The translations under genes were made by a program, and so were the position numbers. From assembly GCA_963770365.1 (NCBI GenBank), contig CAVYPN010000009.1, forward strand, positions 30,089 to 94,088: a stretch of 64,000 nucleotides of DNA, written 5' to 3'. The notes below the pieces were generated by a model that searched no databases, had not been told where the DNA came from, and saw only the letters and a list, made by a program, of their open reading frames with translations. Numbering within the stretch: the stretch's first letter is position 1; every line of letters begins with the position of its first letter. Source of the stretch: an uncultured Acidobacteriaceae bacterium. Its GTDB lineage: Bacteria > Acidobacteriota > Terriglobia > Terriglobales > Acidobacteriaceae. Below, one piece after another: positions 1 to 64,000 of the stretch.

Positions 1-1
1 G

Positions 2-1646
2 TCAGTTGCTCGGCCCAAATGAAACGCCGCGCAGGGCCTCGCCGAAGCCGGCGGTGCGGAGCGTGCGGAATCTTTCCTGTTCCGCTTGCGCGGCGGTGGA
101 GTTGCTTAGCGTGTCAGTGATGCTGACAAGCCGGTTTGGATCGGCGCCTGTGTCGCCGTTGCCGCTGACGGTAGAGGTAATGGCCCAGATGGTCACGGTG
201 CCATCATTGTTGACGCGGCCGGTGAGATTGCGCAGGCCGTCAGTCGCTGGGGACCACGGGAGGCCAGTGACGGCGTTATTGCCGGTCGGAAAACCGGGCA
301 CCGTGTAAGGCGTGCCGAGATCGAGGCCATTCTGCAGCGTGTAGGCAAGTTTCCAACTCTTCGAGGATGAGTCGAAGACCCACTTCTCGAGGCCGGCCAG
401 GGGCTGTGCTGCTGCGTCGGTATAGGTATTCGTGGTGGCGTCGAAGGTGGTCGTGCCATCGCCCTCGTCAGCGACATAAACCGTATTGGCGTCGGCGAAC
501 CACAAGCCGAAGGGGAAGTTGACCGGGTTGCCGTTCTTGTTGGAGAGCGTGGGGAAGCCGGTCAGCACGCACATGTTGGTAGGCGTTCCTGTCGCCGGAT
601 TAAAGGCGCTGAATGGGCTGGTTGGCAGGGTCGCGGAGGAGGCTGGCAGTCCGGTTCCTTTGGGGCAGGCTGAGCCGGTGGTGTCGACGAAATAGACGGT
701 GTTGACGCCGTTGCTTCCGGAGCCCTTGGTGAAATAGACCACGTTGTTGAAGATCGTCAGGCCACGGAAGTTGTCGTCCTTCCCAACCTTGTCGGCCTTG
801 TCGCCGAGTTCAGTCACAGAGAAACTGCCCACTGGAGTAGGAAGGCCCGGAGTCTGGTCTGGCCTCGCTCTGTGCCACGAAGTCGATGAACTGCGCACCG
901 GCGCCGAGCACGACGTTGGTCGGCTGGGGATTGCCGCCATTACCGGCATTGCCCGCGGTGTAAATGACCGGGTTACCACTCGTATTGTTGAGGACGGCGG
1001 CACGGCCGTTATTGCCGCTGTAGGCATTGGTAAGGGTGAAATCGAAATTTCCCCAACGATCGACGCGCGCAACGGCGCGGTAGTACGCAGAGGGGTCAGG
1101 ATTGGTCGCGTCGAAAGCGGCTGGCGTGTTGGAGTTGGAGACGTCGAGCGCGTTCGCCGGGGCCACATAACCCATGAAGGTGATGTAGCGGCCATCGGTG
1201 GAGAGGTTCAGTGCCAGTTCAGATTTGGAGCTGAAGCTGGTTACGAGTTGATCGCTCGTTCCTGTGATCCACGAGTCGAGACTGTTGGGCACCTCAAGCG
1301 AGCTGATCACGTTGCCTGAAGGTGTGGAGTGATCGAGGAAGATCCGCGAAGTAATGCCGAAGCTGCCGTCTGTCGTGTCGTTGTTGAAGACGAACGGGTA
1401 GGTACCGTCTGCGATCGCGGTCGTACAGCCGCCGGTTGAGGCGAGGCAATTGGGCGGAAGCGTCTGTCCGAGCGTAACGTTGCCGGGCAAGTTGTCGTAG
1501 ACAGTGCGGCTGACGACGAGATTGCCGGGATTGAAAGCGGGCTTACCGTGTTGCGCGATGACAAAGGCCGGGGACATTACTGCGAGAAGTGAAGCGGCGA
1601 TCGAAACGGAGCGAAGCCGGGGAAAGGCAAAGCGATGTTGCGTCAC
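2..1646 (-). CDS. Secreted hypothetical protein (beta-rich, propeller-like), apparent +1 frameshift at ~861
   Basis: GTG at 1646 with CAGGAGG RBS and signal-peptide-like N-terminus. ORF 810-1703 (...AQFIDFVAQSEA) continues in ORF 2-1195 (DQTPGLPTPVGSF...FTKGSGSNGVNTVY...) if one C is removed from minus-strand GAGGCCAGAC. TGA at 2-4; span is 3n+1. Confidence 0.7.
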
Positions 1647-1798
1647 TATGTGACCTCCTGGAGCAGTGAATTGAGCGTGCGGGGAATCTGGCGAAGGGAG
1701 CACCGCCGATGACGCTAACAGCGCCCTGTGAATGAACGATGAAGGTGAGGTTAAAGGCGCGTTGCGAAAGGTGTAAGCGACGGCGCTATTCTGGGTGC

Positions 1799-2392
1799 GT
1801 GAAGAATTTCAAACGGGTAGCGGTGTATTGCGGATCGGCAAATGGGAGCGATCCGGTGTTTCTGGCGGAGGCGACGGCGTTAGGAAGCGCGATTGCCGAA
1901 GCGGGGCTTGGCCTGGTGTATGGCGGGGCGAGCGTGGGGCTGATGGGAGCCGTTGCAGATGCGGCGCTCGCGGGCGGAGCTGAAGTCATCGGCGTGCTGC
2001 CGGAGATTCTATCGGGCAGCGAGATTGCGCATCGCGGACTGACGCGGCTTGAGATGGTTCCCACCATGCACGAGCGCAAGGCGCGAATGGTGAAGCTGGC
2101 GGATGCCTTTCTGATGTTGCCGGGCGGCTACGGAACGCTCGACGAGATGATGGAGATTGTGACGTGGAAGCAGCTTCGGCTGCATGCCAAGCCATGCATC
2201 CTGATCAACACGGCAAATTACTGGGGTGGACTACTGGCATTTCTGGATCACGCGGTGGAGGCGGGGTTTCTGAAGGCGGAGAACCGAGGACTGCTGGAAT
2301 TGGTTGGGTCGGCGGTGGAGGCGGTTCAGCTTGCAGTGTCGAGCTCAGAGCTCAGAGGCATCCACGTTCGTGTCCCCGAAACTTCTCCGTAA
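1799..2392 (+). CDS. LOG family nucleotide monophosphate phosphoribohydrolase (TIGR00730-like)
   Basis: AVYCGS, LVYGG..VGLMG, MHERK and PGGYGTLDE motifs. GTG 1799 preferred as start over ORF start 1739. Confidence 0.9.
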   Translation: MKNFKRVAVYCGSANGSDPVFLAEATALGSAIAEAGLGLVYGGASVGLMGAVADAALAGGAEVIGVLPEILSGSEIAHRGLTRLEMVPTMHERKARMVKLADAFLMLPGGYGTLDEMMEIVTWKQLRLHAKPCILINTANYWGGLLAFLDHAVEAGFLKAENRGLLELVGSAVEAVQLAVSSSELRGIHVRVPETSP

Positions 2393-2484
2393 TATCACTC
2401 GACGCATCCGCGTCTTGAGGCGTATACCTTTGCGCACCGTGAGGTCCGCAACTCGGACCCCGGTGAAAGAGGAGGTTTCGTTTC

Positions 2485-2883
2485 ATGCTAGGAGAACAAG
2501 TTGGCATTACCACAGGCAAAAGACTCGTACGGCGGGTTCTCTCCACAGAACCGCCCACGGCGGAAGTTTCGTTTGAAGAGAGCGGCACCATACTGGGAGT
2601 CGCCGTCACAGGCATGGGCACCTACACATCGGTAATTGGTGCAGATGGATCCCTCCACGGCGAAGGCCAGGGTATGGAGATGACAGCCGATGGAGAAGCA
2701 GCTACGTGGAAAGGAACGGGCGTGGGTAAATTCGGCCCAGGAGGCTCGGTAAGCTACCGCGGAATGCTCTTCTTTAAAACCGCTTCGAAACAACTCGCCC
2801 GCCTGAACAACGCATGCGTCGCCTTCGAATACGACGTAGACGCTGCAGGCGCAACCGTTTCCAAAATGTGGGAATGGAAATAA
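2485..2883 (+). CDS. Hypothetical protein, 132 aa
   Basis: GAGGAGG RBS before ATG; protein-like composition ending KMWEWK; no family recognised. Confidence 0.75.
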   Translation: MLGEQVGITTGKRLVRRVLSTEPPTAEVSFEESGTILGVAVTGMGTYTSVIGADGSLHGEGQGMEMTADGEAATWKGTGVGKFGPGGSVSYRGMLFFKTASKQLARLNNACVAFEYDVDAAGATVSKMWEWK

Positions 2884-3060
2884 CCGCAAAGACTGTGCGT
2901 GCCCCATCCTTCACAACGATTCAAGTGGCAAGGATGGGGAAGCACGAACCACGAGGTCTCTTCGGGAGCGTCGCCGTCGAGGCATCATCCAGCGCTTCTC
3001 CCAACCAGCCTGACTTGATCCGGTCGCATACCTTAAGGACGTCTTGACACGAGCCACTCG

Positions 3061-3948
3061 CTATTTCCGCTTTGCGCGTTCGCGCTGGAGTTCACGGTAG
3101 AGCTCGCTCTTGGATTGGCCTAGTTCTCGGGCAAGCCGCTTGAGGGCTTCTTTTTCGTCGAGGTTCGATTCGGACTGGAGCCGGGAGACGCGGGCGGAGA
3201 TGGTCTCCCTGGTCTGAGAATCCAGACCGGGGGCAGCCGCATTCCTGGCTGGAGCTTCGATCAGAAGGGTGAACTCACCGCGGATGCGGTCGCGCGCGAC
3301 GAGATCGCGGCGCACATCGGCGACGGTGCCGCGGAGAAATTCTTCGTGGAGCTTGGTGAGTTCGCGGGCTGCGACGACGCGCAACGAAGGACCGAATACG
3401 GATTCGAGATCGGCGAGCGTGTCGGCGATGCGGTGGGGCGCTTCGTAGAAGATCACGGTCTGCGCGGTTTCGCGAGGCTGCGCGGCAAGGGCTTCGAGCG
3501 CCGTGCGACGTGCGCCGGCTTTTTCCGGCAGGAATCCGAGGAAGCAGAACTGTTCGGTTGAAAAGCCCGACGCGACGAGGGCGCTGAGAGCAGCATTGGG
3601 GCCGGGAATGGGAATGACGGGGACGCCGGCGGCGATGGCTTCGGTGACGAGCCAGGAGCCGGGATCGCTGATGCCGGGCATGCCTGCGTCGGAGACGACG
3701 GCGATGGTACCGCCGTTCTTCAATGCCGCGATCAGTTCGGCGGCGCGATCACGCTCGTTGTGCTGGTGGAAGCTGACTGTAGGCGTGGCGATGGCGAAGT
3801 GGTTGAGGAGCTTTTGCGTCTGGCGGGTGTCTTCGCAGGCGATGCGGTCGGCTTGCTTCAGGACTTCAAGGGCGCGGAGGGTAATGTCGCCGAGGTTGCC
3901 GATAGGCGTGGCGACGAGGTAGAGGCCGGGAGCAAGTTCTTCTGACAT
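3061..3948 (-). CDS. rsmI: 16S rRNA (cytidine1402-2'-O)-methyltransferase
   Basis: LYLVATPIGNLGDIT, ACEDTR, VSDAGMPGISDPG, FYEAPHR, RELTKLHEE, RGEF motifs. Confidence 0.96.
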   Translation of the reverse strand: MSEELAPGLYLVATPIGNLGDITLRALEVLKQADRIACEDTRQTQKLLNHFAIATPTVSFHQHNERDRAAELIAALKNGGTIAVVSDAGMPGISDPGSWLVTEAIAAGVPVIPIPGPNAALSALVASGFSTEQFCFLGFLPEKAGARRTALEALAAQPRETAQTVIFYEAPHRIADTLADLESVFGPSLRVVAARELTKLHEEFLRGTVADVRRDLVARDRIRGEFTLLIEAPARNAAAPGLDSQTRETISARVSRLQSESNLDEKEALKRLARELGQSKSELYRELQRERAKRK

Positions 3949-4012
3949 TGCTTAGGACATGGTAGTTGAGGGCTGTGCTTTATCCCACAGGCCTGTGCCG
4001 TTGCAGAGAAAG

Positions 4013-4074
4013 AACAACCGCAGATCCTTCGACACACTTCGTCCGCAACGCGGACTTCGTTTACTCAGGATGAC
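4013..4074. repeat. REP-like element (GTCATCCTGAG...CGAAGGATCTG type) with internal hairpin
   Basis: Minus strand reads GTCATCCTGAGTAAACGAA-GTCCGC-GTT-GCGGAC-GAAGTGTGTCGAAGGATCTGCGG. The hairpin is seen directly; the family assignment is from recollection of Acidobacteria intergenic repeats. Single copy here. Confidence 0.5.
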
Positions 4075-4087
4075 GAGTGCAGGATTG

Positions 4088-5197
4088 CTATTCGGCGGCG
4101 TCCTGGGCTTCGATGCGGCGCTGTTCGGCTAGCAGAGACATCGAGCTCATCAGGTTTTGCACGCTGACGATGCCGACGACCTTCCCGCTCTCGGTGACGG
4201 GAATGAGCGAGAGGCCCTGTCCGCCGGAGATGCGGCGGATGGTAGTGCCAAGGGTGTCTTCAGGGCGGGCGACCTGGAAGGCGCGCGACATGATGGACTG
4301 GATGTAGCCGTTGCCGTCGTCACGGAGAGCGTCGACGATGCGCTGGCGCGAGACGATGCCGACCAGCTGCGGTCCGCGGACCACGGGAAAGTCTTCCTGC
4401 AGGGAGTGGACGCAGCGGAAGAGCGCGTCGGCCAGCGTATCCGACGGGGAGAGCGTTGCGAAGTCGGTCAGCATCACTTCGCGCATGCGCACCGTGTCGA
4501 CGACGGACTGGAAGAAGACGCCCTGGTCCTCGATCTGTGCGCCGATCATGATGAAAAATCCGGCGATGATGAGCCAGTAGGCCTGCAGGGCCATGCCGCA
4601 GATCATCACGGCGAGAGCGATGAGTTGTCCGATGCCGGAGGCGGCGCGGCCCGCCGGCGAGAGGCCGTGGGTGCGGGCAAAGTTGCCGCGAAGCAGGCGG
4701 CCGAAGTCGAGCGGATAGGCGGGAAGCAGGTGCACCAGGCCAAGTCCGGCCTGCATCCAGACCATGCTGCGCAAAAGGTAAGCTGCCGAAATGAGGGGAC
4801 GCCCGAGCAGCCGCACGTCTCCGCCCGCGCCGATGAAGGCCGCAGCGAGCATGAGCGCTGTAAAGCAATTGGCGAGCGGCCCGGTGAGCGCCATGGCGAA
4901 CTGGCCGAAGCCCTGGTTCGCAGCTTCCTGGCTTTCAGGGTTGGCATAGGCGAAGAGACCGCCGATGGGAATCAGAAGCACGGCGCGCAATTTCAGGTGA
5001 AGATAAGCAGCCATCATCAGGCGCGCGGCCTCGCGCACCACCACGGCCGATACGCATACCAAGAACAGGCCGAGGCCCCGCATGACTCCGCTGCTGGCGC
5101 TGAGACCGAGACAGACCAGCGCAAGGGCAGGAAAAAAGACGTGCACACGCATCTCCACGCCCATCCATCGGCCCAGCGGTATGGTCCAGCCACGCAT
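4088..5197 (-). CDS. Site-2 protease (M50)-like membrane protein with CBS pair; HExxH replaced by REAAR
   Basis: MRGWTIPLGRWMGVEMRVH start, GPLAN, LLPAYPLD(F)GR, C-terminal CBS motifs (DFPVV..LVGIV; IPV..GKVVGIVS). Confidence 0.88.
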   Translation of the reverse strand: MRGWTIPLGRWMGVEMRVHVFFPALALVCLGLSASSGVMRGLGLFLVCVSAVVVREAARLMMAAYLHLKLRAVLLIPIGGLFAYANPESQEAANQGFGQFAMALTGPLANCFTALMLAAAFIGAGGDVRLLGRPLISAAYLLRSMVWMQAGLGLVHLLPAYPLDFGRLLRGNFARTHGLSPAGRAASGIGQLIALAVMICGMALQAYWLIIAGFFIMIGAQIEDQGVFFQSVVDTVRMREVMLTDFATLSPSDTLADALFRCVHSLQEDFPVVRGPQLVGIVSRQRIVDALRDDGNGYIQSIMSRAFQVARPEDTLGTTIRRISGGQGLSLIPVTESGKVVGIVSVQNLMSSMSLLAEQRRIEAQDAAE

Positions 5198-5252
5198 ACA
5201 GGAATTGTAGATGCTCAGGCTTTGCGGGGTATCTCCTATATGCTGATTCGCG

Positions 5253-5828
5253 ATGCGGGTGATAGCGGGAACGCTGCGACGAAGAACGCTGCAAGCTCCG
5301 GCAGGGCTGGGGACACGTCCCACGAGCGATCGGCTGCGAGAGACTCTGTTTAATGTACTTGCGCCTCGAATGGAGGGTGCGCGGTTTCTGGATCTGTATG
5401 CTGGATCGGGCGCCGTGGGCATCGAGGCGGCTAGCCGTGGAGCCGCGAGCGTGGTGTTGGTGGAGCGGGCGGAACCAGCGCTGAAGGTGCTGCGGGTAAA
5501 CCTCGAAATGCTGGGGCTGCGGGGCGGCGTGCGCGTTGAAGCGGTGAGCGTGGGGGCGTTTCTGCGGCGGGTGCGGCCGGAGAAGTCGCTGATGCGCTTC
5601 GACGTGGTCTTTCTTGATCCGCCTTACGAAGCCATAGAGGAGTACACATTGGCGATGGGGTTGCTGGGCGGCGCGGCGTCGGCGTTGCTGGCGGAAGGTG
5701 CCATGGTGATCGCGGAGCACCGGCGCAAGGAGAAGCTCGAAGATGGATATGGAGTGCTGCGCAGGGTGAGGGTGCTGGAGCAAGGGGATGCGGCACTGAG
5801 CTTTTATGAAGCAGCCCTTGGCGCCTAG
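5253..5828 (+). CDS. rsmD: 16S rRNA (guanine966-N2)-methyltransferase
   Basis: MRVIAG, TRPTSDRLRETLFN, DLYAGSGAVGIEA.SRGA, DPPY. Confidence 0.95.
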   Translation: MRVIAGTLRRRTLQAPAGLGTRPTSDRLRETLFNVLAPRMEGARFLDLYAGSGAVGIEAASRGAASVVLVERAEPALKVLRVNLEMLGLRGGVRVEAVSVGAFLRRVRPEKSLMRFDVVFLDPPYEAIEEYTLAMGLLGGAASALLAEGAMVIAEHRRKEKLEDGYGVLRRVRVLEQGDAALSFYEAALGA

Positions 5829-5909
5829 CTATTGGTTCCCGGGACTTTCGTGCCGGGTGAAGAGATTGTGGCTAAGCGTAAGATGGGGCGCATTACGGAG
5901 AAAGATCGC

Positions 5910-8333
5910 GTGAAGACGATTCTGAAGTGGGCTGTTGCGCTGGGAGTGTTGCTGGGGACAGCGGGCCTGGGTGCGCAGGATGCTCCGAAGTGGGTGATTG
6001 GCCCGTTCTCGCGGCCTGCGACGGGGAATCCGGTCGTTTCACCGAATCCGGCTTCGACGTTTGACGACCCGATTCTGCACAAGCCTGTCCTGTGGGAAGC
6101 GCTGCACGCCTTCAATCCTGCGGCGGTTGTGCGCAAGGGCAAGGTAGTCGTGTTATATCGCGCAGAGGACAATTCGGGTGCGATGGAGATCGGCGGGCAC
6201 ACTTCGCGACTGGGCCTGGCCGAGAGCGATGACGGTATCCACTTCAAGCGCACGGGTGAGCCAGTCTTTTATCCGGCCGACGACGACCAGCAAGCGCGCG
6301 AGTGGCCGGGTGGCGCCGAAGATCCACGGATCGTGGAGCGAGACGACGGCACCTATGTTCTGACGTATACGCAGTGGAATCGCAAGACGTATTCCGTGGG
6401 AATTGCGACCTCACACGATTTGAAGCATTGGACGAAATATGGACCGGCATTTCTTACGGCTTTGGGCGGCAAGTACGCCAACCTGATGTACAAGTCGGCC
6501 GGCATTGTCACGCAGCTGAAAGGTGGCCGGCTGATAGCGGCGAAGATCGCGGGCCGCTATTGGATGTACTGGGGCGAAGGTGCCGTCAAGCTTGCGACAT
6601 CGGACGATGCGATTCACTGGATACCGGTGGAAGACATGCACGGGAATCTTGTGGAATTGCTGCGGCCGAGGCCGGGGCATTTCGACAGCACGTTTCCCGA
6701 GACGGGTCCGCCGCCGGTGCTGACGAGCACGGGAATCGTGATGCTCTACAACGGCAAGAATGCAACGGAAGGTGGCGATCCGGCGCTGGGGCCAAGTGCG
6801 TATGCCGCGGGTGAAGCGCTGTTTGACGCGTCGAACCCGGCAAACCTGCTGACCCAGACCGACAAGCCGGTGCTGAAGCCGGAACTGCCGTATGAGAAGA
6901 CTGGGCAGTACGCGGCCGGTACGACCTTTGCCGAAGGGCTGGTCTTCTTCCACAACAAATGGTTTTTGTATTACGGGTGTGCGGATTCGCTGGTGGCGGT
7001 GGCGACGGCTCCGGCTGAGGCGATGAGTGGAGATTCACTGCGCATGGCGCCCGTGGCAGATACCGCGCCGGGATCTCCGGTTAAGCCGGCCGCAAATGGT
7101 GTGCCGCCGGGCGCGGAGGCGAACGCGCGCGGGTTCTATCTGCGCGGCGGCGACACCGTGGTGTTCTACGGAGACAGCATCACGGAGCAGAACTACTACA
7201 ACCAGTATGTGGAGTTGTACGCGGCAACCCGGTTCCCGTGGATGCGAATACATTTCTACGGCGCGGGCGTGGGTGGCGATCGCGTGACCGGCGGCGGAGG
7301 AGGCCCGGTCGATCAGCGACTGGAGCGCGATGTGTTTTCAGAGAAGCCGACCGTCGTTACAGTGATGCTGGGCATGAATGACGGCGGGTATCGCGCGACG
7401 ACCGACGAGATTGAGCAGACGTATGTGAAGGGCTACGAACATCTACTTGATTCGATTCGCGAACATGCGCCGGGCGCGCGGCTCACGCTTCTGGGCCCAT
7501 CCCCGTACGACGATGTGACCCGGCCAGTGACGTTCCCGGGCGGATACAACGCGGTGATGCAGCATTTTGCGGATGTGGATCAATCTCTGGCCGATAAGTA
7601 TGGCGCGGCATTTGCGAATCTGAATCCGCCGGTGGTCTCTGCGATCCGGAAGGCGGATGCGATGGATCCGAAGCTGGCGGTACTGCTGTTGCCGGACCGC
7701 GTGCATCCTGATCCGCTGGCGCACTGGGTGATGGCCGAGGCAGTGCTGAAGGGATGGCATGCTCCTGCGCTGGTCTCGGATGTCACGGTGGATGCGCATG
7801 CGGGAATCGTGACCCGGTCACGCAATGCCAGCGTGAGCCAGGTGGAGCAGGCCGACGGCACTTTGAAGTGGACTGAAGTGGAGGATGCATTGCCGCTGCC
7901 TCTGACGCGGAGCAATGCAACCACTGCGCTGCTCGAGGATCTGACCGATATCGAGCAGCAACTCAACCAGGAGACACTGCGCGTAACAGGACTCGCAACC
8001 GGACGGTACATGCTGAGCATTGATGGTGAGGTGGTGGACACGTTTTCGCCCGAAGCCCTGGAGAGCGGAATCAACCTGGCCGAATACGCGACGCCGATGT
8101 TTCACCAGGCGCAGCGCGTAAGCTGGCTGGTGCGCGATCGCGACGAGACGCACTATATTCACTTGCGCATGCGCGTGCGCAACGCGGACATGGGGGAACA
8201 GGCAGGAAAGCCGGATGTAATGCAGGCGTTTGAAAATTCACTGGAGGACTCGATTTATGATGCGGCCACTCCAAAGCCGCATGTCTTCCGGCTGACACCT
8301 GTCACGACTGGAACAACACAGAGCACGCGCTGA
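5910..8333 (+). CDS. Secreted GH130 beta-mannoside-active glycosidase fused to an SGNH/GDSL esterase
   Basis: Signal peptide (KTILKWAVALGVLLGTAGLGAQ); GH130 motifs FNPAA, LYRAED, EDPRIV, YYGCADS; then GDSIT, G..GD, LGMND and DRVHP SGNH blocks. Start uncertain (5883 or 5910). Confidence 0.85.
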   Translation: MKTILKWAVALGVLLGTAGLGAQDAPKWVIGPFSRPATGNPVVSPNPASTFDDPILHKPVLWEALHAFNPAAVVRKGKVVVLYRAEDNSGAMEIGGHTSRLGLAESDDGIHFKRTGEPVFYPADDDQQAREWPGGAEDPRIVERDDGTYVLTYTQWNRKTYSVGIATSHDLKHWTKYGPAFLTALGGKYANLMYKSAGIVTQLKGGRLIAAKIAGRYWMYWGEGAVKLATSDDAIHWIPVEDMHGNLVELLRPRPGHFDSTFPETGPPPVLTSTGIVMLYNGKNATEGGDPALGPSAYAAGEALFDASNPANLLTQTDKPVLKPELPYEKTGQYAAGTTFAEGLVFFHNKWFLYYGCADSLVAVATAPAEAMSGDSLRMAPVADTAPGSPVKPAANGVPPGAEANARGFYLRGGDTVVFYGDSITEQNYYNQYVELYAATRFPWMRIHFYGAGVGGDRVTGGGGGPVDQRLERDVFSEKPTVVTVMLGMNDGGYRATTDEIEQTYVKGYEHLLDSIREHAPGARLTLLGPSPYDDVTRPVTFPGGYNAVMQHFADVDQSLADKYGAAFANLNPPVVSAIRKADAMDPKLAVLLLPDRVHPDPLAHWVMAEAVLKGWHAPALVSDVTVDAHAGIVTRSRNASVSQVEQADGTLKWTEVEDALPLPLTRSNATTALLEDLTDIEQQLNQETLRVTGLATGRYMLSIDGEVVDTFSPEALESGINLAEYATPMFHQAQRVSWLVRDRDETHYIHLRMRVRNADMGEQAGKPDVMQAFENSLEDSIYDAATPKPHVFRLTPVTTGTTQSTR

Positions 8334-8366
8334 GATTCGCGTACGGGCAAGCGTAATGAGGAGGGT

Positions 8367-10355
8367 GTGATCGCGGAGATTTCGCTGAAGTCGGTGTTGG
8401 AGACGGAAGGGTCTGAAACGGCAAGAGCCGCTCTGCGCGAGGTCTCGACGCATGCAAGGGGCCCGGAAGGCGTGCTGCCGTTGACGGCGGAGATGCTGGT
8501 CGAGGAGCCCTCCGGGAATCTGTTCGGGTTGAGTCAGAACGCGGGGATGGGTTGGGAGGCTGCGCGATTGCGCGATCCGGAGTTTCTGATCCTGAGTACG
8601 CATGGAGGGCTGCGCGCAGAGGATGGACGACCGATTGCGCTGGGATTCCACACCGGACACTGGGAGGTTGGGCTCCTGGTCGCGGAGGCAGCTCGCGAAA
8701 TGAAGGCGCTGCGCGCCATTCCGTTTGCGGGTGCGTGCACCGATCCATGCGACGGGCGAACGCAGGGCACGGCGGGGATGATGGACTCGCTTCCGTTTCG
8801 CAACGATGCGGCAATGGTGCTGCGGCGGCTGATGCGGTCACTGCCGACGAGCAAAGGCGTGTTGGGAGTGGCAACGTGCGACAAGGGATTGCCGGCGATG
8901 ATGATGGCGCTGGCTTCGGCCGGGCCGCTGCCGGCGGTGCTTGTGCCGGGCGGCGTCACGCTGTTGCCCGAATCGGGCGAGGACGCCGGCAAAGTGCAGA
9001 CGATCGGGGCACGGTTTGCACAGCAGCAGATCACATTGGAATACGCGGCAGAGGTTGGTTGCCGCGCATGTGCGTCGCCGGGAGGTGGATGCCAGTTTCT
9101 AGGCACGGCGGCGACGGCGCAGGTTGTGGGCGAAGCACTTGGCCTGGCGCTGCCGCATACGGCGCTGGCGCCTTCAGGACAGGCGATCTGGCTGGATGCG
9201 GCAAAGCGATCCGCACGTGCAATCATTCGGTTGCATGAACTAAAGCTGGGTGCGCGGGATGTTCTGACGGATGCTGCGGTGCGCAATGCGATGGTGCTGC
9301 ATGCGGCGTTTGGCGGCTCGACGAACCTGCTGCTGCATCTGCCCGCAATTGCGTTTTCGGCCGGATTGAAGCGGCCCGGACGGGCGGACTGGGAGCAAGT
9401 CAACCGCACCGTGCCGCGCCTTGTTGACGCGCTGCCGAATGGGCCGCGTGGATTCGCGACGGTGCAGGTGTTTCTCGCCGGCGGGGTGCCTGAGGTGATG
9501 CTGGAGTTGCGTTCGGCAGGGCTTTTGGATACGAGTGTGAAGACGGTCACGGGCGACACGCTCGATGCGAGCCTCGACTGGTGGCGCGACAGCGAGCGGC
9601 GCCACATGCTGCGCAAGAGACTGAAGGAACTGGATGGAATCGACGGCGAGGATGTAGTCATGACGCCGGATCGTGCGCGGTCGCGAGGATTGACGGCGAC
9701 GGTGTGTTTTCCCGTCGGAAATCTTGCGCCCGAGGGGTCCGTGATCAAGAGCACGGCTATCGATCCATCGCTGATCGGCGAAGACAATGTCTTTCGCCAT
9801 CGTGGGCCGGCGCGGGTATTTACGACGGAGGCGGCGGCGATTGCGGCTATCAAATCCGGCGCCATTGGGCATGGCGATGTGATTGTGCTGATCTGCGGCG
9901 GCCCGAAGGGCGCGGGGATGCAGGAGATCTACCAGGTTACATCGGCGCTGAAGCAGTTGCCCCATTGCAAACACGTTGCGGTATTGACTGACGCGCGCTT
10001 CAGTGGTGTCTCAACGGGCGCGTGCATCGGGCATATTTCGCCGGAGGCGCTGGCGGGGGGGCCGATCGGCAAGGTGCTGGAGGGCGATCTTATCGAGATT
10101 GCGGTCGATCGTGGCACGCTGACTGGTTCTGTGAATCTGGTGGGCGATGCCACCGGCGAGTTGAGAGCGGAAGAAGCTTCGCGGAAATTGGCGGAGAGAC
10201 AGCCTCGCGTGGATTTGAAGCCGCATCCCGCGCTGCCGGAGGATACGCGCCTGTGGGCAGCCCTGGTGGAGGCGAGCGGCGGCGTGTGGGGCGGATGTGT
10301 GTACGACACGGAGAAGATCGTGGCCGCGCTGGAATCCGGGAAGTCGGCAGATTGA
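8367..10355 (+). CDS. YjhG/YagF family D-xylonate dehydratase (IlvD/Edd family)
   Basis: [53 protein letters not shown]. Confidence 0.92.
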
Positions 10356-10366
10356 GGTTTCCGGTC

Positions 10367-10404
10367 TCCCATTCATGACCGATACAACCACGTCATGAAT
10401 TGGA
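10367..10404. terminator. Hairpin between convergent genes (possible terminator)
   Basis: TCCCATTCATGAC ... GTCATGAATTGGA stem with one mismatch; no U-tract. Confidence 0.35.
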
Positions 10405-10452
10405 AGATGCGGTTCTGACGGTGCGTTAAGATCTCCGGCGTAATTCTCGTGG

Positions 10453-12489
10453 TCAGCTCTTAAGAAGAGGAAACGCCGTGATGCGCAACTTTGCGGTTGC
10501 ATATGGGATGAGCGTGATCTCTTCTTCCGGCTCGTTGCTTGCGACCGGGCTTTGCGGAGGCGGGTTCGCAGCCCCGTCTTCGGCGCGCCATGCAGGAACC
10601 TTGCGGGCTTTTACGCGAAGCTGGACGGGAGCGGTTTTTCGCGCAAAGGGAACGTCTCCGAGGTCGGATTCAGCAACTGCGATATGCGCGGCGGGATTCT
10701 GCGGATCAATGTTGACGGCGTAGTTCCACGGCGTGGTTGGATACACCTGCCAGTCTGCCGTCATGCCGCGATCGCGCAGCTTTACCCAGTCTTCTCCGAC
10801 GCCATACGAAAAGACCAGCGGGCCGCGCTCGATGGCGACGGAGTCGTTGAACCAACGGGAGACGCGCGGCTCCATCGGGAAGGTGAGCTGGACGCGGTCG
10901 CCGGATTTCCAGATGCGCTCGATGCGCGCGAAGGAGCCAGGAGTGGGGCGCGGTTCGGGGCGGCCGTTAACGACGATGGTGGCTCCCGAGGCCCACGCGG
11001 GGATGCGGAGTTGAAGCTGGAACTGAACCCGAGCAACAGGATTAACCGTGAACTTCACGCTGCCACGAAAGGGATATTCAGTCTCCTCGACGATGTGAAT
11101 GAGTGTGCCGCGTAAGGTGGTGCGAAGTTCGCAGGGCGCGTAGGCCGCGGCCACGATGCCATCGTTGGTATCGGTGTCCTTGTCGCCAGAAACCAGAAAC
11201 AAACTGGCAGCAAACTTGGGCCATCCCTGGTTGAAGTTGGCGGTGCAGCAGCCAAAGTTCGGTTCGAGGCCGAAGAGATTCGATTCCGGTCCATCACTGA
11301 CCCAGGGCTTGTGGTGCAGGCTGCACTCCACCTGGTTCGGCTCCTGGTTGTACTGGTGGGCCCACATGTCGTCGGTGAGCGTGCCGGGGAGCGCGTTGAA
11401 GGCGAGGCGTTCCAGGCGATCGCCGAATGCCGGGTCGCCGGTGATGGCTAACGCGCGCTCGAGTGAATACATGTACTCGACTACTGTGCAGAGCTCGGAG
11501 CCTTGTGAAGGATCGCGGCCGGAAAGGTGTTCGTCGCAAGAGAACATGCCGTTGGGCAGGCCGTGGTAGCGGTCGAGTTCGGCGACCATCTGTGCGGCGG
11601 CTTTGCGATCGATGTCGGAGCCAGACACTAGCGACCACACCGGGCCGGTCTTTATGGCTTGGCCGTTATTCACGCCGTGGGTTGAAAGCGCGAGATCTTT
11701 GAGACCGCCATTTTCATTGAGCTTGATGAACTCGGCGGTGATCTTCTGCTTGTACTGGAAGTTTGCATACTGCGACCTCCAGTCGTAGCCCTGCTGATGG
11801 AGCAGGCGTGCGAGGTCGAGCAAGTAGGGCGAGCCGGTGCGGTTGTAAAGCCAGATCACGCTGAGCAACTCATCCTGCCAGCGGAACTTTCCCCAGTCGC
11901 GCAACGGGCGCTTGGGGAGTTCGGCGAGTTGACAGCGGAAGTAGTGGTCCATGAGCGGCACGACGCGCGGATCGCCGGTTAACTCCTGGTATTGCGTGAG
12001 AGCTTTAAGCGCGACGATGCGCGGCCACCAATCATCGTTCGATGCGGGTCCGATCATGCCGCTGGGCGCCTGGTGAGTGAGGATCCAGTCGATGTATTTT
12101 TGTGCTTTCGCTTTCAGGCGCGCGTCCTCAAGCAACCACGCGAGTGGGATTAGCCCGTCGAGATAATAGGGTCCGCGCTCCCACGATTCGCCAGTACCGC
12201 CGAGCCAGCCGCTGTTGGGGCCGACGTCGGGCCAGGTCTCGTCGAGATGTCCGCTGAGGCCGCTTGCCTGGATCTCGAGCTGGCGACGGAGCCAACCCGC
12301 CGGACGCACGGAACCGAGCGGCAGGGAATAAAACGCGCCTGGATGAAGTGGCGCGCGGTCTTTCACCGTTGGCGAAAGTGGTGCCTCAGATCCGGCCCAG
12401 AGCGAGTGCGCCGGCAGCGCGCAGGCGAGGCCCGCGAGGCTGGATTTCTTGAGAAAGCGGCGGCGGGTGATGCGGGTTGAATGGGCCAT
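10453..12489 (-). CDS. GH127 beta-L-arabinofuranosidase-like protein with Tat signal
   Basis: TRRRFLK twin-arginine leader, WERGPYYLDG, HGVN, FSCDE, ELCTVVE, CCTAN Cys motifs, LIPY..AKLRIT.F. Confidence 0.9.
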   Translation of the reverse strand: MAHSTRITRRRFLKKSSLAGLACALPAHSLWAGSEAPLSPTVKDRAPLHPGAFYSLPLGSVRPAGWLRRQLEIQASGLSGHLDETWPDVGPNSGWLGGTGESWERGPYYLDGLIPLAWLLEDARLKAKAQKYIDWILTHQAPSGMIGPASNDDWWPRIVALKALTQYQELTGDPRVVPLMDHYFRCQLAELPKRPLRDWGKFRWQDELLSVIWLYNRTGSPYLLDLARLLHQQGYDWRSQYANFQYKQKITAEFIKLNENGGLKDLALSTHGVNNGQAIKTGPVWSLVSGSDIDRKAAAQMVAELDRYHGLPNGMFSCDEHLSGRDPSQGSELCTVVEYMYSLERALAITGDPAFGDRLERLAFNALPGTLTDDMWAHQYNQEPNQVECSLHHKPWVSDGPESNLFGLEPNFGCCTANFNQGWPKFAASLFLVSGDKDTDTNDGIVAAAYAPCELRTTLRGTLIHIVEETEYPFRGSVKFTVNPVARVQFQLQLRIPAWASGATIVVNGRPEPRPTPGSFARIERIWKSGDRVQLTFPMEPRVSRWFNDSVAIERGPLVFSYGVGEDWVKLRDRGMTADWQVYPTTPWNYAVNIDPQNPAAHIAVAESDLGDVPFARKTAPVQLRVKARKVPAWRAEDGAANPPPQSPVASNEPEEEITLIPYATAKLRITAFPLLKS

Positions 12490-12562
12490 AGGGACGTGAA
12501 TGCGATCGTCAACAGAGTAAAGGACCAGAAACGGATGGGGCGAAGGCGATAGAGTGATTGGC

Positions 12563-13549
12563 ATGAAAAATCTTCGGGCTCCGCTCCTCCTGTTCGCGCT
12601 TGTTCTTGCTTTCTGTGTCACTCCCGCAGCGCGATCGCAAGCAACCGCCCGCGCGGCAGACTCGGCTTCATCGCCGCAGGAAGTGATTATCGACACCGAT
12701 ATCGGCGACGACATTGACGACGCGTTTGCGCTGGCGCTGGCGTTGAAGAGTCCGGAATTGAAGGTCCTGGGCGTGACGACCACGTTCGGCAACACGGCGA
12801 TGCGCGCGCGGCTGGTGGACAGGTATTTGCAGGCCGTTGAGCGGAGCGACATTCCGGTTTTTGCGGGACCGATGACAAAAACAGACAACCTGATGACGCA
12901 GGCGGCCTACGCGAACCGCGCGCCCGAGAAGAAATTCGGTGATGGCGCGGAGTTTATTTTGCGTGAAGCGCGCGAGCACCCGGGCGACATCACGCTGATT
13001 GGCATCGGACCGCTGTTCACGGTGCAGGCGGCAATCGAACACGATCCGGCGGCCTTCAAAAAGCTCAAGCGCGTCGTCATCATGGGCGGCAGCGTATATC
13101 GGGGTTACGGACTGGATGGTCAGGGAAAACCAAAGCCACCCGAGCCGGAGTGGAATATCCTCAACGATCCTGCCGGCCTGAAGGCGCTTCTGGCATCAGG
13201 GGTGCCGGTATTCATGATGCCGCTCGATTCAACGCAGGTGCCGCTCGATGCGAAGGACCGCGAGGCCATCTTTGCGCATGGTTCACCGCTTACGGACCAG
13301 TTGACACTGCTCTATCACGAGTGGATGGGGGGAACGCCAAACCACAGCCCAACGCCAACGCTTTTCGATCCTGTCGCCGTGACATACACATTTCGTCCTG
13401 AACTGTGTCCCGCGAAGCCCATGCACATCAACGTCGATGACAAGGGGCTGACGAGTGCTGGAGAGGGAGCACCGAATGCGCAGGTTTGCCTCCAGTCCGA
13501 CGAGAAGGGTTTTCTGGATCTTCTTTTAGATCGATTGAACGGGAAGTGA
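12563..13549 (+). CDS. Exported inosine/uridine-preferring nucleoside hydrolase family protein
   Basis: DTDIGDDIDD motif, GN, MGG, EWNI..DP, LFDP; N-terminal signal peptide. Confidence 0.9.
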   Translation: MKNLRAPLLLFALVLAFCVTPAARSQATARAADSASSPQEVIIDTDIGDDIDDAFALALALKSPELKVLGVTTTFGNTAMRARLVDRYLQAVERSDIPVFAGPMTKTDNLMTQAAYANRAPEKKFGDGAEFILREAREHPGDITLIGIGPLFTVQAAIEHDPAAFKKLKRVVIMGGSVYRGYGLDGQGKPKPPEPEWNILNDPAGLKALLASGVPVFMMPLDSTQVPLDAKDREAIFAHGSPLTDQLTLLYHEWMGGTPNHSPTPTLFDPVAVTYTFRPELCPAKPMHINVDDKGLTSAGEGAPNAQVCLQSDEKGFLDLLLDRLNGK

Positions 13550-13647
13550 TGGAGAGACGGTCGCGAATCTGGGGAGAGTAACAGGCTGAATTTACGGGAG
13601 TTTGGTCGGAATCCGTTGAAGTGTGCCCGGTGTCACATGCAACTCCA

Positions 13648-13676
13648 TTGACAGCGCGTGAAAGTAAGAGAAAAAT
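13648..13676 (+). promoter_or_regulatory. Putative sigma70 promoter of the lipoprotein gene
   Basis: TTGACA (13648-53), 17 nt, AAAAAT (13671-76). Confidence 0.45.
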
Positions 13677-13733
13677 GGCGGGTCATTGGGATTATGACCC
13701 TGTCTCTGTGTGTAGGGAGAAAGAGTGAGAAGC

Positions 13734-14315
13734 ATGCTGAATTGGAAGACTTTAGGTGCGTTGTTTGTGGGTTTTTCATGCTTGGTCGTGGCGGGCTGCA
13801 AGTCGGCGCCGGATTTGACCCCGGCCCAGGCGCTGGCCCTGGTGCAGGCGAAATATGACCAGACAGCGCCGGTTGCGACGACCATCCTTGTCAATGAGGC
13901 GGGAATCCGTCAGGGGGTATCGGCCAAGTTGTGGGAGAGGACCAAGGTCTATCCAAACAAGCTTTGGGCCGATTTCAAGCTGACCCCGGATGGCAAGAAA
14001 GCCCTTACGCTGCCTGGAGGCGGCGACGTGATCGAATGGCGTCCAGCGAATCAGGATGACACCAATTACACCGTCGTTGTCTTCACGGTTGCGGCAAATC
14101 ATTTAAGGGCGCACGACATGGGCGATCTGCAGGATGAGATGCTTACTGGCTCAGCCGCGGCCAAAGAGGGCAAATACACCGAGGGCGTGAATCTGAATGG
14201 AGTGCCGCAGGCTCTCAATGATATTGCGCACCATCCGGGAAACAAGCTGAGCACCCGGAAGCAGGCGGATTTCTCGCTGGAGAACGGAACCTGGACGCTG
14301 AAATCGATCGAATAG
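13734..14315 (+). CDS. Hypothetical lipoprotein
   Basis: Signal peptide with lipobox VAGC followed by KSAPDLT. Confidence 0.8.
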   Translation: MLNWKTLGALFVGFSCLVVAGCKSAPDLTPAQALALVQAKYDQTAPVATTILVNEAGIRQGVSAKLWERTKVYPNKLWADFKLTPDGKKALTLPGGGDVIEWRPANQDDTNYTVVVFTVAANHLRAHDMGDLQDEMLTGSAAAKEGKYTEGVNLNGVPQALNDIAHHPGNKLSTRKQADFSLENGTWTLKSIE

Positions 14316-14322
14316 GCTGCCC

Positions 14323-14367
14323 GGCAGGCCGAAAGCGGGACCTTTTTCGGGTCTGCCTTCCTTCTCT
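14323..14367 (+). terminator. Probable intrinsic terminator
   Basis: GGCAGGCCGAAAG ... CTTTTTCGGGTCTGCC stem followed by TTCCTTCTCT, just after the stop codon. Confidence 0.5.
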
Positions 14368-14496
14368 GGATCCGGCTGGCCATCGAGCCATGGAACGCAA
14401 CCGGAAGCGCTGTGTCGAACAGCGGCACTAATACGGTTGTTTTGCGGCAGGGAGCCATCTGCGCCAGCAGAAAATAGGGGTGAGGGGTTGAATTCA

Positions 14497-14525
14497 TTGA
14501 CCCCACATCGGTTTCTTGTTATCTT
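14497..14525 (+). promoter_or_regulatory. sigma70 promoter of the str/ribosomal cluster
   Basis: TTGACC (14497-502), 17 nt spacer ending TGT, TATCTT (14520-25); extended -10 TG present. Confidence 0.75.
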
Positions 14526-14531
14526 TAAAAG

Positions 14532-15005
14532 GTTCCGCAAGAACACGCCTATCCGTGTGTGCTAACGGCAGGCGGGTAACGGGTGATCCCCGGTCAGCAA
14601 GTTTGTCGAGGATCTGCACCCGAGGCCGTAAGCAGTAAAGACGGCCAAAGTCCTTAAATAGCTCTCCTCTTGCGAAGGGCAGGGACAGATCGCAAACCCC
14701 GAGTGAAGGAAAGACGGGGAGGCGATATTCGCATCGGTGCTCGCGCGTTTCTCCACCTTGGAGGGCTATGCGAGCCGGAACCGGCGAAACGGAGTTGGCT
14801 TTTCCCGTTTAAGAGCGGAAAAACGACCGGCCACCGTCTCGGTTCTCGTCTGGTAGTGGAACGAAGGCAGACGCGAAGCAGCAACCTGGGCTTCCGTGCG
14901 CGTGCGCGCTGAAAAGTGCGTTCAGAGGGCATGGAGAAGCTCGAAGGTCTGCGCGCGGCTGTAAGCAGGTTGGCGTTAAAGGTTTTTGGGGTAAGGAGTT
15001 TCAGT
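14532..15005 (+). ncRNA. Long structured 5' leader of rpsL (candidate cis-regulatory RNA)
   Basis: No convincing CDS between promoter and rpsL; nested stems ACGGC/GCCGT (14565/14625), GGGTG-ATCC/GGAT..CACCC, CCCCG/CGGGG. Confidence 0.4.
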
Positions 15006-15401
15006 TTGCCGACATTCAATCAATTGGTTCGCAAGGGGCGCACGGCCCCGCGGTACAAGACGGCGTCTCCTGCATTGCAGGCCTCGCCGCAGCGGCGCGG
15101 TGTATGCACCCGCGTGTACACACAAACTCCCAAAAAGCCGAACTCGGCGCTGCGTAAGGTAGCCCGCGTGCGGTTGACCAACGGGATCGAGGTCACCACC
15201 TATATTCCCGGCATCGGCCACAACCTGCAGGAGCATTCGATTGTGCTGATCCGCGGCGGCCGTGTTAAGGATCTGCCGGGTGTTCGCTATCACGTGGTGC
15301 GTGGCACGCTGGATTCAGTCGGCGTGGCCAACCGGAAGCAGAGCCGCTCGAAGTATGGTGCGAAGCGCGCCAAGGGCGGAGCAGCGGCGGCCAAGAAGTA
15401 G
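15006..15401 (+). CDS. rpsL: 30S ribosomal protein S12
   Basis: TTG start after AAGGAG; [30 protein letters not shown]. Confidence 0.98.
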
Positions 15402-15476
15402 ATTGCGGTTCCCGGGCGGAGTGATGGTACCGGGACTGGGGCAACAGAAACGGCGCTTAGGCGCAAAGGATTTTGA

Positions 15477-15956
<480 letters not shown>

Positions 15957-16085
15957 TTGGGCGGGTACGGGGAAGAAAAGTTTTAGCCGGCAAGTAGATC
16001 GGTCCGGCGCGAAGGCCCTGAACGGAATGGGCCTTCGAACTGAAAGAAACGGCGGGATTGAAGCCCGCAAGGATAAAGAAAAACC

Positions 16086-18167
16086 GTGGCTCGCACCATA
16101 CCTCTAAGTCGTTGCCGGAATATCGGAATCATGGCGCACATCGACGCCGGTAAGACGACTGCGACCGAACGCATCCTCTTCTACACGGGCATCACGCACC
16201 GCATTGGCGAAGTGCATGAGGGCACCGCGACCATGGATTACATGGAGCAGGAGCAGGAGCGCGGCATCACCATCACGTCGGCTGCAACCACGTGCATGTG
16301 GAAAGACATCCGCATCAATATCATCGACACGCCGGGCCACGTGGACTTTACCGCGGAGGTGGAGCGGTCCCTTCGTGTTCTCGACGGCGCGGTTGCGGTA
16401 TTTGATTCTGTCTCGGGCGTGCAGCCTCAGACGGAAACCGTGTGGCGGCAGGGCGATAAGTACAAGGTTCCGCGTATCTGCTTCGTGAACAAGATGGACA
16501 AGAACGGCGCCGATTTTGAGCACGTTCTTGACACGATTCGCAAGCGGTTGGGCGCGCGCCCTGTGGCGCTGCAGATTCCGATTGGCGCGGAAGCTGGTTT
16601 CAAGGGTGTCGTCGATCTCATCGAGATGAAGGCCGTCGTATGGCACGACGAAACCATGGGCGCCGAGTATGATGTCCAGGCGATTCCGGCCGATCTGCAG
16701 AAGAAGGCGGAAGCGTTCCGTCTGCAGCTGATCGAAGTGATTGCAGAGACCGACGATGTGCTGCTCGAGAAGTTTCTCGAAGGCGAGACGCCGACCATCG
16801 AAGAGTTGAAGAAGGGCATTCGCCAGGCGACCATCGATCTGAAGGTCTTCCCGGTGATCTGCGGTTCTGCGTTCAAGAACAAGGGCGTGCAGACGCTGCT
16901 TGATGCGGTTGTTGACTACCTGCCTAGCCCGCTCGACAAGCCTCCGGTGGAAGGTATCGATCCGCACGATCACAGCGTGACGCTGATTCGCAAGGCCGAC
17001 GATAACGAGCCGCTGTCGGCGTTGGTCTTCAAGCTGATCAACGATCCGTTCGGCAAGCTATCGTTTATCCGCATCTACTCGGGTTCGCTGAAAACAGGCG
17101 ACACGATTCTGAATCCGCGTACCGGCAAGACGGATCGCGTTGGACGCCTGGTCAAGATGCACGCCAACAAGCGTGAAGACATTTCCGAGATCTACGCCGG
17201 CGATATTTGCGCATGCGTGGGACTGAAGGAACTAAAGACAGGCGATACGCTGAGCGCTCCCCAGCATCCGATTGCGCTGGGCGCCATCACGTTCCCTGAG
17301 CCTGTGATCTCGGTGGCAATTGAGCCGAAGACCAAGGCTGACCAGGAAAAGATGGCGATGGGGTTGTCTCGGCTGGCTGATGAAGATCCAACCTTCAAGG
17401 TGCGTACCGACGAGGATTCGGGTCAGACGATTATCAGCGGCATGGGCGAGCTGCATCTTGAGATTCTTGTCGATCGCCTGAAGCGTGAGCACAAGGTTGA
17501 TGCCAATGTGGGCGAGCCCAAGGTGGCCTTCCGCGAGACGATTCGCAAGATGGCCGAAGCGGAAGGCAAGTACATTCGACAGACCGGCGGCTCGGGCAAC
17601 TACGGACATTGCAAACTGCGCGTCGAGCCGAATACTCCAGGTGCCGGTTACGAGTTCATCAACGAAATCAAGGGTGGATCGGTACCGAGGGAATACATCA
17701 AGCCTATCGATCAAGGCGTTCAGGGTGCGTTGGAATTGGGCATCCTGGCGGGCTTCCCGATCGTAGACGTGAAGGTGATCCTGTTCGACGGCAGCTATCA
17801 CGAAGTCGACTCGAACGAAATGGCATTCAAATTTGCAGGTTCGATCGCATTCAAAGAAGCCGCACGCAAGGCGCACCCGGTGCTTCTTGAGCCGGTGATG
17901 GCGGTGGAAGTCACTGTGCCCGAAGAGTACATGGGCGTGATCATCGGCGACATCAACTCGCGTCGCGGACGGATCGAAGGTATGGAACACGCGGCAGGAT
18001 CGCAAGTCATCAAGGCGATCGTTCCGCTGAAGGAAATGTTCGGCTACGTGAACGAGATTCGTTCCTCGACACAAGGCCGCGCGTCGTATTCGATGCAGTT
18101 TGCGCGCTACGAAGAGGCGCCGCGCATGATCGCCGATGAAATTATCGGCCGTTCGCAAGGGAAGTGA
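16086..18167 (+). CDS. fusA: Elongation factor G
   Basis: [31 protein letters not shown]; 693 aa. Confidence 0.99.
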
Positions 18168-18172
18168 TTGAG

Positions 18173-18275
18173 GCAGTTCGCAGTTCAGAGTTTGTAGTTC
18201 GCAGTTGAAAACCGGGCCGATTTGGCACGGGGGCTTCAGAAGCGTGGAGAACTAAGAACTTCGAACTGTGAACTC
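18173..18275. repeat. Inverted heptamer array, class A (fusA-tuf)
   Basis: AGTTCGC AGTTCAG AGTTTGT AGTTCGC AGTT - spacer - AACTAAG AACTTCG AACTGTG AACT. Confidence 0.9.
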
Positions 18276-18361
18276 AGATCTGGTTTTGGGGCTGGAGCCG
18301 GACAGCCGGCGCTCCTGGGAGCAACGGGCAGTAGAGCCACTGAAAGGGACTTGGATTTCTT

Positions 18362-19550
18362 ATGGCGAAGGAAAAATTTGATCGTTCGAAGCCGCATGTG
18401 AACGTGGGAACGATTGGCCACATCGATCACGGCAAGACGACGTTGACGGCGGCGATCACGAAGGTATTGCAGAAGCACAACCCGAAGAACACGTTCCGTT
18501 CGTTTGATTCGATCGACAACGCCCCGGAAGAGCGGGAGCGCGGCATCACGATCGCGACGGCGCACGTGGAGTACGAGACCAAGAACCGGCACTATGCGCA
18601 CGTGGACTGCCCCGGTCACGCCGACTACATCAAGAACATGATCACAGGCGCGGCGCAGATGGACGGCGCCATTCTGGTAGTGGCAGCGACTGACGGCCCG
18701 ATGCCGCAGACCAAGGAGCACGTTCTGCTGGCTCGCCAGGTAGGCGTGCCCTGCATCGTGGTGTTCCTGAACAAGTGCGATGCGGTCGAAGACGAAGAGC
18801 TGACGGACCTGGTTGAGATGGAAGTCCGCGAGCTGCTGTCGAAGTACCAGTTCCCGGGCGACGATGTTCCGGTCATCCGCGGTTCTGCTCTCGGAGCGCC
18901 TGAACGGGGAAGCCAAGTGGGAAGCGCAGATTGACGCGCTGATGGATGCGGTCGACCAGTACGTTCCGCAGCCGGAGCGCGCCGTGAACCTGCCCTTCCT
19001 GATGCCGATCGAAGATATCTTCTCGATCTCGGGACGCGGCACAGTAGTCACGGGAAGAATCGAACGCGGCAAGGTGAAGGTGGGCGAGGACGTCGAGATT
19101 GTCGGCTTCCGCGAGACCCGCAAGTCGGTTTGCACGGGCGTGGAAATGTTCAAGAAGCAGCTCGATGAAGGCCTGGCGGGCGATAACGCCGGCATCCTGC
19201 TGCGCGGCATTCCGAAAGAGGATGTCGAGCGCGGCATGGTTCTGGCGAAGCCGGGATCGATCACGCCTCATACCAAGTTCAAGGGCACCGTTTACGTATT
19301 GAGCAAGGAAGAAGGCGGCCGTCATACGCCGTTCTTCAAGGGCTACAGGCCGCAGTTCTACTTCCGGACTACAGATGTGACGGGAGTGGCGGAATTGCCC
19401 GAAGGCACGGAGATGGTAATGCCGGGCGACAATGTGGCACTGACGATTGAACTGATTACGCCGGTAGCCATGGAAAAGGGTCTGCGATTTGCCATCCGCG
19501 AAGGCGGACGCACGGTAGGTGCAGGCGCGATTTCGGAAATTATCAAGTAA
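18362..19550 (+). CDS. tuf: Elongation factor Tu, apparent +1 frameshift at 18899-18900
   Basis: [24 protein letters not shown] in ORF 18362-18934; the C-terminal half (LNGEAKWE...[10 protein letters not shown]) is in ORF 18813-19550. Removing one C from GCGCCTGAAC restores GSALGALNGE. Confidence 0.97.
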
Positions 19551-19552
19551 CG

Positions 19553-19655
19553 AGTGAAGAAGTGAAGCGGTGAAATAGTTAAGCAGTGAAAGAGTGAATT
19601 GGCAAGTTGCTGGCTGTTCACTTTTTCACTCGTTCACCGGTTCACTGCTTCACCG
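19553..19655. repeat. Inverted octamer array, class D (tuf-rpsJ)
   Basis: Six 8-mers AGTGAAGA AGTGAAGC GGTGAAAT AGTTAAGC AGTGAAAG AGTGAATT, then five inverse 8-mers GTTCACTT TTTCACTC GTTCACCG GTTCACTG CTTCACCG. Confidence 0.9.
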
Positions 19656-19667
19656 AAGGGAAGCCAA

Positions 19668-19985
19668 ATGGTAGGTCAGAGGATTCGAATTCGGTTGAAG
19701 GCATACGACTATCGCGTGCTGGATACCTCGACCGGCGAGATTGTGGAGACGGCCAAGCGCACCGGAGCAACGGTGGCAGGTCCGATTCCGTTGCCGACGA
19801 TCAAGAACAAGTACTGCGTGCTGCGTTCGCCGCACGTGGACAAGAAATCGCGCGAGGCGTTCGAGATTCGCACGCACAAGCGGCTGATCGACATTCTTGA
19901 GCCGACGCAACAGACGGTGGACGCGCTGATGAAGCTCGATCTGCCGGCCGGCGTTGACGTCGAGATCAAGGCGTTTGAAAAATAA
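19668..19985 (+). CDS. rpsJ: 30S ribosomal protein S10
   Basis: [25 protein letters not shown]. Confidence 0.99.
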
Positions 19986-20053
19986 GTTGCAGTTATCAGT
20001 TATCAGTCGTGCAGCAAGAAACTGAGAACTGAAAACTGAGAACTGAAGACTGG
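19985..20053. repeat. Inverted heptamer array, class C (rpsJ-rplC)
   Basis: AGTTGC AGTTATC AGTTATC AGTCGTG - AACTGAG AACTGAA AACTGAG AACTGAA GACTG. Confidence 0.85.
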
Positions 20054-20107
20054 ATTAGGTTCCGGCAGTGCGGCGCTTCAAGCCCCGCATGATGAGGTGA
20101 GGAAGAT

Positions 20108-20833
20108 ATGGCAGTCACAGGGATTCTGGGAAAAAAGATCGGCATGACGCAGGTCTTCGACGAGAAGGGCGATGTGCACCCGATTACGGTGCTGCAGGCA
20201 GGCCCTTGCGTGATTACGCAGCTGAAGACGCTGGCCAGGGATGGCTATGACGCGGCGCAGATTGGCCTCGTGGAGTTCATCAAGACGAAGAACGTCACCA
20301 AGCCGCAGGCCGGGCACTTCGCGAAGACGGAAGCGCCGCCGGTGAAGGTCATCAAGGAAGTCGACGTGGAAGCTTCTCCGGAAGGCGAAGTCGAAACCAA
20401 GGCAGGCGATCGCGTGCTGGTGGATATCTTCCAGGATGCAAAGTTTGTGGACGTGATTGGGACATCAAAAGGCCGCGGGTTTGCGGGCGTCGTTCGCCGA
20501 CACAAATTCGGCGGTGGACCCAAGTCGCACGGACATATGTTCCAAGTGCAGGGGTCTATCGGTGCATCCAGCTTTCCGTCGCGCGTGTTTCCGGGCCAGA
20601 GAATGCCCGGCCACATGGGCGCGGCGCAGATTACGGTTCGCAATCTGCGCATTCGCGGTATCGACCTGGAAGAGAACCTGCTGATGGTCGAGGGAGCGGT
20701 TCCGGGTGCGCGTGATGGGTATGTGCTGATTTCGAAGGCGAAGACGCCGCCGCGCGAGCGTCGTGGATTTGCCGGCTCGACCACGGTCGATCCGTTGAAG
20801 GCTTCGAAGAAGGCAACGGCGAAGCGTAAGTAG
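20108..20833 (+). CDS. rplC: 50S ribosomal protein L3
   Basis: GILGKKIGMTQ, DVIGTSKGRGFAG, GSIG, MPGHMG. Confidence 0.98.
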   Translation: MAVTGILGKKIGMTQVFDEKGDVHPITVLQAGPCVITQLKTLARDGYDAAQIGLVEFIKTKNVTKPQAGHFAKTEAPPVKVIKEVDVEASPEGEVETKAGDRVLVDIFQDAKFVDVIGTSKGRGFAGVVRRHKFGGGPKSHGHMFQVQGSIGASSFPSRVFPGQRMPGHMGAAQITVRNLRIRGIDLEENLLMVEGAVPGARDGYVLISKAKTPPRERRGFAGSTTVDPLKASKKATAKRK

Positions 20834-20947
20834 GCCACCTGTGGTGGGGCCAATCGCGCCTTGCGGCGCACGAGATGGAAGGCTGGCGGAAAGATGCCGG
20901 CGGAAGAGATTCAGGGCCGGGTGCAAGTCCGGCGGAAGAAGAAGACG

Positions 20948-21616
20948 ATGGCAAACGTAGATGTTGTAAATCTGAACGGCGAAAAGGTGGGCTCGCTCGA
21001 ACTGGCCGATGCAGTGTATGGCCAGGTGAACGAAGCTCTGCTTTGGGAAGCGGTGAAGCACTATCGCGCTTCGCTGCGCCAGGGCACGCACAAGACCAAG
21101 AGCCGCACTGAAGTCGCCGGTTCTGGCAAAAAGCTGTGGAAGCAGAAGGGCACAGGCCGTGCGCGTATCGGCTCAGTGCGCTCGCCGCTGTGGCGGCACG
21201 GTTATACCGTGCATGGACCCAAGCCGCGCACCTATGACTATGCGTTCCCCCGCAAAAAGCTGCAGGGGGCGTTGCGTTCGGCGCTGGCTTCAAAGCTGGC
21301 CGACGGGAAGCTGACGGTGGTCGACACGCTGGAGCTGAAAGAAGGCAAGACCAAGCTCTATCGCCAGGCGCTGGACAAGCTGGACGTGACACGCACGGCG
21401 CTGATTGTCGAAAACGGCAAGACGCTTTCGCAGGCATTGATGCTGGGTGCGCGCAATCTCAAGGGTGTTGAGCTGGTGCTGAACAACGAAGTGCATCCCT
21501 ACGATCTGCTTCGGTATGAGCGTGCGATCTTCTCGAAGGCCGCGATCGAGCAGTTGACGGATTCGCTCGTGAAGACCGTTTCAAAGCGCAGCGCTGCGCA
21601 TACGGAGGCTGCGTAA
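20948..21616 (+). CDS. rplD: 50S ribosomal protein L4
   Basis: RQGTHKTK.R.EV.GSGKK.WKQKGTGRAR. Confidence 0.98.
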   Translation: MANVDVVNLNGEKVGSLELADAVYGQVNEALLWEAVKHYRASLRQGTHKTKSRTEVAGSGKKLWKQKGTGRARIGSVRSPLWRHGYTVHGPKPRTYDYAFPRKKLQGALRSALASKLADGKLTVVDTLELKEGKTKLYRQALDKLDVTRTALIVENGKTLSQALMLGARNLKGVELVLNNEVHPYDLLRYERAIFSKAAIEQLTDSLVKTVSKRSAAHTEAA

Positions 21617-21909
21617 TGTCGAGTCTTTATACGGTGATTCGCCGGCCCTTGATTACGGAAAAGGGCTTGAGCGTAAAGGAAACCGAGGGCACGCTGGTGT
21701 TTGACGTGGCTCCGGATGCTTCGAAGACTGAGGTGAAGCAGGCGGTTGAGGCTCTCTTCAAGGTGAAGGTGGCCGCGGTGCGGACAGCGAACGTGGTGGG
21801 CAAGGAACGTCGCCGCGGAAAGTTTGCCGGCTTCAGACCGGACTGGAAGAAGGCTTACGTTCGGCTGAAGGCCGGCGAGAAGCTGCCGGAGTACGTGAGC
21901 AACCTGTAA
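21616..21909 (+). CDS. rplW: 50S ribosomal protein L23
   Basis: RPLITEK, EVKQAVE.LF.VKV, WKKAYV.L; TAATG overlap with rplD. Confidence 0.98.
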   Translation: MSSLYTVIRRPLITEKGLSVKETEGTLVFDVAPDASKTEVKQAVEALFKVKVAAVRTANVVGKERRRGKFAGFRPDWKKAYVRLKAGEKLPEYVSNL

Positions 21910-21914
21910 CGATG

Positions 21915-22003
21915 AGTTCGCAGTTCGTAGTTCAGAGTTCGCGGTTCGAAGCGAATCTGGGCTGCAACAAAACTGAGAACTACGAACTTAGAACTGTGAA
22001 CTG
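21915..22003. repeat. Inverted heptamer array, class A (rplW-rplB)
   Basis: AGTTCGC AGTTCGT AGTTCAG AGTTCGC GGTTCGA - AACTGAG AACTACG AACTTAG AACTGTG AACTG. Confidence 0.9.
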
Positions 22004-22016
22004 GTAGGAAAAAACG

Positions 22017-22841
<825 letters not shown>

Positions 22842-22856
22842 AGGAGCTGAGGGTAT

Positions 22857-23159
22857 ATGGCACGTTCGACGAAAAAGGGCCCGTTTGTGGATGCGCACCT
22901 GACAACAAAGATCGAGGTGCTCAACGTGGCCAACGATAAGAAGGTCGTGAAGACCTGGTCGCGGCGCTCGACGATCTTCCCGGAGTTTGTGGGACACACG
23001 ATCGCGGTGCACAACGGCAAAAAGTTCGTTCCGGTGTACGTGACCGAGAACATGGTGGGACACAAGCTGGGCGAGTTTGCTCCGACGCGCACGTTCAAGG
23101 GGCATACGGGCGGATCAAAGGCGGCGGAAGCTGTGGCGAAGCCGGCGGGACCGCGGTAG
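22857..23159 (+). CDS. rpsS: 30S ribosomal protein S19
   Basis: [31 protein letters not shown]. Confidence 0.99.
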
Positions 23160-23164
23160 GAAAA

Positions 23165-23200
23165 GCAGTGAGCAGTGGACAGTGAGCAGTGAGTTCACTG
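23165..23200. repeat. Heptamer array, class B, truncated right arm (rpsS-rplV)
   Basis: AGTGAGC AGTGGAC AGTGAGC AGTGAG followed by a single TTCACTG. Confidence 0.75.
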
Positions 23201-23234
23201 AATACCGCCAGCAAAGATTTTGAGGAAGAGACCA

Positions 23235-23753
23235 ATGGCAGTCGAGACAAAAGAATACCGGGCAGAAGCGAGGTTCCAGCGGGTGTCGCCGCAGAAGGCG
23301 CGGCTGGTGCTGGACCTGATCAAGGGCCGGGGAGTTCAGGAAGCGCTGGAGACGGCGCAGTTCACCAAGAAGCGCATAGCTCCGGTGATTCACAAGCTGC
23401 TGACTTCGGCCGTCGACAACGCCAAGTACGTGACAGGCGAGCAGGGGATTGATCTGGACGTCGACAACCTCTATGTGAAGTTGGCAATTGCCAACGACGG
23501 TCCGCGCATGAAGAGGATCCGGCCCGCTCCAATGGGGCGTGCGTATCGCTATCAGCGCAGGCTGACGCACATTATTTTGTCAGTCGCCGAGCGCGATGGC
23601 GGGCACTCGCACCTGGTGACCAAGGCTGACGAGCCGGAGACCGCTGCGAAGTCGACCAAGAAGGCAGGGGCGAAAAAGACAGCCCCGAGGACGGCAAAGA
23701 AATCAGCGGCGAAGAAGCCGGTTGCTGCAGCGAAGAAGAAGGCCAAGAAGTAG
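23235..23753 (+). CDS. rplV: 50S ribosomal protein L22 with Lys/Ala-rich C-terminal tail
   Basis: SPQKARLV.DLIKG, RIRPAPMGRA, THI; tail AAKSTKKAGAKK...KKKAKK. Confidence 0.98.
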   Translation: MAVETKEYRAEARFQRVSPQKARLVLDLIKGRGVQEALETAQFTKKRIAPVIHKLLTSAVDNAKYVTGEQGIDLDVDNLYVKLAIANDGPRMKRIRPAPMGRAYRYQRRLTHIILSVAERDGGHSHLVTKADEPETAAKSTKKAGAKKTAPRTAKKSAAKKPVAAAKKKAKK

Positions 23754-23890
23754 GCCGAGGATATTTTCAGGGTCGGTGCAAGCCGAAGCCTGGACAGTAA
23801 AGTCGACGCAGCCATCAGGGAGCGGCGATTCGAAAAAGGAACAAGGGCGCTGCAACCCTGGAAATGCAGTAGAGGTTTGAGGAAAAAAGT

Positions 23891-24559
23891 ATGGGACAGA
23901 AAGTCCACCCTTATGGATTCCGGCTGGGAGTGAACAAGCCGTGGCGTTCGCGCTGGTTCTCTGAGCGCGACTATGACAAGCTCCTGGTTGAAGACGTGAA
24001 GCTCAAGGCTGAGCTGCGCGAAAAGCTCAAGGCTGCCGGCGTGAGCTCGGTGGAAATCGAGCGTCCGGGCAACAAGCTGCGCTTCCTGATTCGCACCGCG
24101 CGTCCGGGTATCGTCATCGGCCGCAAGGGCGCGGAGATCGAGAAGCTCAAGACCGAGCTCGGCAAGCGCACCAACCGCGAAGTGTTCATCGACATCATCG
24201 AGGTGAACAAGCCGGAGCTGGATGCACAGCTGGTGTCGGAGAACATCGCGCTGCAGCTTGAAAAGCGCGTGAGCTTCCGCCGCGCGATGCGCAAGAGCGT
24301 GGATTCGGCGCTGCGTTTCGGCTGCAAGGGAATCAAGGTGCGTGTCTCGGGCCGTTTGAACGGCAACGAAATCGCGAGGTCGGAGTGGTATCTGCAGGGG
24401 CGGTTGCCGCTGCATACGCTGCGCGCGGATATCGACTACGGGTTTACCGAGGCGCATACCACCTACGGCGTAATCGGCGTCAAGACGTGGATCTATCGCG
24501 GCGACATTTATGAGCAGAAGCGCCGTCAGCCCGCGCCGGCAGGTTCGGGAGTGTTTTAA
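23891..24559 (+). CDS. rpsC: 30S ribosomal protein S3
   Basis: [33 protein letters not shown]. Confidence 0.99.
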
Positions 24560-24561
24560 CG

Positions 24562-24653
24562 GCAGTTCATTGTTCACAGTTCTTAGTTCGCAGTTGCGAT
24601 TAGCGCTGTTGAGCGGCAAGGACTGAGAACTACGAACTTAGAACTTTGAACTG
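24562..24653. repeat. Inverted heptamer array, class A (rpsC-rplP)
   Basis: AGTTCAT TGTTCAC AGTTCTT AGTTCGC AGTTG - GACTGAG AACTACG AACTTAG AACTTTG AACTG. Confidence 0.9.
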
Positions 24654-24671
24654 AGTTTTGAGGATTTCGCT

Positions 24672-25118
24672 ATGTTGATGCCGAAGAAGGTTAAGTTCAG
24701 GAAGCAACAGAAGGGCAAGCGCCGTGGTAAAGCGTGGCGCGGTTCCTCTCTGTCTTTCGGTGAGTACGGTTTGAAGGTCCTGGAGTGCGGCTACATCACT
24801 GACCGGCAGATCGAAGCCAGCCGTATTGCCATGACCCGCTTCATCAAGCGCGGCGGCAAGATCTGGCTGCGGCTGTTTCCGGACAAGCCGATCACCAAGA
24901 AGCCGGCCGAAGTTCGAATGGGTTCGGGCAAGGGCGCACTGGATCACTGGGTAGCCGTGGTTCGTCCCGGCAAGATCCTGTTCGAGATGGAAGGCGTGAC
25001 GCCGGAGATCGCGCAGGAAGCCATGCGCCTGGCTTCGAACAAACTGCCGCTGAAGACGAAATTCGTGCAGCGTCCGGGCGCCGAGAAGACAGCAGCGGTT
25101 GAAAAGAAGTCGGCCTAG
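24672..25118 (+). CDS. rplP: 50S ribosomal protein L16
   Basis: [24 protein letters not shown]. Confidence 0.99.
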
Positions 25119-25172
25119 GGAAAGACGCGCCGCAGATTCCCGCGGGAATGGGCAGAGCGCCGGAGAGAAGAG

Positions 25173-25586
25173 ATGGAACTCACAAAGATTCGTAGTTTGA
25201 GCGACGACGAGCTGCTGCACCAGGAGAAGACCTCCGCCGAGCAGTTGTTCCGGCTTCGCTTTCAGGTCTCGATGGGGCAGAACGACGGAGTGAAGAAGCT
25301 CCGCCAGTTGCGCAAGGAGATCGCACAGATCAAGACGGTTTCGCGCGAGCGCGAACTGGGCGTTCGTGGAGCGCAGCACGAGCTGGTCTCGACCTTGCCC
25401 GCGAGCGAAGAGAAGAAAAGCGCCGCCAAGAAGACCGTGAAGAAGACGGTGAAGAAGGCAGCGAAGCCGGCGAAAGGCAAGTCTGGCGCAAAGAAGAGCG
25501 TGAAGAAGGGCCCAAGGTCGACCGCCAAGAAGAGTGCGAAAAAGAGTGCAGCGGCCAGCGCAACGAAGAAGGGAGCCGGTAAATGA
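25173..25586 (+). CDS. rpmC: 50S ribosomal protein L29 with long Lys/Ala-rich C-terminal extension
   Basis: [19 protein letters not shown] core followed by [11 protein letters not shown]... (137 aa total). Confidence 0.95.
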
Positions 25587-25915
25587 CGGTAGCAACTGAG
25601 AAGCAGGCGCCGGCGTCCCGGCGTAACGAGAAGGTGGGCAACGTGGTTTCGACCAAGATGCAGAAGACCATCGTGGTCGAGGTCGAGATGCGCAAGGCCC
25701 ATCCAAAGTACAAGCGCATTGTGAAGAGCTCGAAAAAGTTCTATGCGCACGATGAGCAGAACTCAGCGCGCCTCGGCGATGTGGTCCGCATTCGCGAGAC
25801 CAGGCCGCTGAGCAAGCTGAAGCGGTGGTCACTCGAAGAGATTGTCCGGCGTTCGTCGCTGGCGCAGATTGAAGACACGGCTGGAACAGCCGCTGAAGTA
25901 GAAGCCGCCAAGTAG
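25583..25915 (+). CDS. rpsQ: 30S ribosomal protein S17
   Basis: [30 protein letters not shown]. Confidence 0.98.
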
Positions 25916-25941
25916 GCGGAGCGGTTTAAGGAGAAGAATCC

Positions 25942-26313
25942 ATGGCTGTGCAAATGAGAACCATGCTCGCGGTGGCCGACAACTCCGGCGCGCGCAAGCT
26001 GCAGGTGATTCTGCCGCTCGGCGGCGGCCTCGGCAAGATCGCCGGTCTCGGCGATGTAGTGACTGCCGCGGTGAAGGAAGCTTCGCCGGATGGCACGGTG
26101 AAGAAGGGCAAAGTGGTGAAGGCGGTGATTGTCCGCACCCGCAAGGAGCACCGTCGCCGTGACGGAACGTATATCCGCTTCGACGAGAACGCGGCAGTGG
26201 TGATCGACGATGCGCACGAGCCCGTAGGGACGCGCGTATTCGGGCCAGTCGCTCGCGAACTGCGTGAGAAGAAGTTTTTGAAGATTGTGTCACTGGCACC
26301 GGAAGTGGTGTAA
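25942..26313 (+). CDS. rplN: 50S ribosomal protein L14
   Basis: [31 protein letters not shown]. Confidence 0.99.
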
Positions 26314-26315
26314 CG

Positions 26316-26398
26316 AGTGACGAGTTCAAAGTTCATAGTTCGCAGTTCACGGTAACTGCACAAAGAACTCAGAACTTCGAACTTAGAACAAAGAACTG
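26316..26398. repeat. Inverted heptamer array, class A (rplN-rplX)
   Basis: AGTGACG AGTTCAA AGTTCAT AGTTCGC AGTTCAC - AACTCAG AACTTCG AACTTAG AACAAAG AACTG. Confidence 0.9.
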
Positions 26399-26412
26399 TT
26401 TCGGAGAAACAA

Positions 26413-26739
26413 ATGCCGAGTTTGAATATTCGTCGTAACGATGTGGTGAAGGTGCTCGCGGGTTCTGATAGCGGCAAGACCGGGCGTGTGCTGCGTGTGT
26501 TTCCCGACAAGGGAACGGTGCTGGTGGAGCATGTGCGCGTGGTGAAGAAGACGGTCTCGAGCAAGCGGGGACAGCGGACCAAGGGCGGCATTGCGGAACA
26601 CGAGTCCCCAATCAACGTGTCGAATGTGGCTCTGCTCTGCCCTAACTGCGAAACGGCCAGCATCGGCTACAAGGTTGAGGGTACGAGCAAACAGCGGATA
26701 TGCAAGACGTGTGGCAGCGAGTTGCCCACGAAGAAGTAA
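26413..26739 (+). CDS. rplX: 50S ribosomal protein L24
   Basis: D.V.VLAG.D.GK.G.V, E.PI.VSNV, CxxC...CxxC. Confidence 0.98.
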   Translation: MPSLNIRRNDVVKVLAGSDSGKTGRVLRVFPDKGTVLVEHVRVVKKTVSSKRGQRTKGGIAEHESPINVSNVALLCPNCETASIGYKVEGTSKQRICKTCGSELPTKK

Positions 26740-26743
26740 TGAA

Positions 26744-26820
26744 GCAGTTTTCAGTCGTCAGTTCTCAGTCTTCAGTTGTTGGTGTTGCGAGTCGAGAGAC
26801 ATGGCGATCTGAGGGCTGAT
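26744..26820. repeat. Heptamer array, class C, degenerate right arm (rplX-rplE)
   Basis: AGTTTTC AGTCGTC AGTTCTC AGTCTTC AGTTGTT; weak inverse ATCTGAG GGCTGAT. Confidence 0.75.
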
Positions 26821-26896
26821 ACAGGAACCTTCCGTAGCGGTAAACGGATCGACAAAGCGATCCACTCCGAAGACCGGAAGAAAGAGAGTGAAGGAA

Positions 26897-27445
26897 ATGG
26901 CAGCAAGGCTGAAAGAGAAGTACAACAAAGAGATCAAGCAGGCGCTCAAGAAGGAACTCGGCATCGAGAACATGATGGCCGTTCCGCGGCTTGAGAAGGT
27001 CGTCATCAACATGGGCCTGGGCGAAGCAACGCAGAACACCAAATTGCTCGATCCTCTGGTTGGCGATCTGACGCAGATTACCGGACAGAAGCCGGTAATG
27101 ACGAAGGCGAAGAAGTCCATTGCCGCTTTCAAGGTGCGCGCCGGCATGTCCATCGGAGCGATGGTGACCTTGCGCAACGAAAAGGCATACGAGTTTGTCG
27201 ACCGCCTGATTTCGACAGCATTGCCGCGGGTTCGCGATTTTCGCGGTGTGTCGACCAAGAGTTTTGACGGGCGCGGCAATTACACGCTCGGACTGCGCGA
27301 CCAGCTGATCTTCCCGGAGATTGATTACTCGAAGGTGGAAAAGCTGAAAGGCATGAACATCACGATCGTGACCACGGCGAAGGACGACAACGGAGCGCGC
27401 GCGCTTCTCAAGGCCTTCGGCATGCCGTTCCGGCAAGGGGCGTAA
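26897..27445 (+). CDS. rplE: 50S ribosomal protein L5
   Basis: [33 protein letters not shown]. Confidence 0.99.
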
Positions 27446-27448
27446 GAA

Positions 27449-27538
27449 CAGTTCGTAGTTCGAAGTTCGTAGTTCAGCAGCTTCATGGTGCTGAGGAACC
27501 GCAAAGAACTGAGAACTAAGAACTCAGAACTGTGAACT
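27449..27538. repeat. Inverted heptamer array, class A (rplE-rpsN)
   Basis: AGTTCGT AGTTCGA AGTTCGT AGTTCAG - AACTGAG AACTAAG AACTCAG AACTGTG AACT. Confidence 0.9.
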
Positions 27539-27549
27539 ATTGAGGATTT

Positions 27550-27735
27550 ATGGCAACTACTGCAAAGAGAGTGAAGGACGCGCGGAAGCCGAAGTTCAGC
27601 TCCCGCAAACACAACCGGTGCAAGCTCTGCGGACGTCCGCGGGGATACCTGCGGAAGTTCGGCATGTGCCGCTTGTGTTTCCGTGGGCTGGCGCTTAAGG
27701 GCGAAATCCCCGGCGTCGTGAAGTCGAGCTGGTAG
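27550..27735 (+). CDS. rpsN: 30S ribosomal protein S14, type Z (zinc-binding)
   Basis: 61 aa, [24 protein letters not shown]. Confidence 0.98.
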
Positions 27736-27742
27736 CAAGAGA

Positions 27743-27815
27743 AGTTCGCAGTTCAGAGTTCTTAGTTCGCAGTTTCACCGTCAACTAAGAACTACGAACC
27801 ACGAACTTAGAACTG
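27743..27815. repeat. Inverted heptamer array, class A (rpsN-rpsH)
   Basis: AGTTCGC AGTTCAG AGTTCTT AGTTCGC AGTT - AACTAAG AACTACG AACCACG AACTTAG AACTG. Confidence 0.9.
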
Positions 27816-27893
27816 GGGCGAGAGCCCCACGCATTTCCGCTGGTTCTCCTGATGAAGCGAGACCGGGAGCGAACGGGGAATGAAGGAGAAGGA

Positions 27894-28289
27894 ATGAGTC
27901 TGACCGACCCAGTAGCAGATTTTCTGGCGCGGATCCGGAATGCAATCCGGGCGCGTCATCAGAAGCTGGATGTGCCGGCTTCCAAGTTGAAGACCGAGAT
28001 CGCCCGCATTCTCAAGGAAGAGGGCTACATTTCGAACTACAAGACGCAGGAAGAGGATGGCAAGCTGATTCTCCGCGTGTACCTGAAGTACGGCGGACAG
28101 GAAGCGGCTATTCGTGACCTGGCACGCATTTCGCGTCCCGGTTGCCGCGTATACATCGGCCGCGACGAGATCAAGCGTGTCCAGGGTGGACTTGGCATTT
28201 CGATCATGACGACCCCCAAGGGCGTGATGACCGGCCGCCAGGCACGCCGCGAAGGTGTGGGCGGCGAGCTGCTTTGTGAGGTGTGGTAA
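27894..28289 (+). CDS. rpsH: 30S ribosomal protein S8
   Basis: TDPVADFL.RIRNA, ILKEEGYI, ISRPGCRVY, GGELLC.VW. Confidence 0.99.
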   Translation: MSLTDPVADFLARIRNAIRARHQKLDVPASKLKTEIARILKEEGYISNYKTQEEDGKLILRVYLKYGGQEAAIRDLARISRPGCRVYIGRDEIKRVQGGLGISIMTTPKGVMTGRQARREGVGGELLCEVW

Positions 28290-28295
28290 AAGGCC

Positions 28296-28383
28296 AGTTT
28301 GAAGTTCAGAGTTTGTAGTTCACAGTTGGCTTCATAACGGCACAATTGGAAACTAAAAACTGCGAACTAAGAACTGTGAACTG
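28296..28383. repeat. Inverted heptamer array, class A (rpsH-rplF)
   Basis: AGTTTGA AGTTCAG AGTTTGT AGTTCAC AGTTG - AACTAAA AACTGCG AACTAAG AACTGTG AACTG. Confidence 0.9.
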
Positions 28384-28426
28384 CCGGACATCAGTCCGGC
28401 CCGGCTGCAGTGGAACGAAACGTTGA

Positions 28427-28460
28427 AGCTGATCACTGAAGACTGATCACTGACAACTGC
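28427..28460. repeat. Orphan right-arm heptamer array (second element in rpsH-rplF spacer)
   Basis: AGCTGAT CACTGAA GACTGAT CACTGAC AACTGC without a matching left arm. Confidence 0.7.
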
Positions 28461-28498
28461 TTTTTCGGGACTCGCAAGCCAAATGAAGGATTGACTTA

Positions 28499-29038
28499 AT
28501 GTCGCGTATTGGAAAGAAAGTGATTCCGCTGCCCTCCGGCGTGAAGTACAAGGTTGAGGGCAACACGGTCCTCGTCGAAGGGCCCAAGGGAAAGGTGTCG
28601 GCGATGATTGCGGATGGCATCTCGCTCGAGACCAAGGATGGCGCGTTGCATGTGAACCGCGCCAGCGAAGACAAGGCTGCGGTGCATGGACTGACGCGCG
28701 CCCTGGTGTTCAATGCGGTGCACGGTGTGACCAAGGGCTGGACGAAAGAACTGGATATCGTCGGCATCGGCTATCGCGCCGAGTTGAAGGGGAAGGGCAC
28801 GGTCGTCTTCACGCTGGGCTACTCGCATCCGATCGAGGTTCCGCTGCCCACGGGAATTGAAGTCGCTATTGATCCAAAGCAGACGCACCTCACCATCACC
28901 GGCATTGACCGGCAAAAGGTAGGCCAGGTTGCTGCCGATATGCGATCGCTGCGCAAGCCGGATCCGTACAAGAACAAGGGCGTGCGCTACTCGGACGAGA
29001 AGCTGAAGAAGAAGGCCGGCAAGACGGGCGCCAAGTAG
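28499..29038 (+). CDS. rplF: 50S ribosomal protein L6
   Basis: MSRIGKK, GPKG.., [23 protein letters not shown]. Confidence 0.99.
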
Positions 29039-29119
29039 TTTGCAGTTCTTAGTTCGTAGTTCACAGTTTCAACTGTGCTGGAACATAACTACGAACTCTG
29101 AACTCAGAACTTTGAACTG
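29037..29119. repeat. Inverted heptamer array, class A (rplF-rplR)
   Basis: AGTTTGC (overlaps TAG) AGTTCTT AGTTCGT AGTTCAC AGTT - AACTACG AACTCTG AACTCAG AACTTTG AACTG. Confidence 0.9.
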
Positions 29120-29173
29120 ATTAAAACCCGAACGGGGCCGTAGGTCGGCTCCGCTGATAGGAAAGAGACGCAG

Positions 29174-29521
29174 ATGATCAAGAGAAATGAAATTCGCCAG
29201 CGGATCCACTCCCGCATTCGCGCGAAGCTGGCAGGCACAGGTGAGCGGCCTCGGCTGAACGTGTACCGTTCGCTGAACCACATCTACGCGCAAGTGATTG
29301 ACGACCAGAAGGGTGTGACCATTGTGTCCGCCTCAACGCTGGCGACAAAATCGAAGACCGGTGGCAACGTGGCCGCTGCCAAGGAAATCGGCAAAACGAT
29401 CGCCGAGAAGGCGCAGGAAAAGGGCGTCAAGAAGGTGGTATTTGATCGCGGCGGCTTCCTGTATCACGGGCGCATCAAGGCCCTTGCCGAGGCAGCGCGC
29501 GAAGCAGGGCTTGAGTTCTAA
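29174..29521 (+). CDS. rplR: 50S ribosomal protein L18
   Basis: [33 protein letters not shown]. Confidence 0.99.
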
Positions 29522-29523
29522 AA

Positions 29524-29630
29524 GCAGTGAACAGTGAAACAGTGGTCAGTTTCATTTGCGGTGACGCTGAAATCTCTGGCAAGACGAACGGGACAAGCTG
29601 AACACTGTTCACTGAACACTGTTCACTGAA
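29524..29630. repeat. Inverted heptamer array, class B (rplR-rpsE)
   Basis: AGTGAAC AGTGAAAC AGTGGTC AGTTTCA - CACTGTT CACTGAA CACTGTT CACTGAA. Confidence 0.85.
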
Positions 29631-29642
29631 AAAGAGAGAGCA

Positions 29643-30152
29643 ATGATGATCTTGAATAAGAAACTCGATGCCAACCAATACAACCTGAAGGATCAGGTGG
29701 TTTCCATTAACCGCGTGACCAAGGTGGTGAAGGGCGGCAAGAACATGTCGTTTGCCGCGCTGGTAGTGGTAGGCGATGCCGCCTCGGGTGTGGTGGGTTA
29801 CGGATCGGGCAAGGCGAAGGAAGTTCCCCAGGCCATTCGCAAAGGAATTGAAGCGGCCAAGAAAAACCTGGTTCGCATCAACCTGACCGATACGACGATT
29901 CCGCACCAGGTGCTGGGCCGCTACGGTTCGGGCCACGTGTTGCTGAAGCCGGCTCCAGAAGGAACGGGTGTGATTGCCGGCGGTGCGGTTCGCGCGGTGA
30001 TGACCTCAGTAGGCGTGCAGAACGTGCTGACCAAGAGCCTGGGAACGGCGAACCCGCACAACGTGATCAAGGCGACGTTCGATGCCTTGGTCCAGCTGCG
30101 TGACAGAGCCGATGTCGCAACAGCCCGCGGCAAGCAGGTTGAGGAGCTTTAA
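29643..30152 (+). CDS. rpsE: 30S ribosomal protein S5
   Basis: [38 protein letters not shown]. Confidence 0.99.
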
Positions 30153-30154
30153 TC

Positions 30155-30343
30155 ATGGCTGAAACCAAGAAGATTCGTATTGAATACTACCGCTCCAAGA
30201 ACTCCACCCCCGCCAAGCACAAAGCGGTTGTGAAGGGCCTTGGCTTTACGCGGCTCAACCAGGTCGTTGAGCGCGTGGACAACGAGTCAGTGCGTGGCAT
30301 GGTGAAGAAGGTGCCGCACCTTGTGCGAATTCTGGAAAACTAG
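30155..30343 (+). CDS. rpmD: 50S ribosomal protein L30
   Basis: 62 aa in canonical position; GLG..RLNQ.V...DN.SVRGMV.KV.HLV. Confidence 0.95.
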   Translation: MAETKKIRIEYYRSKNSTPAKHKAVVKGLGFTRLNQVVERVDNESVRGMVKKVPHLVRILEN

Positions 30344-30359
30344 TTTTCCAGAATTCGCA
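30324..30359. repeat. Perfect 36-bp palindrome centred on the rpmD stop codon
   Basis: TGCGAATTCTGGAAAACT|AGTTTTCCAGAATTCGCA; checked base by base. Confidence 0.95.
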
Positions 30360-30441
30360 GTTCACAGTTCTTAGTTCACAGTTCAGCACGTTCGCAGGAA
30401 CCTCGAACAACTGCGAACTTAGAACTACGAACTCAGAACTG
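30352..30441. repeat. Inverted heptamer array, class A (rpmD-rplO)
   Basis: AATTCGC AGTTCAC AGTTCTT AGTTCAC AGTTCAG - AACTGCG AACTTAG AACTACG AACTCAG AACTG. Confidence 0.9.
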
Positions 30442-30497
30442 AACGTAACGCGAGTCGATGGGGATCAACCTCACCGGCGCTATTAGCGAGGAAAATC

Positions 30498-30959
30498 ATG
30501 GCAAAGAATCTTTCAAATCTGCGCGCGCCCAAGAAGGCAAACACCGGGCGCAAGCGCGTGGGCCGGGGCATGGGATCCGGCATGGGCAAAACCTCAGCTC
30601 GCGGCCACAAGGGCCAGGGTTCCCGTTCGGGCTTCAGCCTGATGCGCGGCTTTGAGGGCGGCCAGATGCCGCTGCACCGCCGGCTTCCGAAGCGCGGCTT
30701 CACTAACATCTTCCGCACCGAGTACAGCGTGGTGAATCTTGACAGGTTTGCCGAGCTCTCGGTCAAGGAAGTCGGTTTGGACGATTACAAGAAACTGGGC
30801 CTGGTTTCGAGCAAGAAGGCGCTGATCAAAGTGCTTGGCTCGGGCGAGCTGACCACGGCGATTACCATCCACGCGCACAAGTTTTCCAAGTCGGCGGTCG
30901 AGAAGATCGAAAAGGCCGGCGGCAAGGCCGTTGTGGCGGGAGCGCCGGCGGCAGCGTAG
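30498..30959 (+). CDS. rplO: 50S ribosomal protein L15
   Basis: KRVGRG.GSGMGKTS.RGHKGQ.SR, FEGGQMPL.RRLPKRGF. Confidence 0.99.
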   Translation: MAKNLSNLRAPKKANTGRKRVGRGMGSGMGKTSARGHKGQGSRSGFSLMRGFEGGQMPLHRRLPKRGFTNIFRTEYSVVNLDRFAELSVKEVGLDDYKKLGLVSSKKALIKVLGSGELTTAITIHAHKFSKSAVEKIEKAGGKAVVAGAPAAA

Positions 30960-31076
30960 GACACCCATCCCCCGGGTTAAGAATCGAGATCCGGGGCACC
31001 CAATGTGTCCGCGAACACCGCCAAGCTGGTTTCCCGGCTGCCAAGATCGATAGCTGAAGGCATCCGGCGGAATTCG

Positions 31077-31106
31077 GGGACATGGGGCGACCTTCGCGCT
31101 TACACT
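31077..31106 (+). promoter_or_regulatory. Possible internal promoter upstream of secY
   Basis: GGGACA, 18 nt, TACACT (31101-06) in the ~200-nt rplO-secY spacer. Confidence 0.3.
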
Positions 31107-31157
31107 GGATTTTGGCAAGATCTGAGCGGCGTCATCGCCTGAAGCGGAAAACCAAAC

Positions 31158-32543
31158 ATGCTTGAAAAGTTTCTGAATATCTTCCGGATTCCTGACCTGC
31201 GCAAGCGGGTTCTGTTCACACTGGGCATTCTCGCCGTGTACCGCCTGGGTGCGTTTATTCCGACACCCGGCGTGAACACGACCCAGCTTGCGCTGATGTT
31301 CAACTCACAAAGCGGATCAGCGCTTGGTCTGATGGACCTGTTCGGCGGCGGCAACCTGCGCCGTATGACCATCTTTGCGCTGGGCATCATGCCCTATATC
31401 ACCGCGTCCATCATCTTCCAGTTGCTGACCGTGGTCTATGAGCCGCTGGCGCGCATCCAGAAAGAAGGCGAACTGGGCCGGCGGAAGATCACGCAATGGA
31501 CGCGCTACGTGACGGTGGTTTTGGGTGCGCTGCAGTCCATTGGTATCGCGGCCATTCTTACCAGGCAAGGCCTTGTGCTGAACCCTGGTATCGGCTTCAG
31601 CCTGATGACGGTGCTCACGTTGACCACCGGCACTGCGTTCATCATGTGGCTCGGCGAGCAGATTACGGATCGCGGCATCGGCAACGGCATGAGTTTGCTG
31701 ATCTTCGCAGGAATCATTGCAGGCCTGCCCCGCGGTGTTGCCGAACTGGTGACCAAGGTACAGACCAGCGCCTGGGGATCGCTTACCATCTTCGCTGTTC
31801 TGATTATGGTCGTGGGCATGATCGCGGTCGTTGCGTTCATTGTCTTTGTGGAGCGCTCGGAGCGCCGCATTCCCATCCAGAGCGCCCGGCGCATTGTCGG
31901 CCGCCGCATGATGGGCGGCTCATCCAGCCACTTGCCCCTGAAGGTGAACTCCGGCGGCGTCATGCCGGTCATCTTCGCCAGCTCGATTCTCTCGGCGCCG
32001 CTGCTGTTCGGGCAGATGGAGTGGGTGCAGAACAACCGCTTCTTCCAGCCGATCATCCAGGCGCTGGCCCCGGGCTATCCCTGGTATGAACTGCTGTACA
32101 TGCTGGGCATCATCTTCTTTGCCTACTTCTACGTATCGATCGTGATGAAGCCGGACGATATCGCCGACAACTTCCGCAAATCCGGATCGTTTATTCCCGG
32201 CATCCGGCCCGGCAAGCGCACTTCAGACTTCATCAACGACATTCTTACCCGCATCACGCTGGTAGGCGCGCTCTATCTCATCATCATTTCCCTGGTGCCC
32301 ACCTTCCTCATTTCGGGCATTCGCTTTGACAAGATTTGGCTGATCGGTAGGTTCTTTGAGAGTTTGCCTACCTGGGCTACGCACGGTTTGGGGGTCAATT
32401 TCTACTTTGGCGGCACCTCGCTGCTGATCGTAGTGGGTGTCGCTATGGACACTGTCAACCAGATCGAATCGCAGCTGATCATGCGCCACTATGACGGCTT
32501 TTCCCCGCGTTCCGGTCGTATACGCGGAAGGAAAAACTGGTAA
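31158..32543 (+). CDS. secY: Preprotein translocase subunit SecY
   Basis: IFALGIMPYITASII.QLL, WLGEQIT.RGIGNG.S, FIPGIRPG..T, GGTSLLI.VGV. Confidence 0.99.
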   Translation: MLEKFLNIFRIPDLRKRVLFTLGILAVYRLGAFIPTPGVNTTQLALMFNSQSGSALGLMDLFGGGNLRRMTIFALGIMPYITASIIFQLLTVVYEPLARIQKEGELGRRKITQWTRYVTVVLGALQSIGIAAILTRQGLVLNPGIGFSLMTVLTLTTGTAFIMWLGEQITDRGIGNGMSLLIFAGIIAGLPRGVAELVTKVQTSAWGSLTIFAVLIMVVGMIAVVAFIVFVERSERRIPIQSARRIVGRRMMGGSSSHLPLKVNSGGVMPVIFASSILSAPLLFGQMEWVQNNRFFQPIIQALAPGYPWYELLYMLGIIFFAYFYVSIVMKPDDIADNFRKSGSFIPGIRPGKRTSDFINDILTRITLVGALYLIIISLVPTFLISGIRFDKIWLIGRFFESLPTWATHGLGVNFYFGGTSLLIVVGVAMDTVNQIESQLIMRHYDGFSPRSGRIRGRKNW

Positions 32544-33322
32544 TGTTGTCGTCTGCAGCAAGTGTTGAAAGTGCAAGAGAAGCAATAGAAGGAGATCGAG
32601 GGTCGGCAAGAATGATCGTACCCGGACCGATTCTCCTGTTGGGTGCACCGGGCGTGGGAAAGGGTACCCAGGCCAAGGAACTGGTGCAACATTGGGGGAT
32701 ACCCCAGATTTCGACCGGAGACCTGCTCCGCGCCAATGTGGCGCAGGGCACGCCTCTCGGCAAAACGGCCAAGGAGATCATGCACCGGGGAGAACTGGTT
32801 CCGGACTCCCTTGTAAATGAGATGGTGGCCGTGAGACTTCAGCAACCGGATACGGTCAAAGGCTACATTCTGGACGGGTTCCCGCGGACTTTGGCGCAGG
32901 CTCACTGGCTGGATGGACGTCTGGCGGTGGGGGCCGGCGACAGGTCTTCGTCGCAGGGGTCACTGGCGACACAAACAGAGGCTTTGCCGCTTATTGCCGT
33001 CAGTATCCAAGTGGATTATAATCAGTTATTGCGCCGGATTACGGGGCGCAGGAACTGCCCGGTCTGCCAGACCATCTACAACATCTATACAAAGCCGCCC
33101 CAAAGGGCTGGTTTTTGTGATGTTGAAGGGGCTGCACTGATCCAGCGAGCCGATGACACGGAGAAGGCTTTTGCGGAGCGCATGCGCAGCTACGCTGCCC
33201 AAACCGCGCCTGTGATTGAGCACTATCGGGAGCTGGGGCGATTTGTAGAAGTGCCTGGAGATGGGCCGATCGCCGCAATTGCGGCTGGAATTGTGGCTTC
33301 CGTTGAGCGGCTGCGCCAATAG
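32543..33322 (+). CDS. adk: Adenylate kinase
   Basis: GAPGVGKGTQA, ISTGDLLR, LDGFPRT, Cys-containing LID, RADD. Start may be 32612. Confidence 0.97.
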   Translation: MLSSAASVESAREAIEGDRGSARMIVPGPILLLGAPGVGKGTQAKELVQHWGIPQISTGDLLRANVAQGTPLGKTAKEIMHRGELVPDSLVNEMVAVRLQQPDTVKGYILDGFPRTLAQAHWLDGRLAVGAGDRSSSQGSLATQTEALPLIAVSIQVDYNQLLRRITGRRNCPVCQTIYNIYTKPPQRAGFCDVEGAALIQRADDTEKAFAERMRSYAAQTAPVIEHYRELGRFVEVPGDGPIAAIAAGIVASVERLRQ

Positions 33323-33376
33323 CGCGGTGCGCGAACGGGGTTTTGTGCGTGTAGTGGAGTCGAAAGGGCATACGAA

Positions 33377-34129
33377 GTGGCGGTCGTACTGAAGTCGTCT
33401 CTGGAGATCGAAAAGATGCGCCGCGCGGGCAAGGTTGTCCGCGAGGTCCTGGAGTTGGTGCGCAGCCACGTGAAACCTGGCGCAACGACTCTCGATCTCG
33501 AGAAGGTGGCAGAATCGCGGATCAACGAGCTCGGCGCCAAGCCGGCCTTCAAGGGTTATCACGGGTTTCCGTGCGTGCTCTGCACCTCGATCAACAATGA
33601 AGTGGTGCACGGCATTCCTTCGAAGAAGCGAGTCCTCAGAGAAGGGGACATTGTTTCGGTTGACTGCGGTGCAATTGTCGATGGCTACTACGGGGATGCC
33701 GCGATCACGGTGCCGGTGGGCGAGAAGATTGCGCCCGATACGGCGAGGCTGCTCGAGGTAACGGAGAAGTCGTTGCATGCGGGCATCTCGGCGGTGAAGC
33801 CGGGAGCGACACTGGGCGATATCGGCAATGCGGTGCAGAAGGTGGTCGAGGCCGAGGGCTTCTCGGTGGTACGGGATTTTGTCGGCCACGGAATTGGCAG
33901 CCACATGCACGAAGATCCGCAGGTGCCGAACTTCGGCGAAGCGGGTTCAGGCATGCGGTTGCGCGCAGGAATGGTGATCGCCATTGAGCCCATGGTGAAT
34001 GCCGGCAAGCCGGATGTGCGCGTGTTGCGCGATGGCTGGACGGCAGTGACAGGCGATGGAAGCATGAGTGCTCATTTTGAGCACACGGTGGCGGTTACCG
34101 ACACCGGGGCGAAGGTTCTGACTGAGTAA
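33377..34129 (+). CDS. map: Methionine aminopeptidase type I
   Basis: [44 protein letters not shown]. Confidence 0.99.
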
Positions 34130-34209
34130 AACTCAGTCCAAAACTTGAGAGTGCGGAAGCACTCCAAAACACAAGGGCGCGCAAGCGCGCACCCAGAAGT
34201 GGATACAGT

Positions 34210-34428
34210 TTGTCGAAGGAAGACGCGATTGAGGTCATGGCAACGGTCACAGAGACGTTGCCCAACGCCATGTTCAAGGTGAAGCTCGAGACGAATCACG
34301 AAGTGCTGGCCCATGTCTCGGGAAGAATGCGCAAGAACTTCATCCGTATCTTACCGGGTGACCGCGTAGCCGTAGAACTGAGTCCGTACGACCTGAACCG
34401 CGGGCGAATTGTGTACCGCTACAAGTGA
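34210..34428 (+). CDS. infA: Translation initiation factor IF-1
   Basis: TTG start; [35 protein letters not shown]. Confidence 0.99.
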
Positions 34429-34508
34429 GTTAGCAGTTCATAGTTCTAAGTTCATAGTCTGTCTGCGTTCGGTATCAGCGAAAACTACGAACTCAGAACT
34501 ACGAACTT
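34428..34508. repeat. Inverted heptamer array, class A (infA-rpmJ)
   Basis: AGTTAGC AGTTCAT AGTTCTA AGTTCAT AGTCT - AACTACG AACTCAG AACTACG AACTT. Confidence 0.88.
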
Positions 34509-34554
34509 ATTCAAACCGCGTTGTTCGTAGATGCGCGGAGAAGGGCAGTAATCA

Positions 34555-34668
34555 ATGAAGGTCCGTGCATCGGTAAAGAAGATTTGCGTGAAATGCAAGG
34601 TCATCAACCGCCGTGGGGTGGTTCGGGTGATCTGCGAAAACGCAAAGCACAAGCAGCGCCAGGGCTAG
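34555..34668 (+). CDS. rpmJ: 50S ribosomal protein L36 (too short for the ORF track)
   Basis: Translated by hand: [37 protein letters not shown], 37 aa. Confidence 0.98.
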
Positions 34669-34700
34669 TTAGTCTGGCAAGAAGGCGGAAACTCCACACG

Positions 34701-34790
34701 AGTTCTAAGTTTGGAGTTCGTAGTTCACAGTTGGATCGCGCAATAGCAAAAGTTGTAACTGTGAACTTAGAACTTTGAACTGCGAACTCC
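34701..34790. repeat. Inverted heptamer array, class A (rpmJ-rpsM)
   Basis: AGTTCTA AGTTTGG AGTTCGT AGTTCAC AGTTG - AACTGTG AACTTAG AACTTTG AACTGCG AACTCC. Confidence 0.9.
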
Positions 34791-34906
34791 GCAAGGGGCT
34801 AGTTAGCTTGAGTCAAGGCTTGCGATGAACCCCGGAGTAACCCGCATTAACCCGTGCGAGCCGGTTAAGGCCGGAGGCACAAAACAGAAGTAGCAAAGGA
34901 TTCAGA

Positions 34907-35293
34907 ATGGCACGTATTGCTGGCGTCGATCTGCCCCGCAACAAGCAGGCTCGGATCGCGCTCACATACATCTACGGCATCGGCAATCCCCGATCGCTGA
35001 AGATCCTGGAGAAGGCGCATGTTGACGCCAACAAAAAGGTCCAGGACCTCAGCGAAGAAGAGGTAAACCACATCCGCCAGGTGATTGAGGACGAGGGTGA
35101 CGTCGAGGGCGATCTCCGCAAAGACACCCAGATGCACATCAAGCGCCTCATCGATATTCAGAGCTACCGCGGCAACCGGCATCGCCGGTCGTTGCCGGTA
35201 CGTGGACAACGCACCCACACCAATGCACGCACCCGCAAGGGACCGCGTAAGGGCACAGTGGCGGGCAAGAAGAAAGCGACGGCGAAGACCTAA
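34907..35293 (+). CDS. rpsM: 30S ribosomal protein S13
   Basis: [35 protein letters not shown]. Confidence 0.99.
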
Positions 35294-35715
35294 TGGCGAA
35301 ACCAGAGCAGAAGGCCGCAGCCGGCAAAGCTGGCAAGAACAAGAAATTCAAGAAGCGCGAGCGCAAGAATGTGCCGTTCGGCATTTGCCACATTCAGGCG
35401 TCGTTCAACAACACCATCGTGACCATCACCGACCAGGTGGGCAACACGCTCAGCTGGAAGAGCTCGGGTTCGCTCGGCTTCCGCGGTTCGCGCAAGGGCA
35501 CGCCGTTCGCGGCGCAGCAGGCTGCGTCCAATGCGGCGTCCATGGCGCGCGATCACGGTCTACGGGCAGTCGACGTACGCGTTGCCGGTCCCGGATCGGG
35601 CCGCGAGTCGGCCATCCGTGCGCTCGCAGCAGCGGGCATCGACGTTCGCTCAATCCGCGACGTTACGCCGGTGCCGCACAATGGTTGCCGTCCGCCGAAG
35701 CGGCGTCGCGTGTAA
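35293..35715 (+). CDS. rpsK: 30S ribosomal protein S11
   Basis: [46 protein letters not shown]. Confidence 0.99.
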
Positions 35716-35717
35716 AA

Positions 35718-35796
35718 GCAGTTCAGAGTTTGTAGTTCTTAGTTCAAAGTTTGCGGGCTTCGTACCCAAACTAAGAACTACGAACTTAGAACTCAA
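35718..35796. repeat. Inverted heptamer array, class A (rpsK-rpsD)
   Basis: AGTTCAG AGTTTGT AGTTCTT AGTTCAA AGTTTG - AACTAAG AACTACG AACTTAG AACTCAA. Confidence 0.9.
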
Positions 35797-35870
35797 AACA
35801 TAAACATGGGCCGGGACGACCTGCGCACCGTCGCACGTAAACCGGCCGACATCCGAAGTCAGGAGAAGAA

Positions 35871-36500
35871 ATGGCTCGTTATACCGGAGCAGTCTGCCGC
35901 CTTTGCCGTCGCGAAGGCACCAAGCTCTTCTTGAAGGGCACCAAATGTTTATCGGACCGTTGCCCGATTGAGAAGCGCAACTTTCCTCCCGGACAACACG
36001 GCAAGGACCGCAAGGCCAAGATTGTGGGCTACGGCCTGCAGCTGCACGAAAAGCAGAAGGCCAAGCGTATGTACTTCACGCTCGAAGGCCAGTTCCGCGA
36101 GTACTACGAGAAGGCCAACCGCGCCCAGGGCGTCACCGGCGAATTGCTGATTCAGCAGCTCGAGCGGCGCCTGGATAACGTGGCTTTCCGTCTCGGCTTT
36201 GCCATTTCGCGCCGCCAGGCACGCCAGGTTGTTCGCCACGGCCACGTTTCCGTCAACGGCCGCAAGGTGAACATTCCTTCGTTCCAGGTGAACGTGGGCG
36301 ACGAGATCGCGATTCGCGAGTCTGCGAAGAAGCTGATCATCATCGAGCAGGGCACACAGTACGCCGCGCAAAACCCGGTGCCGGTGTGGCTCGAAGCGAA
36401 TTTTGAAAACATGTCTGGGCGCATTCTCAGCCTGCCCAAACGTAAGGACGTCAACCTCCCGATCAACGAACAGCTGATCGTCGAGTTGTACTCGAAGTAA
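35871..36500 (+). CDS. rpsD: 30S ribosomal protein S4 (zinc-binding form)
   Basis: [22 protein letters not shown]....[23 protein letters not shown]. Confidence 0.99.
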
Positions 36501-36502
36501 AA

Positions 36503-36595
36503 GCAGTTCACAGTTCAAAGTTCGCAGTTGTGGGCCGGTGGCGCGATTCGGCAACCGGCCATAACTAAGAACTATGAACTGCGAACTAAGAACTT
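36503..36595. repeat. Inverted heptamer array, class A (rpsD-rpoA)
   Basis: AGTTCAC AGTTCAA AGTTCGC AGTTGTG - inner stem GGCCGGT/ACCGGCC - AACTAAG AACTATG AACTGCG AACTAAG AACTT. Confidence 0.9.
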
Positions 36596-36671
36596 AACGC
36601 AAAGGAGAACTTGCGCGGCCGCCGCAAAATGCATCGCGACGTACCTGCCGCGCGGGAAAAGAGATAACGAT

Positions 36672-37766
36672 ATGCTTTGGAGAGGATTCCAAAAACCGAA
36701 GCGCCTGGCAGTTGATGCCGAGTCGCTCAGCGAAACATTTGGCAAGTTCAGCGCCCAGCCCTTTGAGCGCGGATTTGGCACAACCATCGGCAATGCCCTG
36801 CGCCGCACGCTGCTCAGCTCGATCGAGGGCGCCGCGGTCACAGCGGTTCGCATCGAAGGCGTGTTGCACGAGTTCCAATCGATCGCCGGCGTTGTGGAAG
36901 ATGCGACCGACATCATCCTGAATCTCAAACAGATTCCCTTCAAGCTTTCGGGCGATGGTCCCAAAGCGCTCTACCTGCGCGCTGACCAGCCCGGTGTGGT
37001 CACCAGCGGCATGATCGAAGCCGACGGTGAAGTGGAGATTCTGGATAAGAACGTGTACATCGCCACCGTCTCTGAAGGCGGCCGGCTTGAGATGGAAATG
37101 CGCCTGAAGCGTGGCCGCGGATACATTTCGGCCGACAAGAACTTCGACGCCGATCTCGGCCTGGGCTTCATCCCGGTGGATTCGGTCCACTCGCCCGTGC
37201 GCCGCGTGAACTACGTGGTCGAAGCCGCCCGTCTGGGTCAGATCACCGACTACGACAAGCTCACCCTCGAAGTGTGGACGAACGGCGCGGTTCTTCCCGC
37301 CGATGCTGTGGGTCTGGCAGCGAAGCTGCTGAAAGACCACATGAATATCTTCATCAACTTCGAAGAAGAAATCGAAGCTGAGTCGCGCGGTGAAGAAGGC
37401 CGCGTGATGCTGCGCAACGACAACCTGAACCGCTCAGTCGAAGAGCTGGAACTGTCGGTCCGCAGCTACAACTGCCTGAAGAACGCAAACATTCAGACCA
37501 TCGGCGAGCTGGTGCAGAAGACCGAAGCCGAGATGCTGAAGACCAAGAACTTTGGCCGCAAGAGTCTGAACGAGATCAAGGAAATTCTCGCGCAGATGGG
37601 CCTCTCGCTGGGTATGAAGATCGACGAGAGCGGCAATGCCGTTCCCGGGCCGACCAGCATTCCGCCGGCGACAGCACTGGCTGCCAACTACAGCCACTAC
37701 GACGATGAGGACGAGCCGCTGGATTCAGTCGATCTCCAGCTGCCTACCGAGACCGAGAACTTCTAG
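36672..37766 (+). CDS. rpoA: DNA-directed RNA polymerase subunit alpha
   Basis: [53 protein letters not shown]; ATG 36672 after GGAAAAGAG. Confidence 0.99.
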
Positions 37767-37839
37767 AGTTCTCAGTTGTCAGTCGTCAGTTCTCAGTCGC
37801 ATCTGGGAACTGACAACTGAAATCTGACAACTGACGACT
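37767..37839. repeat. Inverted heptamer array, class C (rpoA-rplQ)
   Basis: AGTTCTC AGTTGTC AGTCGTC AGTTCTC AGTCGC - AACTGAC AACTGAA ATCTGAC AACTGAC GACT. Confidence 0.9.
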
Positions 37840-37862
37840 TTTTTCCGAAAGAGAGTTTCATC

Positions 37863-38342
37863 ATGCGCCATCGCAATGCAGGATTCAAACTCGGACGCAA
37901 CACCAGCCATCGCCGCGCGCTGCTGCGCAACCTGGTCACGTCCGTCATCGTGGAAGACCGCGTGGAGACCACCGTGGCCAAGGCCAAGGCTGTGCGTCCT
38001 CACGTGGAAAAAATGATCACGCTGGGCAAGAAGGGCGACGTACACGCGCGGCGCCAGGCGCTCAGCTTTCTTATGACCGACAAGGCAGTCGAGCGGCTGT
38101 TCGACACCGTGGCCCCGCGCTACGGCGATCGCCAGGGCGGCTATCTGCGCATTGTCCGCACCGGCTTCCAAAAGGGCGACGGCGCCGAAAAGGCGTTCAT
38201 CGAACTGCTGGGCGCCGAAAAGCAACTCGACGAGAAGCGCCAGAAGCGCGACGAAGTGAAGGCCAAGAAGCGCGCCGAGCTCGAGAAGCAGCTTGAAGAA
38301 AGCAAGAAGGACGAAGAAAAGGGCGGCGAAGAAGCAGCGTAA
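37863..38342 (+). CDS. rplQ: 50S ribosomal protein L17
   Basis: MRHR..G.KLGR..SHR.ALLRNL, TT..KAK, R.GGYLRI; charged C-terminal tail. Confidence 0.99.
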
Positions 38343-38384
38343 CGACTCGCCGTAACGACCACAGTTCTTTTTCTGAATATCGAC

Positions 38385-38424
38385 GGGCGCATTCTTCATG
38401 CGGAGAATGTGCCCTTTCTTTTTT
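38385..38424 (+). terminator. Intrinsic terminator ending the ribosomal cluster
   Basis: GGGCGCATTCT-8 nt-AGAATGTGCCC followed by TTTCTTTTTT. Confidence 0.85.
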
Positions 38425-38504
38425 GCAATAATTCTTCCAACTGTCAAACTTGCCTTTGATTCATTCCTTCCGATCGGTCCGCGCCGCCGTGACAAGATCT
38501 ATTT

Positions 38505-39647
38505 ATGCAAATCAAGAGCATGTTCTTTCGCATCCTCTGCGTCTTTACCTTGGTCATGTCGACCCGCGCAGTGGTTCCTGTTGCAATTGCACAGGCCCCC
38601 ACCAAACATCAGACGGAGAACATCATTCTTGTCATGATCGATGGCATGCGTTGGCAGGAAGTGTTTCGCGGCGCCGATCCGGAGCTTCTCGAAACCCTCG
38701 GCTCCGATATGCCTGGCGACGCGAAGCAGCGGGCTGAGTTCGCGCGTCAAGGGTACGGGCGTCCCACTGAGGGCGAGCGCCGGAAGGCTCTAATGCCGTT
38801 TCTGTGGAGCGTGGTATCCAGCAACGGACAGCTTTTCGGAAACCGAGACTTGGGCTCCGATTCCCACGTCATAAACGGCTTCAACTTCTCCTATCCCGGC
38901 TACTCCGAGACGCTCACCGGTTTTGCCGATCCACGGGTCGACTCGAATGACAATGTGCCGAATCCCAACCCTACGGTCTTCGAGTGGCTCAACGCAAAAC
39001 CTGAATTCGCTGGCAAAGTCGCGGCCTTTGGCGCCTGGAACGTCTTCAGTGGTATCTTTCGAAGCCAGAAATGCGGCTTTGTCGTCAATGCTGGATATGA
39101 CTCTTTGACGGCGATTCCGGCAACCCCGAAGCTGGACCTTCTCAACACCCTGAAGCAAGAAACCGTCCGCGTCTGGCCGGATGAACCTTTCGATCCCATG
39201 CCTTTCCATACGGCGATCGAGTATCTGCGCGCCAGGAAGCCGCGCTTGCTATTTGTGGGTCTGGGCGAAACGGATGACTGGGCTCACGCAGGTTCGTATG
39301 CTGAGTACCTGAATGCCGCGCACCTTGCCGATGACTACCTGCGCCAGATCTGGGAGCTGGTTCAATCTATGCCAGAGTATCGCGGCAGAACCACGCTGAT
39401 TGTGCTGCCGGACCATGGTCGCGGCAATGGCGCCAATTGGATAGATCACGGCCAGAAGATTCCGGAGTCAATGGAAACCTGGATGGCGTTTCTCGGACCG
39501 GATACACCACCGCTCGGTGAACGCAAACAACCCCAGCCCGTCACCGAAAGCCAGATTGCAGCCACCCTGGCGGCGCTGCTCGGAGAAGACTATCGCGCCA
39601 CTGTCCCGAAGGCCGGCTCGCCGATCCGAGATGTCATCGGAAAGTAG
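38505..39647 (+). CDS. Secreted alkaline-phosphatase-superfamily protein
   Basis: Signal peptide; IDGMRWQE, SYPGY, ETDDWAH, DHGRG metal-binding motifs. Confidence 0.8.
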   Translation: MQIKSMFFRILCVFTLVMSTRAVVPVAIAQAPTKHQTENIILVMIDGMRWQEVFRGADPELLETLGSDMPGDAKQRAEFARQGYGRPTEGERRKALMPFLWSVVSSNGQLFGNRDLGSDSHVINGFNFSYPGYSETLTGFADPRVDSNDNVPNPNPTVFEWLNAKPEFAGKVAAFGAWNVFSGIFRSQKCGFVVNAGYDSLTAIPATPKLDLLNTLKQETVRVWPDEPFDPMPFHTAIEYLRARKPRLLFVGLGETDDWAHAGSYAEYLNAAHLADDYLRQIWELVQSMPEYRGRTTLIVLPDHGRGNGANWIDHGQKIPESMETWMAFLGPDTPPLGERKQPQPVTESQIAATLAALLGEDYRATVPKAGSPIRDVIGK

Positions 39648-39769
39648 AGGGCGCAACGCGCGAGCGGCCGAGGACGTCATGCAAGATCCTATGTATGATC
39701 CATATGTTGGCTGGGCGCCCGGTTGCGGGTCTCAGCCCCGCTCTTCCAGGCGCCCGAACGAGGTCAACA

Positions 39770-40138
39770 ATGCCGGAAAGAATCGTCCCCATGATCCATG
39801 TTCCCGACGTCGCATCTACAGCGCAGTGGTACGCGTCGATCGGCTTCACGATTCGCGATACAGCAAGGGAATGCGATAAAGGCGAAGTGAACTGGGCGTT
39901 CCTTCGACTGGGCGAAAGCGCCATCATGTTAAGCGCAGGCGGCAGTCCGAGTGATGCGCCAAGACGCGAGTTCGACCTCTATGTCTATGTCGACGACATC
40001 GACGCAGCGCGCCAGAGGCTCGACGGAAAAGGCGACATAGTCGAAGACCTTCACGAGACTTTTTACGGCATGCGCGAATTCATCACACGCGACTGCAACG
40101 GCTTTTGGATTACGTTCGGGCAACCGCTTGAGCCTTGA
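39770..40138 (+). CDS. VOC/glyoxalase/bleomycin-resistance family protein
   Basis: IVPMIHVPDV....WY..IGF, LYVYVDDID, TFYGMREF..RDCNG..I.FG. Confidence 0.85.
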   Translation: MPERIVPMIHVPDVASTAQWYASIGFTIRDTARECDKGEVNWAFLRLGESAIMLSAGGSPSDAPRREFDLYVYVDDIDAARQRLDGKGDIVEDLHETFYGMREFITRDCNGFWITFGQPLEP

Positions 40139-40173
40139 ATCAACTGGGTGTGCAGCGTTCGAACACACACTAG

Positions 40174-41061
40174 CTATTCCCCGATTATCTCTTTGATCTT
40201 CTTGCTCAGGCTCATCGCGTCAAATGGAGCGCGGACTTTGACATCATCGTCGAAGTACACAAAGACATCGCGTGAGTCTCGTTTTGGACCCGGATCAGGA
40301 TGGATTCTTGTACCGTCGGTCACTTCTTCGCCGCGCGACCATGCGATAACTCTGCGAGCCCACACATCGATGGCTTCCGCGGTGTAACCGTTGGGGTAGA
40401 GTTTTTCGCTGCCGTGCAGACGGCAGTAGACAATGTCCGCAGTCACGTCCATCATCACCGGCAGCTTCACTGTGTCGGCGACCACAAGCGCGATGTTGTT
40501 CTCGCGTAGGAGCGCAACATATTCGGGAACTGCGAAGCTTTTGTGGCGGGTTTCAACAGCGTGATAAAGCGGCAGGTCTTCTTCAACTTCGAGCCATGAA
40601 CGGCTTGCCATCCATTCATCGCGCTGCCGCGCATAGGCTGCCGCCTGCTTTTGCGTTCGCGGCAGAAGCTTGAAAAAAGTCTCGAATCGCGGCAAGTCAA
40701 TCGAGAAGTTTGGCGGGAATTGCCACAGAATCGGTCCCAGTTTTTTGCCGAGCCGCAGCAGTCCCTGCGCAAGGAAGTTCGCCAGTGCTGTCTCGACATT
40801 TTCGATCTTGCGAATGTGTGTGATGAATTGCGAGCCCTTGATCGAGAAGACAAAGTCGTCCGGTGTGTCCTTGCTCCATTGCTGAAAGCTTGTGGGTCGC
40901 TGTGTTGAGTAGAAGGTCCCATTCAACTCGATGGAATTCAGCTGGCGCGAGGCGTACTCAAGTTCGCGCTTCTGCGTGAGGTCCTCCGGGTAGAAGGTTC
41001 CTCGCCATTCGTCGTAGCGCCATCCGGCGATACCGATACGGATTTGTCCTTGTTGGCTCAT
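40174..41061 (-). CDS. DUF72 domain protein
   Basis: IGIAGW.Y..W...FYP, IELNGTFY, FSIKG...ITH, LWQFPP, VETRH.SF, Y.RLHG. Confidence 0.92.
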   Translation of the reverse strand: MSQQGQIRIGIAGWRYDEWRGTFYPEDLTQKRELEYASRQLNSIELNGTFYSTQRPTSFQQWSKDTPDDFVFSIKGSQFITHIRKIENVETALANFLAQGLLRLGKKLGPILWQFPPNFSIDLPRFETFFKLLPRTQKQAAAYARQRDEWMASRSWLEVEEDLPLYHAVETRHKSFAVPEYVALLRENNIALVVADTVKLPVMMDVTADIVYCRLHGSEKLYPNGYTAEAIDVWARRVIAWSRGEEVTDGTRIHPDPGPKRDSRDVFVYFDDDVKVRAPFDAMSLSKKIKEIIGE

Positions 41062-41148
41062 CTGGTCCTGGATGCGCGAAATCGGATTGGCAATCGCGTT
41101 TTCACATCGGCAGTGTATCAGGCGTCGAGAATGTTGCGACGGATCAGA

Positions 41149-41625
41149 TCAAGCCGCTTTCGTGATCCGTTTAGGCCATCTCAGGCGAATGCAGAGATAC
41201 GCGACCAAAAGCAGCACGACGGCTCCGGAGCAGTCGAGGAGCACGTCGGAAGGAACGCCGGTGCGATTGGGCAGAAAAGATTGATGGAATTCATCGGTGC
41301 TCGCGACCAGCGCGGTGCCGAGCAGGGCCAACGTGGCGTTCAGCAGGAATCCGGCCCGCGGCAGACTCAGCCACCATGCGCGCAGCCACAGCACACCCAT
41401 GGTTCCGTAGCCAACGAAGTGTCCGGTCTTGCGAATGAGGTGATGGAAAAGCTGCCAGCGTTCGTCACTGACCTGCCCGAAGAGGTGTTCCCAAATCCAG
41501 CGCAGTGGTCCACTGGTGTAATCGGCTCCGAAGGAAGCCGACGATTCCACAGCGATCACACAAATTCCCAGAAACACCGGCAACCAGGCGCCAATCCAGA
41601 AGAGTGTCGATCGTCGATTGGCCAT
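41149..41625 (-). CDS. VanZ family membrane protein
   Basis: RKTGHFVGYG, DEFHQSF.PNRTG...DVLLD. Confidence 0.85.
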   Translation of the reverse strand: MANRRSTLFWIGAWLPVFLGICVIAVESSASFGADYTSGPLRWIWEHLFGQVSDERWQLFHHLIRKTGHFVGYGTMGVLWLRAWWLSLPRAGFLLNATLALLGTALVASTDEFHQSFLPNRTGVPSDVLLDCSGAVVLLLVAYLCIRLRWPKRITKAA

Positions 41626-41635
41626 GCCTGATGGT

Positions 41636-43222
<1,587 letters not shown>

Positions 43223-43286
43223 TTATCGCTATTGTATCGGAGCGCGCCGGGACGCCTTCCTGAGGAGCAGGCTGCATGGCGAGCGG

Positions 43287-44153
43287 CTAAGCGGGGCGGT
43301 CCATCACGATCTTCACCAGATCACCCAACTGCCGCGCGGTGAACTGGTTGCCGTCGATGTTGGCTGCGAGGCGACCCTGCCGGTCGATGATGATGGTGTG
43401 CAGTGTGTGTGTGAGCAAACCTTCGGTGTTCCAGAAATCCATTCCAAACATGCCGGCCACCTGGTGGACCTGCGGCACCGTACCCGTTAGAAAATGCCAG
43501 CTCTTCGCATCTGCGCCAAAGCTCTGCGCATAGCGCGCAAGCGCCGGTCCCTGGTCGTATTCAGGATCAATGGCGATGGTGAGCAGGACAAGATCGCTGC
43601 CGGCGCGATCATGGAACTGTCGTTCCACCTCCGCGAGATTGCGCGAGAGGCGAAGGCAGTAATTGGGATTCGGGCAGCGGGAATAGCCAAAAGTGAGAGC
43701 GATGACCTTGCCGCGAAATTGCGAGAGACTCACAGCATGGCCAGCCTGGTCGGTCAGGGTGAAGTTGGACACGGCTTCGCCGATGGCCACGGGAGGTTTC
43801 CTGGAGGACGGATTGACAGATGAATTCAATACGCTGAGCGAGCCGGCCTGTGCGGGTTCGGGCTCGAAGTTGGCGACAGGCTCAATGTTCTTTGCCAATG
43901 GATTCGAACCATGTTCCACGATCGTGAAGCGAATGAGCGAGCCGGGTTTCAGCGCTTCGAGTCGGCCGGCATCTGGGACCTTGAAGGGCATATCCATCGC
44001 CGCCATGTAGCCGGGCACCGCATCGCACGACACAACCAGCCTGTGATGGATGCGATCGACCTCGAGCACGAGTCCCCGCGCAGCGTGCTCTTGCGCAGCC
44101 GCAAGCGCTGCACCCAGCAGGAAAAGTGCGGCGATGGTCGCGATGTATCTCAT
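43287..44153 (-). CDS. Exported CusF-like copper-binding domain plus SCO/SenC domain protein
   Basis: Signal peptide; PGYMAAMDMPF; FTLTDQ.G, CPNPNYC, IDPEYD, WHFLTG, HTL.T.IID..G. Confidence 0.85.
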   Translation of the reverse strand: MRYIATIAALFLLGAALAAAQEHAARGLVLEVDRIHHRLVVSCDAVPGYMAAMDMPFKVPDAGRLEALKPGSLIRFTIVEHGSNPLAKNIEPVANFEPEPAQAGSLSVLNSSVNPSSRKPPVAIGEAVSNFTLTDQAGHAVSLSQFRGKVIALTFGYSRCPNPNYCLRLSRNLAEVERQFHDRAGSDLVLLTIAIDPEYDQGPALARYAQSFGADAKSWHFLTGTVPQVHQVAGMFGMDFWNTEGLLTHTLHTIIIDRQGRLAANIDGNQFTARQLGDLVKIVMDRPA

Positions 44154-44157
44154 GGAA

Positions 44158-46789
44158 TCAATCAGCGGGCATTGCACGATCCGCAACACGATTTTCGCCC
44201 ATGTGGACCTGTTTGCGAACGAGCTTTGTGATGCTTGAGTCAAATTCCTTGATCTGGATGAATGTGTTTTTATCGACTTGCGCGAAATGCTGGCGCGTCC
44301 CGCTCGCCGGCCAGAAGATGTCGATGCTCACGATCTTCGCATCCGGACCGAGCCCGATGTGCTGTTCCGTCGGATTACCCCCGAAGGAGCTGGTCTCTCC
44401 CACGGTCCGCCAGATGGAACGCGGTGCGCTGCCGGCATTCTGCACGGTCACATGAATCTTCGCGCCGATGGCGGTGCGATTCGATTTGACGCCGACCAGG
44501 CGCACGTTCAGCCAATCGTTGCGATTGCCGGGATTCTGAAAAAGGCGCAGAGTATGCTTCTCCGCGGGAATGGCGCCGCCGTTTTCGCTGATGATGTCCA
44601 TCAGCCCGTTGCGCCTCAGATCAGCGAAGGCGATACCGTGGCCCTTGTGTAGTTCGCCAGTGCCCGACGATGCAGTGATGTCGACGAACCGCTTGCCATC
44701 ATCATTCCTAAGCAGTTCATGCGGCGTAAGCGAACCTAGTGACGGATTGCCCATGCCCAGGTACATGTCGAGAAATCCATCGTTGTCCACGTCGCCAAAG
44801 TTGGTGCCCATGGGCATGAAGACGCGATCGAGGTCCGACCTTCGCAGTCACATCTTCAAACGTGCCGTTATGCAGGTTCCGGTAGAGCTTCATCGCCTCC
44901 GACCGGACGGGCTGATGCAGGTAGCTGCGCATCTCGTCCTCGACGGACCACGGATAGTCCGTCACCAGCAGGTCGGGCCAGCCGTCGTTGTCGTAGTCGA
45001 AGAACCAGGACGAAAAACTGAACAGCGGCTCGCGCACACCGGCCTGCGCAGCGATCTCGGTAAAGGTGCGGTCGCCGTTGTTGCGATAGAGAAAATTCGC
45101 GCCATTGAAGTTTGAGATGTAGAAATCGACGAAGCCATCGTTGTCGTAGTCGGCGGCCGCGACGGACTTGCTGTATGCGCTCCGATCAATGCCGGCGGCG
45201 TGCGAAATGTCTTCGAAGGTGCCATCGCCGCGATTGCGAAAGAGCTGTGCCGGCGTGTTTTCGTTGGCGATGAAGAGGTCCAGGTTCCCGTCGTTGTCAA
45301 TGTCGGCCCATACTGCGGATTGTGTCTGCGTGACAGTCGTGCCGAGGCCGCTTGCGTCGGTGACATCGGTGAAAGTCCCATTACAGTTGTTGCGGAGCAG
45401 CGACTTCCGCATGCCGAACTCCCAGCCTCCGCGCAGCACCAGCAGATCGATGCAGCCATCGTTGTTGTAGTCGGCGGCGACGACATTCAGTCCGCCAAGT
45501 TGATCGGAGAGGCCCGCCTGCGCGCTGCGTTCGGAGAAGGTCCCGTCGCCGTTATTGTGAAAGTAGCGCATCGGCTCGCATACATCCTGGCTGGTGACCA
45601 CGACGTCGAGGAGCCCGTTGTTCTCGAAGTCTTCGACCACCAGCCCACCTGCGGCGAAGAATGCGTCGAGCCCGGCCGCGTGCGCGATGTCTTTGAAGCG
45701 GCCGATGTCCTGTCCGGATGCGAACGCGGCAGGAGGAATGAGCAGCGCAGGCGGGACGCCATCTGGATACTTTCCCAGTGTGAAATACGCGATATTCAGC
45801 AGCCACTTCGCCTGGTCGTTATCCGGTTTGGCTTCGAGATACTTGCTCAGATATTCAACGGCATGCTGCGATTCCTCCTGTTTGTCGAAGTGTGCGCCGG
45901 GATGCAGCGGCGGAAAGATGTCGAGATCGCCCTTGCCGTGGAACGCACCATTCTCCATCTCCGCCTGCTGCAGCCATGCATCGCCGAGCGTCTCTTCGAG
46001 AATCGGCACGCCATCGGGAACTGCAGTTTGCGCGATGGCGAGCGCCGCCTCGAATTGCTGGATGGCCTGCGGCATCTCTCCCATGTAGGTATAGAGCTGG
46101 CCGAGTGCCACATGGGCGCGGAGCAAGTCGAGTTGTGAAGTTGCGCTTTCAGGCTTGGTCGCCGAGCCCAATCGAGCTTGCAATCCCGCAATGCCTGCCG
46201 CATACGACTGTTTGCGAATCGTACAGATCTCGCGAAGGTCGCGATTCCAGTTGTCGGGCTTTTGCGCGGTGCGAAAAAGCGCGTCGGCCTCGGAGATTCC
46301 AGAGAGATCGAGCCCTGCGGGAACACTGCCGATTTCATGCAGCGAGTCGGCAAGCCTACGATCGACCGCCTCCCACGCCGGCGCGGAGGGGAACACTGCG
46401 AGGATCGCGAACCCCGTCGACGTGGGAACGATCGCAGAAAATTGGCCTGGCTTGACGCCGTTCAGCGCATCGCGCAACTCGGATCGTAGTTGGTCCGGAC
46501 GCAGACGGCCGAGGTAGCCCCCCTGTGCCGCGCTCGGGTCAATTGAGTATTCACGCGCCAATACGCCGAAATCCCATCCTGCATTCAGCTTTTTCAAAAC
46601 GCCGGCCGCCTGCTCGGCCGTGCGCGTAACGAGGATGCTGAGATGCAATTCGGAGGAAGGCTCCGTCTGTTGTCCGACCACAGGCGAGGGAAGAGAAACG
46701 AGAAGCAACGCAAGCGTCACCGCGCAGGTAACGACATTGCATAGGGGTGCCGCTCGATGATGACTCGACATTCGACCTCGGCCTTGCAT
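44158..46789 (-). CDS. PPIC-type rotamase + TPR + FG-GAP repeats + ASPIC/UnbV (CRTAC1-like) protein, apparent +1 frameshift at 44832-44833
   Basis: HIL/DF..LAREYS.DPSA..GGYLG rotamase motif; TPR helices; repeated D.DNDG..DL motifs; NRTAIGAKI.V...GNP.EQHIGLG UnbV. Removing one C from minus-strand GGACCTCGAT gives VGLDRVFMPMG. Confidence 0.85.
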
Positions 46790-46864
46790 AGGAAATAGGG
46801 GAATCAGCAGGGCTTACCAGAGAGTACGAAACGAAAGTCCGATGCTTGCGCCGGAAGCACCAGC

Positions 46865-48523
46865 CTACACGCCCACCGGGAACGGCTTTGGGCTTGACTC
46901 ATCGGTGTTGGCTTCGGTGCCGCCGCGCCAGCGCTCGAAGCGGCCCTGCAGCAAGCTCATCAGGCCGGTGTACCAGTATCCGATCACAAAAAGGATGAGG
47001 AACGGCGCGGTGAAGTAGTTGTGGTTCGTGAAAGTGTAGATGATGGCGAGCAAAAAGTAGCAGCCAATGATCAGCTCGATCCACGGCGCAAGCTTCAGGC
47101 GTTTACGATACTTCGCGGCCTGCGACTTCTCGCCCTTTTGCGCCACGCGATACTTGGGCGTGCGCACGAAGGCGCTCTTGATGCCGAGCAACGCTTCCAT
47201 CACGGCTTTCGAATTGGTAACAGTCAGGCCGATGCCCAGCGCCATCAGAAACGGCAGATAAAGAAATGTCCTCTTCCACGTCTTTGGATAAATCTCTCGC
47301 TGGCTCGCAAGGTAGAAGACGGCGATTGACGCCGACGAAGCCGTGAACAGCGGAAAGTCAATCAACAGCATCTGGAACCAGCCCTGGTAGAACCGGACAA
47401 TCATGGCTGGAATCAGCAGGGCGGTCATGATGATCATGAGCGGATAGCTCAGGTTCGCGGTGAGATGGTACACGGCTTCAATCTTGATGCGCCGCGGCAG
47501 GTCCGACTTGAAGATGCGCGGCAGCATCTTGATCGATGTCTGGATCAGTCCCTTGGCCCAGCGCGCCTGCTGCGTCTTGAACGCCGTCATCTCGATGGGC
47601 AGCTCGGAGGGGCATTCTACGTCGGGCAGGTACTTGAAGCGCCACCCTGCCATCTGCGAACGATAGCTGAGGTCCGTGTCCTCAGTGAGCGTATCGTGCT
47701 GCCAGCCGCCACCATCGGAGATCGCCTGCCGCCGCCACATGCCCGCCGTGCCGTTGAAGTTGAAAAAGTCGCCGCTACGAGCGCGGGCTCCGTGCTCGAG
47801 GATGAAGTGGCCGTCGAGCAGGATGGCCTCGATGCGTGTAAGCAGGCTGTAGTCGCGATTGAGGTGGGTCCAGCGTGTCTGCACCATGCCCACGTCGGGT
47901 TCGCCGAAGTGGTGGATCACCTTCATCAGCCAATCGGGGGGCGGAACAAAATCGGCGTCGAAGATGCCGATGAATTCGCCACTCGCGACTTTCAGCCCTG
48001 CGTCAAGCGCTCCAGCCTTGAAGCCATGGCGGTTGGTGCGGTGGATATAGACGATCGGGTGGCCGAGCGCGGCATAGCGCGCCACAATACCCGCGGCGAC
48101 CTCGGTAGTCTCGTCGGTCGAGTCGTCGAGGACCTGAATCTCGAGTTTGTCCTGCGGGTATTGGAGAGCGCAGACGGCTTCAACGAGACGGTCGATGACG
48201 AACTGCTCATTGAAGATGGGGAGCTGTATCGTGACCCGGGGTAGTTCCTCGAAGTACTTGATCGGGTTTGGGTTGTAGTTCTTTCGGTGTTTGAAGTAGA
48301 GGTAGCAGAGCGTGTAGCGGTGCACGCCATAGATGGCCAGCACGATCATCACGAGGAAATAGGGAATCAACAGCGCCGCATCAAACCAATTCCAGTAGTG
48401 GCGCACCGTGGAGAACGGGTCGCTGAGCAGCATCTTCACCTGGTGGCGGAAGCCGTTCTGTTGGCTGCCGGCGAGGAAAAACGCGGCTTGCGCAGGCAGC
48501 CCAGCGACCAGGCTGGCGATCAA
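46865..48523 (-). CDS. Membrane glycosyltransferase family 2 (cellulose-synthase-like / CslA type)
   Basis: QLPIFNE, VLDDS, FKAGAL, IFDAD, VQTRW, NGTAG, TEDTDLS, QQARW. Start uncertain (TTG 48523 or CTG 48541 after GGAGG). Confidence 0.92.
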   Translation of the reverse strand: MIASLVAGLPAQAAFFLAGSQQNGFRHQVKMLLSDPFSTVRHYWNWFDAALLIPYFLVMIVLAIYGVHRYTLCYLYFKHRKNYNPNPIKYFEELPRVTIQLPIFNEQFVIDRLVEAVCALQYPQDKLEIQVLDDSTDETTEVAAGIVARYAALGHPIVYIHRTNRHGFKAGALDAGLKVASGEFIGIFDADFVPPPDWLMKVIHHFGEPDVGMVQTRWTHLNRDYSLLTRIEAILLDGHFILEHGARARSGDFFNFNGTAGMWRRQAISDGGGWQHDTLTEDTDLSYRSQMAGWRFKYLPDVECPSELPIEMTAFKTQQARWAKGLIQTSIKMLPRIFKSDLPRRIKIEAVYHLTANLSYPLMIIMTALLIPAMIVRFYQGWFQMLLIDFPLFTASSASIAVFYLASQREIYPKTWKRTFLYLPFLMALGIGLTVTNSKAVMEALLGIKSAFVRTPKYRVAQKGEKSQAAKYRKRLKLAPWIELIIGCYFLLAIIYTFTNHNYFTAPFLILFVIGYWYTGLMSLLQGRFERWRGGTEANTDESSPKPFPVGV

Positions 48524-48858
48524 TTTGAGGTCGGCGAGCAGTGCGGAGCCTCCACGAACGGGATAAGAGAATTGTAAGCGATTGCCGCAGATATGGTTGA
48601 AGCGTGCAGCACGCCCTTAGAATGATGCGCACAAAGGGTTTTGCGGCCACGAGCCAGTCGTCCGTTCACGGCTCAGTTGGCATCTCATCCAAAGTCCTGC
48701 GATGTCGCCTCGGAAGCCAGACTCCCCGAAAGCCCCCCTTTGCGAATTCGTGCCGATGGCGTCTCTTCCATAGGAACTTCTGATTCGATCTTCACCGTCT
48801 GCCGATTGCCGAGTTTTCCGGATTAGCGTAATGTTTCCATACAGTTGGAGAGACCCGA

Positions 48859-50658
48859 ATGTCTACGACAGCCATTTCTCCCATCGTCGCCGCCAAGGGC
48901 GGAAGCTTTCTTATCGAGACACGCACGCCCGCAGACGTCTTTACCCCTGAAGATCTGAACGAGGAGCAGCGGCAAATGGCCGCTACGGTGGCTCAGTTTG
49001 CCCGCGATGAGGTTCTGCCCGCCACTGCTGATATCGACGCCAAGAAACCCGGCGTGCTGCCAGGGCTGTTGCGCAAGGCGGCAGAGCTGGGATTCACCTC
49101 GGTCGATATTCCCGAGGAGTACGGCGGCCTTGGGATGGACAAGGCTACCTCCGCCATCATCGCGGACCATCTCTCGATCCAGGCAAGCTTTTCGACCGCA
49201 TTCGGGGCGCATACCGGCATCGCCACGCTGCCCCTGGTCTGGTACGGCACCGAAGAGCAGAAGAAACGCTACCTGCCGAAGCTCGCAACCGCCGAGTGGA
49301 TCGGAGCCTATGGTTTGTCTGAGGCCACCTCCGGCTCCGATGCCATGAATGTCCGGGCCCGCGCGACTCTCTCGCCAGACGGCAGCACGTACACGCTCAA
49401 CGGCGAGAAGATGTGGATCACCAATTGCGCCATCGCCGGGCTGTACACCATTTTTGCGAAGATCGACGGCGAAAAGTTCTCCGCCTTCCTGATCGAGCGC
49501 GACACTCCAGGACTGACCGTCGGCGCCGAGGAGCACAAGCTGGGTATACGTGGCTCCTCAACCTGTCCGCTGGTCCTGCAGGATTGCAAAATACCTGCAG
49601 CGAACCTGCTCGGCGAGCCGGGGAAGGGCCACCACATCGCGTTCAACGTTCTTAACATGGGCCGCTTCAAGCTGGGCGTTGCCTGCGTTGGCGGGGCGCG
49701 CCACGCCCTTGCGTACATGGCGAGCTACGCCAGGGAGCGGAAAGCCTTTGGCAAGTCGATCGCCGAGTTCGGCCTGATCCAGAGAAAGATATCTCTGAGC
49801 GCCACACGCCTGTACGCAGCCGAAAGTATGGCCTACCGCACTGTTGGCATGATCGACGCATCCCTGGACCAGCTGGGCGACAGCGCAAGCCGGTCGCCGC
49901 GCGATATCCAGAAAAGAATCGAAGAGTATGCGGTCGAGTGCTCGATTCTGAAGGTCTATGGTTCAGAGATGCTGTCGTTCGTGGCCGATGAACTGGTCGC
50001 CACCATGGCCGGCTACGGTTACACGGAGCATTACCCGGCGGAACGCTTTTATCGCGATGCGCGCATCAATCGCATTTTTGAGGGAACAAACGAAATCAAC
50101 CGCATGATCATCACCGGCTGGCTGATGAAGCGCGCCCTGGCCGGCGAACTGCCGCTGATGGCCGCCATCAAGTCGCTGATGGATGAAGTGATGCAGCCAC
50201 CGTCGTTTGACTCTTCCGAAGACACCGGAGAAGTGCTGGCGCGCGAGGCCGCAATGCTTGATGCCGTACGGAAGATCGGTCTATTCGCGGCCGGGGTTGC
50301 CAGCCAGCGCTACATGGCGGCGTTGCAGGATCAGCAGGAGGTAATGGCCGACCTTGCCGACATCATTACCCAGGTTTTCGCGCTCGAGTCGGCGCTGTTG
50401 CGGGCCCGGAAACTGACCGCGGCCGGCAAATCCACTGCAGCGGTAGCCGTGGCCATGACAAGCCTGCTGGCCGAGGAGAGCATGGGAATGGCTGAGCAAA
50501 CAGCGCGTCGCGTGCTGGCTGCCTGCAGCGAGGGCGATATGTTGCGGACGCAACTGGCGATCCTGCGGAGGCTGGCGCGATTCACGCCGGTGGATTCCGT
50601 TGCGCTAAGCCAAGCGGTGGCAAAACAATGCGTTCAGTTGGAGAGGTATCCGCTCTAG
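48859..50658 (+). CDS. Acyl-CoA dehydrogenase (long, ~600 aa type)
   Basis: YGLSEATSGSDA, LNGEKMWITN, KLGIRGSST, R..FGK.I..F, YRDARINRIFEGTNEI. Confidence 0.95.
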   Translation: MSTTAISPIVAAKGGSFLIETRTPADVFTPEDLNEEQRQMAATVAQFARDEVLPATADIDAKKPGVLPGLLRKAAELGFTSVDIPEEYGGLGMDKATSAIIADHLSIQASFSTAFGAHTGIATLPLVWYGTEEQKKRYLPKLATAEWIGAYGLSEATSGSDAMNVRARATLSPDGSTYTLNGEKMWITNCAIAGLYTIFAKIDGEKFSAFLIERDTPGLTVGAEEHKLGIRGSSTCPLVLQDCKIPAANLLGEPGKGHHIAFNVLNMGRFKLGVACVGGARHALAYMASYARERKAFGKSIAEFGLIQRKISLSATRLYAAESMAYRTVGMIDASLDQLGDSASRSPRDIQKRIEEYAVECSILKVYGSEMLSFVADELVATMAGYGYTEHYPAERFYRDARINRIFEGTNEINRMIITGWLMKRALAGELPLMAAIKSLMDEVMQPPSFDSSEDTGEVLAREAAMLDAVRKIGLFAAGVASQRYMAALQDQQEVMADLADIITQVFALESALLRARKLTAAGKSTAAVAVAMTSLLAEESMGMAEQTARRVLAACSEGDMLRTQLAILRRLARFTPVDSVALSQAVAKQCVQLERYPL

Positions 50659-50702
50659 TTCTCCGTGGGCCAGTTTTAGGCCCACGCGCGATCAGCAAAC
50701 GG

Positions 50703-51155
50703 CTACGAAGGATACGCCCCGGCGATGTAGCCTTCGAGAGCCTGGATGGTCTGCTGCTGGCCGGAGATGACCCACTTCACCAGGTCTCCGATAGATACGA
50801 CACCGACCACGGTGTCGTTTTGAACCACGGGTAGATGGCGGAAGTCGTGTTCGGTCATGAGGGTCATACACTCGTCCACCGTGTGCTTGGGGCTGACGGA
50901 GATGACCGGGCTGGTCATCAGCTGACCGACCTTGGTTTCGCGCGAGGCGTGACCGCCCAGGATGCCCTTGCGCGCGTAATCCCGCTCCGAGAAGATGCCG
51001 ACCAGTCGATTGTCCTTGCAAACAAGCAAAACACCGATGTTGTACTTAGCCAGCATCTCCAGTGCCTCATAGACTGAGTCATCGGGATCGATGGAAAGCA
51101 CACTTCTCTCGGGTCGACAACCGAGCAAAATGCCAATTGTGTCGCTGATCTTCAT
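50703..51155 (-). CDS. CBS domain protein
   Basis: NIGVLLV...LVGIFSERDY.RK, LMT, FRHLPVV...VVGVVSIGDLVK; AGGAGG RBS before ATG 51155. Confidence 0.92.
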   Translation of the reverse strand: MKISDTIGILLGCRPERSVLSIDPDDSVYEALEMLAKYNIGVLLVCKDNRLVGIFSERDYARKGILGGHASRETKVGQLMTSPVISVSPKHTVDECMTLMTEHDFRHLPVVQNDTVVGVVSIGDLVKWVISGQQQTIQALEGYIAGAYPS

Positions 51156-51406
51156 GACGGGCCTCCTGGGGCCATGCGAATGACGGTCACTATAGCCCAT
51201 TGCTATAACGACCGAAAAGCAGGAAATTCAAGAGATTTTTCGCCAAGGGGTACGAGGGCGTAAACCGGGCCCCTTCCGAACCTTCCGTGGTTGGAACCGG
51301 CAACCGCATTGCCGGTTGCCCCGTCGGATTTAGAATAGAGAAGGAGTGGCGGTTTCCCCTTTGGAATCTTGGGAAAACCAGCTCTGAAGTGAATGGAGAG
51401 ACTCTG

Positions 51407-52174
51407 ATGGCACTGTTCAAGACTTCCAACCCTGCCTTGGGTTCCAAGACCTTCCAGGACGCTGCAGCGCGCTACGGTGGCGCCATTGATGCAGCCAACC
51501 GGATGACCCTGAACGGAACGGTCAACCGCACCGGCATCCTGCTGATCTGTGCCTTCGCTACCGCCGCATACACCTGGCGCGCGTTCATGCAGACTCACGA
51601 CCCAGCCGATGTGTCGGGGTTGCTGATGCTTGGTGTCTTTGGCGGCTTTATCACCGCGATGGTCACCATCTTCAAACAGACTTGGGCGCCCATTACGGCT
51701 CCGATCTATGCGCTTCTGGAGGGGCTTTTTCTAGGCGGCTTTTCGGCCTTGCTTGAACTGCGCTATCCGGGCATTGCGATTCAGGCCGTGGGACTCACCT
51801 TCGGCACCCTGCTGACGATGCTGGTGCTCTACAGTTCCGGTCTGATCAAGGTGACCAACAAGCTCCGCATCGGCATCATCGCGGCCACCGGTGGCATCGC
51901 GCTCTTCTATCTCGGGGAGATTATCCTAAGTTTCTTCCATATCCAGTTCGTCACGATCAATGGATCGGGGCCTATCGGCATCGCCTTCAGCCTCTTCGTT
52001 TGTGCCATCGCCGCGTTGAACCTTGTGCTTGATTTCGATTTCATCGAGCAGGGTGTGAACGCCGGCGCCCCGAAGTTCATGGAGTGGTATGGCGCCTTCG
52101 GCATCATGGTCACGCTTGTGTGGCTGTACCTTGAGATCCTCAGGCTGCTCAGCAAGATGAGGAGCCGGAACTAG
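51407..52174 (+). CDS. Bax inhibitor-1/YccA family membrane protein
   Basis: KTSNPAL, MTLNGTVN.T, YALLEG.FLG, NLVLDFD.IE, EW..AFG..VTLVWLYLEILRLL. Confidence 0.92.
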   Translation: MALFKTSNPALGSKTFQDAAARYGGAIDAANRMTLNGTVNRTGILLICAFATAAYTWRAFMQTHDPADVSGLLMLGVFGGFITAMVTIFKQTWAPITAPIYALLEGLFLGGFSALLELRYPGIAIQAVGLTFGTLLTMLVLYSSGLIKVTNKLRIGIIAATGGIALFYLGEIILSFFHIQFVTINGSGPIGIAFSLFVCAIAALNLVLDFDFIEQGVNAGAPKFMEWYGAFGIMVTLVWLYLEILRLLSKMRSRN

Positions 52175-52196
52175 AGCTCCGCAACCTCAGAACCGT

Positions 52197-52229
52197 GAAG
52201 CGGCAATCTCCACGCGAGGTTGCCGCTTC
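52197..52229. terminator. Hairpin between convergent genes
   Basis: GAAGCGGCAATCTC-CACGC-GAGGTTGCCGCTTC (14 bp with one G-U). Confidence 0.6.
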
Positions 52230-52292
52230 TGCTTCTGCCTTAAGAGCGGGCTTCGGCCATCGCAATCCAGATCCGTCGCGATCCGCAACCCT

Positions 52293-54158
52293 CTACCGCG
52301 CCGCCTGCATATCGGCTGCGACAAATTTCTGTGCATGGGCGACTTCCGGCAGGTTCGCATCGGCTTTGGGCCAAGCTTTGAGGAATGCTTCGTACGCCGC
52401 GCGCGCTCCCGCTGTGTCGCCGGCAGACTCCTTCACCCAGGCCAGTCCGTACAATCCGAAGCCGGAGTTCGGCCGCTGCACAAGCGCCGCCTGGTAAGCC
52501 GCCCCAGCATCCTTGTAGTCCTTCGCCTTCAGCAGCGCTTCGGCCTCGGTCTCGGCCACTGGGCGGATATAAAACGGAGGCTCGTGGTAGCCGAGCTTCT
52601 TCTCTTGTTTTTCAGCGTCGGCATAGAGCTTCTTCGCGGCTCGCCGTTTGTGCTGCGCGACGAGTACGCCTGCCTGCAGTTCCATCGATTCAATCTTCAG
52701 GGATTTCAGAATGGGATCCGATAGCGCGTCTGGCATTATCGGCATCGTCGGCGGAGTCGCATTCGACTCTTTGCCTTCTGCATCTTTGCCCTTTCCCTTT
52801 CCGAGAGCGGTCTGCATTTCGTTCATCTGCTTCAGGCCGGCGTCCAGACTGGTTGAGCGTTTCCCGGCCTCAATCGCATCGCCTGCATCCAGCGCCTTCA
52901 TTCCCTTGGCGTAGTCAGTCAGTTCGGCGGCAAAGAAGCGCAGGTTTGCAGCCTTGTCTCCCTTTGGCAAATTGGCGTTGCCCAGCATCGCGAGCACAGC
53001 GTCCCAGTCGCCCACACGCAGCGCCACGGGCAGCCGCTGGCCGATGCGCGCCAGCTGGTCCCGTGCCGACCAGATATAGAGCGAAGCCGAAAGCTGGCCG
53101 CGGGCCGCCGCCAGATGATCTGAGAGTGCGTTCGCGTCGGACATTCGTCCCTGCTCCATCAGATTGGCAATCGAATACATCATGTTGTGCACGTAGTTCC
53201 AGTCGTCGTCGGGACTCACGTGCTGCTCTTGCATATATCCTTCGTCAGCAGCCATGGAGGCAGAGAACCAACGCTCGGCCTCGGCGTAGTTGCCCACGCG
53301 GTAATAAATGTGCCCCGGCATGTGCACCATGTGTCCCGATGTCGGAGCAAGGCTGGCCAGCAGCGCCGCACTCTCGATCGCGCGCTCAGGATGATTGCCG
53401 GGCTCGATGGCATGAATCCAGTAGTGATTGGCGGCCGAGTCATTAGGCGCATCGTGCAGAATGCCCTCCAGCATCGCGATGGCTTCCTGCTCTCCTTTCC
53501 TCGGTTCACCATTCTTGTAGCCGTCTTCCAGCGCGAGAGCGAGAAAAAGGCGTGCTTCAATATCCTTCGGCGCCTTCGCGACCAGCTCACGCAGAATCGC
53601 AACCTGCTCCTTGTTCGCTCCGTGCTTCGATTCCTTCTTGACGGCGGCGTCTGCCTGCGCCGCCTGAATGTAGAGCGTCTCCGGCTCGGTGACATGGTCT
53701 GCGAGCTTGACCGCTTTCTCCAGCGCCGCCTTGGCGTATGCATGCCTCGATCCGTTCCGGAATCCTTGCGCCTGAGCCAATCCCCACCAGCACATGGCGC
53801 AGTTCGGATCGACGCGCACGCTCTGCTCGAAGGCTTTCACAGACTCGTAATCCCAGAAGTCGTGCATCAGGTTCAGGCCCTGGTCGAACCACGCCTGCGC
53901 TTCTGGACTGGCGGTAATCGCGATATGAGCATTGCCAATGCCTGTCATGCGAATCGGTGCGGGAAGCTGTTCCGGCGGCAGCACCGGTTGCATGTCGGCC
54001 ATGTCGTGCCCGGCGGGCATCGACTGCTGAGCGCGCACGGGAACTGACATCGTCGCGACAAGAAAGATCAAGCCCAGGCCGGTCAGATACCCCGAGCGTG
54101 CAGGGTGAGAAACCGGGCGCGCACCATCTCGGTGCAGATCATAGCCATGGGAGCGCAT
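52293..54158 (-). CDS. Secreted TPR-like helical repeat protein
   Basis: Hydrophobic leader; AQAWFDQGL...H.FW..E, HYWIHA.E, HMVHMPGHIY; C-terminal TPRs. Start uncertain. Confidence 0.8.
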   Translation of the reverse strand: MRSHGYDLHRDGARPVSHPARSGYLTGLGLIFLVATMSVPVRAQQSMPAGHDMADMQPVLPPEQLPAPIRMTGIGNAHIAITASPEAQAWFDQGLNLMHDFWDYESVKAFEQSVRVDPNCAMCWWGLAQAQGFRNGSRHAYAKAALEKAVKLADHVTEPETLYIQAAQADAAVKKESKHGANKEQVAILRELVAKAPKDIEARLFLALALEDGYKNGEPRKGEQEAIAMLEGILHDAPNDSAANHYWIHAIEPGNHPERAIESAALLASLAPTSGHMVHMPGHIYYRVGNYAEAERWFSASMAADEGYMQEQHVSPDDDWNYVHNMMYSIANLMEQGRMSDANALSDHLAAARGQLSASLYIWSARDQLARIGQRLPVALRVGDWDAVLAMLGNANLPKGDKAANLRFFAAELTDYAKGMKALDAGDAIEAGKRSTSLDAGLKQMNEMQTALGKGKGKDAEGKESNATPPTMPIMPDALSDPILKSLKIESMELQAGVLVAQHKRRAAKKLYADAEKQEKKLGYHEPPFYIRPVAETEAEALLKAKDYKDAGAAYQAALVQRPNSGFGLYGLAWVKESAGDTAGARAAYEAFLKAWPKADANLPEVAHAQKFVAADMQAAR

Positions 54159-54210
54159 GGCTCAAAATATACATGTCGACCAGAACGACAGGCGACGAAA
54201 ACATGCAACT

Positions 54211-56049
54211 CTAGTCGCCAAGCGAGATTGCAGGTTTGCCCGCCAGTCGCTCGTTGATATGTTCCCCGATCCGATCGGCATAGCTGCCCTTTTCACTGAT
54301 CGTCGCATTGAAAAGGACGACCGCAGCATAATCGCCTTTGGGATTGAAGAACGCATATGCGCTATACCCTCCCGTGGCGCCGTTGTGCCAGTAGTTGCCG
54401 GTTTGCGTGTCGAAGAGCCACGCCAGCGCAATCTTCAGGTTGCCCATCGAGTCGGCACGTAACTCGTGATCCTGAACGAGCGCGGCCGCGATTGTCTTTG
54501 AAGCCGGTGACGACCGCGTGAACTTCAATCCATCCGGATGCAGGTTGGCTTCGAGATACTTCAGCATGTCTGTTGCCGTCGAACGGATAGCGCCCGCACC
54601 CGCAAATGCATCCAGGTCCCAGGCGTGCGCCGGACGATGATCGCCAGTATGTCCGGGAATAAAGCGCGCCTGCTGATCGGACGTCAAAGCAATTGCGGTG
54701 TCGTTCATGCCAAGCGGATCGAGCACTTCTTCCTTGAGCAGGGCAGGGTATGGCACACCCGCGCGCACTGAAAGCGACTGGCCGAGCAAACCAAATCCCA
54801 GGTTGCTATAGAGGAAGCCGGGTTTCTCGGGCTTCGCGACTCCGTGCGCAGCGAGAAACGCATAGAGATTCGCCGCATGATAGTCCGCATAAGGATTCTC
54901 TTCATTGGCCGGCTTGAAGTTGTCGGGCATGCGTGGCAGGCCGGAGTGCTGCGTTGCCAGATCAAGAAGCGTGATCTCCGCGACTGCGGGCTTCTGCACG
55001 GTGCCCGCCGGCAGCAATTCCCGTACCGGATCATCGAACTTGACCTTGCCCTGCTCCACCATCTGCGATAGCACCAGGCCAGTGAAAGTCTTGGTGATCG
55101 ATCCGATCTCAAAGATCGAATCCTGCCTGGCCGCCCCATAGCTGAAGATGCGTCGCACCCCGTGATCGAGGACGCCGATCACAACTCCGACGCCTGTCGA
55201 AGGCGCAAGTTCACCGGATTTCAGCGCGCCGGCGAGGTCCTGGTCGAGCACAGCTTGTAGTCCTTCCGCATTGACGGGAGCAATCGCCGGATCGTACTTC
55301 GGAGGCGCCACGGGCTTTGCGGCGATCTCGGCGGCCTGTCGAGTCAGTGTGAGAGGCAGCGGATTCTTGTTCTGGCTCCAGCTGCCTGCCAACGTGTTCC
55401 CGTCTGCAGAGAGCTTGCCCTCGTAATTGCCACCAACGACCGGTACATCAAACGAAAAGTCAGCGTCGCTGAACGCAACTTTGGCGCAATCGAGCCCCAT
55501 GGCGCGCTGATCGAGACTGTCGAGCGCGCAGAATTCCTGACCAATGACGTCGCTCTTCACATGAAGTTGAATCCGCAGCTGAGAACTGCCCGCCTGCAAT
55601 GTCCCCAGCCAGATGCCATCCACGCGCGAGGGCTTGGCTGCGGGGACAAAAGTGTCGCGCGTAAAAACCAGCGGCATCGGGTTGCCCTGATCCCATGTGC
55701 CCGTGAGCGTTTTCCCATCTGCAGAGACGGTGCCCTTCCACGAACCACGCACCACCGGCACCGAGAAGCTGAGAGCCGCGCCGTCAAGATGGAAGTCAGA
55801 GCATCCCAGTCCCATCGCTTTTTGGTCGAGACTATCGAGGCTGCCGCTCAAAGCCCCTGCCGCATCCGTTTTCAAATGAAGCTGTAAATGCAGCCCACCA
55901 AGATTCCCAACATAATCACCCGCGATATTTGGCTTGGATTGCGCGGCCAGGGTTGGCATAAGCGCGATTGCCAGCAGCAGGCAAGTGAACCCTGCACGAA
56001 CACAACAAGCTCGAAGACAAGAAACAGGTGAATGCATCGGCAGAATCAT
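54211..56049 (-). CDS. Serine hydrolase / class C beta-lactamase-like protein with two N-terminal repeats
   Basis: SITK, YSN, HNG motifs; two ~95-aa repeats (G.L....LQLH...D..G..LDSLDQ.AMGL.C). Confidence 0.9.
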   Translation of the reverse strand: MILPMHSPVSCLRACCVRAGFTCLLLAIALMPTLAAQSKPNIAGDYVGNLGGLHLQLHLKTDAAGALSGSLDSLDQKAMGLGCSDFHLDGAALSFSVPVVRGSWKGTVSADGKTLTGTWDQGNPMPLVFTRDTFVPAAKPSRVDGIWLGTLQAGSSQLRIQLHVKSDVIGQEFCALDSLDQRAMGLDCAKVAFSDADFSFDVPVVGGNYEGKLSADGNTLAGSWSQNKNPLPLTLTRQAAEIAAKPVAPPKYDPAIAPVNAEGLQAVLDQDLAGALKSGELAPSTGVGVVIGVLDHGVRRIFSYGAARQDSIFEIGSITKTFTGLVLSQMVEQGKVKFDDPVRELLPAGTVQKPAVAEITLLDLATQHSGLPRMPDNFKPANEENPYADYHAANLYAFLAAHGVAKPEKPGFLYSNLGFGLLGQSLSVRAGVPYPALLKEEVLDPLGMNDTAIALTSDQQARFIPGHTGDHRPAHAWDLDAFAGAGAIRSTATDMLKYLEANLHPDGLKFTRSSPASKTIAAALVQDHELRADSMGNLKIALAWLFDTQTGNYWHNGATGGYSAYAFFNPKGDYAAVVLFNATISEKGSYADRIGEHINERLAGKPAISLGD

Positions 56050-56203
56050 TCCAGAGCCTCACATTGTTTACTGCTTGCATTACAACAACGAAATCGAAGA
56101 CAGTGCAGTGTACCTCTATCGTGCGGGAAAAACGAAACAGCCATCCTTCCGCAAAAGACATGCGAAAGAATGGCTGTAGCGCTACCGGTTGGTCTGTTGT
56201 TTG

Positions 56204-56767
56204 TTATGCGTGAGCGTGCTCGTGCACACCCTGGGCGACCGATTCAATGATCGCCTTGCTGAATGCGGGAATGTCATCGGGCTTTCGGCTGAAGATGAAT
56301 TGACCATCTGTAACAACCGCCTGGTCAACCCAGTTGCCGCCTGCATTCTTGATATCGGTCTTTAACGAAGGCCACGACGTTACAGTTTTGCCTTTGAGGG
56401 CGCCGGCTTCGAGCAGCGTCCAAGGCCCGTGGCAGATGGCCGCCACTGTTTTTCCCGTCGACACAAATTGGCGGACGAAATTTACCGCTGCCGGATCCAT
56501 GCGCAGGTGATCGGGATTCATCACGCCGCCGGGCAGCACGAGCGCGTCGTAATCGTTCGGGTTGGCATCGGCCAGCGCCAGGTCCACCTTGACTGCCTGG
56601 CCCCAATCCTTTTTGTTCCAGCCCTTGATTTCTCCAGCTTTCGGGGATATCACGACGGTGGTAGCGCCGGCATTGTTCAGCGCCTTCCGTGGATCAATCA
56701 GCTCTGCCTGCTCAAATCCGTCGGTAGCTAAAATGGCGATCTTCTTACCCTTCAATTCTGAAGACAT
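56204..56767 (-). CDS. PfpI/DJ-1 family (type 1 glutamine amidotransferase-like) protein
   Basis: DGFEQ.E, DALVLPGG..NPD.LR, AICHGPW, SRKPDD. Confidence 0.93.
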   Translation of the reverse strand: MSSELKGKKIAILATDGFEQAELIDPRKALNNAGATTVVISPKAGEIKGWNKKDWGQAVKVDLALADANPNDYDALVLPGGVMNPDHLRMDPAAVNFVRQFVSTGKTVAAICHGPWTLLEAGALKGKTVTSWPSLKTDIKNAGGNWVDQAVVTDGQFIFSRKPDDIPAFSKAIIESVAQGVHEHAHA

Positions 56768-57111
56768 GTATATCCTCCTGTGGGATCGTTCAGACCCATA
56801 GGACGCCGGTCAACAGGATGGGGTTGCGCGTCTGGTGAAAAGTGAAGATGTGTTTTTTGAGATCGTAAAATCACGACCAAATGCCATTTTGCCACCGAAG
56901 CAAACCCCTGTATTTACAGCGCATCACAGCCGATGAAATGAGAGCGCAATTCGAGCGCAATTCGGCCCTGAGTGGGCACTCAATTGCAACAAAGGAGAAG
57001 CGCAGTGAAGCGTAGGGAATTCATGACTTGAGCAACCAAAAATGCCCCGAGACATCGCCGCACCATGATGCTCGGTTGCAGGATGCTCGGGGCCGAGGAA
57101 CATCCCTGAAG

Positions 57112-57688
57112 TTATTGCAGTGCCGTTGCCGTCATCACTACCTGCATGCTGCTTTTGCTGTCGAGAGAATCGGAGGTAAAGACTACGGTCGCCTTGCCGA
57201 TGGGAATGAGAACTGACGCCTGCCATTTGTTCTGGCGAATCACAGGCTGATGGATGCTCGCATCGTTCGGCGCCGCCATACTGCTCACTTCCGCAATCAG
57301 ATCGAGTGACAACTGACGACCAATTTCGCGCGTATTATGGACATCAATATTCACACCTACGTCGACGTATTGCTATTGCGTGTTGACGAGAGTCCTGGCT
57401 GGCGCCGGCTGAATAGGATCCAGTGGCAATAGGGATTTTGGAGCCCGTCCGAATGGATGTGCCGTGATCTCGTGAATCCGTGCTCACGATCGCCGTGTAT
57501 GAGCGACTGTTCGCGGGCTTTCCATCCGCACCCAACTCCTGGACGACAAAGTCCAGATGGTAGAAGTGAGCCGGCGCCTGCGAAGCTTTGGTCGGCTCGG
57601 GAGCAGGTGTTGATTCCTGGGCAAAAGATCTTTGCCCAAAAGAAATTGTCAAAAATGCGAGGCACCAAATCAGGGCGAGCTTGCGCAT
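57112..57688 (-). pseudogene. Exported protein with secretin-like strands, broken by a frameshift (~57390-57410) and in-frame TAG (57373-75)
   Basis: ORF 57344-57688 (signal peptide, SIRTGSKIPI) and ORF 57112-57354 join via LVNTQ*QYVDVGVNIDV. Confidence 0.65.
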
Positions 57689-57697
57689 GGTATCTCC

Positions 57698-58291
57698 TTA
57701 GTTCTTGCCGGTATCTGATAGTTCGAGCGGTTGAATGTGAATGGCCGCGATGTTGAGAGGCGCGTCAACGTTTTTTTGTGCGTCCAGGATGGCTTGGCGT
57801 TGCTTCTCCGGGACTTGCGTTGCAAATGTGGAGAGCGCCTGTTCTTCAGGCGAAAGCGGCTGGGGGAGAGGGAATACATCGAGCTTCGGCGGAGCGGCAG
57901 CCTTGGCAGCAGCGCCGGTGGGCCGGGGCTGCGTATGATGCCTGGCAGTGGGCGGAGTTTTTTGCGCGGGCGTGATGTTTGCAACCACCGGCGCTTTGCT
58001 TCCACCGCTCGTGGATGAATGCTGCGGCAAACTGGCTGATTGGTGGTGGGTTCCCGGGCCCGCCGACTTCAGTAGGAGGAGGGTCAACAGCAGGCAAGCC
58101 GCTGCCGGGAGAGCAGCCCAGAGCAGGAAGCGATTGCGCCCTCTGGGCGCGGAGTGATTCGAGCTCTGCTCGCTCGACACACGCGCAAGAATGCGCTCAG
58201 CAAGTCCCGAATCCGCTCCTAGGTGCGTGTCTGGGTCGCCGTAGCTGGACAGCGACGACTCAATCATCCGATCCAGATCCTTTTCATGCAT
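57698..58291 (-). CDS. Putative anti-sigma factor (single TM helix)
   Basis: ATG overlaps the sigma stop (ATGCATGA); short cytoplasmic domain, TM WAALPAAACLLLTLLLL, Pro-rich linker, KLDVFPLPQPLS.EE. Confidence 0.75.
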   Translation of the reverse strand: MHEKDLDRMIESSLSSYGDPDTHLGADSGLAERILARVSSEQSSNHSAPRGRNRFLLWAALPAAACLLLTLLLLKSAGPGTHHQSASLPQHSSTSGGSKAPVVANITPAQKTPPTARHHTQPRPTGAAAKAAAPPKLDVFPLPQPLSPEEQALSTFATQVPEKQRQAILDAQKNVDAPLNIAAIHIQPLELSDTGKN

Positions 58292-58811
58292 AGCGCGATT
58301 CCTCGAGTGAAGCGAGTTTCTGGCGGAGAATCTGGCGGGCGCGCAGCAGTCGCGTGCGCACTGTCCCTTCGGGGATTCCGACGATAGCTCCAATCTCAGG
58401 AGAACGGAGTTCGTCAAAGGCCGACAGTGCGAGCGGCACACGCAGTTCTTCAGGGAGCGCATCGATCATCGCGTGAATGATCGAATGTTGGTTCGCGGAA
58501 AGCAGCGCCTGCTCCGGACCCGGCTGGTGCGATGTCGCCTCGTCTGGCTCCAACGGTTCGCGCCTTGAGACAGAAGGCTGCGAGTGGCGCGGACGAAGGT
58601 CGACGGCCTCCCGCCACGCGATACGAGCCAGGTAGGCGCGCTCGTTTTCGGCGTGTTCCCATCCGCGATTGCGATAAAGCTTCAAAAAGGTCTCCTGCAC
58701 CGCGTCCTCAGCATCGTGAGAATTGAGCAGAACTGCATAAGCTACGCGGAAGACGAAGCGCGACTGACGATGAACGAGCGCCGTGAACTCCGCGTCTGGA
58801 TCAGTGGTCAA
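58284..58811 (-). CDS. ECF sigma-70 family sigma factor
   Basis: VFRVAY.VL.N.HDAEDAVQETFLK, YL.RIAW..A.D, IDALPEELR, EIG.IVGIPEGTVRTRL.RAR. Confidence 0.93.
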   Translation of the reverse strand: MTTDPDAEFTALVHRQSRFVFRVAYAVLLNSHDAEDAVQETFLKLYRNRGWEHAENERAYLARIAWREAVDLRPRHSQPSVSRREPLEPDEATSHQPGPEQALLSANQHSIIHAMIDALPEELRVPLALSAFDELRSPEIGAIVGIPEGTVRTRLLRARQILRQKLASLEESRYA

Positions 58812-58915
58812 AACGCGCTTGCTCCCTCAGGCTGCAGATCATTGTCAGACGCAAGGTCCGCGATGTACACACCCTAAGACCGCAGACAAGGTCCAAGTGT
58901 TCGAAAATCTTTTCG

Positions 58916-58957
58916 AAAAAAGAAGAAACCCGCTCCTCGTAGCGAGAAGCGGGCTTC
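58916..58957 (-). terminator. Intrinsic terminator after infB
   Basis: Minus strand GAAGCCCGCTTCTCG-CTA-CGAGGAGCGGGTTTC then TTCTTTTTT. Confidence 0.85.
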
Positions 58958-58979
58958 AAAAGGATTGAACCTTTAAGTG

Positions 58980-61900
58980 CTACGCTTTGGCTGAAGTTAA
59001 TGCACCGAGGTCGGCTGCCAGCTTCTCCGTCGAGAAGGCTTCGATAAGGTCGCCTTCCTTCAGGTCGCTGAAGCCGCCGAGTCCGATGCCGCACTCCATG
59101 CCGTTCGTCACTTCGCGCGCATCGTCCTTGAACCGCTTGAGCGAGCCAATCTTGCCCTTGTAGACCTGCTCATCGCCGCGCATGACTTTGACTTCAGAGT
59201 CGCGTCGAATCACGCCATCCTGCACGCGGCAGCCGGCGATGGTGCCGACCTTGGGAATGCGGAAGACGTTGATGACTTCAGCGCGGCCCACGTAGTTCTC
59301 CTTGAAGGTTGGATCGAGGAGACCCAGCATGGCGAGGCGCATCTCGTCCTGCAACTCGTAGATGATGGAGTGCAGGCGAATCTCAATGCCTTCCTGCTGC
59401 GCCAGTTCCGCGGCCTTGCGCTCGGGGCGCACGTTGAAGCCGATGATGATGGCGTTCGACGCCGTCGCGAGCAGCACGTCTGATTCAGTGATAGACCCGA
59501 CTCCGGAGTGGATGACCTTCACGCGTACCTTCTCGGTTGACATGCGCACCAGCGAATCGGCCAGCACTTCAACCGATCCCGTCACGTCGCCCTTGATGAT
59601 CAGCGCAAGATCCTTCACCCCAGCCTGGCGAATCTGCTCTGCCAGTCCTTCGAGCGAAACACGGGAACTCTTGGCAAGCTGTGCTTCGCGCTCCTTCATC
59701 TTGCGGTATTGCGCAATGCCCTTGGCCTTGTCGCGATCCGCAACCACCAGGAACGTGTCGCCGGAGTCCGGCATGGCTTCGAGACCGAGGACTTCGATCG
59801 GTGTCGACGGACCGGCTTCTTCAAGCGGCCGTCCGCGATCGTCGAACATGGCGCGAACCTTGCCGAAGGTGTTGCCGACGATATAGCTGTCGTTCAAGCG
59901 CAAAGTTCCGTCCTGAACCAGGACAGTGGCCACGGCGCCGCGCCCGCGATCGAGCTTGGCTTCAATGACCGAGCCGACTGCCTTGCGGCCCGGTGTGGCC
60001 TTGGGCGCGCGGATGTCGGAAACGAGGCAGATCATTTCGAGAAGCCCGTCGAGGTTCTGACGCTTCTTCGCGGAGACCTCGACAAAGACAGTGCCTTCTC
60101 CGCCGGCTGCCCACTCTTCCGGAATCAAACCGCGGTCGGCGAGCTGTTTCTTCACGCGATCCGGATTGGCTTCTGGCTTGTCGATCTTGTTGACGGCCAC
60201 GATGATGGGCACGCCAGCTGCCTTGGCATGATCGATGGCCTCAAGGGTCTGCGGCATCACGCCGTCGTCCGCGGCAACAACGATGACCACGATGTCTGTA
60301 ACCTTGGCGCCACGTGCACGCATGCGTGTGAAGGCTTCGTGACCGGGAGTATCGAGGAAGACGATTTCGCGGCCAGAAGCCGGTGAGCCTTCCTTGGAGA
60401 ACTTCACCTTGTACGCGCCGATGTGCTGCGTAATGCCGCCGGCTTCGCCAGCTGCCACTTCAGTTTCGCGGATGGCGTCGAGCAGAGAAGTCTTGCCGTG
60501 GTCGACGTGACCCATAACGGTAACAACCGGCGCACGCGGTACTTCGAGCTCTCCGGTGTTTTCGGCTTCGAGCACTTCTTCGATTGCCTGGTTCGCCAGC
60601 TCTTCTTCGTAGCTGATGACCGTTGCGCCGGCACCGAATTTGGCGGCAACGTCTTTCACCATGGCAGCGTCGAGCGACTGGTTCACGGTCACGAAGACGC
60701 CGCGCATCAGCAGCGCCGCGATCAGGTCCTTGGCGCGGATCTCGAGCTTCTCGGCCAGGTCCTTGACGCTGATGCCTTCGGTTACGGTGATCTCGCGCGT
60801 GATCGGCAACGGCTCATCGCTGAAGTGTGTGGCGCCCCCAAAACGTGGTGGCGGCACAAAGCCCTTCATTGGGCCTTCCTTGGTCTTCGGATATTGCTGG
60901 CCGCCGCGGCGGGCGCGATTCTGCGGTGCGCGCTGCGGACGCGGTGCTTCGCCGGTTGGAGGAGCACCGCCGGCGCCAGGTCGTGCACCAAAGCCGCCGG
61001 GACGCGGAGCGCCAAATCCGGGGCGTGCACCGAATCCCGGACGTCCGCCGGGAGCACCGGCGCCGCCAGGGCCTGCAAATCCGGTACGAGTCGGGTGCTT
61101 GGGTCGCGGTCCGCCGGGGAACTGCCCGGGAGGACCACCAGGACTTGGCGGACGTTGCTGGAATCCGCCGCCGGGTGCTCCCGAGGGCCTGCGATCAAAG
61201 ATCGGCTTGCCGCGCTGAATCCCCACACCCTGTGCCGGTGCGGGTGGAGCGGAACTTGCCGCGACGATGGGGGCCTTGTAAACCGGACGCGGGCCCGTTT
61301 GCGGCATTACCACGCGCCGCGGTGCAACCACCGGTCGCGCTGGCGCTGGAGTTGATTCGAGAGTTGGTGAAATAGGAGCCTCTGGCTCTGCTGCTACTGT
61401 GTCTGGTGCCGCAGGAACTTCCTTTGCCTTCGCAGCAATCTCGGGAACCTGCACGGTGGGCGCTTCGACAACCGGAGTGACCGGGGCCGCAGCCTCGTGT
61501 TTCTCCTGCGCGGGTGGTGCTGCTGGTGCTGCCGCAGGCGGAACAACCTTGGGGGCTACCGGCTTTGCCGCTGCCGGTGTCGATTCAACAACCTTGGTCG
61601 GCGTTGACCCGGCTACAGGCGGCTTCACGACAACGGTTGGCGGAACGACCGTCACGATCGGACGTGTCGTCGCTGCTGCGCCTGCAGGAGCCTTGGCGAT
61701 CACGGCTCCGGCCGGTGGTTTCGAAGCGATGGCGGGGGCGGCGGGAGGAACAATCGCCGGAGCTGGCCGAGGCTGAGGCACAATCTTCCGAGGCTCCGGC
61801 CGGGCCGGGGCTGCCGGAGGTGCAGCTACCGAGACTGCCGGCGGCGTGGGCTTTGCCGGGGCCTTCGGCGCGATCGGTGCAGCCTTGCTGGGAGGCAGGT

Positions 61901-62213
61901 GGCTCCTGCGTGCTTCAGCTTCCTCCTCCTGCTTTTTCGCAAGGATCGCCTTCATCACGTCGCCGGGCTTGGAGACATGAGACAAATCAATCTTCGGCGT
62001 AATGGTCTGCGCAGAGCGCGATGACCCAGCGCCCGTATGGCTTCCCTGGCGCCCATGCTGAAAATGCGCGCGGACCTTTTCGGCCTCATGGTCTTCGATT
62101 GAACTCGAGTGCGTTTTACCTTCACCCAGGCCGAGTTCCGCGAGCACGTCGAGAATCTGACGACTCTTGACTTCCATCTCGCGCGCTAGATCGTTAATTC
62201 GAACCTTACTCAT
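58980..62213 (-). CDS. infB: Translation initiation factor IF-2
   Basis: [46 protein letters not shown]; long Pro/Ala/Gly-rich N-terminal region. Confidence 0.99.
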
Positions 62214-62371
62214 CCGCCTCTTTTCAGAATGTGCTGCCCAAAGCCCTTTAGTCGCCCCGGGGACCCCAACGACAGGTCTTGGTCGATGGGGTGGTCATGG
62301 CTACCTCTTGGCATTGGCCGGTTAACTTACCACCATTATCACTTGATTCCTGCTGAAAAGCGCGACGCATA

Positions 62372-63959
62372 CTATGCGCCGCCCTCTTCATTTTCCGCTT
62401 CGTTCTCTTCGATTCCATCGTCTGCGCTGGGAATGTTGTCGACCGCAAGCTCTGCCGCGGTTTCGCTATCTTCTTCGGTCGCCTCTTCCAGCACTACCTG
62501 CTGAATTCTCCAGCTCCGCTTCCGCGGTTCCTGCAACGGCTTCGGCAGTCTCAATCTCTGACTCGCCTTCCGAAAGCTTGCCCGTGTCCGCCGCCGCAGT
62601 CAGAGCCGCAGGCTCATCGCTGCCTTCCACTTCCGGCGCTCCCGCCACGCCTGCGCCCTCGGTTGCCTCGCCTTCTTCGCCCTCTTCAAAGTGGCCGAAG
62701 TAGTGGCGAACCGCAACGCTGATGCGCTCCAGCGTCTTCTCGCCGATGCCCGGAATCTCTTCGAGTTGCTCCGGCGTCATATCAGCCAGACCTTCCACAG
62801 TAGTGATACCCGCAGCCACCAGCTTCTGGATAATGCCTTCACCCAGCTCGGTCACTTGTTCGATAGGAGTCGAAGGCCCACCAGTGAGCGCCTGCATCTG
62901 CTGCTCCACTTCCTGGCGCTTCTCTTCCTCGCTCTTGATGTCGATCTTCCAGCCCAGCAACTTGGCCGCAAGCCGGACGTTCTGGCCTTTCTTGCCGATG
63001 GCCAGTGAGAGTTGCGTATCGTCCACAATCACTTCGAGCTGCTTGTCTGTCAGGTCGGTAATCGAAACGCGGCTCACCTTGGCGGGCTGCAAGGCTTTCT
63101 CCGCGAAGGTTGTAATCTCTTCGCTGAATTCGATGATGTCGATCTTCTCGCCGCGCAGCTCGCGAATGATGGACTGCACGCGCATGCCCTTCATGCCCAC
63201 GCAGGCGCCTACGGGATCCACATCCTTGTCGCGCGACTGCACGGCAATCTTGGTGCGCTCGCCGGCTTCGCGGGCAATGGCGCGGATAACGACCGTGTTG
63301 TCGTAAATCTCCGGTACTTCGGATTGAAACAAGTTCGATACCAACTCCGGTGCGGCGCGTGAAACGATGACCTGCGGCCCCTTGGCCGCGCGATCCACCT
63401 TAAGCAGCACTACGCGCAGGCGCTCGCCGATCGTGAACTGCTCGAGGCGGGACTGCTCGCGCTTGGGGCATCGTGCTTCGGCTTTGCCCAGGTCGAAAAT
63501 AATGTCCTGGCCCTCGATGCGCTTCACCGTCGCGTTCAGCACTTCCTTTTCGCGATGCGCATACTCGTTGAAAACCGTGTCGCGCTCGGCCTCGCGAACC
63601 TTCTGAAAGATCACCTGCTTGGCAAGCTGCGCGGCAATGCGGCCCAGCGGTGTGGTGTCGCGATACATGCGAATCTCGCTGCCGACTTCAACACCCGGCG
63701 CAAGCTCATTCGCTTCCTCGAGCGTGATCTGATTTACGGGATCTTCGAGTTCATCGTCGGTGGCAACAACCGTCTTGTAGATGTAGGCGGTGATCTCGCC
63801 CGTATCCTTGTTCAGTTCTCCGCGCATGTTCTCCTGGGTTTTGTAGTATTTGCGCGTGGCAAGGGCGATCGCCTCTTCCACGGCGCCCACCACGATCTGG
63901 GGCTCAATCCCCTTCTCGCGGCTCAGGAGTTCGATACTTTGATACAAGGCGCTGGACAT
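62372..63959 (-). CDS. nusA: Transcription termination/antitermination factor NusA; apparent +1 frameshift at ~62506 (annotated ORF stops at 62466)
   Basis: GRIAAQ.AKQVI.QKVREAER, AREAG.RTKIAV, VGACVG.KG.RV, AIGKKGQNVRLA. Removing one A from minus-strand GAGAATTCAG continues the acidic tail as IQQVVLEEATEED...NEEGGA* to 62372. Confidence 0.97.
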
Positions 63960-64000
63960 GCTCTTCTTACTCTCTCGGTTTGTTTCCGGCGAACATCCGG

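Follow-up and report, generated by a model that had tools for sequence, protein, structure and literature searches.

Most gene junctions of the ribosomal-protein operon of the soil bacterium studied here hold a hairpin-forming cassette of about 100 nt, built of heptanucleotide units and anchored at the stop codon of the upstream gene. The stop-anchored placement is confirmed as real; it is strand-specific and is seen in other phyla too. A translation-linked, strand-specific constraint fits it best. As a whole, the explanation that we tentatively favor is selection on the translated mRNA, with the cassette as a structural module between cistrons. The first-pass annotation of this DNA had tied the placement either to translation termination and re-initiation or to an integration machinery, and its interpretation is partly supported.

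Architecture and folding of the cassettes

The window (the whole stretch of 64,000 nucleotides analyzed) comes from the genome of a member of the Acidobacteriaceae close to Terracidiphilus. Every intergenic sequence between fusA and rplQ was extracted, and arrays were located by runs of phased AGT or ACT, by TRF and by a core-independent period scan. Inverted arrays of 7-nt units occur in 19 intergenic regions (IGRs), with a period of 7 or, once, of 8, and no other period. They are listed below in window coordinates with strand; z compares folding with dinucleotide shuffles, and L002 to L008 are related genomes.

18173..18281, +, fusA-tuf cassette: left arm (C/T/G)AGTTCN x5, 41-nt loop, right arm NGAACT x5; first AGT 7 nt past TGA; z -3.85
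19551..19655, +, tuf-rpsJ cassette: 8-nt period, GTGAANNN / NNNTTCAC; ends 12 nt upstream of rpsJ ATG; z -7.06
19985..20053, +, rpsJ-rplC cassette: left arm overlaps TAA; right arm (A/G)AACTGA x5, TAACTGA-like type; z -3.26
21914..22004, +, rplW-rplB cassette: 5+5 units; right arm 2-4 nt short of SD AGGA; z -6.04; RNA contig 21682-22011
23164..23199, +, rpsS-rplV array: left arm alone (CAGTGAG x4) and one complementary unit; AAAAGCAGT junction; z -1.5, hairpin not significant
24563..24654, +, rpsC-rplP cassette: right arm about 5 nt short of SD GAGGA; z -4.70; RNA contig 24482-24826
26316..26399, +, rplN-rplX cassette: right arm 4 nt short of SD GGAG; z -3.30; 7-nt unit deletion variant at 26323 (run X27)
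26745..26830, +, rplX-rplE cassette: left arm CAGTNNT x5 intact, right arm decayed (GCTGA type); z -1.07; spanned by RNA contig 26413-27168
27449..27538, +, rplE-rpsN cassette: right arm 3 nt short of SD GAGGA; z -4.88; slot empty (14-nt IGR) in L002 and L006
27743..27816, +, rpsN-rpsH cassette: conserved leader next; z -5.44; RNA contig 27134-27943
28295..28384, +, rpsH-rplF first cassette: AGTTC type; z -4.70
28424..28464, +, rpsH-rplF second array: direct CTGATCA/CACTGAN units without left partner; terminal CTGCTTTT; in 6/9 genomes
29037..29120, +, rplF-rplR cassette: unit 1 begins at A of TAG stop; z -4.57
29524..29629, +, rplR-rpsE cassette: CAGTGAA type; ends 13-15 nt upstream of ATG; z -3.29
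30352..30442, +, rpmD-rplO cassette: degenerate first unit AATTCGC; z -5.93; RNA contig 30327-30658
34428..34507, +, infA-rpmJ cassette: unit 1 begins at A of TGA; z -4.40; slot empty (51-nt IGR) in L003, L004, L006, L007 and L008
34700..34790, +, rpmJ-rpsM cassette: sole exception, 31-32 nt past stop, between two conserved blocks; z -6.37; absent from L003, L004, L007 and L008
35718..35800, +, rpsK-rpsD cassette: TAAAAGCAGT junction; z -6.67; MFE and centroid registers differ
36503..36594, +, rpsD-rpoA cassette: TAAAAGCAGT junction; z -9.01
37767..37839, +, rpoA-rplQ cassette: CAGTNNT type; abuts TAG, then T6; z -6.42

The same scans found no arrays in the other 44 kb or so of the window, and the core-independent period scan found no heptad arrays in about 100 kb of flanking sequence.

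Each cassette consists of a left arm of 4-5 tandem units YAG-NNNN (here mostly C/T-AGTTC-N), a loop of 25-42 nt that is unique to its junction, and a right arm of 4-5 reverse-complement units. The two arms are equal in regularity and length. Of 62 left arms 56 carry a phased AG, and of 62 right arms 57 carry a phased CT; the A..G polarity outnumbers G..A by 20 to 3. Several core types (AGTTC, CAGTGA, CAGTNNT and one 8-mer) stand side by side in this one genome. Every unit of every AGTTC cassette shares one 5-nt core, whose five positions are kept while the spacers drift.

Of the seven positions of a unit five pair, and two vary and are for the most part mismatched; the RNA would therefore form 5-bp helices split by 1x1 (168 cases) or 2x2 (86 cases) internal loops, and helices longer than 7 bp are few. 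Seventeen of the 19 cassettes fold far better than dinucleotide shuffles (z from -3.3 to -9.0). Folding of rpsS-rplV and rplX-rplE is not far better than that of the shuffles because their right arms are missing or decayed. The hairpins have no U-tracts and are therefore not terminators.

Metatranscriptome contigs cross five cassettes whole and two more in part, from one coding sequence to the next, as expected if the cassettes are part of the polycistronic ribosomal-protein mRNA. Variant RNA contigs depart from the window at or a few nt from stop codons (27735, 28289, 34666-34670 and 19981-19986), and a 7-nt unit-number variant is present in natural populations (26323, run X27).

Anchoring at the stop codon and at the next gene

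The gaps from the stop codon to the first AGT in the 19 IGRs are, in order, 7, 2, 5, 5, 7, 4, 2, 6, 4, 7, 6, -2, 4, 15, -1, 32, 4, 4 and 0 nt. Inclusion of the degenerate unit AATTCGC reduces the gap of 15 to 8, hence the strict count within 8 nt is 17/19 and that of the first-pass annotation 18/19. By the latter count, which was reproduced, the distance from stop to first unit is -2 to +8 nt everywhere except at rpmJ-rpsM, where the cassette begins 31 nt past the stop because conserved sequence comes first there. [quoted passage not shown] As annotated, left arms overlap the stop of rpsJ, rplF and infA and abut that of rpoA.

The junction AAAAGCAGT occurs five times, with 0.48 expected. Four copies are at the stops of rpsS, rplR, rpsK and rpsD, as had been noted; the fifth, in complementary form, closes the second rpsH-rplF array on its right side. 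It is true that translationally coupled gene pairs carry no arrays, but this is trivial since those junctions overlap or measure 2 nt; the start of adk is ambiguous, and therefore so is the coupling of secY-adk.

At the other end, right arms stop 2-5 nt short of the Shine-Dalgarno sequence (SD) at rplB, rplP, rplX and rpsN, which agrees with the annotation, and also at rpsJ, rpsE and roughly rplQ. The remaining 12/19 right arms end 35-118 nt upstream of the start codon, at conserved leaders. The statement that the hairpin leaves the SD free holds for only 6-7 of the 19 junctions.

Related genomes and other phyla

Eight related genomes have cassettes in matching slots with different heptad cores, all of them with YAG-NNNN units in the left arm and complementary units in the right arm. 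Of the 155 IGRs that measure 40 nt or more in the nine genomes, 102 hold arrays, 80 of them with a left gap of at most 8 nt. Ten junctions are occupied in 8-9 of the nine genomes despite sequence turnover. With five or more core types represented, the number of units per arm is 4-5 in 137/156 cases, and the total length is 91-111 nt, about 100 nt. For each junction the right end is fixed, at the edge of the conserved leader or at the SD, across differing cores. The cassette fills the entire non-conserved slot, from 0-8 nt past the stop up to the conserved leader or SD; empty alleles of slots are only about 10-14 nt long. Within the operon, the stop anchoring may be largely passive, with a contribution from such slot-filling.

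The cassettes appear to be remodeled in place, since parts of them remain orthologous despite the change of core. Left-arm units at rplX-rplE are orthologous between species with different arm cores, position 4 switching between T and C in parallel in 4/5 orthologous units, and at rplR-rpsE the 3' part of the loop is orthologous to the loop of CAGC-type cassettes in L005.

A cross-phylum sample comprised 120 AGTTC-array loci from many phyla. Arrays in the AGTTC sense lie within 10 nt of real gene stops in 32/51 cases and in the opposite orientation in 9/46 (Fisher p=3e-5), while arrays in the GAACT sense abut start codons in 21/54 cases against 4/31. With YAG units by the stop and CTR units by the start, the constraint is strand-specific. 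The asymmetry points to a constraint at the level of translation, since only translation "knows" stops and starts, and upholds the annotated link between placement and translation. In the TAGCNTC type from metagenomes, stop anchoring is not orientation-specific (19/48 vs 24/76), a comparison confounded by the occurrence of TAG in both directions. Real genes whose stops or starts adjoin arrays across phyla include those of GroEL, YchF, TyrRS, FtsY, DnaA and PurA, and two pattern scans placed 7/120 and 10/120 matches in the ribosomal-protein cluster. Array size elsewhere ranges from 3 to 47 units. Among the 32 arrays anchored at stops in other phyla, 11 lack a complementary arm within 160 nt.

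Explanations for the anchoring

If selection acts on the translated mRNA, the cassette would have to begin within the roughly 10-12 nt past the stop that a terminating ribosome keeps covered and unwound, and no naked single-stranded RNA would be left between the last ribosome and an easily unzipped, self-contained hairpin. Such a module between cistrons may act as 3' protector and folding insulator of each cistron. Where it is flush with the SD (6-7/19), each termination would unzip the hairpin at its base and so make the standby region of the following RBS accessible. The hairpin behind the terminating ribosome, which the annotation had proposed, is a putative agent at most: 11/32 arrays elsewhere lack a partner arm. 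In addition, the non-Watson-Crick core positions show no excess of G-U over A-C (37 vs 36), which counts against an RNA hairpin because a selected sense-strand helix should show one. The single shared core also weakens this reading, because pairing alone needs no identical core. According to a review (PMC12548453), translational coupling in a random-library screen was negatively correlated with structure immediately 3' of the stop, which likewise counts against selection for an inter-cistron module.

A neutral or selfish origin of the cassettes, as foldback simple-sequence DNA formed by replication slippage and by template-switch inverted copying, is rather unlikely. Anchoring would then be survivorship without function: arrays would persist only where harmless, in the few free bases between the stop and the next functional element. 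In many bacteria, heptanucleotide repeats form the commonest class of long simple-sequence repeats (Mrazek 2007, as cited in PMC4679880). The filling of whole slots, the unit-number variant, the wide range of copy number elsewhere, the slots that are empty at times (rplE-rpsN, infA-rpmJ, and rpmJ-rpsM in some genomes) and the equality of G-T and A-C at core positions, a DNA-level symmetry, agree with such an origin. However, it does not account for the uniform arms of 4-5 units, the retained core positions, the high occupancy of ten junctions or the absence of arrays from about 100 kb of neighboring sequence, and survivorship alone predicts neither the stop/start orientation bias nor the polarity of A..G over G..A.

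Operator arrays are a distinctly unlikely alternative. A putative oligomeric RNA-binding protein would read the core every 7 nt, and the complementary arm would compete with it, giving a switch that controls ribosomal-protein synthesis at each cistron boundary; one candidate is a ring protein similar to HutP or TRAP, another is a set of cold-shock or S1 domains that bind cooperatively. HutP binds (XAG-N4)x3, a 12-17-nt linker and (XAG-N4)x3 in the region from the stop of hutP to the start of hutH, with sequence-independent spacers (PMC2425495). YAG-N4 units at 7-nt period make up 56/62 left arms. For TAACTGA repeats that lie upstream of starts, MacGregor proposed binding of S1, Csp or CsrA. 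The combination of identical cores and free spacers resembles what a sequence reader would leave, and the parallel switch at position 4 and the stop anchoring of partnerless arrays are also in its favor. It is opposed by the several core types in one genome, by the equal regularity and length of the arms, so that neither resembles a primary site, and by the conservation of the 4-nt "spacer" of the YAG reading itself.

The ribbon-helix-helix omega repressor binds direct and inverted 7-bp heptads. Action as double-stranded DNA, through heptad sites for a cooperative protein (such as the omega repressor, or a regulator of the IHF/HU type that has been guessed for Geobacter) or, given the very high transcription of the operon, through cruciform or gyrase sites, is nevertheless quite improbable. 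The symmetric arms and the G-T and A-C parity would suit it, and Aklujkar et al. interpreted analogous paired hepta-/octanucleotide repeats of Geobacter metallireducens as binding sites of a global regulator. Action on DNA leaves unexplained the anchoring at stops and starts and the orientation relative to the coding strand, and gives no obvious reason for intra-operon sites directly past stops; no promoter-like signal is enriched.

The integration machinery recognizing gene 3' ends, the second option of the annotation, fits poorly, and mobile foldback MITEs with such machinery are very improbable. The plan does resemble terminal inverted repeats, with conserved termini AAGCAG...CTGCTT, the polarity is that expected of inward-facing binding sites, cassette presence varies among species, and there are several "families" per genome. 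However, comparison of filled with empty slots revealed no target-site duplications, all loops are unique, hence there are no near-identical copies, and the orthologous rplX-rplE units and rplR-rpsE loop segment outlast the change of core. Nor is DNA machinery known to have a means of recognizing about 19 different stop codons. In L006, rpsQ-rplN carries a genuine MITE-like insertion, and it looks quite different from the cassettes.

Pause hairpins between cistrons, analogous to leader-peptide pause hairpins, are as improbable: RNA polymerase would pause after the right arm until the ribosome at the stop melts the base and releases it, re-synchronizing transcription and translation at each cistron boundary and preventing Rho-dependent polarity, which would suit the missing U-tracts, the left end within reach of the terminating ribosome and the confinement to a long, highly expressed operon, but fits poorly with partnerless arrays and with the 12 cassettes ending far from the next RBS.

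Among precedents, the paired heptanucleotide sites of Geobacter, the TAACTGA repeats, REP/BIME and the HutP operators come closest. The right arm at rpsJ-rplC, (A/G)AACTGA x5, resembles the TAACTGA repeats.

Cassettes in the ribosomal protein operon

The ribosomal protein genes of the window (G+C 58-60%) are located on the plus strand between 15.0 and 38.3 kb; rpsL-rpsG-fusA-tuf come first, and the S10, spc and alpha operons extend from there to rplQ. Every intergenic region (IGR) of this cluster was extracted and inspected for arrays. Inverted pairs of short tandem arrays, here called cassettes, were found in 19 of them. The usual form consists of a left arm of four or five (C/T/G)AGTTCN units (AGTTC-sense), a loop, and a right arm of four or five NGAACT(R) units (GAACT-sense). 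An extra direct array is present in rpsH-rplF. The minority units are as follows.

Minority units of the window cassettes, plus strand
Unit CAGTGAN: rpsS-rplV and rplR-rpsE
Unit CAGTNNT: rpsJ-rplC, rplX-rplE and rpoA-rplQ
8-nt unit type: tuf-rpsJ, a single case

Three detection methods, TRF, a phased AGT/ACT search and a core-independent periodicity scan, were concordant. The period is always 7, once 8, and all arrays lie within 18,173-37,839; none was found by these methods in the remaining ~44 kb of the window.

The first-pass annotation stated that 18 of the 19 arrays begin within 8 nt of the upstream stop codon, and the measured distances agree. In 17 cases the first AGT lies -2 to +8 nt from the stop, and the count is 18 when the degenerate first unit after rpmD is included. 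The sole exception is rpmJ-rpsM, at 32 nt from the stop. After rpsJ, rplF and infA the first unit does begin inside the stop codon, and the cassette of rpoA abuts its stop, as had been described. Under uniform placement in the IGRs of the window 4.8 elements are expected at 8 nt or less from the stop, a value that rises to 8.4 if 12 nt are kept for the ribosome binding site, and 18 anchored elements were attained in 0 of 200,000 simulated placements. The stop anchoring is real. The junction AAAAGCAGT, which had been noted at the stops of rpsS, rplR, rpsK and rpsD, has four of its five copies there (0.48 copies expected). The remaining copy, as the complement, stands at a right terminus, and therefore the cassette termini are themselves inverted, AAAGCAG...CTGCTTT.

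The right ends are more variable. Right arms had been said to end shortly before the Shine-Dalgarno sequence (SD) of rplB, rplP, rplX and rpsN; the distance there is 2-5 nt, the same is found at rpsJ and rpsE, and rplQ comes close to it. In this group 6-7 of the 19 right arms finish 11-23 nt before the start codon, and those of the other twelve cassettes end 35-118 nt before it. The translationally coupled gene pairs, secY-adk among them, had been listed as having no element. This is correct, because their genes overlap or stand 2 nt apart; the start codon of adk is ambiguous.

Four soil metatranscriptomes carry sequence near-identical to the window. RNA contigs from them cross the cassette from one coding sequence into the next, or its last bases.

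Examples of RNA contigs that span a cassette, plus-strand window coordinates
26413-27168
27134-27943
30327-30658
24482-24826
21682-22011

This pattern is as expected if the cassettes belong to a polycistronic transcript, although these are assembled contigs and DNA carry-over is possible. Contigs of co-occurring strains diverge from the window at the stops or a few nt from them (27735, 28289, 34666-34670 and 19981-19986). One RNA contig, from run X27, is short by exactly one 7-nt unit at 26323 and is a natural variant. Short-read RNA contigs also jump between cassettes, for example from 30384 to 21971 and from 36500 to 23166; the heptad repeats cause chimeric joins in short-read assemblies. 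In the same operon, tuf (18362-19550) is broken up into ORFs 18362-18934 and 18813-19550, which overlap. One base at 18898 is absent in all four metatranscriptomes, so the frameshift is an indel error of the window assembly and not a sign of a pseudogene.

Reading the cassettes as intrinsic terminators was rejected: 23 terminator-like sites were found against 22.6 expected, none of them on a cassette, and T runs follow only 3-4 cassettes. Internal promoters or terminators as a general reading were likewise rejected, the scan giving no excess over shuffles. Directly after the rpoA-rplQ cassette (37767-37845) comes T6, and after the second rpsH-rplF array (28424-28469) T5 (CTGCTTTTT); unlike the rest, these two could terminate transcription in part, as intrinsic terminators or attenuators. 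The operon ends with a canonical intrinsic terminator at 38384-38425, about 40 nt past rplQ, which consists of GGGCGCATTCT...AGAATGTGCCC and a T-run behind it. There is no heptad array after rplQ.

Related genomes and arrays in other phyla

Many assemblies of soil metagenomes encode exactly the same S11 protein, and a Terracidiphilus sp. MAG is among the members of its 90% cluster. A further MAG, assigned to Acidobacteriaceae in GTDB (L071), has 76-94% amino-acid identity to the fusA and tuf products of the window. These matches place the organism in the Acidobacteriaceae (Terriglobia). For comparison, eight related contigs (L001-L008) were sampled in which S11 is identical and the coding nucleotide identity is only 88-90%. 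The same junctions hold cassettes in these relatives, with different cores.

Unit cores of the cassettes in relatives
TAGCTTC: L003, L004, L007 and L008
CAGCTNT: L002 and L005
CAGTGAN: L006
Further cores: CAGGGAT and an 8-mer

The nine genomes (the window and its eight relatives) have 155 IGRs that measure 40 nt or more, and 102 of these contain arrays. In 80 of the 102 no more than 8 nt separate the stop from the left arm; the remainder are mostly failures of detection or belong to the rpmJ-rpsM slot. Each junction has a constant right end, at the border of a block that is almost the same in every one of the nine genomes. The arms comprise 4-5 units in 137 of 156 cases, loops range from 25 to 42 nt and the total length from 91 to 111 nt. 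Of 62 distinct left arms, 56 show a phased AG, with C or T in front of it in 86% of units; among the right arms, 57 of 62 show a phased CT. Some species have empty slots of 14 nt at rplE-rpsN and 51 nt at infA-rpmJ, and rpmJ-rpsM has no cassette in some. A passive component of the anchoring is evident within this operon, since the cassette fills the whole non-conserved slot and the empty slots are tiny, and since at rpmJ-rpsM conserved sequence follows the stop and the cassette is located further down.

The loop sequence is particular to each junction, and all 19 loops of the window differ. The left-arm units of rplX-rplE are orthologous across species and keep their unit-specific variable bases TAT, CAT, TCT and YTT. 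The CAGTGA-type and CAGC-type cassettes of rplR-rpsE have the 3' part of the loop in common. No target-site duplications are present at the filled versus empty alleles of rplE-rpsN, infA-rpmJ and rpmJ-rpsM. Together these features point to remodelling in place, and the cassettes are long-term residents that were not repeatedly inserted. They differ in the same way from MITEs, which are marked by target-site duplications and by copies near-identical even in the interior; here orthologous parts persist and the arm cores change. In the left arm of rplX-rplE (window 26745-26779, compared with L001, L002 and L005) position 4 exchanges T and C in parallel in four of five units (p ~0.003, a post-hoc hypergeometric estimate). 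No explanation considered fully accounts for this parallel change. In the window it gives CAGU units that would pair with GCUG through G-U.

Two slots deserve separate mention. The rplC-rplD slot of the window (20834-20947) contains no heptads and has a GC-rich stretch with repeated CCGGCGGAAGA; in L071 (2974-3034) the same slot holds a short cassette with a (GAACTGA)x4 arm ending 3 nt before the rplD ATG. The rpsQ-rplN IGR of L006 (637-752) has a 113-nt insertion with terminal inverted repeats of ~15 bp, AACCGGTCTCATGAA...TTCATGAGACCGGTT, where the other eight genomes have 26-27 nt. This insertion is conventional and MITE-like, quite unlike the heptad cassettes.

An exact-pattern scan for four AGTTC units in one genome per GTDB species returned at least 120 loci, where only a few matches are expected by chance on a rough estimate. 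The loci listed come from Acidobacteriota, Planctomycetota, Bacteroidota, Verrucomicrobiota, Cyanobacteriota, Gemmatimonadota and others, and 7 of the 120 listed fall in the str-S10-spc-alpha cluster. Gene ends were called with a simple greedy ORF caller. Among the matches listed, a stop is found within 10 nt of 32 of 51 AGTTC-sense arrays (median 6 nt) and of 9 of 46 GAACT-sense arrays (p=3e-5). A start is found within 10 nt of 21 of 54 GAACT-sense arrays and of 4 of 31 in the opposite orientation (p=0.014); arrays of L045, L069 and L071 abut the ATG. The pair order AGTTC...GAACT was seen 20 times and the reverse 3 times, again among the matches listed. At many junctions the stop is fused with the first unit, as TGA|GTTC, TAG|TTC or TAA|GTTC. 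The ORFs located upstream correspond to real genes, namely GroEL, FKBP and cyclophilin isomerases, YchF, TyrRS, RpoN, PurA, FtsY, PhoU and DnaA.

Among the matches listed, a complementary arm within 160 nt is lacking for 11 of the 32 stop-anchored arrays. This was assessed by a complementarity z-score, which replaced MFE pairing of solo arrays, uninformative without a control. Most of these partnerless arrays have 40-500 nt free on the other side of the IGR, and thus lack of space does not explain their anchoring. A metagenome scan for TAGCNTC replicated, among the matches listed, the start association (22/56 versus 4/37) and the r-protein enrichment (10/120). Among the same matches it did not replicate the stop association (19/48 versus 24/76) or the pair polarity (3 versus 6); this core has TAG on either strand, by which ORF calls are cut short and the test is confounded. 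In L012, an Acidobacteriaceae MAG, an AGTTCNC x7 ... GAGAACT x5 pair (2917-3075) is apparently located between divergent genes, with a minus-strand start to the left (read by eye) and a plus-strand ATG ~46 nt to the right. If so, the 5' UTR of each of the two genes would contain GAGAACU repeats, and an identical DNA architecture may thus be possible without a single-transcript hairpin.

Folding and possible function

The hairpins predicted with ViennaRNA are long and consist of helices of ~5 bp broken by symmetric 1x1 or 2x2 internal loops. Far greater stability than in dinucleotide shuffles was obtained for 17 of the 19 cassettes (z -3.3 to -9.0); the other two, with an absent or decayed right arm, do not show it. 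Tracing of hairpins on MFE structures overlooked many elements because the apical loops are irregular, and it was replaced by a sequence-based period-7 detector. In the best ungapped register the Watson-Crick pairing per heptad phase is 1.00, 0.99, 0.96, 0.88, 0.75, 0.48 and 0.25. Thus five core positions pair, and the two variable phases (48% and 25%) are near chance. In the innermost register spacer complementarity is 29.8% against 38.2% in shuffles, a value that varies with the choice of register, and one cassette at least can pair in another register. It is therefore claimed only that spacer pairing is near chance, and not that it is avoided. At 35716-35802 the MFE and centroid structures differ in register, and the shifted one pairs the "spacer" bases in an almost perfect 18-bp helix. 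Since the cores are identical, several registers can form; the right arm before a cistron is also complementary to the left arm after it, so that helices closing a whole cistron are possible. Rfam gave no match for the cassettes at the gathering score, and at relaxed thresholds only sub-threshold miRNA-hairpin look-alikes, which are spurious.

The anchoring most likely reflects a constraint at the level of the translated mRNA, because it depends on the orientation of the arrays with respect to the coding strand and relates to stops and starts. The first-pass annotation had tied the placement to translation, with a hairpin behind the terminating ribosome as the agent. The first part is supported by the orientation specificity at both stops and starts, and the second has fared less well. 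A test of G-U against A-C pairs for selection on the sense-strand RNA was negative (109 versus 110 overall, 37 versus 36 in the cores). This equality, the anchored partnerless arrays and the invariant core weigh against a pure hairpin model; the core counts here because a helix does not need one in every unit. We nevertheless prefer, tentatively and at somewhat less than even odds, a self-contained and easily unzipped hairpin that begins inside the footprint of the terminating ribosome. Such a hairpin would leave no naked RNA between the last ribosome and the structure. Its role between cistrons would be to protect and to insulate, and in the 6-7 cases flush with the SD it may be an additional aid to coupling.

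The same three observations, that is no G-U excess in the cores, anchored partnerless arrays and one core in every unit, favour two other explanations. One is a reader of a short core that recurs at 7-nt intervals. In B. subtilis the hut operator, (XAG-N4)x3 twice, has exactly the same logic, but a reader of one arm is difficult to reconcile with two arms equally regular and equally long. The same equality led us to reject, within the genus, the left arm as the primary module. The other is a neutral repeat shaped by slippage and survivorship. A more specific and rather unlikely form of the reader is that the YAG-N4 heptads would be operator arrays for a putative oligomeric RNA-binding regulator, with HutP- or TRAP-like logic, on the mRNA behind the terminating ribosome and in competition with the complementary arm. 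This would provide a global post-transcriptional switch of r-protein and housekeeping output, cistron by cistron, in Acidobacteriota and several other phyla. An integration machinery targeting gene 3' ends, the other suggestion of the first-pass annotation, is the least supported option in view of the unique loops, the lack of target duplications and the remodelling in place.

Several narrower readings were also rejected. Backup stop codons in all three frames do not fit, as most units have CAG and not TAG. Arrays of RNase E sites (AG|UUC) fit only the AGTTC type. Rho-utilisation sites would suit AGUUCUC arrays elsewhere, but not the composition in the window. Purine/pyrimidine composition as the basis of polarity fails on the CAGTGA type.

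It is important to note that one element saturates, with its 19 copies, the operon that in a bacterium is the most conserved and the most strongly expressed, and that the same slots are filled in related species despite turnover of the repeat sequence. If the anchoring is functional, the cassettes would be a widespread device that, at the boundaries between cistrons, connects translation termination with re-initiation or with the structure or stability of the mRNA, and the role of bacterial heptanucleotide repeats, a long-standing question, would become directly testable. If it is passive, they offer a clean example of selection on translated mRNA shaping where repeat DNA survives. The cassettes also explain the unusually long IGRs of Acidobacteriaceae r-protein operons and ought to be masked or modelled during annotation.

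Comparison with known elements

Only scattered mentions of such repeats were found in the literature, in Geobacter (2009) and Beggiatoaceae (2015), and neither noted the stop anchor or the polarity rule. In Geobacter metallireducens, pairs of 3-5 tandem 7-9-nt repeats on opposite strands with variable spacing, one of them between proB and proA, were named "predicted global regulator binding sites" of classes 1-3, with a guess at IHF/HU binding (Aklujkar et al. 2009, PMC2700814). The cassettes fit this description of two opposite-strand sets. Like them, the Geobacter pairs comprise several classes per genome, are absent from a sister species and can sit inside operons. The class 3 consensus MTYCTGA may be similar to the right-arm units NNNACTGA and GCTGA; of the published consensuses GTTGCTYN, TCTCCGTS and MTYCTGA, class 3 alone shows a likeness to the NNACTGA and GCTGA units of the right arms, and this is limited to its CTGA tail. 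However, the Geobacter sites belong to another phylum, have other cores and were reported only as multicopy DNA motifs, with no stop anchor, polarity rule, hairpin anatomy or concentration in r-protein operons (PMC2700814).

TAACTGA direct repeats of Beggiatoaceae, Cyanobacteria and Bacteroidetes are found just upstream of starts, also inside r-protein operons (fusA, L3, S4), and translational control was suspected (MacGregor 2015, PMC4679880). They share with the cassettes tandem heptamers, an ACTGA-like core and the "forward" orientation immediately before starts, in which GAACT-sense arrays abut starts too. This proximity holds for part of the cassettes, 6-7 of 19 right arms, and for 21/54 versus 4/31 arrays across phyla. 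BOGUAY has 169 direct TAACTGA sets and only one indirect (inverted) set (PMC4679880). The cassettes, in contrast, are stop-anchored inverted pairs of fixed size with NGAACTN and similar units in place of exact TAACTGA, whereas the TAACTGA description has no partner arm at the upstream stop.

REP/BIME elements are GTAG- or CGTC-tagged palindromes between genes, thought to stabilise the upstream mRNA (PMC3733652). Like the cassettes they form hairpins, are transcribed and are found after stops and between genes of one transcript. Termination is reportedly affected by REPs that lie no more than about 15 nt from a stop, a result attributed to Liang, Rudd and Deutscher in 2015. However, REPs are single imperfect palindromes of 20-40 bp with a cognate RAYT transposase and hundreds of copies per genome. 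The cassettes have phased 4-5-heptad arms of 28-36 nt in a total of 91-111 nt, unique loops and termini (A)AGCAG...CTGC(TT), in full AAGCAG...CTGCTT, without a GTAG or CGTC end. In the sequence sampled they occupy one operon, all copies in the 64-kb window falling between 18 and 38 kb. Segments of mRNA are stabilised by intercistronic or 3' inverted repeats in several known cases, namely at chloroplast 3' ends, by the malE-malF REP and by the puf operon hairpins. These repeats also are non-terminating hairpins just past stops in polycistronic transcripts, but they are unique sequences without internal periodicity.

The B. subtilis hut operator is located between a stop and the next start (PMC2425495). 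HutP and TRAP operators share with the cassettes NAG triplets every 7 nt and an intercistronic hairpin between stop and start, and the phased AG of 56/62 left arms has this fixed period of 7. In hut, the HutP protein competes with the hairpin, and both sites have the same RNA orientation and flank a GC-rich terminator stem. In the cassettes the second arm is the reverse complement, with a phased AG in 19/62 right arms, in AGCT cores only; the 4-nt "spacers" are conserved, and one operon has 19 copies. Over the known heptad systems the cassettes add the fixed-size inverted pair, the polarity rule, the stop anchor, and the saturation of the r-protein operon with its persistence.

Nearly invariant blocks of 45-110 nt, similar to leaders, are located in the nine genomes directly upstream of nine genes.

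Leader-like blocks, plus-strand window coordinates
26831-26896, upstream of rplE
27831-27893, upstream of rpsH
28401-28498, upstream of rplF
29123-29173, upstream of rplR
30446-30497, upstream of rplO
34511-34554, upstream of rpmJ
34796-34906, upstream of rpsM
35803-35870, upstream of rpsD
36600-36671, upstream of rpoA

These blocks have no Rfam match and are predicted to be structured; they are candidate autoregulatory r-protein leaders.

Follow-up and report, generated by a model that had tools for sequence, protein, structure and literature searches.

The 19 inverted heptamer elements between the genes of the ribosomal super-operon of an uncultured Acidobacteriaceae soil bacterium are probably gene-less copies of a widespread, replaceable hairpin cassette with arms of the STRR type, which would be looped out of the mRNA. 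In such a cassette, the 5' arm would consist of G-rich tandem 7-nt units of the form N-A-G-N-N-N-N, the 3' arm would be their reverse complement, and the space between them would be taken up by a short unique loop or by a gene of the TIGR02436/PF05635 four-helix-bundle (4HB) family that has no promoter. The slot of the cassette is located directly 3' of a stop codon, inside an operon, and the cassette has been swapped whole for other heptamer families over short evolutionary times.

The elements were analysed in a window of 64,000 nucleotides, the term being used here for the whole stretch of DNA under study. Thirty-five genes from rpsL to rplQ were assigned from their N-termini (18 of these assignments match Pfam calls on identical contigs), giving 34 junctions. 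Re-annotation led to the same count as the initial annotation, 19 of the 34 junctions with an element, all of them between protein-coding genes; likewise, the remaining 44 kb of the window, described before as free of elements, contained 0 arrays. Chains of at least three AGT at 7-nt spacing number 17 in the window, against 0.18 expected from mononucleotide shuffles, and all fall inside 18175-37797, while the 15 ACT chains all fall inside 18251-36594. A motif-free scan of the window returned 26 period-7 arrays, of which 25 map to 18168-37862, a region in which periods 5, 6, 9, and 10 showed no enrichment. The elements have also been found in independent metagenomes and are therefore no assembly artefact. 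No Rfam family, rRNA included, matched the window on either strand at the gathering score, and jackhmmer found no TIGR02436/PF05635-type ORF in it. The period of 7 attributed at first to every element holds for 18 of them, the tuf/rpsJ element having a period of 8, and the two arms attributed to each are present in most, rplX/rplE having a left arm alone. The elements are the following:

18175..18274, + strand, fusA/tuf junction element, class A: five AGTTCNN units, 37-nt loop, four NNGAACT units
19553..19656, + strand, tuf/rpsJ junction element, class B, 8-nt period: six AGTGAANN units, loop, five TTCACNNN units
19990..20052, + strand, rpsJ/rplC junction element, class C: three CAGTNNN plus five NNNACTG units
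21915..22002, + strand, rplW/rplB junction element, class A, 5+5 units
23166..23200, + strand, rpsS/rplV truncated copy, class B: four CAGTGNN units, one TTCACTG
24564..24652, + strand, rpsC/rplP junction element, class A, 5+5 units; crossed by RNA contig 24482-24826
26316..26397, + strand, rplN/rplX junction element, class A, 5+6 units, 5-nt loop
26745..26780, + strand, rplX/rplE half element, class C: five CAGTNNT units, left arm alone
27450..27538, + strand, rplE/rpsZ junction element, class A, 4+5 units
27743..27814, + strand, rpsZ/rpsH junction element, class A, 5+5 units, 2-nt loop
28296..28382, + strand, rpsH/rplF junction element, class A, 5+5 units
28431..28458, + strand, second, decayed array in the rpsH/rplF spacer: NNNACTG units, no clear partner arm
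29037..29118, + strand, rplF/rplR junction element, class A, 5+5 units; unit 1 overlaps the stop codon
29525..29628, + strand, rplR/rpsE junction element, class B, CAGTGAA-type arms, 50-nt loop
30352..30440, + strand, rpmD/rplO junction element, class A, 5+5 units
34428..34507, + strand, infA/rpmJ junction element, class A, 5+4 units
34701..34788, + strand, rpmJ/rpsM junction element, class A, 5+5 units, flanked by two conserved spacer blocks
35720..35800, + strand, rpsK/rpsD junction element, class A, 5+5 units
36505..36594, + strand, rpsD/rpoA junction element, class A, 4+5 units; the same in nine strains
37767..37839, + strand, rpoA/rplQ junction element, class C, immediately 3' of the stop codon and followed by T6

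The arms comprise 28-48 nt of tandem units. A gap of 0-10 nt separates the stop codon from the left arm in 18 of the 19 elements, and the distance from the end of the right arm to the next start codon is 7-116 nt. At seven junctions the base of the hairpin is at most 17 nt from that start codon; downstream of the rplE/rpsZ element, for which related genomes hold other alleles, the next Shine-Dalgarno sequence and ATG follow within 9 nt. This closeness to stop and start codons also favors another, rather unlikely explanation, namely an RNA device selected by the host for 3'-end protection, for RNase III or RNase E cleavage or for translational coupling of each cistron, for which any hairpin would suffice. 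Against such a device, 15 junctions of the same operon have no element.

Three unit classes, AGTTCNN, AGTGAAN, and CAGTYNT, stand side by side in the window. The copies have a unit order in common and are therefore related by descent. Class-A cores keep five bases, and adjacent class-A units are non-identical, as had been noticed initially, which disfavors slippage. At the two variable class-A positions (122 pairs: 29 Watson-Crick, 12 G-U, 23 A-C, and 58 mismatches) pairing is no better than random, so that the stems consist of 5-bp AGUUC/GAACU helices with the break every 7 nt that had been proposed from inspection. For 17 of the 19 elements the RNAfold energies lie between -20 and -52 kcal/mol. 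No sense-strand preference for G-U was found (12 G-U vs 23 A-C; sense -643.7 vs antisense -621.2 kcal/mol), and the covariation put forward as a check is almost missing from orthologous copies (covariation term about 0), in which the arms are invariant and the loops differ in both sequence and length. Both results count against the RNA device, as do the invariant AG and the fixed polarity of the arms, which pure structure leaves unexplained. A quite different account is that of a local by-product, in which in-place slippage and fold-back would have generated each array, with no kinship and no function. Homogeneous arrays elsewhere, e.g., (CAGTTCT)9, do resemble slippage expansions, and heptamer copy number varies among Coxiella strains; nevertheless, this account is hardly credible given the common unit order, the differences between neighboring class-A units, the balanced arms of four to six units each, the recurrence of this layout, polarity included, in different phyla and around a single gene family, and the swaps of whole alleles between strains.

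The elements are transcribed and form part of the operon mRNA. RNA runs gave a depth of 17-190 over the operon, dropping to about 0 beyond its limits, whereas a DNA run gave about 7 everywhere. The RNA contigs 27711-27892 (rpsZ/rpsH) and 28244-28430 (rpsH/rplF) cross entire elements at the depth of the flanks (assembled metatranscriptome contigs, whose depth is a crude measure), which speaks against efficient excision. Transcription and apparent retention are in line with an RNA device as well. They argue, on the other hand, against intrinsic terminators or attenuators dividing the super-operon into transcription units, since the contigs read through entire elements. A run of T does follow the right arm at rpoA/rplQ and the array ending at 28458, but most right arms have no U-run, and terminator-like sites between 18100 and 38000 are at the level of shuffles (22 vs 22.0), none of them being located on an element. 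Such a role is very improbable.

Among the options raised by the initial annotation, empty copies of a mobile element is the one favored by the evidence, as near-identical strains differ at the same junction. In a 98% identical strain (L001) a class-B element replaces class A at rpsH/rplF, and at locus L007 a CAGTGGT-type element replaces class A at rpsK/rpsD; the replacements in 98%-identical strains have sharp boundaries. Over four junction slots, in genomes with identical RpsZ or RpmJ, 38 of 40 slots are filled, by at least four heptamer families. A single empty site has been observed, at infA/rpmJ in genome OY969908.1 (L336), and a single chimera (L324), whose arms derive from two families and are non-complementary. 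The persistence of filled slots despite family turnover supports the RNA device, and so does the fact that the arms are better conserved than the overall sequence in the 98%-identical strains (about 12 differences in 1531 junction nt vs 1.85% overall); the empty allele and the non-complementary arms speak against it. The occupancy as such fits selection for a hairpin and targeted insertion equally well. A TGA...TGA pair, an ambiguous candidate for a target-site duplication, flanks one family at infA/rpmJ and is absent for the other families and for the window copy. Alternatively, replacement could proceed via homologous recombination between lineages. The operon used as phylogenomic marker, the most conserved in the genome, harbors strain-variable slots, which could serve as fine-scale strain markers. 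The slots also break metagenome assemblies, with chimeric joints among contigs.

The elements are not exclusive to ribosomal operons, as had been supposed. Arrays of the type (AGTTCNN)4 are present in at least 120 genomes from many phyla, the hits coming for the most part from Acidobacteriota and further phyla outside the cyanobacteria, and among the matches listed only 6 of 120 loci belong to ribosomal operons. The other contexts are junctions inside operons, such as atpH/atpA, atpA/atpG, pheS/pheT, groES/groEL, iscS/iscU, ftsY/ribD, and a MacB-type permease gene pair; these same elements in ordinary operons are a further argument against the RNA device. The association with TIGR02436 genes, suggested in the initial annotation, has been borne out by five genome loci (L021, L058, L089, L108, and L128) in which a 4HB gene lies between (AGTTCNN)n and (NNGAACT)n, with TIGR02436 matches of E 1e-37 to 1e-39; the units of the acidobacterial cassette L128 are the window's own. 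In 70 metagenomic 4HB loci, period-7 arrays were present upstream in 43, downstream in 49, and on both sides in 38. Arm complementarity was 81% within a locus and 6.7% across loci, a difference reached by 0 of 10000 permutations. The heptamer sequence varies by locus, whereas the period of 7, the AG of the 5' arm (48 of 55 upstream arrays), the CT of the 3' arm (49 of 58 downstream arrays), and the complementarity of the arms are constant. At one locus (L147), likewise acidobacterial, a full 4HB cassette is inserted in the rpoA/rplQ junction itself. The 4HB gene is the only gene found between such array ends; the cassette was not seen to be accompanied by a recombinase, a transposase or a reverse transcriptase, and the neighbors at the examined loci include no transposase. 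This counts against the gene-less cassette copy as the best reading, and so do the location of only 1 of 80 4HB loci in a ribosomal operon, the absence of a 4HB gene from the window, which leaves a parent copy of its elements hypothetical, and the fact that we know of no DNA-moving activity of 4HB proteins.

The same loci bear on another explanation, a multimeric protein-binding site whose N-A-G units would dock an oligomer, most plausibly the Avd-like 4HB protein acting in trans; once bound to the 5' arm, the protein would be in competition with the hairpin. A related protein, bAvd, forms a nucleic-acid-binding pentamer, and TRAP, to which such a site may be likened, binds (G/U)AG repeats. 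The homologue structures 2GSC and 2RLD have five chains each and the window arms four to five units, AG is the sole sequence feature common to unrelated heptamer families, and the similarity of the heptamers follows the identity of the 4HB protein, as if both co-diverged. However, this protein is a candidate only, arrays in other genomes reach 18 units, class-A cores keep five bases rather than two, the window has no 4HB gene, and the 4HB genes at pheS/pheT have no detectable arrays. On balance, a protein-binding site is an unlikely explanation.

Returning to the replaceable hairpin cassette, its arms would zip in the RNA into an interrupted stem of 5-bp helices separated by 2-nt mismatches, looping the insert out and bringing the upstream stop codon next to the downstream ribosome-binding site. 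An insert looped out in this way would therefore be nearly harmless, by the same logic as a tolerated rRNA intervening sequence. The stem may, more tentatively, act as a barrier to 3'-exonucleases or as a partial substrate of RNase III; stems mismatched every 7 nt are ill suited to RNase III, and RNA depth is not lowered over the elements. The density in the operon would then reflect tolerance together with the landing of new cassettes beside old ones in heavily transcribed DNA, rather than a regulatory invention specific to the operon. As for the two forms, the cassettes may have lost their ORF or the hairpins may have captured it. A farther-reaching proposal, doubtful as a whole, is that arrays and Avd-like 4HB gene constitute a mobile element of a new class, with a pentamer recognizing the N-A-G repeats as its sole protein. 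A hairpin RNA or ssDNA intermediate would lead the element to stop-codon-proximal sites in DNA under heavy transcription (operons for rRNA, ribosomal proteins, ATP synthase, and chaperonins); the 23S intervening sequences and STRRs would be special cases, and the 19 elements of the window would have been mobilized in trans. If the cassette does move by a mechanism of its own, this mechanism is new.

If true, the cassette reading would give an identity to unannotated intergenic repeats of at least 10 phyla and would unite three puzzles so far approached apart from one another: the cyanobacterial STRRs, the 23S intervening sequences, and the TIGR02436/PF05635 (Avd-like) proteins, a large family with no function assigned. 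4HB genes have been read as CRISPR-linked owing to their position inside cas operons (PMC3936711). A cassette landing in any operon junction would explain this location equally well, which recommends caution with guilt by association.

Several families of known repeats invite comparison. Correia/NEMIS of Neisseria and ERIC of enterobacteria are MITE-like sequences, about 100 nt long and inverted at their ends, located between co-transcribed genes; they fold in mRNA, are present in some strains and absent from others, and have an effect on RNase III or RNase E processing. Their ends, however, are unique sequences with a defined target duplication, whereas the window arms are family-specific short tandem arrays. 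Like MITEs, the window elements occur as dispersed, related, strain-polymorphic copies; no transposase-coding parent with the same ends was found, the 4HB gene being the only one. REP/BIME sequences are extragenic palindromes at the 3' ends of genes in operons; they can stabilize the upstream mRNA, and when near a stop codon can disturb termination of translation. A REP is a single imperfect palindrome, 20-40 nt long, whose head is conserved and which is associated with a tyrosine-HUH transposase (RAYT); identity with the window elements was rejected, their arms being tandem arrays of 28-48 nt and the examined loci having no RAYT-like ORF. Closer are the cyanobacterial STRRs (short tandemly repeated repetitive sequences), whose classic units are CCCCAGT, TTGGTCA, and CAACAGT, the first and the last of them including the CAGT of the window units. 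As in STRRs, the window has hairpin-forming 7-nt tandem units between co-transcribed genes; unlike them, its units are those of the three classes above, its host is not a cyanobacterium, and 19 copies occupy one operon. In Nostoc/Anabaena, STRR hairpins between hupS and hupL have been proposed to act in transcript stability and translational coupling (PMC2670836), which also lends support to the RNA device. Inverted heptamers between co-transcribed genes are thus not new in themselves, contrary to the initial annotation; the literature searched makes no mention of cross-phylum spread, AG rule, allelic replacement or 4HB link. Finally, the 23S rRNA intervening sequences of Coxiella and Leptospira have terminal inverted repeats, a promoterless S23p/PF05635 ORF preceded by tandem heptamers GACAGAT (CAGATGA in another register), and a terminal stem that loops the insert out of a very highly transcribed RNA; their sporadic distribution suggests horizontal spread (PMC4990558). 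The window elements resemble them in the inverted ends and the tandem heptamers at the 5' end, but lie in mRNA spacers instead of rRNA helices, have no ORF, appear from the RNA contigs to be retained rather than excised, and have stems broken every 7 nt where that of Coxiella is a nearly perfect 28 bp. Heptamer hairpins between co-transcribed genes are already known, and the window elements are a variant of them with new features.

The genes rpsL, rpsG, fusA and tuf, together with the S10, spc and alpha operons, lie on the + strand at 15009-38342 of the window (G+C 59%) and were assigned by their N-termini; for 18 of them, the Pfam assignments made on contigs with identical proteins agree. Chains of at least three AGT cores at 7-nt spacing occur 17 times in the window, all of them between 18175 and 37797 and against 0.18 in shuffled sequences, and each of the 15 mirror ACT chains also falls inside the AGT-chain stretch. 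In a scan for period-7 self-similarity to which no motif was given, 25 of 26 arrays were located in the ribosomal stretch, where the same scan found no enrichment of periods 5, 6, 9 and 10. The arrays reported in the initial annotation are therefore real, and a recount has reproduced its number of elements (19 at 34 junctions). The finding is striking: by our own arithmetic, random placement over 64 kb would put all 19 elements inside the 19.7-kb stretch with a chance of about 2e-10. They have been arranged in three classes, with the particular copies listed below.

Inverted heptamer elements at the junctions between rpsL and rplQ
Class A, 13 elements: left arm of 4-5 AGTTCNN units, unique 2-37-nt loop, right arm of 4-6 NNGAACT units
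Class B, 3 elements: AGTGAAN units; the tuf-rpsJ copy has an 8-nt period
Class C, 3 elements: CAGTYNT units
rpsS-rplV element: truncated copy
rplX-rplE element: left arm only
rpsH-rplF spacer: intact element followed downstream by another array that has decayed

The left arm starts 0-10 nt past the stop codon in 18 of the 19 elements, and the right arm ends 7-116 nt ahead of the next start codon. The order of units recurs among copies (AGTTCAG-AGTTTGT-AGTTC in left arms, ACGAACT-TAGAACT in right arms), so that the copies of the window are related by descent. Most elements have a predicted stem stability of -20 to -52 kcal/mol. Within each unit, the two variable bases pair at chance level, with 29 Watson-Crick, 12 G-U, 23 A-C and 58 mismatched combinations (n=122). 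No RNA-level strand bias has been detected, either in the total folding energies (sense -643.7 vs. antisense -621.2 kcal/mol) or in the G-U and A-C counts (12 vs. 23). Covariation is uninformative because the arms of orthologous class-A copies are invariant, with freely varying loops, and the RNAalifold covariation term is about zero. Over the window, Rfam gave zero matches at the gathering threshold and a tRNA scan none; promoter and terminator predictions equaled the shuffle level, and neither signal falls on the elements.

The elements are transcribed. In three soil metatranscriptomes, contig depth is 17-190 over the operon and about 0 over the neighboring 20 kb, and since a DNA run is even across both regions (about 7), the operon signal in the metatranscriptomes is RNA. 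Individual RNA contigs extend from coding sequence across an entire element and into the gene that follows, at a depth like that of their neighbors; for example, contigs 27711-27892 and 28244-28430 have depths of 21.9 and 26.9, with flanks at 18-32. The elements thus belong to the mRNA, with no visible sign of removal, and this undepleted depth, together with the interrupted stems, argues against efficient excision. The same runs bear on tuf (18362-19550), which is read in two overlapping frames near 18898: the base at 18898 is missing from all four runs (three RNA, one DNA) and is therefore a 1-nt insertion in the window, being either an assembly error or a strain-specific pseudogene. Other peculiarities of the operon are the long Lys- plus Ala- or Glu-rich C-terminal tails of rplV (23235-23753), rpmC (25173-25586) and rplQ (37863-38342); at 137 aa, L29, the rpmC product, has about double the normal length.

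Contrary to the initial proposal, the arrays are not confined to ribosomal operons. A scan for (AGTTCNN)3AGTTC in one genome per species yielded at least 120 loci, and only 6 of the 120 listed are in S10/spc/alpha operons; others lie at groES/groEL, iscS/iscU, ftsY/ribD and similar pairs, mostly between same-strand genes. The hosts among the matches listed include Acidobacteriota, Planctomycetota, Bacteroidota, Verrucomicrobiota, Cyanobacteriota, Nitrospirota, Chloroflexota, candidate-phyla bacteria and others, and in these listed loci an AGTTC array followed by a GAACT array is seen about 32 times, vs. 5 for the reverse order. Three other genomes, namely L062 (another Acidobacteriaceae), L051 (a low-G+C acidobacterium) and L046 (Levyibacteriota), also have many inverted heptamer arrays in their ribosomal operons, built of different units (TAGGGTT, TAGCGTC, TAGATTT, AAGTTCA, CAGTGGC). 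In ribosomal junctions of L046, L051 and a further locus, L338, several families carry a stop codon in each unit (TAGGGTT, GTAGCCG, TAGATTT), the first unit providing the upstream gene's own stop codon; given the 7-nt period, stops are placed in all three reading frames. In viral contigs (L211-L322), (AGTTCNN)4 arrays occur at 112 loci, far above chance. None of these loci has a gene of the four-helix-bundle type (4HB; TIGR02436/PF05635), and arms are paired at only 6 of them; a phage vector is therefore not evident.

An association of such arrays with TIGR02436-like genes had been mentioned in the initial annotation, and it has been borne out. In 5 of the 120 pattern loci listed, a small ORF sits exactly between the arrays and matches TIGR02436 at E values of 1e-37 to 1e-39; a strict motif regex missed most of the 4HB genes, which were found by a profile search. 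In one acidobacterial genome (L128) the cassette is made of units identical to those of the window, with the left arm starting 5 nt past the stop codon of the preceding gene and the right arm abutting the downstream ATG. When the 4HB alignment was searched against metagenomes, 568 relatives were recovered and 80 loci kept, 70 of them with enough flank; period-7 arrays are found upstream in 43 of these 70, downstream in 49 and on both sides in 38. The units vary by locus (CAGTGGT, CAGGGAT, TAGGGAC, AAGTGGG, CAGATGA and more), and heptamer similarity falls with 4HB protein identity, but arms are reverse-complementary in 81% of cases within one locus vs. 6.7% across loci (the observed value was not reached in any of 10000 permutations). 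Upstream arrays keep the dinucleotide AG (48 of 55) and downstream arrays keep CT (49 of 58), the next commonest dinucleotide being kept in 26; upstream arms are rich in G, downstream arms in C. The cassettes lie at junctions inside operons, namely atpH-atpA, atpA-atpG, pheS-pheT, a MacB-type permease pair (with CAGTTCN, CAGATGA or CAGGGGT arms, depending on the genome) and rpoA-rplQ, and 47 of 59 loci have an upstream neighbor of the same orientation. A ribosomal context is seen in only 1 of the 80 loci, and the profile search found no 4HB gene in the window. The possibility that the shared flanks are rRNA has been ruled out, as they correspond to atpA, pheS and permease genes. Rfam on 13 related loci matched only a bacterial RNase P RNA, in L136 (1071-1633), whose 563 nt exceed the 367-position model and thus hold long insertions; no heptamer arrays were seen in this RNA. 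The pheS/pheT 4HB genes of four related genomes (L167, L170, L184, L190) are conserved, with no detectable heptamer arrays.

Some junction elements differ between close strains. In ten metagenome contigs with an RpoA identical to that of the window (about 98% DNA identity), the junction elements are nearly unchanged (about 12 differences in 1531 nt vs. 1.85% overall), with two exceptions: rpsH-rplF of contig L001 holds a class-B element of 8-nt period, and rpsK-rpsD of contig L007 a long-looped CAGTGGT-type element, the sequence being otherwise unchanged up to the element ends in both. Contigs of other samples contain more alleles behind the rplE and rpsZ stop codons. The four junctions flanking an identical RpsZ or RpmJ are filled in 38 of 40 cases (contigs including two complete genomes) with four or more heptamer families represented in each junction set, and the remaining spacer is conserved; infA-rpmJ of L336 is an empty site. 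Contig "skips" over elements were considered as further empty sites, and this was rejected at least for 28289-28401, where 104 other letters denote a replacement allele. Two further arrangements were seen: the chimeric element at rplE-rpsZ of L324 (601-700) joins a (CAGGGAT)5 left arm to a GAACT-type right arm that cannot pair with it, and rpmJ-rpsM of L342 (815-1151) has two elements in one spacer, the second hairpin lying inside an otherwise conserved block. Upstream of rpmJ in L342 (about 400-700), tandem units of about 50 nt replace the heptamer element. Contigs of several runs (18100-38000) connect left and right arms that belong to elements of different junctions, with a different loop between them; these joints could be assembly-graph jumps through common units or further alleles. 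The downstream spacer parts at 34790-34906 (rpmJ-rpsM) and 27817-27893 (rpsZ-rpsH), e.g., GGGGCTAGTTAGCTTGAGTCAAGGCTTGCGATGAACCCC, are conserved in ten genomes each, had no Rfam match and are candidates for leader or autoregulatory structures in the alpha and spc operons.

The window elements and the 4HB cassettes thus form one architectural family, whose members in the window fill a stop-codon-adjacent slot, are transcribed and swap whole between close strains. An operon-restricted new RNA device, as first envisaged, is too narrow a description. The arms would pair in RNA and loop the insert out, which would restore the closeness of the stop codon and the next ribosome-binding site and explain how a tightly coupled operon can tolerate inserts of about 100 nt. 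The stem may also protect against 3' exonucleases or be partially cleaved by RNase III. The invariant AG, fixed period and fixed arm polarity go beyond a purely structural role and suggest that a conserved factor recognizes the arrays or that they are made in a templated manner; the sole candidate in sight is the 4HB protein, whose closest solved structures are 2GSC and 2RLD (five chains each). Near-constant occupancy may mean that replacement is targeted or that a hairpin of any kind is selected for, and the mechanism moving the cassette is possibly new.

In the literature searched, no description was found of the general architecture, the AG rule, the spread outside cyanobacteria or the gene-less ribosomal-operon copies, the nearest exceptions being two known systems. 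In filamentous cyanobacteria, hairpin-folding 7-bp short tandemly repeated repetitive (STRR) sequences are located between hupS and hupL, where they have been proposed to act in transcript stability and translational coupling (PMC2670836). The other is the 23S intervening sequence of Coxiella, in which three tandem GACAGAT units, strain-variable in number, precede the S23p (PF05635) ORF (PMC4990558). PF05635 genes have also been reported inside cas operons, e.g., between cmr3 and cmr2 (PMC3936711). In a shifted register the Coxiella unit reads CAGATGA, which fits the AG rule and is identical to the L136 unit. The elements of the window are gene-less members of a widespread hairpin cassette of both the STRR and the intervening-sequence type.
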